62,889 bases of DNA, filler included, from Stramenopiles sp. TOSAG23-3 (GCA_900128585.1; 7 parts of 7 records of this genome joined end to end with filler, not necessarily neighbours in it); one strand, 5' to 3'; positions 1 through 62,889 are shown, counted from the whole stretch's first letter. Notes: a model not told the origin generated them from the sequence alone. Numbers and translations: made by a program.

Positions 1-81
1 AATATTAAAAATAAAATAATAGAAGAGCTATGCTATGCTGATGCTGGAGCTCTATTAATTCTACTGACACATTTTAATAAA

Positions 82-238
82 AGAAGAAGAAGAAGAAGAA
101 GAAGAAAGAAGAAAGAAGAAGAAAGAAGAAGAAAGAAGAAGAAGAAGAAGAAGAAAGAAGAAAGAAGAAAGAAGAAAGAAGAAGAAGAAGAAGAAGAAAG
201 AAGAAAGAAGAAGAAGAAGAAGAAGAAGAAGAAGGAAA
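82..238 (+). repeat. GAA/GAAA polypurine microsatellite upstream of RPA1
   Basis: Near-pure (GAA)n/(GAAA)n run seen directly. Confidence 0.95.
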
Positions 239-510
239 AAAAAATGTGGATAATAATAATAATAATTGATGTGATGATGTGGTGGTGAGGAGGAGGAAGG
301 TGATTGAAGGATTGTTCGATCATTTTAATCATTGACAATAAATGCACAATAGAAAGGAAGACGTTTGGTGAAGAGGAGGTGGAAAGAAAGAAGAAGAAAC
401 AGGAAAGTACTACGAAATTAGCACGATAGGAAATAAAAACGTTTGAATCTACATTGAGATTGCTTGTGCTGTAGAAAGAACAAAAGTTGAAACGCTGCGG
501 AACCGTAAAC

Positions 511-3500
511 ATGAGTGCCTTGCGGAACGTCGAAGGAGTATCCTTCGAGTTTTACAAGGCGGAGGAAATTGAGAGACTTTCCGTTGTCAACATAAACTCT
601 CCGAGCACATATGACGCCCTCGGCAATAGTGTCCAAGGGGGGCTGTACTCGCACGAAATGGGGCCATCGACCATGTCTTCGCCAAGTTGCCCCACATGCT
701 CGCTGAGCTTTCGTGACTGCCCAGGGCACATGGGTTCCATCAAACTGGCGGTCCCCGTTTGGCAGACGCAACTTTTTCCAGAATTGTACCGTTTGTTGCG
801 CCTAAAATGCTACAACTGCCATAAATTGAGGCATGACAGGTTTACCGTACAGGTTCTCGTGCTTCAGCTAAAATTGATCGACGCGGGGCTAACGTTAAAG
901 GCCTTGGAACTGGTCGATCGGCTGCAGCACCGGGACGGGAATTTTAGTGAGGAAAGCGCGAAAGCCAGGAACGACAGGCAGCAGCTGGTGCTGACTGAGT
1001 TCAAAGCGCTGCTCCGCAAGCAGAGAGCGGCAATTGGCGGGAAACGAACCACCTTGTACATGCACGATCGTGCGACACGGGAAAGGCTTATCAAAGAGTT
1101 CTGGTCCCGGAGTCCTGTGGCGAACCAGCCGTGCAGAAACTGCAAGGCGTACAGCCCAAGCGTCCGCAAAGTTGGACACTTGCAAATGTTTCTGAAGCCC
1201 GTCGGCGGGAAACAGAAACGAGCCAATGACGTGAAAGGAATCTATTTGTCGGAGTTCAATGCGTCGAGCAGAGGCTTTTGCCCCAAGGTGACCAAAGGCA
1301 ATTTTTCGAATTCGTCCGGGTCGGATTCCTCGTCCCAGGGCTCCTCGTCGTCAGGCGATGACAATTCAGAGCCCGATGCCTCCAGCTCCTCGTCAGACGA
1401 AGAAGTTGAAGACGACCGCAATAGTGACGCGCCCAGCGCTGCCCCGTCGAAAGGAGGGGTCTACCTCACGTCGTTGACAACATTGGACCTTCTAGGGAAA
1501 CTCTGGGAGAATGACGGGGACATTTTGAATTTAATTTATTCTGGGGCGACGTACAAATCATTTTTTCTGGAAACTGTTCCTGTAGTTCCATCCCGATTTC
1601 GTCCCCCAGCTGTGATGGGGGACACAACGTATGAGCATCCGCTGAACGTGTCGCTGACTCGTGTCCTGAACGCAAATGAAACGCTCATAAATGCACGAAA
1701 AGAGCAAGCGGTCCTTGAGAAAGAGCAGGAGAGGGGAGAAAACTCGGAGCACATGGCAAGGCGAATGAAGATGACAACCAGACGGATGATGACAGCGTGG
1801 CAAGACCTCCAAGACGGCGTGAACTCCTTGATTGATTCCACGAAAAACGTGAGAGACCGACCCGTCGGCGGGAAAGAGCCCCCGAACGGCTTGAGGCAAG
1901 TACTGGAGAAAAAAGAGGGACTGTTTCGACGTAACATGATGGGCAAACGTGTCAACTATGCGGCCCGCTCTGTTATTTCTCCTGATCTTTACATTGACAC
2001 TAACGAAGTTGGTTTGCCGTTGCGCTTTGCAAAAGGGCTGACATACGCGACAACAGTGACGCAATGGAATGTTGATATGTTGAGACAAGCGGTGCAAAAC
2101 GGGCACGACATCCACCCGGGGGCAAATTTTGTAGAGGATGAATGGGGGCGGAAGACGAACCTTGCCAACATGGATGCCCACCAACGAATGGCAATATCGC
2201 AGACCCTACTTACCAAAACGGCGATGGCGCCCCCGGGCTCTTCGAAAAAGGTGTGGCGCCACATCATAAGTGGCGATGTACTCATTGCCAATCGCCAGCC
2301 AACCCTGCACAAACCTAGTATGATGGCACACGTGGCGCGTGTGCTTCCCAACCCATCGTGGCAGACCATTCGCTTGCACTACGCAAATTGCAACTCCTAC
2401 AACGCTGATTTCGACGGGGATGAAATCAATTTGCATTGCCCTCAAGGTGAACTCGCTCGAGCAGAAGCGTACCACATTGTTCAGGCCTGCCACCAGTACA
2501 TCGTTCCAACGGATGGTTCCCCGCTGCGAGGGCTAATTCAAGACCACGTGGGAGCTGGGGTCAAGTTCACGAAGCGAGATACGTTCATCAAAAAAGACCA
2601 GTACTTTCAACTCCTGGCAACCGTTTCGGAATCGCTGAAAGGCGCTCCAACACATGTTAGGCCGTTGCCCCCAGCAATCATGAAACGGAACAAAGATGGC
2701 CGCATTGAGGAATTGTGGACTGGCAAACAAGTCATCAGCACGCTGTTGACCATGCTCATGTTCGATGAAAATCATCCGGACGACCGGTCAAAAGATTTGC
2801 CAGTGGAATCGTGGCTAAACATGGACGGGAAAGCAAAACTTAACCCTGCTATGGGTTGGGGGAGCGAAATGGAAGAACACATGATCGTGGTGCGCCAAAA
2901 CCAGCTGCTTCGAGGGACACTGGATAAAAGCCAGTTTGGCTCAAGTGCATTTGGTATCGTCCACTGCTTTTTTGAACTGTACGGGTCACGAAAAACATCT
3001 TTGCTTTTGACCGCCTTGGGGCGCCTCTTTACGATGTACCTTCGGCAGGTGGGGGCTTACACGTGCGGCATTGGTGACATGGTGTTGACGCCGGCGGCCG
3101 ATGCCGCAAGGCGAAAGCGAATAAAGGAGTCTGAAAAAGAAGGGATTATGGCCATTGCGAAATGGGCCGACGAACAAGGGCGGGTTCAGAACTCCTCGGG
3201 TGGTAAAAAGGCCTCAAAGAAGGGCTGGAAGAAGAAATTGAAGACCGACGGCGGTATTGAGAGCTTAAAGGAAGCATTGGAAGATGGTGTGCGTTTGAAA
3301 AAGACAGAGGCGATAGATGCTGTGTACAAGAAGGTTACAATGCCAGCAGCCTCGGAAGTGATCAAGAACGCGCTGCCATCTGGTTTGCAACAACCATTTC
3401 CAAAAAATAATCTTTCGCTGATGGTTTTGACGGGAGCCAAAGGCAGTCTCGTCAATCACTCGCAAATATCTTGCTTGTTAGGGCAGCAAGAACTCGAAGG

Positions 3501-6207
3501 TAAACGAGTACCAATCATGCCGTCCGGGAAATCCCTTCCTGCATTTCCTGCGTACGACCCGCGGCCTAGAGCAGGAGGATTTATCACCGATCGCTTTTTG
3601 ACCGGAGTCCGACCTCAGGATTACTATTTTCACTGTATGAGTGGGCGAGAAGGTCTGGTTGACACCGCGGTAAAGACCAGTCGGTCGGGCTATTTGCAGC
3701 GCTGCATTGTTAAACACATGGAAGATTTACAAATCCAATACGATCGAAGCGTTAGAGATGCCGATGGATCGTGCATTCAGTTTCTGTACAGTGCAGATGG
3801 CCTGGATCCAACAAAGGTCTCTTTCTTAACCGGGGAAGATAAGCAAATGGATTTCGTCACAAAAAACGCGACGGGCCTGATTCGAAAACATGCTCCTGGC
3901 GGTCTCAGCACAGTTGGTGAAAAGCTCGCAAGGCGTTTGCACAGTAGTTTAGAAAACGCGACCAAACCGGGGACAAAAACATTCAAGCAAGGGGATGTCG
4001 TTGAAGTGAAACGGACCAAATTGAGTGAGCACGGAAAAAAAAGTGACAGGTGGGGGAAGAAGAGTATTGTTAAAGGTTGGTTTGCGGCGCGCGTGGTGAA
4101 GTGTCGAGGGGGTGAATTGTATGACGTTGAATACCTGGATACCCGCATGGGGGACAAAGTTAAAGTTGAAGTGCAGCGCGGGAGTAGCAAGAAAACTATC
4201 AAAGCAATAGTAATGCGAAAAACAACACAATTCACGTACGTCGCGCGCCCCAACGATTCTTCAAACGATGCTTCGAGTGAGTTTGTTTTCGATGCCGATG
4301 AGCTTGTAGAAGGACACATCGAGAAAAAGGTCCCGAGATGCGTAGCAGATACTTGGGAAAATCCAAAAACAAAAGTGACGGGCGAGCGACCATTGATTCG
4401 GCCTGGAAACATAGATCCTCCGATAAGCGGAGCGATGAGTCTCGACAACCATTTGGGTGCAATTAGTGAAAAAATGCACCAATCGATCAAAGAATATTGT
4501 GAAAAGAATGGCAAATCTCTGGAAGAGAACGAGTTGTCTAAAGAGCAAATGGAGCTCTTGATTTGGATGATGAGCATGCGCTCTATGGCGGATCCGGGAG
4601 AGGCTGTAGGGTGTATTGCTGCCCAATCCGTTGGAGAACCGAGTACACAAATGACGCTTAATACGTTTCATTTGGCGGGGACCGGCATGGCAAACGTAAC
4701 CCTCGGAATACCACGATTGCGAGAACTTGTTATGTCAGCGTCTGCTGACTTAAAAACTCCAATAATGAACCTGCCTGTTTCGAAGCGAAACAACGATGCG
4801 GAAGAGGAAGGCAATGCCGAAGGGCTTTCGGGGAAGCTACGGCGAGTGTCTCTTGACGAATTATTGGACCCTTTGAATGCGATAACTGTGACTGAGTGTG
4901 TGGCATATGATGAACTTGTAGAGAAGGCCCAAAGAGAGTACCGCATTAGGCTCACATTTGCTGATTTGAAAGCCGTCAAAAAGCATTTCAACGTCACGAT
5001 GAGAGATATTTCGGGTGCTGCACGGTCGTACTTGCTGCGCGCTATCATTCGTGAATGTAAAAATTTGTTGAAGCGCACTGCTGCGGGCGTCCTCACGTCA
5101 AGCGTTGTTGGGGGCTCGAACCGACGCAATTCAGACGATTCCGAAGATGTAAACAAGGAAAAGTCCATCTTGGCAGAGAAACGTAACCGCGCCGATAGTA
5201 TTGCAGAAGAGCCCGTCTATTTGGAAGAAATGGGTGATGTGAACAGCAGCGACCTTGACGACGACAGCACCGATGAAGACAAAGCCAAAGATAAGCCAGA
5301 GTCTTCCAAGCGTACGAGTAAAAAAAGAGGCACCAATCACGGCCAGCCCCAATGGGAAGGTATTCCGGCAGACGTAATGAAAAGTCCATACTTCTCGGAT
5401 TTCAAAGTAGTCAATAACCATATCGACATTGTCTTCAGCATGCCCGTCGTTGCTAAGAAGCTCTTGATGTTGGCAATTGTGGAAGATTCTGTAAAAAATG
5501 TTTTTGTTCAAGAAACTCCTGGGATTAAAAATGCATTTCCGTTGTACAATAAACAGAACAAAGAGTGGACTGTGCAGACGGAAGGGGTTAATTTTGAAGC
5601 AATATGGCAGTTGCCTGAACGTGACGATTTAATCGATGTCAACCACTTACGAACAAACGACGTTGCTGCCGTTGCACGCGTGTACGGAGCAGAAGCTGGC
5701 CGAAAGTGTTTGATTGATCAGATTCTAGCCGTATTCGGGGTCTATGGAATTACCATTGATTCGCGGCACCTGTGCCTGATTGCGGATTACATGTTTCACA
5801 CTGGTAAATATGTTGGAATGAACCGCGTAGGCATACGGACTACCAAAGCCACGTCCCCGTTTCAGAAGATGAGTTTTGAGACATGCGCCAGCTTTTTGAC
5901 GGCGTCAACTGTTGCGGGTGATACCGACAAACTGACCAGTCCTTCTTCCCGCATCGTTGTTGGGAGGGTTGCTGGAACTGGAACCGGGACGTGTGATGTT
6001 CTTGTCGACTACGAACGCATGGGTGAATTGGGGAATCTGGCGGCCCAGGCTTCTGCCACGACGCTTGAAACAGCCCGTTCAACTTCTCTTAATTCCAGCA
6101 AAGGTACTGCCACTTCGGCAATTAAGGCGGTTAAGAAGCCAAAGAAGGCAAAGAAGGAAAAGAAGGAAAAGAAAGCAAAGAAAGAAAAGAAAAAATACGC
6201 GGATTAA
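511..6207 (+). CDS. RPA1: DNA-directed RNA polymerase I largest subunit (A190), intronless
   Basis: Catalytic YNADFDGDE, Zn-binding CPTC..CPGHMG, KKEGLFRRNMMGKRVN, RQPTLHKPS, EGLVDTAVKTSRSGYLQR and GEPSTQMTLNTFH motifs. Pol I-type LLGQQELEG(K)RVP, no CTD heptads. First ATG at 511 (the ORF track starts at TTG 487). Confidence 0.97.
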   Translation: MSALRNVEGVSFEFYKAEEIERLSVVNINSPSTYDALGNSVQGGLYSHEMGPSTMSSPSCPTCSLSFRDCPGHMGSIKLAVPVWQTQLFPELYRLLRLKCYNCHKLRHDRFTVQVLVLQLKLIDAGLTLKALELVDRLQHRDGNFSEESAKARNDRQQLVLTEFKALLRKQRAAIGGKRTTLYMHDRATRERLIKEFWSRSPVANQPCRNCKAYSPSVRKVGHLQMFLKPVGGKQKRANDVKGIYLSEFNASSRGFCPKVTKGNFSNSSGSDSSSQGSSSSGDDNSEPDASSSSSDEEVEDDRNSDAPSAAPSKGGVYLTSLTTLDLLGKLWENDGDILNLIYSGATYKSFFLETVPVVPSRFRPPAVMGDTTYEHPLNVSLTRVLNANETLINARKEQAVLEKEQERGENSEHMARRMKMTTRRMMTAWQDLQDGVNSLIDSTKNVRDRPVGGKEPPNGLRQVLEKKEGLFRRNMMGKRVNYAARSVISPDLYIDTNEVGLPLRFAKGLTYATTVTQWNVDMLRQAVQNGHDIHPGANFVEDEWGRKTNLANMDAHQRMAISQTLLTKTAMAPPGSSKKVWRHIISGDVLIANRQPTLHKPSMMAHVARVLPNPSWQTIRLHYANCNSYNADFDGDEINLHCPQGELARAEAYHIVQACHQYIVPTDGSPLRGLIQDHVGAGVKFTKRDTFIKKDQYFQLLATVSESLKGAPTHVRPLPPAIMKRNKDGRIEELWTGKQVISTLLTMLMFDENHPDDRSKDLPVESWLNMDGKAKLNPAMGWGSEMEEHMIVVRQNQLLRGTLDKSQFGSSAFGIVHCFFELYGSRKTSLLLTALGRLFTMYLRQVGAYTCGIGDMVLTPAADAARRKRIKESEKEGIMAIAKWADEQGRVQNSSGGKKASKKGWKKKLKTDGGIESLKEALEDGVRLKKTEAIDAVYKKVTMPAASEVIKNALPSGLQQPFPKNNLSLMVLTGAKGSLVNHSQISCLLGQQELEGKRVPIMPSGKSLPAFPAYDPRPRAGGFITDRFLTGVRPQDYYFHCMSGREGLVDTAVKTSRSGYLQRCIVKHMEDLQIQYDRSVRDADGSCIQFLYSADGLDPTKVSFLTGEDKQMDFVTKNATGLIRKHAPGGLSTVGEKLARRLHSSLENATKPGTKTFKQGDVVEVKRTKLSEHGKKSDRWGKKSIVKGWFAARVVKCRGGELYDVEYLDTRMGDKVKVEVQRGSSKKTIKAIVMRKTTQFTYVARPNDSSNDASSEFVFDADELVEGHIEKKVPRCVADTWENPKTKVTGERPLIRPGNIDPPISGAMSLDNHLGAISEKMHQSIKEYCEKNGKSLEENELSKEQMELLIWMMSMRSMADPGEAVGCIAAQSVGEPSTQMTLNTFHLAGTGMANVTLGIPRLRELVMSASADLKTPIMNLPVSKRNNDAEEEGNAEGLSGKLRRVSLDELLDPLNAITVTECVAYDELVEKAQREYRIRLTFADLKAVKKHFNVTMRDISGAARSYLLRAIIRECKNLLKRTAAGVLTSSVVGGSNRRNSDDSEDVNKEKSILAEKRNRADSIAEEPVYLEEMGDVNSSDLDDDSTDEDKAKDKPESSKRTSKKRGTNHGQPQWEGIPADVMKSPYFSDFKVVNNHIDIVFSMPVVAKKLLMLAIVEDSVKNVFVQETPGIKNAFPLYNKQNKEWTVQTEGVNFEAIWQLPERDDLIDVNHLRTNDVAAVARVYGAEAGRKCLIDQILAVFGVYGITIDSRHLCLIADYMFHTGKYVGMNRVGIRTTKATSPFQKMSFETCASFLTASTVAGDTDKLTSPSSRIVVGRVAGTGTGTCDVLVDYERMGELGNLAAQASATTLETARSTSLNSSKGTATSAIKAVKKPKKAKKEKKEKKAKKEKKKYAD

Positions 6208-6272
6208 AAAAAAATACGCTCGCTTTTGGTGCCGAAATTTCATAAAATTAACACTTTTAATATGATATTGAT

Positions 6273-6390
6273 AAAAACAAGAAAATTGGCTGTTATTTAA
6301 GTAAATTAAATTTAGCTTCCTCATACCATATATAATAAAAACAATTAGCGTCCTCATACCCTAATCCTAACTTGGTTCCGTAGTTTTGTT
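6273..6390 (+). repeat. 3'-flank hairpin element family A, long copy with an internal partial duplication
   Basis: AAAAACAAGAAAATTGGCTGTTATTTAAGTAAATTAAATTTAGCTTCCTCATACC...CCCTAATCCTAACTTGGTTCCGTAGTTTTG; matches about a dozen other copies in the window. Confidence 0.9.
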
Positions 6391-6548
6391 TCATTGAGTA
6401 AGATAATTAAAATATTTAATTTGATTTAATTCTTTTTCAAAAATGTTTGTGCTTTTAAATTTAAAAACAAAATACACTGGCTGTTATTTTTTTAAGTACA
6501 TGCGTGATTTAAATTTATCATCTTCATGTATCATACCGCGAAATGCTT

Positions 6549-7823
6549 TTATAAGAGGAATAACTCCGATTTTCGACGGCTGGACTTACCATTTTCTTCG
6601 CTGCTTGTGTTCAATTGAACCGCCTCTTCATTTGGCGGTGCGATAATCGTAGTGTTTCGTCTAACCTTGGTGTGCGTGGATCTTTTATTTTGCCTAATTT
6701 TAATTTTTAGAGTGTTGTCTCCCAAGGTAATAGCCCCTGTATTGCTTCTGTCGCAAAGATACTGTGCTTCTGTGTGACTCCCAAAAGTAACCGATGCCCT
6801 TGACCCACGTTTTATAATTTTCAGGACATTGAAATTTTTCAACAATGTGTAAAGTGAAGCGTCCGTAAGATGTTCAGGTATATTTCGAATGTAGACACCT
6901 GTTTCTTTCGAGTCTAACAATAACGTTGTGCCGTCTTCGTTTCGAGAGAACAATATTTTGTCTCTGTCGAACGGCACGGACAGGTCCAAAGGTTTGGGCT
7001 TGCCGCCTTCGGACTTGGTAGGCCTATCAGACTCGACTGGGGTGGTGACTGGGGTGGTGCTTGGGACGGTCGGCTTTGTGGCTACTACGGCAGAGGCGGG
7101 CGCCGAGTCTTCCAAATGCTCGTCCCTTTGCTCTCCTGGTGTTGCCGCCTTTCTCTTCTCTTGCTTTGTGCGATTAAAAGGCATGTCTTCTAAGATATGT
7201 TCTTCGTTCGTGCGTTTAATAATCGCCAAATCTTTTAACAGTTGGTCCCTTTCTAATTTCAATTTATCCCGTTCCATCCGCAATTGGATTTTGTGAAACT
7301 CTTCTTCAGCCAACTGCGAACGCACAATTTCTAACGTGGAACTCAAATTCCCTATTAACTCCTCCATCTTATGCAACTGTCTTTTTGTTTCGGGCGTATC
7401 CTCAGCTTTCCCGGCCTTTGAAATGGTACGAAACGCTTCCGTGGTGAGAAAAAGTTCGCGCTTTAGACTGCCGTGGATCCTCGTGTAAGATTCTTCCGTT
7501 TCTTTGAAACGCAAAGTTTCAACTTTGTTTATCTGTCTCTCTATTGCAACTTGCTCTGTTAGCTCACTGACCTGCTCTTCGTATTGCATACAAGCGTCGA
7601 GCAACGCATTTTCTGCTGTTTCTAATTCCTGCTTATAAAACTCTAATTTCTGTGTGGTCGTGATGCTTTTGTGGGGAGGTGGTGGGACATTAGAGTTAGA
7701 ATGGTTCGCCGAGTACCGTGGATGATGGTGTATTCCCAGGGCGTCTTCGAACTGCTCATCCCCGGAAGAGTTGGTGTTGTAGACCTCTTCCTCGTTTATG
7801 TCAGCAAACCCGTTGGCCAACAT
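6549..7823 (-). CDS. Coiled-coil protein with C-terminal RRM
   Basis: 424-aa ATG ORF with an E/L/K-rich helical N-half. C-terminal GVYIRNIPEHLTDASLYTLL (RNP2-like) and RASVTF (RNP1-like). Confidence 0.75.
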   Translation of the reverse strand: MLANGFADINEEEVYNTNSSGDEQFEDALGIHHHPRYSANHSNSNVPPPPHKSITTTQKLEFYKQELETAENALLDACMQYEEQVSELTEQVAIERQINKVETLRFKETEESYTRIHGSLKRELFLTTEAFRTISKAGKAEDTPETKRQLHKMEELIGNLSSTLEIVRSQLAEEEFHKIQLRMERDKLKLERDQLLKDLAIIKRTNEEHILEDMPFNRTKQEKRKAATPGEQRDEHLEDSAPASAVVATKPTVPSTTPVTTPVESDRPTKSEGGKPKPLDLSVPFDRDKILFSRNEDGTTLLLDSKETGVYIRNIPEHLTDASLYTLLKNFNVLKIIKRGSRASVTFGSHTEAQYLCDRSNTGAITLGDNTLKIKIRQNKRSTHTKVRRNTTIIAPPNEEAVQLNTSSEENGKSSRRKSELFLL

Positions 7824-8845
7824 GTTTGGTGACAGCTATGAGGAGCTACAGTGCAGTTTCCCCCTGCCCTCTGCCTTGCGTCGCGGTTGCGTTATGTTTG
7901 ACGTTGCTGATGGGTAATTTAGGCTTTTGCCATACATCATTGAGTTTGAAATTGTTGTATAGGTGCCTCAGGNNNNNNNNNNNNAATAATAATAAAGCTG
8001 CTTGCTCATATTTTCAGTTATTATTTTTATGATAATACCATGGTAATACCATGGTATTATACTGTAATACGGTACCTGGGTGCGTTCCGTTCCCGAATTC
8101 CTGCTTGCTTTCTTCTTGTACGGTACTGTATGTTGCAGTCGTCTTCTTCATGATCATCTAAACTCCTAAATCCAAAATTGCATGATTTTTTATTTTGGAT
8201 AGGTTTATTTTAAGTACTATATATTTATAGTCTCTGTAATTTTTAAAATGTGTCAAACAACCAATAAGAGCATACTGTAGAATTTAACAAAACAACAAAG
8301 TAATAGCAAAGAGACAAGAGAGATTTTATTCAATATAGATAGGTATAGCGAAGAGAAAGGGATGATTGGTGGTTATAGGCTTTTGCTTCCATGATCACAC
8401 ATCACACAATTCAGTATTAATTCTTGTAAAGCAAAATCCTAAAAGTGTCAGTCTTGTTGTCAATAGGGTTTATTTTTATTCCATCTTATACACCTGTTAT
8501 TAATATTACTTGAGAGTTCAAAATAATAATAATTTTTTTTTTATTTTTCGTCCCTCCTTCCTTCTTCTTCTTCCTATTCCTAAGAAAAATAATAAGAAGA
8601 ATTAAAAAATAATAATAATAATAACATTATTATTAAAAAAAATTATTATTGAGAGAAAGAAATGAATCAAATTTATTGTTTACTGCTGTGGGAGATAGTA
8701 GATACAGATACGTAAGAGTCTTATTCAAAGAAAGTAATGATCCCACCCTTCATTAAACGAATCAGCTGCACGTTCACATATACTGCTTGAGTATCTGATT
8801 GTAGTTTTCTGTTTTGTTCACCACATACGCCCTTGCGACAACAGA

Positions 8846-9865
8846 ATGTCAATTTCCCGTGTTTATGCTGACGTAAACGCCAACCGGCCACGAGAGTACT
8901 GGTACTATGAAGGTTTGAAGGTTACTTGGGGGAACCAAGATTGTTACGAGGTTATCCGCAAGATCGGTCGTGGAAAGTACTCAGAAGTATTTGATGGGGT
9001 TAATGCGGAGAATGGTAATGAACGGTGTGTTGTGAAAATCTTGAAGCCAGTGAAGAAGAAGAAGATCAAGCGAGAAATTAAGATTTTGCAAAATTTGTGT
9101 GGTGGCCCCAATATAATCACTCTGTTGGATATAGTCCGAGATCCGCAGAGCAAAACCCCAAGTTTGATTTTCGAACATGTCAACAACACCGACTTCAAAG
9201 TGTTGTTCCCCACCCTCACCGACTACGACATCCGGTATTACATTCTTGAACTCTTAAAAGCGTTAGACTTCTGCCACTCCCAAGGTATTATGCACCGGGA
9301 CGTCAAGCCTCACAACGTAATGATCGACCACGCGCAGCGAAAGCTTCGCTTGATTGACTGGGGGTTGGCAGAGTTTTACCATGCTGGCCGCGAGTACAAC
9401 GTTCGTGTCGCATCGCGGTATTTCAAAGGCCCGGAGCTTCTAGTAGACTTGCAAGATTACGATTACTCCTTGGATATGTGGAGTCTAGGCTGTATGTTCG
9501 CCGGTATGATCTTTCGTCGCGAACCGTTTTTTCACGGGCACGACAACTACGATCAGTTGGTGAAGATTGCCAAGGTCCTTGGGACAGACAACTTGAAGGC
9601 ATATTTGGAAAAATACGAATTAGAACTGGACCCACAATTTGAAGGCCTGCTTGGCCGACATACTAGGAAGCCATGGAGTAAATTCATCAACAGCGAAAAC
9701 ACCCACTTGGTGAACCCAGAAGCACTTGAGTTTTTGGACAATTTACTGCGCTACGACCATGCGGAACGGGTCACTGCCAAGAATGCCCAGAACTTCGATT
9801 ACTTCAAGCCGATCCGAGAAGAGCAAGCCTCCACCGCGGCTGGGAAAGGAGAGGGAAAAGCATAA
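8846..9865 (+). CDS. CSNK2A: Casein kinase II catalytic subunit alpha
   Basis: [42 protein letters not shown] and [16 protein letters not shown] are diagnostic CK2 alpha motifs. Confidence 0.98.
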
Positions 9866-10173
9866 GATGCTCCTCCTCGTGTGACGGGCGGTAAAATGAA
9901 GTTGTCGGTTACTGGTTCGTCCTGCAAGAAAATGCCCCCGGTCAAAATGCAAAAAAAGTAAGATCATACCGCCTCATTTTAATATATGAAATGGTTTTGT
10001 TTACTTTGAAACCAGAAGAAGGTTTTATATAGTTACTAATTATTTTTTATATGATATTATTTTTTATTTTGTTTTTTGTTGTGTTGTGTTGTGTTGTTTA
10101 TATTGCCGTGTCTACTTCTACAGCTAGCTGCTATAATACCGTAAGGAATTTGGTCTTGAGAAGAAAGGTATAA

Positions 10174-10273
10174 NNNNNNNNNNNNNNNNNNNNNNNNNNN
10201 NNNNNNNNNNNNNNNNNTTAATTAATTAANNNNNNNNNNNNNNNNNNNNNNNNNNNNNNNNNNNNNNNNNNNN
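10174..10273. other. Artificial scaffold linker (44N-TTAATTAATTAA-44N); identical linkers at 20439-20538, 30643-30742, 40841-40940, 51031-51130 and 61218-61317
   Basis: The same 100-bp spacer with stops in all six frames occurs six times, and the intervening scaffolds decrease monotonically in length. Confidence 0.98.
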
Positions 10274-10480
10274 GGCCCTGCTTACTACGCTTTCTATTGT
10301 AGGGGATGCCCCCACGATGCCCGCTTCCTCCGTGTACTGTTTTTCCTTGCTACCAGCGTCAAGCCTATTTGGAGTGCTGCCAATTGCTGGCAACACCGTT
10401 TGCCTCTCGAGGCCATCTACAACTTTCTTCCTCTTCTTCCTTCGACGTGGTAAAGACACAGACGGTCGACCTCTATACAT
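10274..10480 (-). CDS. Possible 5' part of a hypothetical gene truncated by the scaffold end
   Basis: Coding-like GC content, open from ATG 10480 to the scaffold edge; basic NLS-like PRRRKKRKK. Confidence 0.35.
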
Positions 10481-10639
10481 GTGTTCTAATAAATCTGCGT
10501 CGGGATATGGGATTCGGTGATGACGAGGCCATCTACAACTTCCTTCCTCTTCTTCCTTCGACGTGGTAAAGACACAGACGGTCGACCTATATACATGTGT
10601 TCTAATAAATCTGCGTCGGGATATGGGATTCGGTGATGA
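10408..10639. repeat. Direct tandem duplication, 2 x 116 bp with 2 mismatches
   Basis: CGAGGCCATCTACAACTT...GGATTCGGTGATGA starts at both 10408 and 10524. Confidence 0.95.
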
Positions 10640-11002
10640 ATTCCGAATGCGTTTCCTTTCAAACTAGCATGACTGCCGGTCGGTAATTAGCTTGTACATT
10701 ACATAGTTCTATTTCTTCAAAATTCAAAAGTTGGAAAAATCTGATGATGATGATTATTACATTACTGTCTNNNNNNNNNNNNNNNNNNNNNNNNNNNNNN
10801 NNNNNNNNNNNNNNNNNNNNNNNNNNNNNNNNNNNNNNNNNNNNNNNNNNNNNNNNNNNNNNNNNNNNNNNNNNNNNNNNNNNNNNNNNNNNNNNNNNNN
10901 NNNNNNNNNNNNNNNNNNNNNNNNNNNCACTATAATAATACATTTGAGAAGAAGAAGAAGAAGAAAAAAAAGCAAGGAAGAAGTGAAATAATAATAATAG
11001 TC

Positions 11003-12443
11003 TCGAGTTAATGGCCCGGTCAAGCCGGGCCTCGTGCTCCAAGTGGGCGTCTTCCAAGGAACTCGCCTGCTCAGTTTCCTCTATAAAATACATTTCCGTA
11101 AATTTCACCGGGTCGGGAGAAAATTCGATTTCACCCAGCATGGTGTCAACATTAGAAAGTGCAACTTCCCCCATCGCTTTCAGGGACTTTCCGACAGATA
11201 CAATTATGGCCCGTGTTTCGTCAACCTTTTGCGCCGCAATTTTCTTCTTTATATTTCCAAGGCGCGCACGCAACTGTTTCGTTTCAGTTTCCATTCGTAC
11301 CATGTCCATCATCAAGTCGCCTTCCTGTTTCTTCGCCAGCTGCAGCGCGCGTTCCAACTCTTGCAGCTCTTGCTGCTTTTCATTTCGCAGGCCGAGGGTC
11401 GTCTCTAATTTCGCATTCACCGTCAACGTCTTCCAGGCGACAAAAATATCTTTGAACGATATCTTCTTCAGCCTTCTAAAATACTTTGCAAGCATTTCTC
11501 GCTGGCGAACCGTGTTTTTGGCAGTTTCGCGCCACTGACGAAATGCCCCATTCAAAAGCATCATCTGCCAATTTTTTGACGTTCGCATGAGCACATTTTT
11601 TCTCATAACCCTTCTATCGTGCGCACCTGCCTTGGCGCGATCGTAACGCTTTCTCTCCTTTAATAGCTTGTCCACCTTGCGCTTCAAACTTCGAACTACT
11701 TCAAAATATGGCGTTGAACGGAGCAAAGAGCGAAGATCGGACAGTTCGTCTGGCTCGTTACGGTAAACAGACCGGAGCAATTCCGTTCGAAGGTCTCCTA
11801 TGTGCTGAAAATGCTTGAGCCGCTCGGATATTTTTGCCAAAATGTCGCAGCACAGCGCCGTGCTGACCCTGTTCGGGGTGCCAATGTTTCCAGAGGACAC
11901 TGCATTAAAGATATCCTTTAGTGCGTAAGCATCGCTTTCGGACGGGTTCACAGATATTGCAGCCCGCACTAAATCCTCGAATGCCGTGCCGTATTTGTCG
12001 TACCACGTCATCAGTGCCTCTTCCGTTTTGTCGTCAAGAATAGCTTCCCCTTCTACGGTGGCGTCTATTGGAGTATCCCCCACCAAACGTGCCAAATCGG
12101 CGAGAGACTCCGCAAGTTCTCCCGCGCTTATCACTGGTTCCTCGTAACTTAAATTATTGCTGGAGTGGGGCTGGTTGCTTTCAGCCGGTCTCCACTGCCT
12201 TCGTTGGTCTATCGGTTTCAATTCCCTGGGGCTTGCAAGTTTAGTCGTGGTGTGATTGCGGCCGGTTTCCAGCTTCACCGGGCTTTTCTTCCGGGCAGCG
12301 GGCAAATTGCGCACACCATGACCAGGGGGGGGACGCACCTGGCGGCTCCCCGTAGGGGCAGCGGCACTCGTCGAGAAGGGCCTTCGCCGAGGGCCCACTC
12401 GATTTTTCTGGGACCCATTGTTCACAAGAAAACCCTTTTTCAT
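11003..12443 (-). CDS. Hypothetical coiled-coil protein, 3' end lost
   Basis: About 480 codons of coding-like sequence from ATG 12443, with Trp-containing helical motifs (GAFRQWRE, IFVAWKT) and a coiled coil. It runs without a stop into AT-rich microsatellite and an N gap. Confidence 0.75.
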
Positions 12444-13326
12444 GCTGCTCTCAAGGAGTATAAATAGTCCTTCCTAACTCTGACTTCGTTTGACTATATA
12501 TATACGCGTTGTGTTGACTAACGTTGATTTTAGCTTTGTAAACTCTTAAATACCATGACAAAATTGAATAAGTGAAAAAAAATATTCACATATTTCCATT
12601 TGACTTGAGAAGGAGGAACATTAACTATTGTTACAACTCCAATAGTCAATTGGATTAATACACATATTTGTTCACAACAAATAAAAAATATGGAAAAAAA
12701 AATGTCGTTATTTATTATTTTTTAATAATAATAAAATTCCGAAGAAGAAGAAAGAAGAAGAACAGCGAGAGAGACGAAGAATAAAAAAATNNNNNNNNNN
12801 NNNNNNNNNNNNNNNNNNNNNNNNNNCTTCATTTTTTTAGTTGTAGTTGTATTATTATATTCGAAATAGTATTAATACCAGTCGGTCTTACTTCAAACAA
12901 ATAAAATTACAATGCTTGTATCTGGTTCCTCGTAGTTGAGGTGTGTGGTGTTTTTCTATGTTTTTGATAACCGATACTTATTACTTGCTATACAATGTAT
13001 TACTTAGTCTATTATACGAGGCGCTTGAAATCCTGGTGGTAAACCTTGGCTTGATCTTAAATTCCATCCACTCTGATGCTCTCTGATGCTCGAGTTGAGT
13101 TCGTATGGTCGGCGTATTTGTAATGTACACTTCATTATATCATCATCATCCATCATATATTATTATCAGTGTACACAGTATTATTTTATAATAATAATAT
13201 ATAAAATAATAAATTTTAGTCTCCTTTCTTTCTTTTCCGTGCTCGATTATCTCTCATGTATACATACAGTATTTGGCAAAAGATTATTTATGTAGGTCAA
13301 GAATGAACGATTTGCAATCCAAATAG

Positions 13327-16300
13327 ATGGCAGATTTAGTCGTGTCCACGCCGAGGAAAGATAATGGCCGTAGAGGCGATGGGTGCGCTTTCTGGGAAAG
13401 TTCTCCAGCAACGTCAGTAGAATGTCGCCAGATGTCCACCACCTTGCTCTGCGAGCGCCTGCAGCATCGCAGAGGTTTTTCTCCGCAAAAGGAAACGGGC
13501 AATAGTGCATCCTTGGAAATGGCGGCGTCGATTGAATCTGTTGGTTCCAATGACGCGACGCCACCGAAAGAAAATGCAACTGTAGAAGGGTCGCCGGGCG
13601 CACTGTTTCTTACCGCAGTCGACGGCGTGGAAGAAAGGGACAGCACCGTGCGGACGCCAGTACGAAATGAGAACGAACGTTTGACGCAGTCAACTATAAC
13701 ACCAATACCAGAAGAGCCCGAATCGTATTACGAGAGTGACAACAGCGAAGCGTCGAGTTTTTTCGACGAGGACGATGTTGCACAGGGCCCGTCTCCGGAA
13801 GGAGGGAGTGGTGAATATTTCGTCGGAATCAAGGCAAAGGAAGGTTTTTTCCATGCATTGTCGGCAACTTCTTCGTTGCGGAAGAAAAATAGCATGTTCA
13901 AGTACCAAATATCGGAGCAGGTGCCGGATCGAATCCAAGCGTGCACGGGAATAAAAAAATTGAAACCTCTTAGTCCACGGAGCAAGGTGCTCACACTTTT
14001 TGAAAACGAAATGCTTGTTCCAGAGCCACTCCTAGTACGCGCGAACGATGAAGAAACCTTGCTTGGGCTTCAAAACTTGAGCTTGGGCAACAAGAAACTG
14101 TCTTTGCTATCCACGGCCTTGCCTTCCTTGCCCCATATCAAAGAACTAAACCTGGCAAACAATAACTTGAGTCGACAATCTTTAGACGAGCTGTTTCGTG
14201 CGATGAAACCAATGCAGACAATCACTTCCTTGAACTTAAATCGAAACAAAGTATCTAGAAGTTGCCTGTCTAGCTTGGCACATTTGCTTCTTTCAAAAGG
14301 CAACCAGATTGAATCTGTTTTCTTGAAAGGGTGCGGAATCGGAAATAGAGGCATAAAATCGTTTTCTACGACATTGCTGGACAATAGCCCGTCTGGAAAA
14401 ATGCGACACTTGCTGGAGCTTGACCTTCAGAAGAATAACATTGTTTCTTGCTCTTATCTCGTCGATCTTCTTCCCCATTTAAAGTGCCTTGGTACTTTAA
14501 ACTTAGCTTGGAACCCAATAAAAGGCAAAGAGGCAAGCAAAATCGCTTCGGTCTGCCACAGTTCGACTGATATCAAGCGCCTGAGTTTTGCATGGTGCCC
14601 CCTGTTTCCATGTGAATCGCCCGAAGTGTACGCTGAATTCGGTAGACTGATTGAGTGCAGCAGAACCCTTGCTTGGCTAGACCTGTCCTGCACCGGGTTT
14701 TCAAAGGTTTCTTGCCTGGCGGAAGGAATCGCATCGAATAGAACGTTAAAGCACCTGTCCCTTTCGAACAATCGGATCCCCCCCGAAGAGGCTGCGGTGT
14801 TTGCAGAAGCCCTGAAGAGTAACCATACTCTGCTGGGCCTTCATATGCTGATCGGCAATGCGGCACATGTTGATCATTTCGGTTTTTGTATCCCAATAAA
14901 AGACGGACGAATGAGGAACTTGTCCCGCTTAATTTACGAAGGTATAGAAGAGCAAGCGAATGGCATGCCGTCAGAAAACTGTTGGGTATGCGAAGGTTGG
15001 CAAGAGATTCGTTTTTCGTGGACCCCGGGTGTCAGCGGCGGAGGCGGACAGAAAGTGTCGCTTTGTTTATCGATAGAGCGTTGGGTACCACAAGAAATGA
15101 CTTACAACACGGAACTCGAGGCTTATGAATTGTACAGGGTTGTTCCGCCAGGGAAGATAAAATACATGTTTCAAATTGACGAGGGGTACGAGTTTGATTC
15201 ACGGTACGAAACGACGTCGCTAAAGCTATGGCCGTTGGGACCACGGCTGGCGGTCAACGTATTGCACGTGCCTCCGAGGAACATACAAGAGCCAGTGTCT
15301 TTTAAATACACAAAGCCCCGCCCGTTGAAGAAAGGGGAAACGGGTTTAGCAAAAGGCAAAAGCTTTTCGCTTATCCAGAGCGTTTTTGCAAAGCGCTTTA
15401 AGACCAACCGGCACTTTGACCATGTCGCTCAAGCGGGCGCGTGGGAAAATGATGTTGCTCGATTTTGCAGCTGCGAAGGCCCGAGCAAGATTATTAAGGA
15501 CGAAGTGGACGTTTTAAAAATGAATTTGGTAACCGAGCAGCACTATGTGCATTTGACGGCCATATTTAATTATTACTGTAAAAACGTAACTGGCGAAGAA
15601 GACATTCTTCACAGCACCGAGTTCCAGAACATGTTGACGGATAGTGGCCTTGCGGAAAATGCTTCCAACAAATCGGGGGATAGTTTGCTGAACCACATCG
15701 TGTCCTCTACGGATGCAAGCATAATATACACGGCGGCGAACTTTGTGACCAAGGAAGGGCTGGAAAAGTTGAAAGGGCAGCACATGACAACGCATGGATT
15801 TTGCCGCTTCCAGTTCTTTGAATCCTTGTACAGATTGGCAGTGGCCATCCACAAGACGCTGCAAAAGGGCGGGGCCAATGATAGCCTGCTGGTTGGAAAT
15901 GTGTACGAACAAATGGTAAAGAACCATTTAACGAAATTCTGTACACACAACTATTCGGACGATTTCAGGAAAGGGAAGGTGTATGTCTGGGAAACTGAAG
16001 CATTGTTGAGGAAAAACTCTTTAGAGCTGAAGACGTTGTACAAAAAACTAACTGGCTTAGAGATGGGTTCGAAAGGTATTAAACTCGACAGTTTTTTGCA
16101 GTTCTGCACGGTGTGCTTTCAAGACGGGAACCAAGAGTTTTACCGTGGCATGACAATCCCCTTTCTCAAAGACATGTTTTCCCTGTCAAAAATTATTCGC
16201 GAGGATGAATTGAACCAGACCAATAGCTTGCAGTATACAGATTTTTTAGAGGCCTTATGCCGCATTGCTGCAGCGTTGACGGAGCAAGGGGTTGCAGACA

Positions 16301-16815
16301 TAAGCGAAAAGTTCCGCAGCGTGATGAGAAAAGAGATAGCCGAGTCTACGACTGGCGGGAGGAAGGGTAGCTGGGCCTTGGTAAAGAACTTCATAAAGAA
16401 CCACAACGCTATCATCAAACAGGAAGGCGTCTTCGTGAAGCAGTCCAGTTTAAAGATAATTAAGTCGAACCTTGATGGAAAAGAACTGCTGGACGAAGCC
16501 ATATCAAGGCCATCAACTACTGTCACCCCAGCGGAGCAGAGCCCGGGAGGGCTATCGAACGATGGCACATCGCCAGCCCCAGAGCCAAGCCTTTCGGATC
16601 CCGAAGGACGGCAAGAAACGGGCGAAGAAGCCGTCGTAGCCGAGGAGGCCGAGAAGGAAGTAGACACGCCGAGCCCGTTAAAGAAAACGTTTGCAGAAAA
16701 TTTGCAGTTTGCTCTTTCCCGTACAATCAATTACAGCCAACTTAAGAAAGCAAGGGCGTCTCATTCTCCGGTCCCATCGTCAAACGATAAAAAGTCCGTG
16801 AAGGGCAAACATTAA
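13327..16815 (+). CDS. RNI-like leucine-rich-repeat protein with a central CBM48/AMPK-beta-like carbohydrate-binding module and a degenerate EF-hand-like C-terminal region
   Basis: LxxLxLxxNxI repeats, then CWVCEGW, then EIRFSW...ERWVPQEM...YELYRVVPPGKIKYMFQID (CBM48-like), then helical RFQFFESL and YTDFLEAL motifs. Confidence 0.8.
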   Translation: MADLVVSTPRKDNGRRGDGCAFWESSPATSVECRQMSTTLLCERLQHRRGFSPQKETGNSASLEMAASIESVGSNDATPPKENATVEGSPGALFLTAVDGVEERDSTVRTPVRNENERLTQSTITPIPEEPESYYESDNSEASSFFDEDDVAQGPSPEGGSGEYFVGIKAKEGFFHALSATSSLRKKNSMFKYQISEQVPDRIQACTGIKKLKPLSPRSKVLTLFENEMLVPEPLLVRANDEETLLGLQNLSLGNKKLSLLSTALPSLPHIKELNLANNNLSRQSLDELFRAMKPMQTITSLNLNRNKVSRSCLSSLAHLLLSKGNQIESVFLKGCGIGNRGIKSFSTTLLDNSPSGKMRHLLELDLQKNNIVSCSYLVDLLPHLKCLGTLNLAWNPIKGKEASKIASVCHSSTDIKRLSFAWCPLFPCESPEVYAEFGRLIECSRTLAWLDLSCTGFSKVSCLAEGIASNRTLKHLSLSNNRIPPEEAAVFAEALKSNHTLLGLHMLIGNAAHVDHFGFCIPIKDGRMRNLSRLIYEGIEEQANGMPSENCWVCEGWQEIRFSWTPGVSGGGGQKVSLCLSIERWVPQEMTYNTELEAYELYRVVPPGKIKYMFQIDEGYEFDSRYETTSLKLWPLGPRLAVNVLHVPPRNIQEPVSFKYTKPRPLKKGETGLAKGKSFSLIQSVFAKRFKTNRHFDHVAQAGAWENDVARFCSCEGPSKIIKDEVDVLKMNLVTEQHYVHLTAIFNYYCKNVTGEEDILHSTEFQNMLTDSGLAENASNKSGDSLLNHIVSSTDASIIYTAANFVTKEGLEKLKGQHMTTHGFCRFQFFESLYRLAVAIHKTLQKGGANDSLLVGNVYEQMVKNHLTKFCTHNYSDDFRKGKVYVWETEALLRKNSLELKTLYKKLTGLEMGSKGIKLDSFLQFCTVCFQDGNQEFYRGMTIPFLKDMFSLSKIIREDELNQTNSLQYTDFLEALCRIAAALTEQGVADISEKFRSVMRKEIAESTTGGRKGSWALVKNFIKNHNAIIKQEGVFVKQSSLKIIKSNLDGKELLDEAISRPSTTVTPAEQSPGGLSNDGTSPAPEPSLSDPEGRQETGEEAVVAEEAEKEVDTPSPLKKTFAENLQFALSRTINYSQLKKARASHSPVPSSNDKKSVKGKH

Positions 16816-17366
16816 AGTTTATCCATGATCATATTATTGGTTCGACGACTACGAGGATTAATAAATTTTGGAAAAATATATCGACCATTCGTACTTGTAT
16901 TGTCTCTTAGAGCTATAATAATATGCGTGTACCCTAACTATGATGAAAGCAAACATCCACAATTTGTTTTCTGTAGCTAATATTATTCGCCTATATATTA
17001 TATTAGACTATAACTACAACAACCGTTTCAGGACTTTTCGTTCTTCAGAAAATATGAGAAAACACTTTTGAAATACAATAATAATAATATACACGTTATT
17101 CCTCTTCTATATTACATAAAACAACAAGTGAGAGGAGTACCAGGTGGTACGACGAAAAATATAATAATATTAAATATATTTATAATAATAATAATGTGGA
17201 AATGACACAGTCAGGAGAAGAACGAATGAATGAAGAATCATTCACACAAATATGCACTTGTTATACGAATACATACATATGTTAAATATAATTTTCATGA
17301 AAACGTAAAGATCAATTCATGGGATTATAACCATACGAAAGAAAACAAATATATTTTGTTCATTAT

Positions 17367-19016
17367 ATGTCGACGGCTAATGTTCTGCCCCAACCGTACA
17401 GCTGTATGCGCCCGACGACCGTAGGGAATGTTCGAGGGAAAGCGCCACAGGGGTTCGGTCATGGCGTTAAATCTCCAATGTCGGTGCTCGCGGCCAACCC
17501 GAGGCGGCCTCAAACTGTGTCCAGTCCGTCTCGCAGCGCTCGGTCGAACCCTAGGAAATACATAAACCACTGACTACAAATGGTAGTAGTATAGATTTCT
17601 CGAAATTGCCCTTTGCTGGACCTTCCAGTGACAACCTTTCAGCCGGCCTATTATACCCTGCTCCCCGGCACGTTACGCGTTCAGCCCAGGCCATTAGAAA
17701 ACCGGTACAAGGCAGCTCGGCCAACGCCCATCTCGGGGGCGGAAGGAAGGAGCTTAATTCCTCGTTTACAACCGTTAGGCCTGCGAACGCGTCGATAAAA
17801 ATTCCAATTTACGGCTCGAAGGATTACAACTCGTTTCTCTGGAGGGCCGCAGCATGCTTTGGATGCTTAGACGACCACATTAAAAAATGCAAAGAAATAT
17901 TTTCAGGGAATCGTGAATCGGAGTCTCCATTTGTGAAAGATTTAGAAAAATCCAGGGACGAACTGCTCAAGATGGTATACGGAAATAAGAAAAGTGAACT
18001 TAAATGGTGCAACACTTCGATGGGCCCAGTTCAATACAAATCCCAGCTGCGCCGATGCCTCTCCTTCAAGCCCTGGGCGGTCATCGCCAAGGAGCAGGCG
18101 ATTGAGAAAAGAAGGCTGGAGTGTCAATTAAAAGATATTTGCGACGAACCGATGTACCAGTACAATCAGTTGAAAGGGGACGACGAGTTGAAGACAAAGT
18201 ACCTGAAGGGTATATTTGACGCAGATAAGGATTTGAGTCTAACGTTTTTAGGGAAAGCGGCCGAGTTGATTCGAGATCGAATGGAGCTGTCTGACAAAGA
18301 CAGGTACGACCTTGTCCTTGAACAGATAGAGTTACTGACAAGTGAATTAAGGAAGGAATTGTACAAAGTCCTTTGGGCGAAATGTTTGGGGGCATTCTCC
18401 GAGCCGAAAGTAGACCTGGAACAGCCTAACGAAGAGGACATTGTCCCCCAAAACAAAAGCCCAGAACATCGAGCGAAATTGATGTCGGAGAAAAAGCGCA
18501 GGTTGTCCGCAGTGTTCGATGAGAATCACTCGATGAAAAGCACTCGATGGGAAGGGGAGAAATTGCCCGAACTGCGCAAGATGCAAGAAGAGAACGAAGA
18601 GCACTACGAAAACATAGATTTGGAATTTTTGAACCCATTGCTGAATGGTGGGCTAAGCGGCGACAATTCCGAAGAAGTGGGTCATTACAACCGACGGGCC
18701 ATCATGCACCACATAACGGAGAGCGTCAAACCGGGGGAGGGCGGAGTATGGGAAACAGCTCTGCTGCAAAATGTGGAGCTGAGGGCAAGGCTGAAAGCGG
18801 CAGTGCAGCGAATAGCCTTCCTTGAGAGTGATCGTGAAAACATTTACAGGGTAGTGGACGAAAAAATCGAAAAAGAGGCCATTGCTAGAGATTTATTGAT
18901 TCATAAGACCAAGCAAAAGCAAGAACAGGCTCATTTGGAAGCCATGAATGCAAAAATAGAAGCCTCGAAACTCACAGAGTGCGTGGCCGAGCTAGATGCT
19001 CTTCTAAAAGCAAAAA
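17367..19016 (+). CDS. Hypothetical coiled-coil protein; probable frameshift or unrecognised intron near 17555-17570; 3' end in an N gap
   Basis: The ATG ORF 17367-17573 overlaps an open -1 frame starting at about 17555 that continues about 485 codons to the gap at 19017. Coding-like GC content is uniform throughout. Confidence 0.65.
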
Positions 19017-19187
19017 NNNNNNNNNNNNNNNNNNNNNNNNNNNNNNNNNNNNNNNNNNNNNNNNNNNNNNNNNNNNNNNNNNNNNNNNNNNNNNNNNNNN
19101 NNNNNNNNNNNNNNNNNNNNNNNNNTATTTGAGATATGCTATGAAATGTAAGGCGTGAACACTCACGTTTTTTTGTAAAAATTAACC

Positions 19188-19237
19188 TTGTACAAAAAAA
19201 ATAAATTATATAGTATGTTTTAAGACTCTCATTTTAA
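19188..19237 (-). repeat. 3'-flank element family B
   Basis: 19211-19237 is the exact reverse complement of 35409-35435 (TTAAAATGAGAGTCTTAAAACATACTA), with weaker similarity for about 25 more bp. Confidence 0.8.
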
Positions 19238-19345
19238 TAACACGTTTCACTAGACGCGAAGAAAAAAAAATGCAGTCCTTCTCTCCTCCTTCGTACGAAG
19301 TTAACTGGGTGCACTCACAAAAACAGTATGATACGAATTTCGTAT

Positions 19346-20305
19346 TTAGCTAGGGTTGAGTAGAATACCGCCCTTGAACCCCCTCGAATCAGTGGCGATC
19401 TTGAACGGGAGGTTCAAATTCTGTACATACGTTACCACCGCGAAAAAAAGTACACCTTCCGCCTGATGGCCATCCCTGTGGTGTCCCGTTCCAGTGATTA
19501 CCCAGACGTCCTTCTCGTATGAATATTGGGGCAGGACAACGTCTAAAACACTTGAAAGCTCCCCCCTGCGAATAAAATGCAAATCAATGCATTTGTCTGG
19601 GCTGTCTTCGTTTACCCTTGCGAACCGGGTCAGCGGGTTCATGATCGAGTTGAAAATCGTCGTGTCCCGCAAACGATTGTCTTTCCATATGCCCAGCGGA
19701 ATGACAACACTTTTTATTCCTATCAATCGCGCTGATTCTCGCTGCTGCTTCGCAGCCGAATCGAGCAGGGAAGAACTCCCCGAAGCGCTCCCGTACGCCG
19801 CATCCGTCGCTGAAACCCTCTGGTTTTGACCATTGATCTGTGGGGCTTTCGGCCATTGCTGTGGCACTAACGTTGGATCGGCGAAGCTAAGGTGCCCCCC
19901 ACCAGCACCGAAGGGTGTCCATTCATGTGCCCCTGCGGACATCATAGAATTGCTTGGGACTTCAGAATACTGCGGGTGACTATATAAACAGCCCACCGTG
20001 CGGCAGGTGGAACCAAATCTACAAAGCTGCTGAGCGAACATATAAATCAGCTCGTTGGCCTCTTCGACCGGGGGGTGTCGGTTCATGCAATTCTTTCCGT
20101 ACGGACATAGATCGGCCAAGTATGCAAGGCACACACGCTGGTTTCCCTCTGAACTGGGCCCGTGCGATTCAGATTTTTTAGGGTGCCTGTACACGCAGTC
20201 CTTTCTCGTGCATGCCGTCCCATACCTGCACTCCGGCATTTTTCGAGCACTGGATGATGTGGGCGCCTTCCCATTCTTTTTAGCTTTGGGGGGACGTAAG
20301 TACAT
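19346..20305 (-). CDS. Triple CCCH zinc-finger + Smr (MutS2 C-terminal-like) nuclease domain protein
   Basis: CRYGTACTRKDCVYRH, CLAYLADLCPYGKNCMNRH and CRFGSTCRTVGCLYSH fingers; Smr motifs IDLH, VITGTGHH and terminal GGILL. Confidence 0.88.
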   Translation of the reverse strand: MYLRPPKAKKNGKAPTSSSARKMPECRYGTACTRKDCVYRHPKKSESHGPSSEGNQRVCLAYLADLCPYGKNCMNRHPPVEEANELIYMFAQQLCRFGSTCRTVGCLYSHPQYSEVPSNSMMSAGAHEWTPFGAGGGHLSFADPTLVPQQWPKAPQINGQNQRVSATDAAYGSASGSSSLLDSAAKQQRESARLIGIKSVVIPLGIWKDNRLRDTTIFNSIMNPLTRFARVNEDSPDKCIDLHFIRRGELSSVLDVVLPQYSYEKDVWVITGTGHHRDGHQAEGVLFFAVVTYVQNLNLPFKIATDSRGFKGGILLNPS

Positions 20306-20538
20306 TGTCCGTTGATATGAAAACTCCTACTTTTTACAATGAACTGTTAGTGTGTATCATTTCTCAATTCCATAACTCTTTCATCTGCTTTTTAAAAAAT
20401 TCTGGCGCATGTCTATAATTAGAGACCAGTCTAAGATANNNNNNNNNNNNNNNNNNNNNNNNNNNNNNNNNNNNNNNNNNNNTTAATTAATTAANNNNNN
20501 NNNNNNNNNNNNNNNNNNNNNNNNNNNNNNNNNNNNNN

Positions 20539-20551
20539 AAGAAAGAGTCGA

Positions 20552-20615
<64 letters not shown>

Positions 20616-20705
20616 AAAGAAGAACAAGAAGAAGAACAGATGATGATCGAAAAGAAGAAAGAAAGAAAAAAAATAAAGAAGAAGAAAAAAGGAAAATAAA
20701 AGAGA
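20539..20705 (+). repeat. (GAAA)n/(GAA)n microsatellite
   Basis: Seen directly at the scaffold start. Confidence 0.95.
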
Positions 20706-21078
20706 AATTATTTATAATTAAGGTATAATGTATTCATATAAACTTTAACTATTGATATAACATTAATTATATATATATAATACATACGAGGATAAAATAC
20801 CTTAGTTATGGTAATTATGGAAAAAGAAGAAAATGATATTTTTATTTGTTTTTTTTTGCTGTTGTTGTTGTTGTTGTGTTGTAAAAAAGTCTGTCTTACC
20901 TAAAAAGTAATATAGTCTTGGATCCGAACGATCGATAGATAACAAGACGTCTATTGCTTTTCCCTTGGTATTCTTAATTATTGCCTGCTTTAATCGTTGA
21001 AGGGCAGTCCAAGCGAGCGGTTTATTTACCTTTCTTGCGTTTCTGCACTTTATTGTACTGCTCGGAACTCGTTGCGCA

Positions 21079-22710
21079 ATGGCGTCTACCCCGAGTGCGA
21101 CCGACGTGACCCGCCTCATCAAAGGTGGGTCGTTGGTGTACAAACATATAAAGAGGATGACGCGCCAAGACCCCCGATTTCAGTTTCTTCCGGCGGCGGA
21201 GAAGGCGGTCGTCGACTTGTATTCGAACATTGCCTCGCAGATGCCGAAGGCAGAAAACCAGAGCCGCACGGAAGCCAACAAAGAGGAGGTCGTGCACGTG
21301 GACGACGCCCCGTTAACAGAGCGGAAATACGCCGCAACGGCGGAAGCGTCGGTTCCCGCAACCCCACTGTCCCGGGTGTTTGGGTTTGGCATGTTGGGTG
21401 CAAGGCTGGCCGTAGGGACAATCACCAGCGGCTCTGTAAAGTCGGGGGAAAACGTGGAGGTGCTGGCGGCGGCGCTGTGTCGTATGCGGGGCGCGGCGCT
21501 CAAGTTAGGCCAAATGTTGAGCATTCAGGACGAGAACGTCCTGCCAAAGGAGCTCACGGACGCACTGGAGCGCGTGCGGGAGGGCGCCGACCGAATGCCG
21601 ATGGAACAGCTGGAGGGCATTTTGGAGGAAGACCTTGGCGAGGGATGGGAAGAGAAGCGATTCGTGGAGTTCGACACGGTCCCCATTGCCGCGGCATCGT
21701 TGGGGCAAGTCCACTACGGGCGCATCAAAATCCCCGTCGTGGACGTCACAGAGTATGGGAGGCAAGAGAAGGAAGTAGAGAAAAACGTAGCGGTAAAGAT
21801 TCAGTACCCCGGAGTAGCCACCAGCATAGACAGCGATGTAAAGAATTTAATGACCATTGTAAGGCTGACGAATGTCGTCCCGAAAGGCCTTTACATAGAC
21901 AGGGCGATGGACGTCGCCCGAAAGGAGTTGAAACTAGAGTGCGACTACGAGAACGAGGCCAAGGCGCAGGAGCACTACCGGGGCCTCCTGCGAACGGACC
22001 GGGTCTTGAGCCATGGGGTCGAAACGGAGGGGGGCGTAAAGTTTTCGGTGCCGGCGCTGTACCCAGAACTTTGCTCGAAACGGGTGTTGACCACGGAGTA
22101 CGTCCCCGGGGTGCCATTGGACCAAGTCGCCGCAATGAACAAGGCGACCCGGGACGGGGTTGGCATTGCCATGCTCCGCCTGACGTTGACGGAGCTTTTC
22201 CAGTGGAACTACATGCAGACGGACCCGAACTGGTCCAACTTCCTGTTTGCCGAAGAGACGAACACGTGCCACTTGATAGATTTTGGCGCTGCCCGCTCCT
22301 TTGACAAGGCGTTCGTCGACCAGTACTTGAGAATGGTCTGGGGGGCGGCGGACAGGGACGAGGGGAAATTTTTGGACGCATCGGTGAAGGCGGGGTTTTT
22401 GAACGGGAAAGAGTCGGACGAAATGATAGCTGCGCACATAGCGGCGGGGATGGTCGTCGGCGAACCATTTCGGGAACAGCCCGGGAACGTTGCGTTCCAG
22501 TTTGGGCAGAAGGAAGACGCCCTAACGTCCAGGGTGACAGGGGAGTTGCCGACCATAGGCCGGGATCGTCTTCAGCCGCCACCCACAGAAACGTACTCGC
22601 TTCATCGAAAACTCTCGGGTGCATTTTTGGCCGCCATCAAATTGCGGTCCAGCATTCATTGCAGGGACATGCTCATGGAAATTATTGACGGGTACGAGTT
22701 TGATGAGTAA
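21079..22710 (+). CDS. COQ8: Atypical UbiB/ABC1 kinase COQ8/ADCK3
   Basis: LCRMRGAALKLGQMLSIQD (KxGQ), AAASLGQVH, VAVKIQYPGVA, ECDY, MQTDPNWSNF, LIDFGA and PPPTETYSLHRKLSGAF. Confidence 0.95.
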   Translation: MASTPSATDVTRLIKGGSLVYKHIKRMTRQDPRFQFLPAAEKAVVDLYSNIASQMPKAENQSRTEANKEEVVHVDDAPLTERKYAATAEASVPATPLSRVFGFGMLGARLAVGTITSGSVKSGENVEVLAAALCRMRGAALKLGQMLSIQDENVLPKELTDALERVREGADRMPMEQLEGILEEDLGEGWEEKRFVEFDTVPIAAASLGQVHYGRIKIPVVDVTEYGRQEKEVEKNVAVKIQYPGVATSIDSDVKNLMTIVRLTNVVPKGLYIDRAMDVARKELKLECDYENEAKAQEHYRGLLRTDRVLSHGVETEGGVKFSVPALYPELCSKRVLTTEYVPGVPLDQVAAMNKATRDGVGIAMLRLTLTELFQWNYMQTDPNWSNFLFAEETNTCHLIDFGAARSFDKAFVDQYLRMVWGAADRDEGKFLDASVKAGFLNGKESDEMIAAHIAAGMVVGEPFREQPGNVAFQFGQKEDALTSRVTGELPTIGRDRLQPPPTETYSLHRKLSGAFLAAIKLRSSIHCRDMLMEIIDGYEFDE

Positions 22711-23229
22711 CATTACGTACGTACGTTGGGTGTGATTCAAGCGGAGCGGACACAGGGTATTTTTTGCTCTCCTAGTATTATACTTTTTAGTTTTTTATTG
22801 CATACTTGTGAATATTATCGAAGAAAGAGAACAAACAAAATCAAAGAAGGGGAATAAAATAATTTTAAAAAATGGTCCGTTACTTTTATTATATATAACA
22901 ACAACGCGTAGGCATCATAATAATAATCCAATTAAATTAAATATAAAAAACAGTACTAACTATTTGTAATATAATAAAATGTACCACCACCACCAACCGG
23001 GGCACACACTTTTCATCTACTAGCTATACTCTAATTACACCCGCCGATTCTATTTATTTTATTATGTCCTGGATGATATTTACCAATGCCTATAAAATAA
23101 GGAGTATATAGATTCATTCGTGTATAATTTTATATCCCAACAGAATATATCTCACAGCCAGGAATCTTCTTCAGGAAACGGTCCTCTTTCCTAGCATAGA
23201 TGGAACATTACTGCTTGAACGCATGACAG

Positions 23230-24501
23230 ATGCAACACAATGCGATAACCCCGCGACGTCGGCGGAGAGTCCGTGCGATTATGGAAGGGGATGAGACACG
23301 TCGAAAGACGAGGCGACATTCTCGGGTCCAATGCCTGAAATACTTTAATGAAGCTTTGGCAGAGATCAAAGACGGGGGTAGTTATATAGAAGAGCTAGAT
23401 ATTGCGGGGTGCGGGGTGCTAACCCCTTCGGACCTGGAGGTGTTGGGGGGAAAATTGATCGAATACAAGTCCGTACATAATATAGTATTGCTAGATCTAT
23501 CCTTCAATAACATCGCTCCCGCTGGGGCAAGAGTCATTGCAAATATTTTGGAGGGGGGACACGGATTTCGCCCCGAGGCATTGACGCTGTGGGGGAATGC
23601 CATCGGCGATGAGGGTGCACTCTGCTTGTCGCACGCATTGAGCACTAACATATGCCTTGAAAAGCTCAACATCGCAGAAAATGGAATTAGCAATGACGGG
23701 GCAACCTACATGGCCGACATGTTAGAGTTCAATGACACGGTAAAGGAATTGGTCATGTTTGGTAATCAAATTTCATCTATCGGGGCGAGTGCACTTTGCT
23801 CTGTCTTAGAAAATACAAATTGTTCGCTGGTTGTACTAGACATTCGATTCAATTTAATAGAATCCGAAGTAGTGTCCCAACGGCTTGTCCGTTTAGTGGA
23901 AAAACGAACTCAACAAATGCAGAGTATATCGTTCATAGTAAAGTCCAGTTTTCAAGCGGATGCAAAAGCGTTCCGAAACTACCTCGATAATATTGGTGCG
24001 ATCACGGAAATGACCGAGGAAAGAGAACGTCGCAAGCAATCAGCTAAGAAGCAGTTGGCAAAAGCACGCAGGAAAAGAAAAAAGTACATAGAAGACTACA
24101 TTGTGGCGCACAGACCAACTTGGATCAAACTTTGGAAACATTCACGGGCACGAAACAAAATCCCAAAGCCAATGGCGCGATTTTTTAAACGTCATGGTCT
24201 GGGGAAACACCTGGCAAGAAACATTTTAGGCATGCCCAAGAAAACGAAGAAGTACTGGGAAAACAATTCTTCAGACGAAGAGGACAATTGCAATTTTGAA
24301 GCGGAGAGGCAGACGGTAGAGTACAAACAAGGCTGTTACAAGCACGATCCCGATGCTGTCCTTGACTTGAGCCAGCGGAATGATGATGATCAGCGGTCTA
24401 CCGGGAACTGGGCGAGTTCTATACTGAATAAAATTCATGATCGAGTCAAGAAATTCAAGAACAAAAAAATGAAATATCTCCTGAAAACCATGTCCCCGTA
24501 A
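23230..24501 (+). CDS. RNI-like leucine-rich-repeat protein with basic C-terminus
   Basis: 28-aa repeats LDLSFNNIAPAGA, LTLWGNAIGDEGA, LNIAENGISNDGA and LVMFGNQISSIGA. Confidence 0.88.
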   Translation: MQHNAITPRRRRRVRAIMEGDETRRKTRRHSRVQCLKYFNEALAEIKDGGSYIEELDIAGCGVLTPSDLEVLGGKLIEYKSVHNIVLLDLSFNNIAPAGARVIANILEGGHGFRPEALTLWGNAIGDEGALCLSHALSTNICLEKLNIAENGISNDGATYMADMLEFNDTVKELVMFGNQISSIGASALCSVLENTNCSLVVLDIRFNLIESEVVSQRLVRLVEKRTQQMQSISFIVKSSFQADAKAFRNYLDNIGAITEMTEERERRKQSAKKQLAKARRKRKKYIEDYIVAHRPTWIKLWKHSRARNKIPKPMARFFKRHGLGKHLARNILGMPKKTKKYWENNSSDEEDNCNFEAERQTVEYKQGCYKHDPDAVLDLSQRNDDDQRSTGNWASSILNKIHDRVKKFKNKKMKYLLKTMSP

Positions 24502-25036
24502 CTACAGAGTTGTATTGGCAGGCAAAAACATTATTCATAAATGCGCAGATTATTAGATAATCCTAGATATAGATTAACTTCTTTTCTTATATTATTTTTT
24601 CTGTACGTTATTAAAAAATATATTGTGTCATATTATTAATGAACGAGATTTAAACCATCAGTAATTAAGGTAAACTATACGAGCCTTTGGCATACAATAT
24701 ATTTATCAATGAGTTTACTAAATAACAGTATTCCCTCATAGAATCGCAACCCCTTAAATATATATTTAACTATTTGTACAAAACTCGGACGACGAAGGGA
24801 TAGAGGACAACGTGTGTTGTAATAAAATTCCATATTCTCTATATTGTTCGAGAAAGATCGCCTGATGAAATATGAACGAAATCACTTGAACATGTATACC
24901 ATTTGAGTCCTTCGTTCTCTTTTTCAAAACATTTACAACTAAATGCTTGTGCATATTTTCAAGAACAACCAGATCAAACACACCATCATTTGTGTCTACT
25001 TGTGAGTTGGAAGGGCAGGACCCATTATACATATAG

Positions 25037-28000
25037 ATGGCAGCCGCGACTGTACCGGGGGACATCAAGGCCTTGTTCACTCGCAACGAATACAATAGAT
25101 TACTTGCAGTCTTTTCCAAAGCAGATAAGAATAGGGACGGCGTTTTAAACCACGATGAAACCAAGGCTCTATTTCAGGAACTTGACAACTTCCAGGTCGA
25201 AGCGGACCAGATAGAAAACATTCTGCACGGGATGGATCAGGATGGAGATGGACAGGTCAGTTTCGAAGAATTTTTGCTCATGGTTGCCGCTGTCGCATAC
25301 AAATTAGATGCCAAGCTCTCGTCGATATTTAACGCATACGTACATTACAACGCGACGAGCAACGGCGCAGCCGATGCAAAGAAAGGAAGGCGCATGTCCA
25401 TGGAATCAAAACGACGGTATTTTGCGAATCGGGCAAAGAAAGCAGGACAAACAAGGACGTCATTGCTTATTGAAAACCATAAGATCAACAACATTAAAGT
25501 AATTGGCAACATTCGTCCGTCGTCACCACGGTTCCAGCACATAAACAGGGTCCGAACGCCTCAAAGCGAAGAAGGGGAGTACAATTCGCAGGTGTGCTCG
25601 GACATTGACATATACTTTCTCGACGGTGCCAAAGAGAAATTTAAAATTACCATCCACTCTACCATAAAGCACCTGTGTGTACAAATAAAATGCCGTCTTT
25701 TGCTACAGAACGATTCCGAATTTTCACTGTTCCATTATCGAAACAATGGTATCAAAAAATGGTTTTTCGACGAGACGGCAAATATAATGACTATCGTCGA
25801 TCGGTTCCAAGCAGGGAAAGAAGACCGCTTGGTATTTAGAAGAAATTTGTATGTACCCTGGAGCCAATTTGAAATGGAGGCGAAAACCAGTGCGTCCGCC
25901 CATCGCCTGCAGTATGCAGAAATACTCCATAGAATTCTTGCCGATGCCTACCGTCCCCACGTTGGGCGAAGTATAGAACTGGCAGCGCTGTTGTTAATGG
26001 GCGACCTGGGATCGTACGACATTTTTCAGTCCGTTGATTTGGTCGATCATTTGCAAAATTACGTGCCAGACCGACTCTTGGAATTGTATAAATGCGACAA
26101 AGAGTCGCTGGCGGATCGTATTTTAGAGGAGTTCAAGAGCATCTGCGCCCCCGAGGCTGTCCCGTTCGTTGACGACCCTTCAGAATCCCTAGAGTCCTCC
26201 CCGCTAGAAGCGCGTGTTCAAAAAGTATTCAATGACATTATTGGGGAAGTATACGCAGTTCCGTATGAACAATTAGACCTTTCCCAGATAAAAGTAGTCA
26301 ATTTACTAATTAAAAACATGTCCGGCGTGATTGTCGACGAAAAGCGGTGTGAAGGAATTATGGACGAATGCGGTGCCACGGAAGCGGTGATTTTCGCCAT
26401 ACATGGGATGAAGGCATTGCATGCCTCCCGGTCCCAGGGCAATGCGAACGTTGGCGCTGTATGGAAAGGAAAGAGCACTGCCCACAAAACGCTTTGGGCG
26501 TGGTTTTGCCAAGTGGAATCAGAAATGAAACGCCAAGGGGTTCTGTTTGATTGGGACTTGGAGGACGATCCCCATAGCGAGCAGAATATTTGTTGTGGGC
26601 TTCACATGGATCCCTGCCTTTTGGTTGACACCCCGGGTGAAGTATGGGCGCAAAAGCAGCTTTTACGGCAATGCAGCATGTGGTTTCAAGAAATGTACTG
26701 CAGTATATTCTTTGACGTGAAATACTTGCGGATGGATCGAAGCGAGGTAGGAGAAGACATGGACTTACAAATTGAGAGCATGAAAAATACTTCGGTCGGG
26801 TTGGGGCATTGTGGGATACACCAGCTTGAAGAAATTGTCGACATGGACGGTAGGTCTCATACGGAAATTACGACCATTCGCTACGAACAGCTCACAAAAT
26901 GGGGCACAATGGGGGATGTATTTGTCATGTGGCTGCAGGATAATGTTTACTTCTTTTACGATCACCAGTGTGCACACTTGATCGAAATATTGCTTCATGC
27001 TTACGTGGATGAATTCATGTCCCAAACTGACGAGTCCTCCATCAAAACTTCCCCGTCTCGCATCTGGCAAGAAACCGATTTGAGGCAATTGTTTGAAAAA
27101 TTTGACCTTGATAAATCAGGAGTTTTGGAACAGAACGAAATTCAGAACTTGCTGGTTACTCTTGGGAAGCCCATCTCTGGTAGCAAGTTGCTGGATGTCA
27201 TGAAAGCAATGGACACATCGGGCGCAAAAACAATTGGATACGAGCAGTTCAAGGAGTGGTGGACATCTGCAGAGGGAAACACAGTCGAAAATAGAAAACA
27301 CGCCGTCAGCGAGGGATTGGAACAGTCATTGAATGAATCTCTAGTTGCCGGCAACGCAGCGACACGGTCCAGGGGCCGAACGGTGGATGCGCTAAACGTG
27401 GATCCCAGGCGGCGTCCCAATTACCGGGCGGCAGCAAGCGCCCCCCCCACTGTTGCTGAGACAGGAGAAAGCAACGATAGCAGCTCAAGCTCAGGCAGTG
27501 AGAGCAGCAGTTCAGCTTCGGATAGTGAAAGCAGCAGTTCCGAAAATAGCAGCAGTTCCGATTCGGAAGAGGGCTTGGAAACCCGGCCACAACTATCCCC
27601 TGGGCGTAATCCAGACATCAACGCAGAAGACACCAACAGCGACTCGGGAAATGACAGCAGCAGTTCAGAGTCAATCGAGATTCGTTCCCCTACGCCGACA
27701 ACAAAGGTTCCGCGATCTCTAAAACGTTTTGAGAATAACGTTGCTCAGAAAACTAGAGCAGCGCCCCGCCCCTCACTTAAAACTCGTGCAGCTCACAAAC
27801 GAATTAAAAACACGAATGCAACTGATTCTAAACCAGTGCCCCAATTGAAAAGCGCTGACGTTCGGAAGCGAAAACCGAACCCTTCTCAAACTGAAAAGAA
27901 CGCCGTCCTGAATGAGGAAACGTCTTTGTTGTCGGACAAATTTTCCGAAGGACTAGAGAGGATGGAAATTATTCATAGCTCGCTCGATCTGCAGGCCATG

Positions 28001-28093
28001 GAAGACGACGAGAGAGAGGCAAATAATAATAAAAAGAAACCTTTCGACCTCTTCGGGTTCTTGACATTTGGTTGTTGCGCTAGCGAGAGGTGA
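25037..28093 (+). CDS. EF-hand / FERM / EF-hand protein with Ser-rich tail
   Basis: N-terminal EF pair DKNRDGVLNHDE and DQDGDGQVSFEE. FERM F1 (IYFLDGAKEKF..FSLF..LVFRR), F2 (LQYAEI..LAALLL..YVP) and F3 (VGLGHCGIH..YEQLTKWG). Second EF pair DLDKSGVLEQNE and DTSGAKTIGYEQF. Confidence 0.85.
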   Translation: MAAATVPGDIKALFTRNEYNRLLAVFSKADKNRDGVLNHDETKALFQELDNFQVEADQIENILHGMDQDGDGQVSFEEFLLMVAAVAYKLDAKLSSIFNAYVHYNATSNGAADAKKGRRMSMESKRRYFANRAKKAGQTRTSLLIENHKINNIKVIGNIRPSSPRFQHINRVRTPQSEEGEYNSQVCSDIDIYFLDGAKEKFKITIHSTIKHLCVQIKCRLLLQNDSEFSLFHYRNNGIKKWFFDETANIMTIVDRFQAGKEDRLVFRRNLYVPWSQFEMEAKTSASAHRLQYAEILHRILADAYRPHVGRSIELAALLLMGDLGSYDIFQSVDLVDHLQNYVPDRLLELYKCDKESLADRILEEFKSICAPEAVPFVDDPSESLESSPLEARVQKVFNDIIGEVYAVPYEQLDLSQIKVVNLLIKNMSGVIVDEKRCEGIMDECGATEAVIFAIHGMKALHASRSQGNANVGAVWKGKSTAHKTLWAWFCQVESEMKRQGVLFDWDLEDDPHSEQNICCGLHMDPCLLVDTPGEVWAQKQLLRQCSMWFQEMYCSIFFDVKYLRMDRSEVGEDMDLQIESMKNTSVGLGHCGIHQLEEIVDMDGRSHTEITTIRYEQLTKWGTMGDVFVMWLQDNVYFFYDHQCAHLIEILLHAYVDEFMSQTDESSIKTSPSRIWQETDLRQLFEKFDLDKSGVLEQNEIQNLLVTLGKPISGSKLLDVMKAMDTSGAKTIGYEQFKEWWTSAEGNTVENRKHAVSEGLEQSLNESLVAGNAATRSRGRTVDALNVDPRRRPNYRAAASAPPTVAETGESNDSSSSSGSESSSSASDSESSSSENSSSSDSEEGLETRPQLSPGRNPDINAEDTNSDSGNDSSSSESIEIRSPTPTTKVPRSLKRFENNVAQKTRAAPRPSLKTRAAHKRIKNTNATDSKPVPQLKSADVRKRKPNPSQTEKNAVLNEETSLLSDKFSEGLERMEIIHSSLDLQAMEDDEREANNNKKKPFDLFGFLTFGCCASER

Positions 28094-28431
28094 AAAAACA
28101 AGCTGCTTGTTGTATATTTGACACACAATCATCATCATACGATATTATATGATGCTGTGTGAATGTTAAAAAAAAAACAATATTTCGTATAATATTATAT
28201 TTTTTGTGCATGATGATGATGAGCTATGGTGTGATGATGATGCAAACAAAACAACAACAAAAAAAAACAGTTTTTTGTTTTTGATGTTTTCAAAAATAAT
28301 AATGTTATTTTGAAGGATTACTATACCAAGAAAGAAAAGAGGAAAGTGTACTTTTGGAATTTAATATGGAAAAACAAATGTGTATGATGGATTTTTATTC
28401 CAATGCAAAGTGGGATAATCGGTCATAAGCA

Positions 28432-30240
28432 ATGTTTTCCTGTTTTCTTTTCGCGCTTGTGTGCGTTACATGGACGCGGGGGATCCATGCGGAAAGTTGG
28501 GACTGTAGCGCAAGCAGTGGCGTCCATGTGCAGTGGGTTGACTGCACAATGGCAAAGGAAGTTGTGGTCGATGGTGATCTCCAAATCACGGGACGGGAGT
28601 CTAGTTGTTCAAAAATTGTTGCCAGCATAGGCGATCGCCATTTTTCAATTCTGGCGGGTTCGCCTACGTTGACACTGAAGTGGTTGAATTTGACTGGTGG
28701 CCGCGTTGTAGGCGTGCACGGAAAAGGCGGGTCTGTGAATGTTGGCGCAGGGGCAATACTAAGAATAGAAAATTCTGTCTTTTTCCACAACTATGCAGAG
28801 GAGTGCGGTGGTGCGATCAACGTTGATCATAACATGGCCCTTGTTTCAGTTTTGGAGACGGAGTTTGTGGAGAACAGGGCGGCTTGGGGGGGCGCAATTT
28901 TTATCGAAGAGGGAAGTTTGTCTGGGTTGGATTTGTCAACGCTTGGGCCGACGGAAACGATAACGGTAAACCATACATTAGTGCTTTCCTGCGTGCCGCA
29001 CAAAATGGGGATCTGTACTAAAATATTTAAGGGTTTCATCGATGACACTTCGGTAAACTCGTTGAATGACGATTCCCTTCCCACGGATACCAAGAGCTTC
29101 CAAAACGAGAGAAGTTCATACAGAAAAATCAGTGCAAGCAGCCTTCCGAAAGGGATGCAAATTGGAATAGACCAGGTAAAAGCAGTCCTGGAAAAGCTAC
29201 CGACGGATGGAGACTTGCTTGTTTGGGGACTTGGGCATGACAGCAAATTTTGGAGGGAACAGACGACAGGGCGAGTTGTATTTCTTGAAAATCACGAGGA
29301 ATGGTTGAAGAAAATCACGGCTCTAAATCCCGACCTAGAAGTCTACCGTGTTCAGTACAACACGACCGTGGCGAAGTCGTTCCCGCATTACTCAAAACAT
29401 CCTGAACGATGGCCTGAACTGGACCTTCGTGGCCAACTCCCAACGTCTGTGTCGGGGCAGCATTGGGATGTCATTTTAGTAGATGCGCCGCAGGGATATT
29501 GTGACAAATGTCCTGGTCGGTGTGCAAGCATCTGGACGGCCGCAAAACTTTCTTCCACAAACCTGTTTCTTGACGACCTTGGCCGGCACCTCGAGTTCCA
29601 CATGTCTCACGAAATGCTGGGGGAGCCCGATGGTGTATATGTGAGGGAGCATGGAAGTCTGATGGGGCACTTTATTCGTGGGGAACAGGCAAATATTGCT
29701 GTTCAACATTTACCGCGAACACTTCACTTTGTTTGGATGCAGAGAAATCTATTAGAAGATCAGTTGGTTTCTGAAAAAGAGGTCGAAAGTGCGCAGAATA
29801 TACGCAAAATACAGGCGTTGAACCCGGAGTATGAGGTTCGCCTTTACGACGATGAAGCGTGCGCGTTGGAATGTCAGAACGCTGGTGTTGCAGGGCTGTA
29901 CGAGTTATATTGTGACGTGCAAACGTGGTCAAGGCGTGGGCCCCCGGCATGGGCAAAGATGGCACGAGTGTGCCAGTTGGCTCTGCTATACAACCATGGG
30001 GGGGTGTACATGAACGTCAGCGTGGAAGTTGGGACACCGATCTCAAAGTTTTTGGACCCCAGTGCGAAGTACTTGCCGGCAACATCCATTTGCGGGGCTA
30101 ACCAGGAGGGCCTGTTTTCCATTTCGGGGAGTCTTCCTAGGCACAGCTATCTGTTTCACTCCATGGAGTTGATGGTCAAATTATGGGATAATAGCAGTGG
30201 AGAATTTGAAGGGTTATCGGAGTATTGCTCGGGGTTATAA
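28432..30240 (+). CDS. Secretory-pathway multidomain protein: beta-helix-like GGAI repeats + DUF579 polysaccharide O-methyltransferase + degenerate GT32 glycosyltransferase
   Basis: Signal peptide; FxxN..GGAI repeats. DUF579 motifs LLVWGLGHDS, RVVFLEN..EW, WDVILVDAPQGY and PGRCASIWTA. GT32 motifs LPRTLHFVW, LNPEYEVRLYDD and LLYNHGGVY. Confidence 0.82.
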   Translation: MFSCFLFALVCVTWTRGIHAESWDCSASSGVHVQWVDCTMAKEVVVDGDLQITGRESSCSKIVASIGDRHFSILAGSPTLTLKWLNLTGGRVVGVHGKGGSVNVGAGAILRIENSVFFHNYAEECGGAINVDHNMALVSVLETEFVENRAAWGGAIFIEEGSLSGLDLSTLGPTETITVNHTLVLSCVPHKMGICTKIFKGFIDDTSVNSLNDDSLPTDTKSFQNERSSYRKISASSLPKGMQIGIDQVKAVLEKLPTDGDLLVWGLGHDSKFWREQTTGRVVFLENHEEWLKKITALNPDLEVYRVQYNTTVAKSFPHYSKHPERWPELDLRGQLPTSVSGQHWDVILVDAPQGYCDKCPGRCASIWTAAKLSSTNLFLDDLGRHLEFHMSHEMLGEPDGVYVREHGSLMGHFIRGEQANIAVQHLPRTLHFVWMQRNLLEDQLVSEKEVESAQNIRKIQALNPEYEVRLYDDEACALECQNAGVAGLYELYCDVQTWSRRGPPAWAKMARVCQLALLYNHGGVYMNVSVEVGTPISKFLDPSAKYLPATSICGANQEGLFSISGSLPRHSYLFHSMELMVKLWDNSSGEFEGLSEYCSGL

Positions 30241-30742
30241 TCCCATAATAAAGACATCATCTATAATTAAAGAATTTTAAACAGGCCGCGGAACAGGCAC
30301 GGTTCGTTACGGTGTGGTGTAATTTCTTTTTTTTTTGAATTATAAAAACTATTATATTCGCGAAGTGACAAAGTAAACCTCTTCTACTATTTACACACAG
30401 CATATATTATATAATCCCGAATTGAATGACATATATCGTCGTGGCTTATTTTGTCCAGCTCTATCTCAAATCGGCGGTACCCTGAGCTACTCCTTCTCTC
30501 CTCCTCACTCATTCTTCCTCTTCTCTCCTCTTCTTCTCTTCCTTCTTCTTTTTTTTTTTTTTTTTGACTTCTTCTTCGTTCGTCGCGAAGAAAGAAGGAA
30601 AATATATTAAGAATATTTTGTTGGGATTCGCGTTGTATTTTANNNNNNNNNNNNNNNNNNNNNNNNNNNNNNNNNNNNNNNNNNNNTTAATTAATTAANN
30701 NNNNNNNNNNNNNNNNNNNNNNNNNNNNNNNNNNNNNNNNNN

Positions 30743-30821
30743 CCTCGAAGAAACCTCAAGAACTTGTCATCGGAAACGTTCTCCTCTTGGTCCTTCAACG
30801 GAGAAGCGCTCAGCACCTCTT
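30743..30821 (-). repeat. 79-bp inverted copy of Sec14 coding sequence (34068-34146) at the scaffold tip; likely chimera or assembly artefact
   Basis: Exact reverse complement; translates to EVLSASPLKDQEENVSDDKFLRFLR. Confidence 0.92.
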
Positions 30822-32506
30822 TCCTGCTATGGCATCTTTCGTTTTTCCCGACGCTTCGGCTGCAGGTTCCGGAATGGGGGGGGCTCCTGTTTCTGCGCAT
30901 TCGAGATGTCTCGGTGGAGGACAACTTTGTCGACTTAGGACTGCACGAAGAAGTGTGGGTTCCGACCGAGGACTTGTCGTCCTTGATATGCAAAACCCTG
31001 TTCAACGTCGACTACAACGACGTGGACGCGATTGGGACCAACTTAGACGTGGAAGGCACGAACCCGTTGGTGTACCCAATAGCGTCCCTGTCGAGCACCC
31101 CAAGCCTGTTCAAGGACATACCGAACATCTCGAGCATAGAGTGGGTCCCCCTGTTTTTTAGCGAAACGTCTGGCCGGTACTTTTACTTTGGCAACAAGCG
31201 GGAAATCATTTTTATCGACCTCGAGAAGCCGACGTTGCCCGTGGAGGGCCGGGGAAGACCGATGACCGCCGCCTCTAGCGACCAGGCCCGTGGGGCCCAG
31301 AGGTTTCGTCCCACTAGAACGGAAGGGAAGGGGCGGCCGATGACCGCGGCCTCATCTGACAAATCCCACGGGCACCGTCGGCTGCGCCCCACTCGGCAGG
31401 AGGGGGCAGGAAGGCCACTGTCCGCGAGCCCTGGCGACCGCAGAACGTGGGACTCCGCGTACCAGCCGTCGCCGACGGGGGTGCAAAGCATTCGGCCGCT
31501 GAAGTCGGTGGTCGACAAGAACAGCCAGTTTTGGTACCCGATAGGCAACGATGGCAGCGCCGCGCAGAACACAGACGTGGCGGCGTACGCGACCATCAAC
31601 TTGTTCAACGACGACCGCAGCCAGGGCGTTTCGCCGAGCACGATTAGCAACGGTGGGGCCCGCGCAGGGGCGGAGAAGGCGCCGGGGACGGGACAATCCC
31701 CGTGCGTCATCGAGATTGACGGCAATCCTGTCGCCTGGGGGAATGTGCAGGATAATGTGTTCGACATGTACCACTTGGACGACGGGGGCGAGCACGAAAG
31801 CGACTCCGAGCCTCTCTCTAGCAGCAGCAGCAGCAGCAGCAGCAGCACGGACAGGAGAGCCGAACGTTTCGAAGAAGAGCTGTACGCGCGCCTGTACCCC
31901 GAGGCGGGAAGCGCTGCCCCGGGCAACGCGTGGGAAAGCGACGGGGTCTCGTACGAATCGGAAGACATGGACGACGGAAGCTCATTCTGGGACAACGTTG
32001 GAACTAGCACGGAGGCTTTGGCAACTTCAGAAGATTTAGAGCAAAACAGCCAGCGGGGTGCTGCCATCGGGTTTAACGCGGACGGGGAAGAAGGGACGAA
32101 AGGCATCAAAGTGATGAGAAATAACTTTCTCGACGAGAGTCAGGAAAACCGCGGGAGGCAGCAGGGCGAGCCGGTCTCTTCTGATCCGGAAGAAGAGGAG
32201 TTCGATTTGGACGCCCGCATCGGCTGGAGCCTCCCGTCAGACCTGGGCAACACGAGCGATGGCAGCGATGTCTCGGATGGTTGGGTAAAAGTTCAAAATC
32301 CCGCGGGGGAGGACACTGGTGAAAGGGACGACGTCGTCGCGAATGGCGGGGAGCTTAGGGCGAGGGAGGACAACAATGGGGAGCAGAACGGGATCGAGGT
32401 TTTTGAAGACGCGGAAGACGGGTCGCTGTTCTATGGTATGCAGCCCGAGAGTTGGAAAAGCGCGTTGCCCATGCAGCAGCGCGTTCGGGGATTGGGACCG
32501 CTTTGA
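30822..32506 (+). CDS. Hypothetical acidic, low-complexity protein, 5' end missing; three 26-aa EGxGRPMTAxSSD repeats
   Basis: Long open frame with high GC3. It begins at the chimeric junction with no native start, and contains a poly-Ser (AGC)n run at about 31820-31846. Confidence 0.72.
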
Positions 32507-32620
32507 GGAGAGTGCGAAAAGTGTTTTACTATCATGACAACATCAATTAAAAAAAGAGTAACAACCTAAAATCTGAATCTTGTGGAAAAAGAGTAACTTA
32601 ATACCATTCGTACCCATCGT

Positions 32621-33055
32621 TTACGTTGCCGACCGAAACGGTTCCTGCACGTTGTCCATGACTGGGTTCAAGGAAAACGACACCCAGCCATAGGTGATCC
32701 CAATACTCAAATAGACTGCATTTTCATTCGAGTTCCATTTTCCAGTTATTGAAGTCACTACTGTCCCTGCAAATGCATTCATAAGCTCGGGTCCAAAGTC
32801 AAGAGAGAACGTTTTGCTTGCCTCGTCATGCACGGAAAGCCCAAACGGGACATTTTCTATTGCTGTATCTCCAAAAATCGACTGACTCGTCGAAAACACA
32901 TGTAAATTCATTGTGTACAAAGAAACTATTTCAGCCTCCGCACGTATGTACAACCCCAAACCACCACTTCTCCCCGAATACCATGTCTCTGAGATCGGGA
33001 CAACGACCGTGACCCCTCCAATCGTCTGTTCCATTATCAATTTTAACGATGGCAA
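32621..33055 (-). CDS. Small hypothetical beta-rich protein
   Basis: Open frame of 144 codons in a coding-like GC island; first ATG around 33034. Confidence 0.5.
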   Translation of the reverse strand: MPSLKLIMEQTIGGVTVVVPISETWYSGRSGGLGLYIRAEAEIVSLYTMNLHVFSTSQSIFGDTAIENVPFGLSVHDEASKTFSLDFGPELMNAFAGTVVTSITGKWNSNENAVYLSIGITYGWVSFSLNPVMDNVQEPFRSAT

Positions 33056-33931
33056 TTATGATTTGTACTGCACTCAATATATAGTTGTGTTACCTATTTT
33101 CTTTCTGTTCAAATATAATCGACTTGTATGTTTTAAGAATTGTAATACAGTCTATAAAAAAGTTCGATGGGTTGAGAGGGGATATTATTTGTTGAGAGCT
33201 CTTGTTGTTGTGTTGAATTGGTTGATCGATTGAGAGTAAAAAATAAAAAAAAATAAAAATTATTATAGTAATAAATATCTTTCTTCTTTTCTTTCTTCTT
33301 AATAATAATAATATATACAAATAATAGGACTAAATAAAAAAGAATTATAATAGAAGAGAGAGTGAGAGAGAGAAGAGAAGAAGAAGATTTTTTTTGAAGA
33401 TTTTAATAATATAAAAAAAAAAAAAAGAAGAAGTTTTTTTTTTTTTAGAAAGTTGAAGATTAGATATTCGTATTATTATACCTGGTAATAGGAAGATAGT
33501 ATGGAAACAAAGCTTTCATTTCTCTTTCTTTCTTCTTAAAAACAATTATTTAAAAAACAAAAGGCTCCTTCTTTCTTCCTCCGAAACTCCTTTGCTATTC
33601 TTATGCTGTAAGAAAGAAAAGGAGGAGGTTTGTTTCGCTTTGAGAGAAGAAGAAGAAGTAAGAAGAAGAAAAAAGAAAAGAACATCAATCATCATCATGA
33701 AAAAAAAAAAATCAAAACAACAAAACACAATTTATCGTACAAAGTCTACATATACAAAGTATATTCTTCTTTACATATACTACTACGACCATAATTATAA
33801 AAGAATCCTGTTTTGTTCAATTGATATTTACTTCAAGGTAGACCAACCAATCAAAAACCAGGCAGAGAAACCAGCAATTTGTTATATACATATAAGGGTT
33901 GAATCTACCGGAAAATACCAGAGGGAAAAAG

Positions 33932-35161
33932 ATGGCTGCCTTGGTAGGACAAGAGAAGCCTTCAGACTGGGATGAGCTTACGGGGAAGAGGCCAGACATT
34001 TTTTTGAAAGGGCAGGCTACAGAAGAGGAAAAGAAACAAATAGCTCGTATGAAGGAAGTTATTGGTGAAGAGGTGCTGAGCGCTTCTCCGTTGAAGGACC
34101 AAGAGGAGAACGTTTCCGATGACAAGTTCTTGAGGTTTCTTCGAGGTCGAGGCTACGACGGTGACGTCGAGGCCAGCGCTGAAGCGTACACGGCGATGCT
34201 CAAGTTTCGGAAAGATAACAACATTGATGAACGTCGGAGCGACATTCTTAAAATGGGGTTGGACGTGTACCCGAACCGATGGCCACAGTACAAACCGTTG
34301 TGGGACATCATAGCAAAAGGCATGCGAGAATGCTATTCTTTTGATAAGTTTGGAAACTTGGTGACCGTGACCTCTATCGGGGACCTAGATATAAGGAAAG
34401 TGCTCGACAAAGAACTCGGTAATTTGTACGTCCAATATACGCAAACACTGGACGAGTGGTACAATCTTAAATTGTTCAATCTGTCAAAAGAACGTGGCAT
34501 GTGCGTAGGGCGGCACGATGTCATTAACGTGACCACGTTTGGCCTTTTTCAGTTTAATGGTGCGTGTTACAAGTTCTTGGAGCGAGTCTTTGAAGGGAAT
34601 GGCCATTATCCAGAATCCTGCGTCCGCATAACGAGCTGCGGGAACGGGTGGTTAGCGATGATGGCGTGGAATATAATGCGCCCCTTCATTCCCGCCAGAA
34701 CCAAACAGAAACTCCGAGCGGTTGGCGTAGACTTTCTTCCCGTACTTTTGGAGTCTTTGGATGCGGACCAAATCCCGGCCTGCTGGGGGGGGATCAAGAA
34801 CGACACGGAGTTTGATCGCTTGTTTCGGAAGGACGAGCACGGGTCCACGACTGCATGGGTCTCTCGCAGGGACGACTTTCATGTTCAACTCAACATAAAC
34901 CAGCCAGGCACGACAGTCGAGTGGGTGTGGAAATTAGATAGTTACACGATTGGGTTTCAAGCCACGTTCGCTGCCGCAACAGACCTAAAAGAATCAGAAG
35001 TTGTCGCGCCAGCAATCGTTGACGCTTCAGAAGGGGAGCTAAAGGGAGAGTACGTGGCAGAGGTGCCTGGTACTTTGGTGTTGAAATGGGACAACACCAG
35101 CAGCATTTTTCGTTCAAAAAAGATCATGTACAGAGTGAAGAAGACGCAGGCCAAGAAATAA
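33932..35161 (+). CDS. Sec14-like CRAL-TRIO + GOLD domain lipid-transfer protein
   Basis: DDKFLRFLRGR, DKFG, HYPE, WNIMRPFIPARTKQK and QIPACWGG, followed by a GOLD domain with PGTLVLKWDNTSSIFRSKKIMY. Confidence 0.93.
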   Translation: MAALVGQEKPSDWDELTGKRPDIFLKGQATEEEKKQIARMKEVIGEEVLSASPLKDQEENVSDDKFLRFLRGRGYDGDVEASAEAYTAMLKFRKDNNIDERRSDILKMGLDVYPNRWPQYKPLWDIIAKGMRECYSFDKFGNLVTVTSIGDLDIRKVLDKELGNLYVQYTQTLDEWYNLKLFNLSKERGMCVGRHDVINVTTFGLFQFNGACYKFLERVFEGNGHYPESCVRITSCGNGWLAMMAWNIMRPFIPARTKQKLRAVGVDFLPVLLESLDADQIPACWGGIKNDTEFDRLFRKDEHGSTTAWVSRRDDFHVQLNINQPGTTVEWVWKLDSYTIGFQATFAAATDLKESEVVAPAIVDASEGELKGEYVAEVPGTLVLKWDNTSSIFRSKKIMYRVKKTQAKK

Positions 35162-35254
35162 TTTATGCACCCAATCGCCAAGAACAGCACTTGGGAAAAA
35201 ATTAACGAAAACGTAATCTTGATCTCGGTTCGATAATTTATAAAAAAATAATAT

Positions 35255-35293
35255 ACAAGAAAATTGGCTGTTATTTAAGTAATTAAATTTAGC
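35255..35293 (+). repeat. Family A element (hairpin core)
   Basis: ACAAGAAAATTGGCTGTTATTTAAGTAATTAAATTTAGC, about 93 bp after the Sec14 stop. Confidence 0.9.
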
Positions 35294-35408
35294 AATACGT
35301 AAATATATTTATTTTTGTGAATGCAGAAGTAAAGAGTAAGATTATTAAATTTATTAAGTCAACACGCTCATGTACATAAACGACGGCTATATATATTTAA
35401 TGATTGAT

Positions 35409-35460
35409 TTAAAATGAGAGTCTTAAAACATACTAACACATAATTTGTTTTCTTATACAA
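35409..35460 (+). repeat. Family B element
   Basis: 27-bp exact match to 19211-19237 (reverse complement). Confidence 0.8.
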
Positions 35461-36654
35461 TCATCATTTTTGTTGTGAGGAGAAGAAGAGAAAAAATTGC
35501 TTTTTTTATATTTTTTTTTTTTTTTTTTTTTTCGTCGTTCTCTTCTCTCTTCTCTCTTCTCTCTTCTTCGGTCTACTTTTTTGGTGTTGTGTTTTAGTTT
35601 TCCTTTAAAAAACCTAACCCTAATAACTTAGTGTTAAATACGAGTATACTGTGTACCCAACCCTAATGACCTTGCTTAAATTATAATACATTTTAAATTA
35701 AAACTAACTAGTCTAATAATAGGCAAAGTAATCTGTCTAGTTTTAGTTGTACGATGATTAGAGATTAGTCAGCAGCCAGGGTTGGTGGAAGGTGGAACTG
35801 GAACTTCAACAGTTTTAAATTTAGATGACTACGAGGAGTCGTTCTTTAATAAATCAAATGCGAGGGAGGGGTGCGTATTTATTATAGTCGAAGTCGGTCT
35901 CCTCGTTATATAATACGTAGACGATTACGAGGAGCAGTGCAACATTGTTTATTAGAGACTACTAGTCAGTCTATTCGTATAACGACTATAGTAGTACTAA
36001 TAATAATAGTCTAGTTTAAATTACGTCCATTTCGCTTGATTTCGTTTGTACATACAACACTACCGGTAGTCGTCTAATAATAATAATAACAGCAGAAATG
36101 CAGAAAAAACGTTGTTGATTGGTTTGATTGCAAAGCAACAAGTAAAAATATATCAAACAAACAACAAACAAACAAACAAAACAACATTATAACTGAAAGA
36201 GATTAATCTATTGAGAATGTAGTTGTCGTCTATGAAGAGCAGAGACAAAGTACCTGGGTACCTAGGCATAATACCTGGTATTATACAGGTACTGGTTTGT
36301 GTTATTGTTCTTTTCTTTTTCTCCACTTCTTCAGATGAATACTGTATTATGATGATGATGAGATTATTATTTCTTCTTTTTTTTCTTTCTAAATATAGTT
36401 GTTCTAATAATAAAATAGCAACAAGCAGCTTGATTATATTATATTTTGTACACTATTAGCTTTTTGTACATTTCAAGACAGACCAGTCTTACTTCTACGA
36501 ATAGTGTTGGTGGGAGATATAACTCAACAGTTCTAACTGAAATGCTTACAAAGTTACGCCGGCAATAGAAGTGGGCCTGCGGAAGCAACCCATGAGTTCG
36601 CATAAAACTCTGTCGTTCTCTAGTAAGTGCACCGGAAGTGTAAGGTTCTTCAGT

Positions 36655-36969
36655 ATGTTCAGCAGGTACGTTGCCAAGGCAACTGTACTCTGCCTCGCGC
36701 TATTCTTTGTGTTGGCTTTCGCTCAAATGGAGCTTCGAAGCCCGACCGCAGAGGAGTTGGCAGCACAAGGTGTCACTAACAATCTTATCTGCGATTATGC
36801 TATAGATTATGACTGTCCGAATTGGCGGATCCTGTGGGAGGAACCTGCAGTAATAGAAGCACACTTGCAGCGGATACGCCGCCTGAGGTGGCTACAATCA
36901 GTCTATGGCAGATCTGTTATGCTTGGGGACGGAGAATATTCGGCTTACATGTCTCCACAGCGGCTATAA
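36655..36969 (+). CDS. Small putative secreted protein (104 aa)
   Basis: ATG 36655; signal-peptide-like KATVLCLALFFVLAFA; coding-like GC island; no recognisable family. Confidence 0.5.
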   Translation: MFSRYVAKATVLCLALFFVLAFAQMELRSPTAEELAAQGVTNNLICDYAIDYDCPNWRILWEEPAVIEAHLQRIRRLRWLQSVYGRSVMLGDGEYSAYMSPQRL

Positions 36970-37338
36970 GGAAATGTACAGGCAGGTGTACCAGCGGCAC
37001 TAAAGAGGGTGTAATTTTATTAGAAAACAAAGATTATCCCCAAAGGGAACTTGCCCGAGACCCCCCCGGGGTGGGATGAGGTGGACTGCCCCACAGAACA
37101 CAGAGAGGCATGGGGGAGAGAGGCAAAGGCCAGGAAAGTCACAATCTTGGGTTTTGTGTGAGAATACTTTTAATATTGTAAGTACTCTCGTACGCAATTT
37201 TTTAATACTAAAAAACGAGAGTCCACATATTAAAGTTTTAAATTAACGGGGAAAAAAATCAACCAAAACAAAACATTTAAATTTTGGAGACCTTTTTAAA
37301 TAAAAATATATCTTACATTTTTTTAATTAAACATACAA

Positions 37339-37365
37339 TAAATAACAGCCAAATTTTTGTTTTTA
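37339..37365 (-). repeat. Family A element, truncated 5' half
   Basis: AAATAACAGCCAAATTTTTGTTTTTA, about 130 bp past the stop of the minus-strand EXPERA gene. Confidence 0.7.
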
Positions 37366-37495
37366 ATTTTGGAAAAACTCTTTCTACTTTACTTTGACCT
37401 TCACCCTTGCTCAGTTCAGGCCTTCGACCTTTTAGCCCCTTGCGGTTGCATATCGGGCGGAATGTTCAAATGCTAGGCCTAAGACACGATAAGCT

Positions 37496-38263
37496 TTACT
37501 CAGCCTTTTCTTTGCATTCCGCTCGAACTCGGTTGAAGAGCATGTACCCTGGAACAATGGCCCAGATCCAATTGATCAATACCCCAAAGTAAACGAAGAA
37601 CAGATTGAATGGTGTAAACGGCGGGTGGCATTCAGCAACGCCCATCGGGTGCATATTCAGACACCCGTTCAGCATGTCTGGAACGACAAACAGCACTGCG
37701 CCATATGCCGCCATGGTCAGCACAATGACTTCTAAGCTTTTGTGCCACGTGGTACCGTTGGAAATCGAGACGGCAGTGAGGAAAGACATCCAAGAATACA
37801 GGAACAGCTCCATGGCGTTGAGTGTCTTGGCCAGGTTTGCTTCGTACGCAGATGGGCCTCCAGGCTGGTCAATCAAATGCCTTCGATAACGGCGATCAAT
37901 CATTTGGTACCCTTCCTTGTGCAACAGGGGCATGAAGCCGTACTCCGAAAAGGCGCCATTCAGACCGTCCATGATCACGTAGATTAGTATGGAGTTCCAC
38001 AAGTGCCAGTTGCAGCACAGGCTTTCCGACCTGGACAGAGTTTTCTTGGAGTCCTTTGTCATGTGACGAAACAATAAAAACATGGCTACACCGACCAACA
38101 CGGCGGGGTCAAGCAGGTATTTTGTCACCACCTCCATAGAAGGGACTTTCAAATTTATGGAGTGGCTCTTTTCATCTGCCGATACAAATAGAATAGAAAT
38201 GAACGACCCAAACAGGAAGTTTAAGGTTGGATCAAATACATTGTACAGATTCTTAGGGGCCAT
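37496..38263 (-). CDS. EXPERA/emopamil-binding-protein-like membrane protein (sterol isomerase superfamily)
   Basis: Multiple TM helices with WHLWNSILIYVIMDG, GYQMIDRRY, AMEL and FFVYFGVLINWIWAIVP. Confidence 0.78.
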   Translation of the reverse strand: MAPKNLYNVFDPTLNFLFGSFISILFVSADEKSHSINLKVPSMEVVTKYLLDPAVLVGVAMFLLFRHMTKDSKKTLSRSESLCCNWHLWNSILIYVIMDGLNGAFSEYGFMPLLHKEGYQMIDRRYRRHLIDQPGGPSAYEANLAKTLNAMELFLYSWMSFLTAVSISNGTTWHKSLEVIVLTMAAYGAVLFVVPDMLNGCLNMHPMGVAECHPPFTPFNLFFVYFGVLINWIWAIVPGYMLFNRVRAECKEKAE

Positions 38264-38935
38264 CGTGCGCTTGCTTCAGTATATTTTTTTAACGGGGGGG
38301 ATAAGTGGTGCGTAAAAAAAACACTTCCTCTTTCGACTAGGCGTATATCCGATATTCTGGACGCAATAAAATTTGTATTTTTCTTCCAACTCAAACAACA
38401 GATATTTTTTATCAAACACAGACTCATCAAAAAAAATTCAAAAAAAAAAAAAAAAAGAGGAGAAGTAAGAAGAAGATTATGATAAATATACAACAAGAAG
38501 CAAGAAGAAGCAAGAAGAAGAAGAAGACCAACAAGAAGGAAGAATGAGTGATGATGAATGATGAAAATGAAGAAGAGAAGAAGAATGATGATGAATGATG
38601 AAGAAAGAAAATTAAGAAGGAAGAAGAAGAAGGAATGAATGACCACCACGAAAAACTTTTTTAATTAAAGATAAAAATATTTTTCCCCCACCAATAAATG
38701 AAAAGAAAAATTAGTATCCATTTCCAATACAGACACACCAACGGAGTGAGTAAGATTTTAAGAAGAAGAATTGCGTTTGAGTGGTGTTGGAGAGAATACT
38801 TTTCCACCCTTCCGTTCAACGCATATTATAGTTATTCTTTTGCAAGACTGCTTAGCTGTGAAAATAGACGGGCCTTTCATTGGTGGCCGTGGTCACTTTG
38901 TCACTTTGCTGCCGCCACGCGTTGTATTTGCTTAA

Positions 38936-40735
38936 ATGCCTCTAGGAAAATCTATTGGTTTATTTCAAAAATCACGCAGTGCGTTGATCGTACGTTCTAC
39001 GCTCATATTGTGCTGTCTAATAGTGTTGGTGAAAGACCATTCGGCAGCAGCCGTACGGGGTGTTCCGCCCTTGTCCAGTGCTGGGGGCAGGAACGATTTA
39101 GCCGCGGAGAAGTACAAAGATACCGACAATTTTTATTGCTATTTTGCAGATGGAACGCCCAGTAACGGTGTGGTTGCAGATGCTTCGCCACAGCAGTTAC
39201 CGAGCAGTAGAATAAACGACGACTACTGCGACTGCCTGGACGGAACCGACGAACCGGGGACGTCTGCGTGTTCTCATGTCCCGTCCTTACATTTTTTTTG
39301 CTCGAACGACCCATCGAACACGCTATACATTCATTCCAGTCGCGTAAACGACGGCGTTTGTGACTGTTGCGACGGGGAAGATGAGCAGCACGGGAACCGT
39401 GGTGCTGTGTCTATTTGTCCCGATACCTGCAAAGAACGGGCACTCTTGCTCTTAAGGGACAAGCAGGACTTGGCAGAGCAGTTCCGGAGGGGGTTAAAGG
39501 AAAAATCAGCATTTTTGTCGCAAGCTGAGGAGCTAGTAAACGAGCGCATCGTTCGCAAACGATCGCTGGAGACGAAGCAGTCGTCCCTTGAACGGGCCTT
39601 GCCGTTTCTCCAGTCGTTGGTCGAGGTGAAAGAAGCGAAAGAGGAAGACTACAGGTCGCAACTTTCCTGGAGGGTGGACAAGCACTACGTTGACACCATT
39701 GGCTTGGTGCGCTTTGACGTTGAGTTTTTGATGGAAATAGTGCTCCCAAACGTTTGTATAAATGGGGGCAGCACAGCCGTTGAAATGCTGAAGAAGAATT
39801 TTCCAATTTATGAGCCGGGAAAAAACAAAGGGAAAGTAATAAATATCGTGGAATTGTCCACTGCATTTAGAGAGAAAGTGGGAAAGGGCGGATCTGGGGG
39901 AAATAATGAGGAAGAGCAAGCGGAAACAGACGAAATAGGCTTCCAGCTAGTTGGAAACATAACCACAGCTTCAAGATGGGCGCAGCACGCGCCCAGTCTT
40001 CTCTCTCGGTCGAAGCAGAAAAAAATAGCCCATACAATTTTTCTGGTCGCCAACGCCACGGACACCCTGGAGTATTTGGCGACCCTGGCGTTCGAAGAGT
40101 GGGCGAAACGAAAGAGCAAAGAGCAGATGGATACTTCCGGTATATTGTCCGAAGGCGAGGAGAAGGAAGTAGAAGAACGGGCCAAGCGTTTGACTGAATT
40201 TGTCAACACGGAGCGCAAATCAATACGCGAGCAAGTTCGAATGGCAGAGCCTGCGCAACAGCGGTTTTTTCACGCCTCGAGCGCCCTGCAAGACACCCGC
40301 GAAGAGATTCAGCTCGTTAAAAAACAAGAAACCATGGGGTTTGGGGCGAACAACAGCTTCCTTCCCCTTATGGGCGAGTGTTTTCCTCATAACGTGGGAA
40401 AGTACACGTACAAAATATGCATGTTTGAGAACGCCCAACAAGACCACACAAGCCTGGGAAAGTTCGATTACTTTAAACACGAATTGGCGGAGCAAGGGGA
40501 AGTCGCAGAAATGAAGTTTACGGGCGGCCAGGGTTGCCCTGGTGGACAATCTCGTGAAATGCTCGTGCGATTCAGCTGCGGGGAATCGAACGTATTCAAG
40601 AAAGTGGAAGAACCCTCCCCTTGCTCTTACGAAGCACAATTCATCACGCCTGCTCTGTGCGGGGAGAAAGAGGAAAGGTTTGTCAATGATGTCGACACCG
40701 AGTTTGCTAAAATTGACGGTATGGGGGAGGGTTAA
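38936..40735 (+). CDS. PRKCSH: Glucosidase II beta subunit-like (PRKCSH) protein
   Basis: RINDDYCDCLDGTDEPGTSAC and SRVNDGVCDCCDGEDE (LDLa-like), coiled coil, and C-terminal MRH domain YTYKICMF..GGQGCPGGQSR..VEEPSPCSY. Confidence 0.88.
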   Translation: MPLGKSIGLFQKSRSALIVRSTLILCCLIVLVKDHSAAAVRGVPPLSSAGGRNDLAAEKYKDTDNFYCYFADGTPSNGVVADASPQQLPSSRINDDYCDCLDGTDEPGTSACSHVPSLHFFCSNDPSNTLYIHSSRVNDGVCDCCDGEDEQHGNRGAVSICPDTCKERALLLLRDKQDLAEQFRRGLKEKSAFLSQAEELVNERIVRKRSLETKQSSLERALPFLQSLVEVKEAKEEDYRSQLSWRVDKHYVDTIGLVRFDVEFLMEIVLPNVCINGGSTAVEMLKKNFPIYEPGKNKGKVINIVELSTAFREKVGKGGSGGNNEEEQAETDEIGFQLVGNITTASRWAQHAPSLLSRSKQKKIAHTIFLVANATDTLEYLATLAFEEWAKRKSKEQMDTSGILSEGEEKEVEERAKRLTEFVNTERKSIREQVRMAEPAQQRFFHASSALQDTREEIQLVKKQETMGFGANNSFLPLMGECFPHNVGKYTYKICMFENAQQDHTSLGKFDYFKHELAEQGEVAEMKFTGGQGCPGGQSREMLVRFSCGESNVFKKVEEPSPCSYEAQFITPALCGEKEERFVNDVDTEFAKIDGMGEG

Positions 40736-40763
40736 GGCAGAGAGTGCGTGCGTGCAAGAATTT

Positions 40764-40835
40764 ACAAGAAAAATTTGGCTGTTATTTTTTATAGTAATTA
40801 AAATTAAAGAAAAAAAGAAGGTGTCAGTTCAAGAA
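40764..40835 (+). repeat. Family A element, subfamily with AAAGAAGGTGTCAGTTCAAGAA tail
   Basis: Shares core and tail with 58258-58342; begins 28 bp after the PRKCSH stop. Confidence 0.85.
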
Positions 40836-40940
40836 CAATGNNNNNNNNNNNNNNNNNNNNNNNNNNNNNNNNNNNNNNNNNNNNTTAATTAATTAANNNN
40901 NNNNNNNNNNNNNNNNNNNNNNNNNNNNNNNNNNNNNNNN

Positions 40941-41007
<67 letters not shown>

Positions 41008-41220
41008 AAAGAAAGAATAAATAGTATATTATTTTAGTATAAGAAGAAGACGAAGAAGAAGACGAAGAAGAAGAAAAAGAAGAAGAAAAAAGAAGAAGAA
41101 AAAGAAAAAAGAAGAAGAAAAAAAAGAAGAAGAAAAAAAGAAGAAGAAAAAGAAGAAGAAAAAGAAGAAGAAGAAGAAAAAGAAGAAGAAGAAGAAGAAG
41201 GAGGAGAAAGAGAAGAAGAA
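40941..41220 (+). repeat. (GAAA)n/(GAA)n microsatellite upstream of the SENP gene
   Basis: Seen directly. Confidence 0.95.
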
Positions 41221-41293
41221 GGGGTAATTTTTTATATTTTGATTTACTAATTACTGAACGTCGTTTAAATTTATTGTTGAACTCTTCTGGTAT

Positions 41294-42628
41294 ATGAAAC
41301 ATAATTGCCAATTACGTTGTTTGGCCAAACAATCCCACTCCATTTCACCATTTCTATCGCAGGTGTCGGTGTTTGACTTGTCTTTGCACTCGTACCGCCG
41401 AAGAATGTATTCTTCCTCCCAGTTTGTAATTGACGGCAAAGGGACGGGTGCGCCAGGCGTTGGCTCGCTGGACGCATACCGGCGTCAGGTTAGTAATGGG
41501 TATTACCTTCTTCAGCAAGGATTGTCGGGGATTGTAATGGAACATCAGCCTCCTCGAAAAGTTCAAGCCGAGTGGCAGAGAACCCGCGCATTTCACGTGG
41601 AGAGTGAAATCAACAACACAGTCGTAGGAATTGAGAGTGTGCGTCGGAAACGAAAAGTTTCCATGGGGCACTTGCGAGCCGAGGCTTTGCAGAAAAAGGC
41701 CGATAGAATATCGTACGCAGAAAGAAAGGTGGCCCACCTGGAACACGACATGGTTGCGATGCATGCCAGACAGGAAGCACAAATAGCAGAAAAAGACGAT
41801 GATTTGGCAAAGCTAATGGAGGAAATAGCGCTTGAAGAGCAACTGTTGGAAACACAAAAGCAACAGTCGGCTGGGAAGCCCGCGTCCATGAAACGACGGA
41901 CCAAGAACAGGCGTCCATTGGCCCCGGACGAGAGCCAGTTGGCGCGTAATGTTACAGGTGCCTTGGGCGGCAGGATGAGTGAGGTGATTGTGTCGGCATT
42001 TAAAGTGAATATGACCAGGCAACTGTTGTCGTGCCTAGTTGGGGCAAACTGGTTGAACGATGAAGTCGTCAATTTTTATCGTGAGCTGATGGCGGAGCGG
42101 GAGTTAAAGCGCATGGAGACGACGGGAACGCCTCGGGAAGTTTGGTTTGCGAATTCCTTCTTTTTTGCAAAATTGCTGTCACAGCAAGAAGGGTACCAGT
42201 ACAAAAACGTCCGGAGGTGGACAAAGCGAGCCAAAGTGGACATATTTTCCTTGCGAACCATGATAATTCCTGTGAACATCGCCAATTCCCATTGGGTGTT
42301 GGCAGTGATTAATTTTATAGAGAAAACGCTAACGTACTACGACAGCATGGGATCTGGTGGGGGAACGGTTCTAGACGCTTTGCATAGGTACATCCAAGAC
42401 GAACATGAGAATAAAAAAAAATCCCCTCTGCCAAACCTTGGAGAATGGAGGAAAGTATCTCCAGGACGTGCTGTGCCCCAGCAGGGTAATTGCAGTGACT
42501 GCGGTGTCTTCATGAGCCAATTTGCAAACTACATAGCAGAACAAAGTGAATTGGACTTCTCGCAAGCTGACATGCCGTATTTTCGCAATCGCATGGCAGT
42601 AGAGATTGCACGGAAACAGTTGCTGTAA
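41294..42628 (+). CDS. Ulp1/SENP SUMO protease (peptidase C48)
   Basis: WLNDEVVNFY, NSFFF, VRRWT, catalytic HW (SHWVLAVI), YYDSM and PQQGNCSDCGVF. The start codon is uncertain. Confidence 0.95.
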   Translation: MKHNCQLRCLAKQSHSISPFLSQVSVFDLSLHSYRRRMYSSSQFVIDGKGTGAPGVGSLDAYRRQVSNGYYLLQQGLSGIVMEHQPPRKVQAEWQRTRAFHVESEINNTVVGIESVRRKRKVSMGHLRAEALQKKADRISYAERKVAHLEHDMVAMHARQEAQIAEKDDDLAKLMEEIALEEQLLETQKQQSAGKPASMKRRTKNRRPLAPDESQLARNVTGALGGRMSEVIVSAFKVNMTRQLLSCLVGANWLNDEVVNFYRELMAERELKRMETTGTPREVWFANSFFFAKLLSQQEGYQYKNVRRWTKRAKVDIFSLRTMIIPVNIANSHWVLAVINFIEKTLTYYDSMGSGGGTVLDALHRYIQDEHENKKKSPLPNLGEWRKVSPGRAVPQQGNCSDCGVFMSQFANYIAEQSELDFSQADMPYFRNRMAVEIARKQLL

Positions 42629-42932
42629 AGTCAGGCACTTGTCGGTTTGAAAATGTTGCACACATTGTGAATATGGGTACAAATAATATTATTTTAAAGA
42701 TGGTCCAGTGTAAAGTAGAGTACAAATTTTGTTCCTTTTTTTGTTAAAAAACAAATTTTAAGACTTCTTCAATTAAAACAAAAATAATGGCGCTGTTTTT
42801 TTTTTTTAGACTTTTAAAAAATTGAAAAACTTTTCTTCTGACTTCTTCTCTTCTTACTCTTGTGGTGTTAATATGATATCATAATAATAATAAAGTTTAA
42901 AAACAAGAAAATAAATTGGCTACAATTTAGTT

Positions 42933-43020
42933 ACAAAACTACAGAACCAAGTTAGGATTAGGGTATGAGGAAGCTAAATTTAATATTACTACTTAAATAA
43001 CAGCCAATTTTCTTGTTTTA
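42933..43020 (-). repeat. Family A element, full length
   Basis: Reverse complement reads TAAAACAAGAAAATTGGCTGTTATTTAAGTAGTAATATTAAATTTAGCTTCCTCATACCCTAATCCTAACTTGGTTCTGTAGTTTTGT, about 63 bp past the K+ channel stop. Confidence 0.92.
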
Positions 43021-43083
43021 TTTATAAGTAATTATTTTATGATTACAAAACATTTTTATTTTTCAAAACCAAAACCTGTAAAC

Positions 43084-44844
43084 TTATTTCAGTTCAAAAG
43101 AGATAAAGTCCACTGTGCTGATATACCCCCGTAATTCATCGTCGTCACTGCCACTTTCATCGGTTGAAACGTATTTAAACGTTCCCCAGTCCTGCTTTTG
43201 CATCCCCTCTTCCATTTTTTCTGCAGGGCTTGTTTCCATCGACTGATTATTTGGGGTATTTTGCTGGGGCTTTACGAGATTGGGTTCCTCATGACTTGGG
43301 GTGCTTGTTGCCTTTTGCCAGTTCAGTGCGTCTTCAAGGGAAGTCTGAAGACAATAACAACGAATGTAAGTCTTGGCGGTCTTCACTGTGATGAGCTCTG
43401 GAAATTTCAACGAGTGCAGGGCTGCTAATTTACGATTCACAAACACTCCATTAAGCGCCTTTACGATCGTTTCGGATGGTAAAACTTCGCTATCGGCAAA
43501 TAGTCGCTCGACTACTGCATCCATGACTTGGTCAACGTGACCGTTCCATTCGGAAACCGTTTCACTATCGTTGGAACACTTCTCTTCCGCGCTGTCACTG
43601 TCGCAACTGTTGTTTTCAAACTCGTCCGACAATTTCATGTTTTCGATCCTCCTCGTCGTGGCCTTCTTCCTCCTGCTGCTACTCTTTTTGCTCTTTTGAA
43701 ACTTGTGCATCTGCATGTGGACTCGATCTTCCTTGGCCTTAGCTTTTTTCTCGTACTCGTATGCAACCCGCTTTTCTTCCCTCTCTTCCGTGAGGGCATG
43801 AATGTTTTTCGTCAATGCCTGTTTCTGCTCCATTTCCTTAAGCCGTCGCTGCTTTTCCACGACCCCCATCGCCAGGCCAGCGAGCGCATCGATTATCATG
43901 GCCATAAACCCAAGTCCAAAAAATATGAAAAACATCGAACCAAGCCTGCTGCTGTTTGATGGAACAATGTCGCCCAAGCCTATAGTTGTAAAGGTGATCA
44001 CAACAAACCATAGGCCATCGAGAAACGTCAAACCATCCATCGAACAAATGTAAAACACAAAAATAAGGACCCAGACCGTCAGCGCAGCGACAGCAAAACC
44101 GACCTTAAAACGATCGCGGGCGAGGCCGGAAATGTCGATGTTAAACTTTACCAGGGCTTCGCTGAATTCGTGGAGATTCAATGTACCATCGCTATTTTCA
44201 TCACGAGATTCGATGAACAGGTCTATTTCGTCTATGCTTAACATAACGTTCAATTCTTTGAACGCAGACTGTAATTCTTCTGGGTCCAGAACTCCGGTGC
44301 CGTCCAAGTCAAATTTTTCAAATGCTGCACGAACTTCGCCCGAATTCTGAAGGACAAAGTGCATCACAATACTGAAGATTTTATGGGTGAACATCGTGTA
44401 ACTGACGATAACAAGGGGAATCCCGACCATGGCTAAAATTAGACCGGCAACCTTTCCTTCGGGGGTTACAACAGAAAAGTCCCCATACCCGACCGTGGTG
44501 ATTATGGTAAAACAGTAAAAAAATGTTCGCTGGAATGCATACTGCCCCCCAGGGACCCAGGTATCGGCCTGGTCGTCCCTGCCGACAAAATTGTTGGTTC
44601 CTGCACTGGGATCTATGCCAATCAAGCTTGTCAACGTGTCAAAATCCGTTTTGGACAGGTTTGCCTCTGCTTTTATTCGTGACATAAACGCGATGTACTT
44701 TTCATTCTGTGCTTGCTCTACCGGCGATTCAAAGTGTATGATAGCAAAGGAAGCCACCAATGTTATAAAACAAACCAGCAGAAATACCTCCAGCAAAGGC
44801 GCAAGAGCAATAAACCACGCGTGTTTGTGCAGATGACTCGGCAA
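43084..44844 (-). CDS. Two-pore-domain (K2P/TPK-like) potassium channel with an internal EF-hand pair; no ATG before TM1
   Basis: 4TM/2P topology with filters TTVGYGD and TTIGLGD; EF loops DLDGTGVLDPEE and DENSDGTLNLHE lie between TM2 and TM3. Confidence 0.9.
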   Translation of the reverse strand: MPSHLHKHAWFIALAPLLEVFLLVCFITLVASFAIIHFESPVEQAQNEKYIAFMSRIKAEANLSKTDFDTLTSLIGIDPSAGTNNFVGRDDQADTWVPGGQYAFQRTFFYCFTIITTVGYGDFSVVTPEGKVAGLILAMVGIPLVIVSYTMFTHKIFSIVMHFVLQNSGEVRAAFEKFDLDGTGVLDPEELQSAFKELNVMLSIDEIDLFIESRDENSDGTLNLHEFSEALVKFNIDISGLARDRFKVGFAVAALTVWVLIFVFYICSMDGLTFLDGLWFVVITFTTIGLGDIVPSNSSRLGSMFFIFFGLGFMAMIIDALAGLAMGVVEKQRRLKEMEQKQALTKNIHALTEEREEKRVAYEYEKKAKAKEDRVHMQMHKFQKSKKSSSRRKKATTRRIENMKLSDEFENNSCDSDSAEEKCSNDSETVSEWNGHVDQVMDAVVERLFADSEVLPSETIVKALNGVFVNRKLAALHSLKFPELITVKTAKTYIRCYCLQTSLEDALNWQKATSTPSHEEPNLVKPQQNTPNNQSMETSPAEKMEEGMQKQDWGTFKYVSTDESGSDDDELRGYISTVDFISFELK

Positions 44845-46357
44845 GCATGTTTTGTAGCGCCGCGGAGCTTTCGTCTATATCAATCGACCGTTTCATGTAA
44901 TGTTCGGCCATTGATAGATACCGAACATGGCACTTAGAAGAATCTTCGGAGCAAGCATTGCTGTGGCTTTCAGCAAGGCCGTGTAAAGCAATATGGTCGT
45001 TTTCGTTTCTGGCTAATGCATTTTGCCACAGTATTTCCGTGTTTTGCCATTTCTGATATTCCATCTCAAGGCCCCCGTCTAGATAACGGAAACAGAGGGA
45101 ACCGAGTAGTCCAAAATATCCCAGACAAAAGAGTTTCGAGCGCGACGAAATTCTCGCAGATGTCACAGAGAGAATGGGAACAACAACTAAAAATTCTACG
45201 AGGTTCAGATAACGAATGTGCGGGGTCCCGGCATGTAAACCCATCGCAGAGACAAGTACAACCGGCGACAACATTGCTACTAAGCTGATAGCAAAAAGGC
45301 ACAGCATTTTGATAAGCTTTCTAGTCCTTGCGGACACTAAAGCACATGCTGCAACAATCACACATGACACCATCACAACTACAAATACCCGGCTAAGATC
45401 TGGGACAGCAATAAAGCAATGGCGCCCAGGGACGCTGGAACCGGGAGTATCAGTGCTGGTTTCAAAAAAATAATGAACGCAACGGTCCCCCAAAGGTATT
45501 ATTTCACCAATATAAAACCAAGTTGAGGAATACACAATTTTTATAAACTTCTCCAGCGGAGGCAGGCCGTTAGAAGGCCGGTGGCCGCCGTACTGCTCTT
45601 GCCTGTTTGCCCAAAACGTAGTATAAATTCCACAAAAAGCTGCCAAAAATCGCCATACACTGTTTGCCATCGACGGTATCTTTTCGCCCAGAGCGATATC
45701 CAGCAGCGTCGGGAGCACGATGAACGGGACAGCAACACTTTTGGACAAGACAGCGAAAACATAAAACATAGCAAACATGAAGTGCCATTTTCCAGATTTG
45801 CTTTCTTTCCACTTTAAGTAGCTAAAAAGGGACACGGATAAGAAAAACAGAGCATGACTGTAACCTATACCGCTAGCCCAGGCAAATACTTCTACCCTAT
45901 TGGGCGAGATGTTGAAAACGGCCAGTGTTGCCCAAACAATGGCAACATTTTGGAGTGACAAATTTTTCACGGTAGAGTACGATATCACTTTTAAGACAGA
46001 TATGAGCACAGCGCATGAAGCTAGTGCATGAAATGTAATTGAACTATACAGATGCGCCGCTCGGGTATTCTGGAACATCAAGGCCGTGAGAAGCTTCAGC
46101 GTCGAGCTAATTGGTTCCCAGACTTTCAAAATGCAATTATCTGGCACCGGTGTCCAAACATCCTCTATCAATGTTCTCGCAATAGACTTGTTCCCATTTC
46201 TGTACAGCCACTTGTCAACACCCTTTTCTACGAAATTTAAATGATCATCATAGCGCAAGAAATTGTTTTCAAGTCGTGCACTCACGTGTTGGTAATGGAC
46301 ATAAAAAACGAAACTAAAAAGAGTCACACACGCCAATGGCACTGGGCTCATCATCAT
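44729..46357 (-). CDS. TMTC-like (GT-C fold) membrane glycosyltransferase, TPR region short or truncated
   Basis: NFLRYDD acidic pair, PNRVEVFAWASG, AVLSKSVAV, RYL and WQNTEILWQNAL, followed by one TPR-like unit; many TM helices. Confidence 0.78.
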   Translation of the reverse strand: MMMSPVPLACVTLFSFVFYVHYQHVSARLENNFLRYDDHLNFVEKGVDKWLYRNGNKSIARTLIEDVWTPVPDNCILKVWEPISSTLKLLTALMFQNTRAAHLYSSITFHALASCAVLISVLKVISYSTVKNLSLQNVAIVWATLAVFNISPNRVEVFAWASGIGYSHALFFLSVSLFSYLKWKESKSGKWHFMFAMFYVFAVLSKSVAVPFIVLPTLLDIALGEKIPSMANSVWRFLAAFCGIYTTFWANRQEQYGGHRPSNGLPPLEKFIKIVYSSTWFYIGEIIPLGDRCVHYFFETSTDTPGSSVPGRHCFIAVPDLSRVFVVVMVSCVIVAACALVSARTRKLIKMLCLFAISLVAMLSPVVLVSAMGLHAGTPHIRYLNLVEFLVVVPILSVTSARISSRSKLFCLGYFGLLGSLCFRYLDGGLEMEYQKWQNTEILWQNALARNENDHIALHGLAESHSNACSEDSSKCHVRYLSMAEHYMKRSIDIDESSAALQNMLAESSAQTRVVYCSCAFAGGISAGLFYNIGGFLCYHTL

Positions 46358-47254
46358 ATTAACACAGAACAATGCACCGTGTAAAGTGGAACTCTTTCAT
46401 CAAAGGTCAGTTAATCGTCTGGTATATTGCGTTCAATCTGGTTCCAAGAATAAAAAAGAACGAATTGTATTTTGTTTATCCATATATAATATAGTAGAAC
46501 AACCATCACTTCAATTCACTCATACGAGGATATATAGATTCATGGTGGCACGGCGGACGACGGATGGACGGACCGGACCCATCATCACACACACACCATC
46601 CAACACAACAATATAATAAAAAAATAAAATAATAATATGAATTATTTTATTATTTTATTATTTTATGGATGATCATCATCGAAGAAAAAAATCTCTTTAC
46701 TTTTTTTATAGAATAACCCTATACCCTATAATATCCCTCTCGCTCCCCTCTCCCCTCTCCCCCTACTACTAAAAACCTTATTATTTTCGAGACTTATAAT
46801 TTATAAAATGCTCGCTCGCTCCTCGCTCCTTGCTACATTATTTTTTATGCAAGGGGATAAGGTGCTCCCAGGACACAGGGGATTCTTCATTATAGATGAA
46901 GACAATCACTCTGTTCTGTGTGGCTGTTAATTCCCAGTGCTTGATGATTTATAAAAAAAACTAAGGCTCTTTAGCGTATTCATACGCTCGGCAAGCTGCG
47001 AAGCGCGCGATCGATGAACTCTTGGACAAGAGCCGAAAGCTGACCGAAAGCTGATTATTAGTGGGCCAGCACAGTCTACGAGAGATTTCATAAAATGTCA
47101 CTTCGCCAGGGCACGCGTTTAACACGTTTAACGGTGCACTTACCTCCAGTACCTAGCGTGCGGGGAAACGCTTAACTTACAAACCATTGCATTACAGCAA
47201 GCTAAGCAGTCGACCAAAACTAAAGGTAGTGTAATTTTGCAATAACATTTATAT

Positions 47255-47301
47255 CAAGAAAATTGGCTGTTATTTAAGTAATTAAATTTAGCTTCGTCGT
47301 A
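47255..47301 (+). repeat. Family A element
   Basis: CAAGAAAATTGGCTGTTATTTAAGTAATTAAATTTAGCTTCGTCGTA. Confidence 0.9.
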
Positions 47302-47434
47302 ATAACATTTTAAAATATAATATGATATTAAGAATTTCTTATTTCTTAAATTTTCAAAAAAAGAGCGTCTCTTGTATTTCAGTGAAATGAATATTGCATT
47401 TTCTAAATACACTGTTTAGTCCTCCGGGTTATTC

Positions 47435-49333
47435 TTATTCGGTCTGGGTTTCATAATAGCACACCGTCCCGGCCTCACCACTTTTGGCGTACAACTTCTT
47501 GATCCATCCGGTCCCCAGTTCACCCGCTGATCCGACGTTTCCAGGGTTGAAATTGAAACTTCTGGTTTCTACTTTGGTATGTAAGTCTACCTCTAGCTTT
47601 GACTTCTCCGTTGCACTCTCTTTGCATTTCTGGGTCGTCCTGAACAGCGACACCAATTCTGGAACAACATTGGGCAAAATCGGACCGCTAAGCTCCAGCG
47701 CATGGAACTCCCCCTTTTCCACCCGGACGGTAGAATTTCTCGTCACTTCCAACGATCGAGTCGTGGAGTTTTTGAAAGGGGTGCCGGAGAGCAAGACTGG
47801 CAGTTCGACCGGCTGAATTCCCATTTTCGAGAAGCGCATGTTCAAGAGGAAGTCAAAGACCCCTTGCACCGCCCACTCCCCGGTAACGTAGAGCGTGCTG
47901 TTCACACCATTCACGTCTTTCCCAGTCCTCCTTCGCATTCGTGTCTGCTGGCGACTTCCAGCAATTTCAGATGCATCCTGCAACAGCTTTAGCTCCCTTA
48001 ATACATCATCATCGGTTTCCTCCTGAAGGTCCGTGTTGTTCGCATCGTGCGGCATGGTGTAAGGTATGGACAGCTTTCGCAAGGCCCCACGGAGCCCTCG
48101 GGTGGACGGACTAATGACAACCCTCGGGATAGACGCGCCCTTTCCGTTCTTATGCTGTTTGTGGTGCACAAACATCGCGGTGAACGATGTGTTAAAGTAA
48201 AAATGGCTGATTTTTTTCCTGCAAAACAAACCAAAGAGGGACGAAAAGGCTTCTTCCCAATCCCGCTGCCGGCTATCAAAGAAGTTCGACAGCGCGTCTT
48301 TCATGCTAGTCTTGGCGTCGACATTCCCAAGCGACGAGCCCGACAAATTCCGGGTCGCTTTCTTCTTCAGCATTTCCGATTTTAGCAGGGCACTGCGTAG
48401 CCCCAAAAATGCAGGCGGCAGTTCTGCTGCAGGGTGAACGGCGTACATCAGGGCCTTCCGGAAATTCGCCGACGTGCTGCATTTTTCGCCGGTGTTACCA
48501 CGAAGCATTCCACCCCATACAACGGGTGCCACCTGTTCACCGGGAAGCGGGGCGTGAAACGCAGAGATTGCCTCCGATGCCTCAACACAAGATGCAATTT
48601 TTGCCCATTCAAAAGGAGCTTTCGAAAGGAACCTAACCCTTTGTTTAAGGGTGTAGTCGACTGGGCACGACCCCATGGGCCTGTACGCGGCGTCTGGTAC
48701 GAGGGTCTTGGCCGCCCCTGCAGTTTCGTCTTCAGCTTCTCTTTCGGCCAACCCGATGGAATCGCCATCGCGCCATTCTAAACTAGCATCCCCAATGCTA
48801 CTACCACTTTTGCCGCCCGCCCTTCCAGGGGCCGACGGCATGAAGGAAGTAATGGAGCGCAGCAGTACGTCTAGCTGGGAAACTGTTTTCGCATCTTCTA
48901 CCGTATTTTCCGCTGCGTCCATGCTATCCTCGTTGTTCTGAAAGCTCCTATCGTGCGACTCTGGCTCAAAATTATTCTTTGCCGGTTTAAACGTAGCAAA
49001 CATATGTTGCGAACTGCCGCCAGCGATGTCCGGGCTGTTTGAAGAGTTGCGGCGAGACAGCGGCGCCGACGCCGAACGACGCAGACTACTTCCAAGAGAA
49101 GTGTCAACGGATGCCAACGAGGCGACAGAGAGGGTGTTTGCCCTGGTGCTGCCGACCCGGCTGGTTCCTAGCTTCTTCAGCAGTCCAAGACTGATGTTAT
49201 CGTTCACAACGTTCTCTCTATTTTCTCTTTCACGCGCAGGGTTCATTTTCTTCCGCTTCTTCTCCTGCCGCAGGAATTCTTTCGCCGACAAACGACGCTT
49301 CCCCGCCCCTTTGCCTAACTGCCCGTCTGCCAT
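47435..49333 (-). CDS. DONSON: DONSON (replisome assembly factor)
   Basis: PVDYTLKQRVRFLS..PFEW, WEEAFSSLF, ISPSTRGLRGALR, LPVLLSGTPFKNST and LELSGPILP. Confidence 0.88.
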   Translation of the reverse strand: MADGQLGKGAGKRRLSAKEFLRQEKKRKKMNPARERENRENVVNDNISLGLLKKLGTSRVGSTRANTLSVASLASVDTSLGSSLRRSASAPLSRRNSSNSPDIAGGSSQHMFATFKPAKNNFEPESHDRSFQNNEDSMDAAENTVEDAKTVSQLDVLLRSITSFMPSAPGRAGGKSGSSIGDASLEWRDGDSIGLAEREAEDETAGAAKTLVPDAAYRPMGSCPVDYTLKQRVRFLSKAPFEWAKIASCVEASEAISAFHAPLPGEQVAPVVWGGMLRGNTGEKCSTSANFRKALMYAVHPAAELPPAFLGLRSALLKSEMLKKKATRNLSGSSLGNVDAKTSMKDALSNFFDSRQRDWEEAFSSLFGLFCRKKISHFYFNTSFTAMFVHHKQHKNGKGASIPRVVISPSTRGLRGALRKLSIPYTMPHDANNTDLQEETDDDVLRELKLLQDASEIAGSRQQTRMRRRTGKDVNGVNSTLYVTGEWAVQGVFDFLLNMRFSKMGIQPVELPVLLSGTPFKNSTTRSLEVTRNSTVRVEKGEFHALELSGPILPNVVPELVSLFRTTQKCKESATEKSKLEVDLHTKVETRSFNFNPGNVGSAGELGTGWIKKLYAKSGEAGTVCYYETQTE

Positions 49334-50354
49334 TACGTTCCTACAAAAGCGGCTCTGCCTCGGAGAGAGAATAAAAATTGATTAGAGTTTAACACCACAC
49401 ACAGACAAACACGCGATACAAACCGAACCGTTTGCTTGCAGGTAGTAGATACTATCGGATTCAACTCCTTTGCTCTTTCTTTTACAATGGATTCTTAACA
49501 TTGTTTCTTTTATTCTTTTCTAGAACTGAAGTGGGACTTGTAGAGGTGCAAGTAGTAAATTCAACAAACTAATACAAGGGAAGGGGTAATTCAACGTTAT
49601 ATAGAGGGGATGATATACTAGATATTCGTACCGTACAATCGTATTACCACTTAGTACGTACCAAATAGTAATAACCAATAGTAAGTAAGAATAGAGAATA
49701 CTAATTTGTTTATATAAGTAAGGATTTAGATTCCAGCTATCAAAAAATAAAAGCGCGGCGGTGAGGTGGTTGGTTTGAGTGTATAACATAAAGATAGCAT
49801 AGAACACAGTAATATTAATGGTTTGGCGGCAAACTTTGAAAGAAGGTGGTACAGCACAGGCACAGGCGGAAGAAGGAAAGAAAAGAGGAAGAATAATATT
49901 GATTAAACTTCTCCTTCCTCTTATTATTATGATGTTTTTATTTGCCTTACACAACATAAAGTCCTATTTTATAGATTTTTTAGTTCTTCTTCTTTTCTTC
50001 TTCTTCTTTTCTACTTCTATTTAAAATACCACCACGTATAATAATAAAAAAATCGAAGGAAGAAGAAGAAGAAAATTGCATAATATATTTGTTGTTCTTG
50101 CTGCTATAGAAGTTTTATGTGTAAGTGGTCAATATTTTAAATGAGGGTACAGGTAATAATGTGGTGTTCTTCTCATGAAGTGTGTATATAATATTTAGTT
50201 TGTTTATAATTATATATATTATAATACTTCTTTCGAACGTGTGAAGCTCTAATAAAAAAATAAAAAGAAGAAACAAATAACTGAAGACGAGCCAATTGTT
50301 TGTCCATTTTTAAATATTCCTCGTATGCACATATATATATTATTGGCGTGTTGT

Positions 50355-51030
50355 TTATGATTGGAATTTCACCACCTCCTCTAGCCCCAGGTCATCCCAA
50401 AGGTTTGATCGGTGGAATCGATCGGTCTGTTCTCCAACGGAATCTTCGACAAAACTACCATCGCTCATTTCTTGTATTAAAAACCACAGTCCCGTGTTTC
50501 TTTGGCTGGCGTTTACCTTTTTGATAGCTATTTGAAGCATGCGAGGGGACCCAATGAAAATAGCAAGGCGCTCCGCGCGAGTAAGACCGGTGTACAACAG
50601 GTTTTTGGAAAGCATGTGGAAATGTTCGTTCAGGACTGGCATTACGACAACGGGAAATTCGGACCCTTGGCTTTTGTGAATGGTGCACGCGTAGGCTAAC
50701 CTTAAACGCTTCGATGCTGCGCCCTCGTACCGGCCTCTTCGCCCGCCGTCGAACTCCACAACGTACGCGCGCCCCCCTTTCGAATAGTACCTCTTCACAA
50801 CTTTGCCGATCTCACCGTTCCACACCCCCAGGTTGTAATCGTTGGCGTCTTGCATGACGCGGTCGCCTACCGACAGAAGTCCGGGGTTCTTGCTATCTGC
50901 GTTTTCATTCACCGAAATTTGCACACGGTTGCATATGCTGGTGGTCCCACACTGGCCACGGACCATGGGGCTTAGGAACTGGACGTCGTTGCCAACGTCA
51001 AAGCCAAGGGATTTGATAAAATTCAACATT
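50355..51030 (-). CDS. recD2: RecD2-type SF1B helicase, C-terminal part (5' cut by the scaffold end)
   Basis: VQFLSPM..G..G...N, VGDRVMQDANDYNLGVWNGEIG, LAYACTIHKSQGSEFPVVV, HMLSKNLLYTGLTRA and RNTGL. Confidence 0.88.
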
Positions 51031-51610
51031 NNNNNNNNNNNNNNNNNNNNNNNNNNNNNNNNNNNNNNNNNNNNTTAATTAATTAANNNNNNNNNNNNNN
51101 NNNNNNNNNNNNNNNNNNNNNNNNNNNNNNTAAAAATAAAAACACTTTGAAATTGTTTTTGTATAATTATTCTTATTTTTTACATTGAATAGTGAGGAGA
51201 AGGATGTTGGATAAAAAATAAAATATTATTATTATTATTATCGGACTCTATCCCATACATACTCTCCTTCAAACGACGGGCTACATATACTTTCGTTTAA
51301 GAATCATACCATTTCAGTTGATTTAGATTGAATCAAAATCATAGGTATGGAATGTTTTTGCTTTGAATGTCAACGAAGTATTCTAACTGTTCATAATTCA
51401 ATTAAAAATACGAAAGAGTTTAGCTCCATAAAAACAACTGTGGGATTTTAAATTAACAAAAGTTCGAAAGATCCAAGAGTTGTTGGATCTTGACCCTTGC
51501 GCTCGGGAAAGACAACAAATCAGCAAAAGCTGCTCGAGACAGACAGACATTCGGAGTCTGGAAAAGCAGTAGTCGCGACACCCAGGGAAACCTTTTTCTT
51601 TTCATTCAGC

Positions 51611-53507
51611 ATGTTTTATTCGCAGTTAATTCTGGCAAAGAAGGGGACGTTGGGAAAGATATGGCTTGCCGCCCATTTTGCTAAGAAGATCAACAAGGTC
51701 CACGTCCACTCAACAGATATTGATGCTTCTGTCGGTAAGTAACCAACATTTGAACCCAATTCGTGCCACACGTGACATTTACTAACGCCTTTTAACACTC
51801 CTCCCCACAACAGACTTTATCATTTCACCCACGGAACCCCTCTCTTTGCGCGTCTCTGGGCATCTTCTTCTTGGAATTGTCAGAATTTATTATCAAAAAT
51901 GCGAATACCTGCTGAACGATTGTAGTGAGGCACTGATTAAAATCAAGCTGGCGTTCAGAACCGCAGACGTTGACTTGCCCGTTCAAGACCAAGTCGCTTC
52001 ATCTAATGCTATCAACGCCGTTGGTTTTAATACCAGCTTCTTGTCCGTCTTTGATGATACTGCTCTCGAGACCATGGATGGGGAGGGCGATGAAGTCCTC
52101 CCTGGATTGCAGTTCTTAGAGCAGGAGTGGGAGCCCGTTTCCCACCAAGCTGCCGACCGGGACATTACCATGGCCTCCGCTTTCGCCGCTACGCCCCACA
52201 GCAGATCATCCATAAATGGGGCCGATTTCGATGAAAATTCTAGTATTTTAGGTAGCATGACGAAGCCTAGCGCCCGAGACAGAGAGGCACATGGATCAGG
52301 TAGCTTCATTTCAGTCTCTGACGTAGAAATTGGGCGCGACGGCACCCAGAGCAACGGGCAGCAATTGTTCTTGGGTGACGCCGACAACTTGGACAATGTG
52401 CCTCTTGATTCCTCGTTTACAAACGGGGCTAGGCAAAGTCTTGGTAACCAGAACGGCAATTCGATGGATTTGTCCGGCGGTATGGACTACAATTTAAACG
52501 AAAGCGAGCCCCATGGCGCAAATGACGGTGCGGGCCAGGAAAACGATGAAAATGGTGGGCTGCGGGTTAGGTTTGAAAACTTTGAATTAAGTGCCAATTC
52601 GCAGGCTCCGGAGAAGGAGGCGGACGCGGGCCGAGAAAGAAAACGAAGAAAAATAATTGTTGGTAAACGAGACCTGAACACACAATTAGAACACATGGAT
52701 GTTGACCACCGTCACATAGGTCTGACGGTGGACCGGGGCCCACGCGATGTCCTTTCGCTGCCACCCCTCCCAAACGAAAGTGGGATAGGGTATAAGCGCC
52801 GCCAGGATGTCATTGCAGACATAACGGCAGTGTCTGCAAAATTATTTACACACCGGTTCAACCCGTATGCAATGCTGGAAGGGCCCTCCCTGATGCGCTC
52901 AAATGAAATACCCAGGGAAATTCGGGCGGTCTTCGACATTGTGACAAGTTCCCTGCCTATTGAAGAAGTCCTACGCCTCTCAGAAGACAGCGACGAGCAT
53001 GAGTACTCCCAAGGCGGTTATGGGAGCTTTAATGTCGAAGGTGGCCGTGGTGCCCAAATTCAGCAGAATTTTTCGAACGATATGGGCAACGACGATATGC
53101 AAAAAAATTATATGGGTAGTCGTTTCAGCCTTTTGTCGGGGAACGGGGGAAATTTAGACGGCAGCTACCCATCTTTCAATTTAGATGATGGCGTAGAAAG
53201 ACTCTCTGACGAGGACATTGTGGACGAAGCTGCATCAAGGACGCCGGCCCGCCGTACACCCCGGAAAGATATGGGGACACATGTTTTGAACCCTTTGATG
53301 GAAAATATGATGAAAACTATCAAAGAAAAGGCTTCCAAGAAGCCTGTCGTCTTCCATGAAGTGGTGCAGAGCTGCAGCCGTAATTTGGCAGCCAAGTGTT
53401 TTTTTGATCTTTTGGTATTAAAAAGTAGGAACGAAGTCCAAATTCAACAAGCGCAAAGTCCTGATGGATATGGACCAATCACGATTAATGCTCCGATAGT
53501 GGCTTGA
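51611..53507 (+). CDS. RAD21: Cohesin kleisin Rad21/Scc1 (exons 51611-51734 and 51814-53507)
   Basis: MFYSQLILAKKGTLGKIWLAAH and, after splicing, PLSLRVSGHLLLGIVRIY; C-terminal winged helix SRNLAAKCFFDLLVLKS..YGPI. Confidence 0.93.
51735..51813 (+). other. Spliceosomal intron, 79 nt
   Basis: GTAAGT donor, TACTAAC branch point at 51780 and CAG acceptor; removal restores the Rad21 N-terminal domain in frame. Confidence 0.93.
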
Positions 53508-53555
53508 ACCGACGTCCTCAAAATATTTTTTACTACTTTGTAACATAATAATTAT

Positions 53556-53584
53556 CTTAAATAACAGCCAATTTTCTTGTTTTA
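53556..53584 (-). repeat. Family A element, 5' half
   Basis: CTTAAATAACAGCCAATTTTCTTGTTTTA between convergent genes. Confidence 0.85.
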
Positions 53585-53869
53585 ATTATCTTCTCAATTA
53601 AATTATTCATTGACAGCATGAACCATATTTTTGTTTTTTAAATATGACATTATCATCTTCTTAGGTTCAGGTTTTTTTTTAATTCCTGTAATGTTACCCA
53701 TTTTCTTTAATTTACAGAATACTCTTTTTAACTTTTTTCATTTAGTTTTTTCCACGTATAATTGCCCTCTCTGAGTCTCTTAAAAATTCTAAAGCGCCCG
53801 GCTATTTCCTTATAGTAAGCTTATCCAGTAAGACTTACGATTCTCATTCTTTCAGAACTCTCCTGGTGG

Positions 53870-54841
53870 TTAATCACCGGATCCAGCCTGATTTTTCAAA
53901 CGGTCGATCTTCCCGATCGCACATTCTATCCATTCAACAAGAAGTCTGGCCATTCTTTTCAACGGCAACTCGCTCCGTAGTGGCAGAAAAAATACAACAC
54001 GGTCGGTATTGGTTTCGGAGGAGCTTGGTAATAGATTTATTTTTATGGAGGAACCTTCCATGTGAAAAGGTGCTTCTACCGTGACTACCACTGGACCTCC
54101 ATGAGCAGGACAAAGTAAAAATGTTCGATAAGACTGATCAATCGTATCCCACCGCAGTGTAACCAAGAAGTGGCGGCTAATTTCAACGAAAAAATCCCTA
54201 CGACAAAACCATTCAAAGCGTATCCCTTCGACATACTTCCTAATACATGCTGAAACTGGGTCAGTCGTACGCACAGAAATGTGGTTAGCAATTTGTTGCG
54301 ATAAAGGCATGGCGTCCGGAATTTCTATCGTCCAATCGATTATTGCCTTTGCGCCACTGTCGAAGCGAGCCACTATAAAGAGCTCGACGTATTTCCCGCT
54401 GACTACCGATGGTGGTCCACCATTTTCTGGTAATTCCCACAAATGAATAGCAAAATTTACAGCATTGATACCGTCAAGGGTTCTCCCGACTAGAATTTGT
54501 ACACCTGACCTTTCGGATATAAACTTTGCATCGAGTTGTTTCAAGAGCACTGGATTCACAGTGTGCAACTCTTCCAAAGAGTCTTGAAAGATTTGTTTCC
54601 AAGAATGCTCTAAAAATGATTCTATAGACTTTTCAAAAGATCTTTCATTCAAGGAATATTTAAAATGGAACATTTCCTCTTTTTCAACCAAATTTTTGAC
54701 CAAAGCAGAGAATTTTCTCCGGTAGACCATGGGAAAAGAAAATGATACGTTAGTCAAAGGGACTTCCTTCCCAGCCTCGACTTCAACTACATCCAGCAAC
54801 ACAGTTTCGTGGCAAAAGGAAACAATTGTGGAACGAATCAT
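53870..54841 (-). CDS. Hypothetical protein, possibly a divergent BRE/BABAM2 (BRCC45) UEV-repeat protein
   Basis: 323-aa ORF. The C-terminal RRDFFVEISRHF..RWD....RTFLL..VVVTVEAP..LPLKRMAR pattern resembles my recollection of the BRE C-terminal domain; no search was run. Confidence 0.45.
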   Translation of the reverse strand: MIRSTIVSFCHETVLLDVVEVEAGKEVPLTNVSFSFPMVYRRKFSALVKNLVEKEEMFHFKYSLNERSFEKSIESFLEHSWKQIFQDSLEELHTVNPVLLKQLDAKFISERSGVQILVGRTLDGINAVNFAIHLWELPENGGPPSVVSGKYVELFIVARFDSGAKAIIDWTIEIPDAMPLSQQIANHISVRTTDPVSACIRKYVEGIRFEWFCRRDFFVEISRHFLVTLRWDTIDQSYRTFLLCPAHGGPVVVTVEAPFHMEGSSIKINLLPSSSETNTDRVVFFLPLRSELPLKRMARLLVEWIECAIGKIDRLKNQAGSGD

Positions 54842-55048
54842 GAAAATACTTTCATATGAAGTGTATATCTACGATTCCCGGTCAATCCTCTTTCATTTGA
54901 ATAGGGAAATAATATTTGTCCCTCGAGATTGTTGTAGAAATATGGTTTCCACATTAAGAAGTTTAGAATAAGTATCTCTTTTTCAAAATTCAATAATATT
55001 AATTACAAAGATGGTGTCTTTTCTCATCACGGTTGTTGTTGTTTCCTC

Positions 55049-55076
55049 TTAGCTTCCTCATACCCTAAACCTAACT
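55049..55076 (+). repeat. Family A element, 3' half only
   Basis: TTAGCTTCCTCATACCCTAAACCTAACT, in a divergent intergenic region. Confidence 0.75.
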
Positions 55077-55477
55077 GAAAAAATGGAAGACATTGTTAAG
55101 GCAGATAGCAAAGAAGAATGGGCGCGTAGCGCCACATAGCACGAGGAAAGATGATTAGACTTTTCTGCATCTTGCTCCAATTATAAATCTATGCTGTTAT
55201 TATCTCGTGTTCTCGTACTTCTTTCTTTTCACCTATCAGCAGTTGGAAGCAATTTCGTATAATATTTATCGCAATAAACTTGTATGCGTCCGCAATACCC
55301 GAAATATTTTGAGGAGGAAATAAACCTCAATCAGAACAATAAGAATGAATCGCGCCCTCCCTCTCTCTTCAAACATTTACATAATTGCTTGTTTTTTCAG
55401 ATTTTACAAATCCCCAATTTATTTGGAAACACGAAGTGAACTTTCAAGCGCCTTGGCGTTTTAGTATTCGGGTGGGG

Positions 55478-58147
55478 ATGATTTCCTTCACGTTCAGGTT
55501 GCTGCTGCTTATGGGCATGTGCATGGCGGCGGCAAAAACCCTAAATCCAGTTCAAGAGACTTTCAGTGAATATTTATTCGCGTTGAATAATGGCATTTTG
55601 GGGAAGGAATGCTCGCCTGTAAATGCAAAGGCAACCTGGTGGCAAGAAAATGAAAGATTTTCTGGCATTGGTGACCTAGAAATATGCTTCTCTCATTTTG
55701 GGTGTACCTATTACACAATGAAAAATCGAACGCACACAGTTTCAATGGAAGAAAATTCGTTAATTCTGTCCCGTGGAGGAGTAGATATGTGCATATTCCT
55801 GAAAGTATTTTTTTCCCCGGAAAAATTTGATGAAACTGAAGTGTGCCAATTTTCGCACGCACAGCGCGATTTTTGCATTAGATTGCCTGCTTTGACTCTC
55901 TCCTCGATTCCTACTACGATCAATACGTCGATCAATGTATGGGCAGAAATACCTAGCGTATCGGGTAAAATGACACAGGTTCCGTTAAGAACACAGCTGT
56001 TGCAACACACATCGCTCGCAGTCTCCGTTGAGGGTGCACGTTGTAACGCTTCAACAACAATTTCGGAAGAGGATATGCCCATTCTTGACTTCGTAGGTCC
56101 TCATGGGTTCGTTTTTCCTGTTGTGTCCTTTCCATTGTCGCAAGCGCCAGAAGCTTCAAAAAAACGGTTACTGCAGATTTTTGGGTATGCATGCATAGAT
56201 TTTGAGGATGCCAAAGAGAAGGGGGCTTCCAGAACACGCAGGTGTTCTACTTTAGACGGGTTGAAAGAAAATCGTCCATTTGATAGTTTAGCCTTCTCCA
56301 TTACGGATGAATTGGTGCATACTCTGGTGTTTACATTGCTTCCTGGCAAGCCCTGCCAGACATCGGGGAAGTACCTGCACATGAAATTTCAGGACGCTGT
56401 CCAATTTAAATACTCAGCATCAGAGCTTCAAGTGGCAATGTGGTCCGCAGTTATGCTTAGTGCAGTGGCAAAGCAGTTCACTAGTGCGTTTGCTGGTGTT
56501 AAAAGTTTGCTTGCTAGTGCAGGTGGCTGTACAGGCGGAATTGAGCATTCCTCGTCCTTTCTCAATTTTTTGCCGATGTATTCCACCCCGCTGATGGCTG
56601 TAACGAAACTAGGGTGGGAAGAGGGGGTTAAGGAAGTATTGTCATGGCTCCAATCTCTGCAAATGAAGGACTGTATTCCATTAGATTTGCGAGATCGAGA
56701 TGGTCAGCCATTGCTCGAAGTTGCAACGACATATGGGAGCCTTGCCACAGTGGACATCATGAAACGTCTCGTCGCCGCTTCCTCGACTCTGTCACCGGAC
56801 CGAAAATATGAAGATATGTGCTTGGCCATGACTGGCGCCGCACGGTACGGTCACCACGACAATTTCGCTTATTTTCAATCTCACGCTTGGAGGACTGCCC
56901 ATCCTTATGGATTGTCACTGTTGCTTGCGTCTGCTGCTGGGCACTACGAAATTGTTGAAGCATTGCTTTTTGCTGATACCCAAGAACAAGACCAAACGTT
57001 AAAATTGAAAGAAGCAATTGTTCCTCGATCATGTCTGGAACGTGAAAGAGGTCGTTACGGCGTGGATCCTGGTCGACACCATAATCATTTACACCATACG
57101 GCTTTGATAGCTGCTACACGACAAGGTCACGTCGATGTTGTGAAAAGGCTTGCAATGCATTTACCCGCGAGCATTGAGGTCATGGACGGCTCCGGTTACA
57201 CAGCAATAATGTGGGCAGGATTTCTGGAGACCCCGCGGCGGTTGGAAACCGCAAAAATTTTGATTGAGGCCGGTGCCGATCCAACGCGGCTAATGAACTA
57301 TGGAAACATTCCATTTGTGGATACTGTCGAGGACTCTGCAATGATAAATATTCTTCATGGAAGTCCGCACGTGACAAGCTACAATAGAATTAAAACGGAG
57401 GGGCGAGATATTGCTGTCTGCTTCAGGGGTGGGCTGCGATCGTACCATCAAGTTAAGCATGCAATGAAAGAAAGGTGGTTTGATCCGCTTGGTGAGGGTG
57501 GCCGATTGTCCCTTATTGGTTTGCAAGCATTCGGTGACAAGAAGTTTGAAGAAGCAAAAGAAGCTGGCGAATTTTCTCCCCTCCATTTTGATGTTCTTAA
57601 CTTGCAACCAACAAGAGATCCGCGCACATATCTGGACAATTATGACCCCGTAATTTACCAGTCGTGTACACCATATGCCGCGCAACGAGGTTTTTCATCG
57701 AGCTTGGAAGCAATGCTCTTGCTCAATCATGACATATCGCGGTGTGCAGATTCTGTAGAGAAATTAGAATCCCGTCGGGGAGGAGCCAAATTCACCCATA
57801 TTTTTTTGCTTCGCTGGGACATTTACCCTTTGAAAAAAATGGCGTTTGAATATTTGCAAGGCATTGACACAACAATAATTGTGCCTAATCTTGTCGGAAC
57901 AGGTATCGACGAAACCGCAGCACTTGGTCCCAGGAGGTACATGATGAAGTATTTGAGGGGGATCGAGTCTCAGTGGTACAAGATTTTAACCAAAATGGAG
58001 CCGTGCAAGCATGTGACAAACTTTGAAGAAATTGTGCGCTTCGTGTTAGCAAATGCTGGTGTACCTGTCAGCAGCAATGCCTGGTTAAACTCACGGAAAG
58101 TTCGCACAGAGGGGTGGTGCCGACAGAGCAACAACTGTGCGATATAA
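55478..58147 (+). CDS. Signal-peptide protein with ankyrin repeats and a C-terminal putative glycosyltransferase-like domain
   Basis: MISFTFRLLLLMGMCMAAA leader; ankyrin motifs TPLM, AARYGH, AAGHYEIVEALL, TALIAATRQGHVDVVK and GYTAIMWA..LIEAGAD; C-terminal IAVCFRGGLRS...HIFLLRWD. Confidence 0.78.
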   Translation: MISFTFRLLLLMGMCMAAAKTLNPVQETFSEYLFALNNGILGKECSPVNAKATWWQENERFSGIGDLEICFSHFGCTYYTMKNRTHTVSMEENSLILSRGGVDMCIFLKVFFSPEKFDETEVCQFSHAQRDFCIRLPALTLSSIPTTINTSINVWAEIPSVSGKMTQVPLRTQLLQHTSLAVSVEGARCNASTTISEEDMPILDFVGPHGFVFPVVSFPLSQAPEASKKRLLQIFGYACIDFEDAKEKGASRTRRCSTLDGLKENRPFDSLAFSITDELVHTLVFTLLPGKPCQTSGKYLHMKFQDAVQFKYSASELQVAMWSAVMLSAVAKQFTSAFAGVKSLLASAGGCTGGIEHSSSFLNFLPMYSTPLMAVTKLGWEEGVKEVLSWLQSLQMKDCIPLDLRDRDGQPLLEVATTYGSLATVDIMKRLVAASSTLSPDRKYEDMCLAMTGAARYGHHDNFAYFQSHAWRTAHPYGLSLLLASAAGHYEIVEALLFADTQEQDQTLKLKEAIVPRSCLERERGRYGVDPGRHHNHLHHTALIAATRQGHVDVVKRLAMHLPASIEVMDGSGYTAIMWAGFLETPRRLETAKILIEAGADPTRLMNYGNIPFVDTVEDSAMINILHGSPHVTSYNRIKTEGRDIAVCFRGGLRSYHQVKHAMKERWFDPLGEGGRLSLIGLQAFGDKKFEEAKEAGEFSPLHFDVLNLQPTRDPRTYLDNYDPVIYQSCTPYAAQRGFSSSLEAMLLLNHDISRCADSVEKLESRRGGAKFTHIFLLRWDIYPLKKMAFEYLQGIDTTIIVPNLVGTGIDETAALGPRRYMMKYLRGIESQWYKILTKMEPCKHVTNFEEIVRFVLANAGVPVSSNAWLNSRKVRTEGWCRQSNNCAI

Positions 58148-58222
58148 ATCTTTATGTTTCAGCATCTGTAAAATCCTCAAGAAAAAAACCAATTTCATCC
58201 TTAGCTACGGTAATTAAGAATT

Positions 58223-58608
58223 AAAAACAAGAAAATTGGCTGTTATTTATAGAAATTAAAAACAAGAAAATTGGCTGTTATTTTATAGTAATTAAAATAT
58301 AGTCGTCTAATAAAAAGAAAAAAGAAGGTGTCAGTTCAAGAATAATATCTCCTACTATTGCAGGATCCTCCCCAAGTTTTGGTCAAGATTCCAATTGATT
58401 GGTCTTAAAAGTACTTAAATAACAGCCAATTTTCTTGTTTGTAAGTACACAGCGGCATAAATGTTTTAAAGGGGCTCGTTGTCTGTGGTACTGCTCAATG
58501 AAATAAAAACAAGAACATTGGTGGCTGTTATTTAAGTAATTAAATTTAGCTTCCTCATACCCTAATCCTAACTTATTTTAAAGTAATTTTAAAATTTAGC
58601 TTCCTCAT
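58223..58608. repeat. Cluster of family A copies: + 58223-58342 (tandem pair plus tail), - 58412-58440, + 58505-58574, fragment around 58592-58608
   Basis: Direct sequence matches to the consensus, between two convergent genes. Confidence 0.9.
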
Positions 58609-58827
58609 CTACCGCGAAATTGAATCTACTCAGCATTTGCCCATTAGAGGTTTACATTCCTTCATGTACTGCGAACTGATCTCAACTGTGGTGATTTTGG
58701 TAAATCAATATACCCTTGTCACTCAGTCTTGACTATCATGTTCAGATGTAAGTACTCCATGCAGCTATTATTTTGTTTTTACATTTAAGTTTCAATATTT
58801 GATTTGTAAATGATGTAAATTACTCAC

Positions 58828-60003
58828 TCACTCACTCTCCTCCGTTTTCTTAATGACACCTTTTTCAAGCATATCCTTGTACGAATTCCCAAAACAGTCT
58901 TCAATGCCTCCGTTATGGTCAGCTATTTCTAAGACCCAATTAGCGTGACGTTTCAATCCTTCTTCCAACGTAACTTTGGGCCTCCAACCAAGAGCCATGA
59001 GTTTGCGCGGATTCAGAACGATGTGCCTTACATCGCTGCACCTGAAATCACCATTGTAAACCGGCGAAATCGGATCCGATTGGCGTGATAAATACTCGCA
59101 CATAAAGTTTGCAACCGTTCCCATAGTATCACCACCTCTTCCCGTCCCTACGTTAAAAGCATCCCATTTTGCTGAATCGCTCATCATGACACACAAATTT
59201 GCCCTGGCAACATCTTCCACAAAAACAAAATCTCTCATTTGATTGCCATCTTCAAATACTATCGGTGCCTTCCCGTTCATTATTCTGGTGGAAAAAATTG
59301 AAAGTACCCCGGCATAAGGGTTGTGGATGCTCTGCCTTGGCCCGTGGACGATACTATAGCGAAGAGCAACAGTAGGAATACCAAGTTCTCTGCCAGCTGC
59401 TATTGTAATTTTTTCTTGTGCGAATTTTGCGATATGGTATGGGTGACTTGGCCGTAGCTCCCTATCTTCGGCAATTTCGTATGGACCGCACTCAAGACCA
59501 TCATCACTGTAAACTTCAAAATCTGCTTTGGACATCCGGACTTCAGACCGGTAGCCAGGGGGGATAAATTCGCTTCCATCTTTCTTCAAGTAACTGGCGC
59601 AGCCGTATACAGCCATGCTAGAGGCAACCACTATTTTTTTAATTGGCAGGGTGTTGTCCTTAATGACGTCGAACATTACGCAAGTGCCTGTTGCTGCTTC
59701 ATCAAATACATGCCGAAAACTGTCTTTCTGGGTTCCTAAATAACTACTTGCTGCTTGGTGAAACACAACGTCAATACCTTCCAACGCCAATTTCATATCA
59801 TTTGCATTACATGTTGATCCTAAGATAAATTCTACTTCATTTGGTACCCATGACGGTTTCACCTTACTCTGGTGGGTTGGCGGGAGCAGTGCATCAAGTA
59901 CCCGTACACTGCATCCATGCTCCTTCAGCAAAATGTCAACAATGTGGGAACCGATTAGACCTGCCCCTCCTGTAACTAAAATGTTTAGATTATCAAGCTT
60001 CAT
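58828..60003 (-). CDS. NAD-dependent nucleotide-sugar epimerase/dehydratase (extended SDR, prokaryotic WbiB-like)
   Basis: ILVTGGAGLIGSH, VFHQAA, VVASSMAVYG, YHIAK (YxxxK) and GPRQSIHNPYAGVLSIF..IVFEDGNQMRDFVFVEDVARAN. Confidence 0.92.
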   Translation of the reverse strand: MKLDNLNILVTGGAGLIGSHIVDILLKEHGCSVRVLDALLPPTHQSKVKPSWVPNEVEFILGSTCNANDMKLALEGIDVVFHQAASSYLGTQKDSFRHVFDEAATGTCVMFDVIKDNTLPIKKIVVASSMAVYGCASYLKKDGSEFIPPGYRSEVRMSKADFEVYSDDGLECGPYEIAEDRELRPSHPYHIAKFAQEKITIAAGRELGIPTVALRYSIVHGPRQSIHNPYAGVLSIFSTRIMNGKAPIVFEDGNQMRDFVFVEDVARANLCVMMSDSAKWDAFNVGTGRGGDTMGTVANFMCEYLSRQSDPISPVYNGDFRCSDVRHIVLNPRKLMALGWRPKVTLEEGLKRHANWVLEIADHNGGIEDCFGNSYKDMLEKGVIKKTEESE

Positions 60004-60217
60004 ATTAAAAGACAGCAAGTCAAAAGCTATTCAGTTTTTTCTTCTTTACCCAAAATATAACGAACAACTAAAATGAACAACATTTTCAATGCCCGAATCA
60101 TGAGAAACAATGTAAAACGCAATGATACTACTCTAATTCACAATAATATTACTTTCATTCTTCATTCAGGATTTCATTCATCAGGATTTAATACCAAGTA
60201 TAAAATGTTTTTGAGAC

Positions 60218-60290
60218 GAAATTACAGAATCAAGTTAGGATTAGGGTACGACGAAGCTAAATTTAATTACTTAAATAACAGCCAATTTTC
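60218..60290 (-). repeat. Family A element, near full length
   Basis: Reverse complement reads GAAAATTGGCTGTTATTTAAGTAATTAAATTTAGCTTCGTCGTACCCTAATCCTAACTTGATTCTGTAATTTC, about 94 bp past the stop at 60385. Confidence 0.92.
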
Positions 60291-60384
60291 ATTTTTTTAT
60301 TACTAAGCCTATACGTAGAGCTCTCCCTATTATTGCTAGTCTAATAAACCCAAAAATGCCCCCAACCCCGCCGAGTTTGAGCTT

Positions 60385-61217
60385 TTATAGCCTTCTCGCC
60401 CGGCTGTATACATTTTGAATTATTTGGTCATACACCTCTTTGGTGTGCCCGTAATACTCGCAAAATGCAAGTGCGCTTGCTGATGGATCTTGATTCTGCC
60501 GATAAGAATATGTACTGGGCATTCTTCCCTCTATCTGGACAGGGATTTGGAACACTACAGGTGGGAGTCTTTTCTGGGCCACATTGACTAGTTGGGCAAT
60601 GTTTATGTCCAATTTCATAGCTTGAGCTAAATCCCCAAAATGTTTTCCTAAGTCGTGTTCTTCCCCTTCTCGAATATCAATGTTGATAGTTCTGCCATCG
60701 GGAACGGTCACCGGAAAGGACGTCAAAACTTTCTTCTGCATTCGTCGGGAGTACTTGTCTACGAGTTGATTCACAACTATTTCCGTCTGTGCATCCGTTA
60801 AATTCTGCACAGCACCGAGTGTGCGAGCTGATGTTGTGATATTCTCCCCTTTGAACACACGTAATGACACACGGGTCCCGTTGTCTAAAATTACGGGTGC
60901 AATAAACTCAATTACACCCATTTTTCTGACTCTCTTCTTTGCGGAGGCAATAATTTTTGGTAAAATCTTTTTGTTGAGACTATGATATTCAACAAACTGC
61001 TTTGCAGCATCCTTAATATTTTCTCCTTCATAGACGGTAAAATTTTGTTTTCCTTTTTTTCCCAAATTAATTTCAAAATGGACCACAGTTTTTGGGCCAG
61101 CGTTCGCTACAGCATTTTGCTTAAAATTTGCAATTTCTGCCAGCCTCTTTTTTCTAGCGCGCTCCCACTCGCGGACCTCTTCAATTTGATATTCTAACGA
61201 ATCTAAATTATCTCGGC
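60385..61217 (-). CDS. Hypothetical protein, 5'-partial, with four tandem ~60-aa beta-beta-alpha repeats
   Basis: The frame stays open to the scaffold edge; repeats of the type F.V.....F.V.EGE....A..F...H.L. Confidence 0.7.
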
Positions 61218-61317
61218 NNNNNNNNNNNNNNNNNNNNNNNNNNNNNNNNNNNNNNNNNNNNTTAATTAATTAANNNNNNNNNNNNNNNNNNNNNNNNNNN
61301 NNNNNNNNNNNNNNNNN

Positions 61318-61396
61318 CCACATTCTCTTGGCTTACCGAGGCTGAAGCGGGCCGGGCGCGCGCGTGTAAAAGTAATTGCCCGCACTCCACAAAAAT
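61318..61396. repeat. 79-bp perfect inverted repeat with 62811-62889
   Basis: Exact reverse complement between the scaffold tip and the window end. Confidence 0.95.
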
Positions 61397-61995
61397 TATT
61401 GTATACTTTACAACTATAATTCTTCTATCTTTTTGTCCTCTCATCGTATGTCTATATTTAAATTATATATGAATAATTATAGGGATTTATTTATTATCAA
61501 AATAATAGTCTAAGAAACAAAATTATACTGTACAACGAAATACCAAGGAACTTCAAAATTTAAAAAAAAAGAAAAAAAATGAAGAAGAAAAAAGAAAGAA
61601 AAAAAAGAGAAGAAGAAGAAAGAAAAGAAGAAGAAGAAAAGAAAAAAAAGGAAGAAGAAGAAAAGAAGAAGAAGAAAAGAAGAAGAAATTATTATTATTA
61701 ATAAAATAATAATTATTTTTTGTTTTTTTGTTGTTGATCATTAATAATATCATCCATCTCGACGACGACGACGACGACGCGATCGATAATAATAATAAAA
61801 AAAATAATAATAATAAAAAAAAAAATTATTATTAATAATTGATTCTTTTATTTAAAAAATTGTATTATAATTATGATGAAAGAAAGAGTAGAAGAGAGAG
61901 AGAGAGAGTGAGAAAGAGTGATATTTGTCAAGCGATAAATGGATAAGCAAATGAACGGACAGACAGGGTGATACTTTTTACAACGCAACGACATT

Positions 61996-62613
61996 ATGGT
62001 AGTGAAATTGCGTCTTCAGCGTTTTGGTAGAAAGAAGCGACCGTATTACCGGGTCGTGGCCACCGACGCACGGAAGCCTCGGGACGGGAAGCCGATTGAG
62101 TTTTTGGGAACCTTTGACCCACTGGTCGATAAGAATGGGGTAAAGAAGCTGCGGTTGAAGGAGGATAGGGTGAATTACTGGCTGAGCGTTGGCGCCCAGC
62201 CGACCGATACTGTTGCTAAATTGCTAGGGTACGTCAACATTTTGCCACCACCGCCGTTTACGCCGAAGACGATACGCCATATTCCTAAGCAAGACCGTGA
62301 GTTTAGCACCATGGTGTCCCGGCCCACGCCAGTTAGTTGTTTCGACAGGACGGACCTACCGAGGTTCGCACCGGTCACGCCACTGGGCGCCAGGCCCGTG
62401 CCAAGCCTCTCAACCCCAGTAACAGCCGGGCGCGGCCAAAGTTACAGTACACTCCCCTCCTCCTTTTTTGACACCGCCTGCCTTGGCCGGACGATGCTCC
62501 ACGGCGCGGCTGGCGCGACCACCGTCGCAAGGCTCCCGTGCGCCCCCCAGAGAGAAGGGCTGCGTTTGGGAAGGTCTGCAGGAAAATTTTTACGTCTGCT
62601 TCTAAGACCTTAG
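61996..62613 (+). CDS. rps16: Nucleus-encoded organellar (probably mitochondrial) ribosomal protein bS16 with a long C-terminal extension
   Basis: MVVKLRLQRFGRKKRPYYRVVATDARKPRDGK.IE.LG.FDP and YWLSVGAQPTDTV, then LPPPP. Confidence 0.93.
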   Translation: MVVKLRLQRFGRKKRPYYRVVATDARKPRDGKPIEFLGTFDPLVDKNGVKKLRLKEDRVNYWLSVGAQPTDTVAKLLGYVNILPPPPFTPKTIRHIPKQDREFSTMVSRPTPVSCFDRTDLPRFAPVTPLGARPVPSLSTPVTAGRGQSYSTLPSSFFDTACLGRTMLHGAAGATTVARLPCAPQREGLRLGRSAGKFLRLLLRP

Positions 62614-62889
62614 TTTAGTGTTCTTGAGAACTGGCGATGGACGACGGGCTGGGCCGACGAAAGGGCAAGCCTTTCATATTTTTCGACTTTCGTAAATTTA
62701 AAATTAACTTCAGTAATATTTAGTAATCGTATGTTAACATATAAGTTTTAAGTAAGTTTATCACATGTCATATCTTATCATATAATCGTACACCTTTTAG
62801 AAACCGTTTTATTTTTGTGGAGTGCGGGCAATTACTTTTACACGCGCGCGCCCGGCCCGCTTCAGCCTCGGTAAGCCAAGAGAATGTGG

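Follow-up and report, generated by a model that had tools for sequence, protein, structure and literature searches.

A hairpin-bearing repeat in the 3′ flanks of marine stramenopile genes is probably the antisense view of the 3′ end of a LINE-like retrotransposon

The window, a 62,889-nt stretch of DNA from Stramenopiles sp. TOSAG23-3, is made up of seven pieces joined by N44-TTAATTAATTAA-N44 spacers. An nhmmer model of the shared repeat module gave 13 matches, spread over four of the seven pieces (6274+, 6478+, 35254+, 37352-, 40764+, 43019-, 47253+, 53583-, 58224+, 58259+, 58440-, 58522+ and 60297-); the match at 6478+ scored only 8 bits and is probably due to chance. The 29-nt hairpin core was matched 4 times at no more than 3 mismatches, with 0 matches expected from 100 shuffles, the 19-nt left part was found 10 times versus 0.06 expected, and the 24-nt tail was found 4 times. 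None of the nine matches of at least 20 bits fell within an ORF of at least 150 aa. An earlier note on this DNA had described about a dozen copies on four unlinked scaffolds, with no copy inside a coding sequence, and both statements were borne out.

Seven copies were located shortly downstream of a stop codon in the orientation of the gene, as the earlier note had reported and as ORF calls and Pfam assignments confirmed, at distances of ~25 to ~130 nt. A type A tail copy (6274..6397, +), comprising the shared module, the hairpin and a CCTCATACCCTAATCCTAACTTGG tail, begins 67 nt past the stop of an RPA1-like ORF (475-6207, +), contains an internal duplication or insertion at ~6321-6351 and is flanked by an imperfect repeat (score 9). 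The copy 93 nt past the Sec14 stop (33896-35161, +) is short, ~43 nt (35252..35294, +), and ends just beyond the hairpin (..TTTAGCA), and the one ~130 nt past the EXPERA stop (37496-38275, -) is a degenerate module fragment of 13 bits (37338..37365, -). Behind PRKCSH (38936-40735, +), a type C variant in which the module is followed by ..TATAGTAATTAAAATTAAAGAAAAAAAGAAGGTGTCAGTTCAAGAAC.. starts ~25 nt past the stop and is cut by the end of the piece (40760..40840, +). The remaining three are a type A copy with a 5-nt loop insert (42933..43019, -), 65 nt past the K2P stop (43084-44874, -); a type C copy (58224..58410, +), 77 nt past the stop of the 55385-58147 ORF; and a type A copy (60220..60297, -), 88 nt past the stop of the 60385 gene (-), which leaves the family consensus after ..CGTCTCA.

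Other copies showed different arrangements. A 50-nt copy (47251..47300, +) runs antisense to its nearest gene (47435-49381, -), whose stop lies ~135 nt away, and has the same 10 bp, AATAACATTT, on either side as a perfect target-site duplication (47241-47250 and 47301-47310). Similarly, a 24-nt copy consisting of the module without the hairpin (53559..53582, -) lies 46 nt from the Rad21 stop, antisense to that gene, between perfect 10-bp duplications of AAGATAATTA at 53583-53592 and 53549-53558. A composite copy (58506..58610, +) contains the module with a 3-nt insert, the hairpin, a type A tail and then a further, incomplete hairpin half with ..TTTAGCTTCCTCAT.

At two loci in the window the module faces itself (58259+/58441- and 43019-/42895-42920+), as it would in a MITE, a small DNA transposon with terminal inverted repeats, and the element is also small, AT-rich, high-copy and close to genes. 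The appearance of terminal inverted repeats at the second locus, however, arises because a diverged module fragment (42895..42920, +) is opposed to and abuts the 43019 copy. At the first locus the inverted partner, a short module fragment (58411..58441, -), is a separate insertion nested within the type C copy and is missing from other copies: contigs of X16, X4 and X7 pass directly from 58408 to 58443, skipping 34 nt at a joint where 6 letters fit both sides, and therefore represent copies without the insert. The type C copy has two module starts (58224 and 58259), which are explained by a nested insertion of 20 nt and its 16-bp duplication. What look like inverted repeats are nested insertions facing opposite ways. 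Furthermore, most copies show one module end only, element lengths are continuous from 19 nt upward, and the duplications, at 6 to about 20 bp, have no constant length. A MITE, which combines two inverted ends with a duplication of fixed length, was accordingly rejected as a most unlikely origin.

The left module was common to all 152 seed matches from the window and 120 metagenome loci. Every copy in the metagenome loci kept the left end, (A)AAACAAGAAAATTGGCTGTTATTT, and differed in its right stop point (19 to 628 nt), although the constancy of the left end outside the window is partly an effect of copy selection, as these loci were chosen by an 18-nt seed at that end. Within the window, six of seven body fragments have the module and several module copies have no body. 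The sole window fragment without the fixed end is a tail-only fragment, ..TTAGCTTCCTCATACCCTAAACCTAAC, in a divergent spacer (55049..55076, +). To the right of the module, some copies end and others pass into one of at least five different body types; for types A and B, the end opposite the module can lie at any point of a single consensus.

Exact flank repeats of at least 10 nt were present at 51 of 123 copies versus 72 of 610 mismatched-flank controls, and an ungapped flank-repeat score of at least 12 was reached by 35 of 171 copies versus 32 of 504 controls, the high background of the controls being due to the frequency of nested repeats. A clear duplication was seen in only ~30-40% of copies. 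In 43 clean cases, with element lengths of 19 to 585 nt, the duplications were mostly 11-18 bp and the boundary slid within an A-run. The duplicated targets are unrelated, unique sequences whose sole common features are that they are AT-rich, end in an A-run and contain GTAA in excess (4.1-fold; 9 of 39 versus 2.2 expected); TAAA and TTAA were enriched 4.2- and 3.8-fold, respectively. The flanking duplications mark each copy as an insertion. A fixed end, a ragged end and long duplications of variable length together form the signature of target-primed reverse transcription, and the orientation called sense in the earlier note is thus the antisense of the element; in the 6274..6397 copy, for example, the element's own sense is the minus strand. 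We conclude that the repeat is probably the last 20 to ~120 nt, viewed in antisense, of a non-LTR (LINE-like) retrotransposon that is present in high copy number in an uncultured marine microeukaryote.

The hairpin itself invites another interpretation, that of a structured 3′-UTR, polyadenylation or termination signal in which a GNRA hairpin in the sense strand is under selection behind many genes. As had been proposed, the hairpin folds on the strand originally read (centroid -6.3 to -8.5 kcal/mol) and hardly on the other, the element's own RNA, where the stem reaches only -2.3 kcal/mol (z about 0). The fold z-scores were nevertheless weak even on the favored strand (-1.5 to -1.9; 11-15 of 200 shuffles folded equally well). 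Among 45 distinct hairpin-bearing copies, none of the 11 pairs was altered on both sides and the observed covariation score was matched by 500 of 500 column shuffles, bearing in mind that the search seed fixed the 5′ strand, whose variation is thus under-sampled. The structure-preserving variation previously described was therefore not recovered. The 43019 copy, previously thought to extend the stem, instead has 5 nt inserted after AAGTA, and this is only one of several indels in the loop; unrelated 5-nt inserts occur at the same point in copies L077, L088 and L066, and other loop indels are present in further copies. A search of Rfam returned no match for the repeat. Fragments occur in all lengths from 19 nt, and many copies end before the hairpin, including the 24-nt and 25-nt copies of the window.

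The position of the copies relative to genes was also examined. The spacer was convergent for 89 of 121 copies with genes on both sides, tandem for 28 and divergent for 4. Of the 28 tandem-spacer copies, 27 were nearer the stop-codon side and 19 were antisense to the genes (18 after correction of the miscalled 60297 copy and the chance match L060), which argues against a signal acting in the sense RNA. In convergent spacers the module end was nearer the stop of the sense gene in 58 of 89 cases (median 132 versus 252 nt), as a signal would predict, but this split of 58:31 is skewed by the measurement, in which the element body is always on one side of the module. The sense orientation described in the earlier note thus holds for the seven window copies, which also favor a signal, and orientation was mixed among 184 non-redundant copies. 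Copies of both orientations are confined almost entirely to gene 3′ flanks, a bias that could reflect a preference at insertion or, the genome being compact, purifying selection. With mixed orientation, flanking duplications, many copies devoid of the hairpin and neither covariation nor an Rfam match, the conserved 3′-end signal was not upheld and is very improbable, even given the presence of the element in RNA-run contigs, for which DNA carry-over is possible. Under the retrotransposon explanation, the hairpin is most likely a palindromic, AT-rich part of the 3′ UTR of the element and shows no sign of selection for structure. The better folding of the antisense strand is then incidental, a point that counts against this explanation.

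In two marine metagenomes, copies reached ~1,000 to 10,000 times single-copy depth. The contig depth of single-copy parts of 51131-61217 in X4 and X7 was ~4-7, versus 1,077-10,295 in copy-bearing bins, and reached 61,384 and 35,316 at position 60272, depths to which related species in the same samples may contribute. DNA contigs break off at copies, and 1,147 of 2,395 placed X4 contigs had two possible places.

Types A and B merge into more than 1.2 kb of common repeat, the opposite strand of which encodes a repeated ORF with its stop ~85-115 nt from the fixed end; this link was traced for types A and B only. The ORF family comprises 265 clusters at 50% identity, with fragments throughout, and its longer forms include P0001 (744 aa) and P0002 (776 aa). 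P0002 has a Cys/His cluster at ~318-345, and the C-terminal end of the ORF is a long acidic, serine-rich tail. In an AlphaFold model of the linked ORF protein, the confident part covers residues 286-605. The best structural matches of this part among 48,161 chains were the R2 proteins 8ibw_C (Z 7.4, 190 residues aligned, chain 893-1107) and 9dou_A (Z 7.0, 205 aligned), followed by Prp8 and many PD-(D/E)XK nucleases, although by the search tool's own note a best Z of 7-8 is typical even for models without a clear match. Foldseek returned the same nuclease theme at E values of 0.06 or worse. These matches tentatively suggest that the folded domain is closest to the R2 restriction-like endonuclease and make it a candidate nuclease. 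Pfam searches with P0001, P0002, P0003 and P0153-P0155 gave nothing except a sub-threshold zf-primase match, and a PDB sequence search with the linked ORF proteins gave no match. A reverse transcriptase was not recovered from the linked ORF proteins or loci by Pfam, PDB sequence or motif searches; a regular expression for reverse transcriptase motifs, run over 851 kb of loci, gave 4 matches, none of them reverse transcriptase-like. The upstream ORF fragment P0155 begins ..AFADDLTIV.., with ..ELLGIPI.. ~125 residues further on. Its FADD motif, situated where the protein is truncated at the N-terminus, gives only a short lead; the model of this fragment was unusable (pLDDT 46), and no fragment further upstream was found.

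The linked ORF and the duplications bear on two further types of mobile element. The earlier suggestion of a mobile element at gene 3′ ends was right in kind, but the SINE-like and Helentron-like types then named fit poorly with the duplications and with the lack of a tRNA-like head. A Helitron or Helentron terminus, with the hairpin as rolling-circle terminator, would account for a hairpin close to one end and for one fixed and one variable end. Helitrons, however, make no target-site duplication and encode a Rep/helicase ORF, whereas the linked ORF had no Pfam match, hence no Rep or helicase, and its folded domain resembles PD-(D/E)XK nucleases. The flanking duplications contradict this origin, to which we assign a negligible probability.

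The copies might instead be SINE-like, non-autonomous retroposons that take only their 3′ tail from a partner LINE. The body types, at least five in number, have only the terminal 35-45 nt in common, the link to the ORF was traced for types A and B and not for C, D and E, and the longest type C homology extended over ~190-276 nt. EhSINE/EhLINE pairs have such a common 3′ end. The excerpt of PMC1635306 provides a precedent in Entamoeba, where EhSINE and EhLINE are dispersed retroposons in intergenic DNA beside genes. Against this reading, types A and B, which account for most hairpin-bearing copies of the window, continue straight into the ORF-bearing repeat, no tRNA-like sequence or tRNA-derived head was found by ARAGORN in the window or by Rfam, and no defined 5′ head was seen. 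We regard it as rather unlikely for the repeat as a whole; the mechanism would be the same, and it may apply to some body types alongside the LINE-like explanation.

The LINE-like explanation can be stated as a sequence of steps, in which we infer an RNA intermediate and priming by microhomology. The element RNA would end ...UACUUAAAUAACAGCCAAUUUUCUUGUUUU-3′. A nick in AT-rich DNA, placed after a run of A (typically ..TTAAA(A)), would free a 3′ end able to pair with the U-rich end of this RNA, and reverse transcription would proceed inward, mostly halting early. Early halting would account for a left end that is always kept, a ragged right end and many copies of 20-50 nt without the hairpin. 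A second, staggered nick 11 to ~18 bp away would generate the target-site duplication. Longer copies take in a 3′ UTR of ~95-115 nt and then the end of the element ORF, with its Cys/His cluster followed by a putative PD-(D/E)XK-type domain of R2-like fold.

The proposed element resembles the non-LTR elements with a restriction-like endonuclease (R2, R4/Dong, CRE, NeSL, HERO and Utopia) in its precise 3′ junction, variable 5′ junction and variable-length duplications. This group of LINEs is not known to have a poly(A) tail, and there is none here. The likeness may extend to a PD-(D/E)XK-type nuclease near the ORF C-terminus, here a candidate by fold match. In R2 the spacing between FADD and the Cys/His cluster is shorter than the ~660 residues that it would span here, and the elements here differ further in that a reverse transcriptase domain was not recovered and in the long acidic, serine-rich tail of the ORF. 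The conserved terminal module on several different repeat bodies, with a small stem-loop near the 3′ end, is reminiscent of the tails of stringent LINEs such as eel UnaL2, in which the reverse transcriptase recognizes a 3′-tail stem-loop of the LINE and SINE; unlike those tails, the stem here is weak on the element's own RNA and shows no covariation. R2 and Prp8, the best fold matches obtained here, are the same pairing as is discussed in the excerpt of PMC5678591. For Utopia, the excerpted text of PMC4640811 gives precise 3′ boundaries, varied 5′ boundaries and duplications of 0 or 20 bp. Most restriction-like-endonuclease elements, by the same excerpt, occupy one site in repeated genes (rRNA, snRNA) or microsatellites. 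In contrast, the copies here showed no site-specific insertion into a repeated target and occupy unique, AT-rich DNA downstream of a wide variety of protein-coding genes.

In this respect they are closer in their features to the EhLINEs and EhSINEs of Entamoeba histolytica, which share untargeted, gene-near intergenic copies and long duplications. These are described in the PMC1635306 excerpt as non-LTR elements with a restriction-enzyme-like endonuclease and without targeted insertion, intergenic and close to the protein-coding genes of a compact genome but never within genes, with long duplications (22 bp in one example) and a preferred nick site, GCATT. The duplications here instead end in TTAAA(A) and are enriched in GTAA, and a near-exclusive 3′-flank location and truncation to 20-50 nt are not among the features that this excerpt describes for EhLINE/EhSINE. 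An unlikely extension of the LINE-like explanation is that a restriction-like-endonuclease lineage freed from repeated-gene targets would actively target the terminators of protein-coding genes, by way of AT-rich GTAA...TTAAAA sites or open chromatin at poly(A) sites. Had such a lineage inserted about once per gene in the compact genome of a marine protist, its antisense tail and hairpin would lie in many host 3′ UTRs, where they may supply signals for 3′-end processing or termination.

The repeat described in the earlier note proved real and well beyond chance, with 4 window matches to the hairpin core against 0 expected, 10 to the left part against 0.06, and 4 to the tail. A profile search with the module, the left end shared by the copies on the strand drawn in that note, returned 13 places, and copies were present on four pieces as reported. 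All 9 window matches of at least 20 bits fell outside long ORFs, in agreement with the claim that no copy lies within coding sequence, and the seven same-strand copies it had named by gene were found 25 to ~130 nt past a stop codon. The observation largely stood, but its interpretation as a structured 3′-end signal was not supported. The copies are probably 5′-truncated tails, seen in antisense, of a LINE-like retrotransposon that is abundant and has built up behind genes.

To assess abundance, contigs from four runs (two marine metagenomes, two oligo-dT RNA runs) were mapped to piece 51131–61217. Depth was ~4–7 in the DNA runs over single-copy parts and 1,077–10,295 in every bin holding a copy, with values of 61,384 and 35,316 at one core place. 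DNA contigs terminated at copies, and 1,147 of the 2,395 mapped contigs of the marine DNA metagenome X4 fitted two places. At face value this amounts to thousands of copies per genome-equivalent, which agrees with 13 matches in 63 kb, although related species may inflate the depth. An 18-nt seed from the module, searched against metagenome contigs, yielded at least 120 further loci (851 kb; numbered with an L below), among which L012, L018, L019, L023, L060, L073, L100 and L117 are likely chance matches in unrelated organisms that were kept in.

The left end, (A)AAACAAGAAAATTGGCTGTTATTT, was common to all of the at least 152 seed-aligned matches listed. The right side was ragged: among these matches, some copies stopped after 20–50 nt and gave way to unique sequence, and others ran on into at least five body types, with end points that differed among copies of the same type along one consensus. 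Type A is the element originally described, with its CCCTAATCCTAAC tail; type B runs on through AATTAATGTACTGCGAACTG; type C is the variant at 58259 and 40760; types D and E are two additional bodies. Read on the element's own strand, the type A tail contains a telomere-like GTTAGGATTAGGGT (6361–6374, 42948–42961 and 60231–60244); the L065 copy has CCCTAACCCTAAC.

The ragged end was adjoined by a repeat of the sequence preceding the module. Among the matches listed, exact flank repeats of at least 10 nt were present in 51 of 123 non-redundant copies and in 72 of 610 controls, in which flanks were paired across different copies; an ungapped flank score of at least 12 was reached in 35 of 171 and 32 of 504, respectively. 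In 43 clean cases the duplications were mostly 11–18 bp and mutually unrelated, enclosed elements of 19 to 585 nt, and had a left boundary that shifted by a few bases inside an A-run. Two window copies are model examples: the 50-nt copy at 47251–47300 lies between two AATAACATTT, and the 24-nt copy at 53559–53582 between two AAGATAATTA. TAAA, GTAA and TTAA were over-represented in the duplications.

An invariant end, a ragged end and long variable duplications are established hallmarks of target-primed reverse transcription in non-LTR retrotransposons (PMC10499050; PMC4640811). The same combination here points to target-primed reverse transcription in which the RNA 3′ end gave rise to the invariant end. 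The strand previously called sense is then complementary to that of the element itself, whose RNA ends in CAGCCAAUUUUCUUGUUUU. In this scheme, the nicked end of an A-run target would pair with the U-rich RNA end and prime cDNA synthesis; such priming fits the upstream flank, which ends in TTAAA(A), and the ambiguity of the boundary inside the A-run.

At two window loci the module faces itself, which gives the appearance of a MITE, but nested insertions explain these loci better. The fragment at 58411–58441 lies inside a type C copy, and in contigs of three runs 58408 is followed immediately by 58443, the two sides having 6 letters in common; comparable nested cases were found at L031 and L092. 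The reverse complement of the module is loosely like the dinoflagellate spliced leader. However, in truncated copies the module occupies the terminus opposite the ragged end, whereas a retrocopied message would carry it at its 5′ end, and the point at which the body types part is far past any splice-donor-like site. A spliced-leader origin was rejected on both grounds.

On the strand first read, the hairpin folded as drawn (−6.3 to −8.5 kcal mol-1), modestly better than shuffled sequences (z −1.5 to −1.9). On the other strand, that of the element's own RNA, the stem was weak (−2.3 kcal mol-1, z ~0). The proposed structure-preserving variation was not confirmed in an alignment of 45 distinct hairpin-bearing copies among the matches listed, in which the 5′ strand was fixed by the seed: none of the 11 pairs changed on both sides, and 500 of 500 column shuffles reached the observed covariation score. 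The pairs just do not vary, which is usual in a repeat family of recent origin. Indels cluster in the loop region; different 5-nt inserts follow AAGTA in the loop of the window copy at 43019 (e.g. 42985–42995) and of L066, L077 and L088, and inserts of 1–15 nt follow TTATTT in other copies. The "stem extension" reported for the 43019 copy is one of several loop inserts, and the "compensated" variant at 58259 is of another body type, in which the remaining members are without the outer strand. The 5-nt inserts could have arisen as non-templated additions during a template jump, or by slippage within the palindrome. No Rfam family reached the gathering threshold in the window, or an E value of up to 1 with a long copy, and ARAGORN predicted no tRNA in the window. 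No evidence was obtained that the hairpin is selected as an RNA structure.

Types A and B merge rightward into more than 1.2 kb of common repeat, on the opposite strand of which is a repeated ORF whose stop lies ~85–115 nt from the fixed end. The order of ORF, 3′ UTR and 3′ end is as expected for a LINE. The protein collection contained longer forms of the ORF (P0001, 744 aa; P0002, 776 aa), and the family comprised 265 clusters at 50% identity, every one a fragment, as expected because the repeat breaks assemblies. At L030 (~2950–6540), at least six ORF-bearing repeat fragments in both orientations occupy 3.6 kb, forming an insertion nest.

Searches of Pfam, PDB sequences and the protein atlas gave no name for the ORF. 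Its AlphaFold model had a pLDDT of 55 overall and was good for ~350–605. In a structure search against representatives, the top two matches were R2 retrotransposon proteins (8ibw_C, Z 7.4 over 190 residues, chain 893–1107; 9dou_A, Z 7.0 over 205 residues), followed by Prp8 and then a long list of PD-(D/E)XK nucleases; Foldseek returned the same fold theme without significance. A Cys/His cluster (CPC..C..H..C..H) lies upstream of the folded domain. The model supports, but does not prove, a predicted restriction-like endonuclease, since the Z values are in the middling range of the tool. In P0002 (606–776) and L025 (1403–1798) the last part of the ORF is a long Ser/Asp/Glu-rich tail that is poorly conserved and predicted to be disordered (pLDDT ~30). 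A disordered acidic tail after the nuclease domain is unusual for a LINE ORF.

No reverse transcriptase was reached by two upstream protein searches, an RT-motif regex on the at least 120 loci, a Pfam search of the degenerate L057 copy, or a scan of viral contigs. An upstream walk led to an upstream ORF fragment, P0155, whose cut N-terminus reads AFADDLTIV, followed ~125 residues on by ELLGIPI; these resemble reverse-transcriptase motifs C and E. P0155 had no statistical match in Pfam or the PDB sequence search, no fragment farther upstream was found, and its structure model (pLDDT 46) was too poor for searching.

The window carries ~1 gene per 2.5 kb as long intronless ORFs, with ordinary eukaryotic products (a Sec14-type protein, EXPERA, glucosidase II beta, a Ulp1 protease, a two-pore potassium channel, Rad21 and an epimerase). 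Its pieces (1–10173, 10274–20438, 20539–30642, 30743–40840, 40941–51030, 51131–61217 and 61318–62889) are separated by N44-TTAATTAATTAA-N44. Perfect 79-nt inverted repeats pair 30743–30821 with 34068–34146 and 61318–61396 with 62811–62889; each has one arm at an exact piece start, and in the last piece the arms are both piece ends. These repeats have the look of chimeras produced during assembly or amplification, not of a biological feature. Long intergenic (GAA)n and (GAAA)n microsatellites occur at 61–250, 20542–20640, 40941–41220 and 61555–61700, several of them exactly where a piece begins. The region 53400–60400 was present in three small runs and in marine metagenomes, from 12 studies, which marks the source as a marine microeukaryote that is uncultured or little studied. 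Compared with the window, both metagenomes carry 27 inserted nt behind 55319.

To place copies relative to genes, non-overlapping stop-to-stop ORFs of at least 150 aa without N were called, a definition that misses small or intron-bearing genes; before positions were counted, matches below 20 bits were dropped, as were 5 redundant contexts and the 61 copies that lacked a gene on one or both sides. In all, 184 non-redundant module matches from the window and the matches listed were placed, and the only 2 inside ORFs (L019 and L100) were unrelated chance matches. Among the matches listed, 121 copies had genes on both sides, with 89 in convergent (3′-3′), 28 in tandem and 4 in divergent spacers, and 27 of the 28 tandem copies were closer to the stop-codon side. 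These counts make the 3′-flank location strong. One of the four "divergent" copies, at 60297, is actually tandem and sense, and was miscalled because its gene runs into an N spacer. Upstream of this copy, an X4 DNA contig and a contig of the RNA run X16 lose their match at 60349, 36 nt past the stop of the 60385 gene, and continue with 102 and 56 unlike letters, respectively, which suggests a structural variant.

The consistent sense orientation that had been proposed did not hold, as tandem copies among the matches listed were 9 sense and 19 antisense (with the 60297 copy added and the chance match L060 removed, 10 and 18). In convergent spacers the module end was closer to the same-strand gene in 58 of 89 copies listed, a measure that is biased because the body is always on the far side. 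Among the Logan contigs of four runs, which show neither transcript ends nor strand, no RNA contig extended from a coding region into a copy.

The density of T[TA]AAAA or TTTAAA per kb was 7.2–7.4 in 3′ flanks, 5.0–5.3 in 5′ flanks and 1.2–1.4 in coding sequence. Availability of the target motif was rejected as the cause of the location bias, the difference between 3′ and 5′ flanks being too small; the bias thus requires that terminator regions be truly targeted or that insertions in promoters be selected against.

Among known elements, non-LTR retrotransposons that carry a restriction-like endonuclease come closest; PMC4640811 describes these as mostly site-specific for repeated genes, a specificity that the copies here do not show. 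In behavior, the nearest analogue is EhLINE/EhSINE of Entamoeba, for which PMC1635306 describes a restriction-enzyme-like endonuclease, no targeted insertion, confinement to intergenic DNA beside genes, and long duplications. Compared with Pfam, Rfam, PDB and the protein atlas, the element is a new family within the known LINE-like kind, with three unusual features. It is possibly a LINE with a restriction-like endonuclease whose copies are dispersed instead of site-specific; its 5′ truncation is extreme, with copies as short as 20 nt; and it is confined almost wholly to 3′ gene flanks, at ~1 copy per 5 kb.

In annotation, the short repeats that lie behind genes in their thousands are best masked as fragments of retroposons and not treated as a regulatory RNA motif; these fragments also explain the assembly breaks at gene ends in this uncultured marine eukaryote. 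If the confinement reflects targeting and not selection, it would represent a new way for a retrotransposon to find a "safe haven" within a compact genome, and the copies would also be a ready source of 3′-UTR sequence common to many genes.
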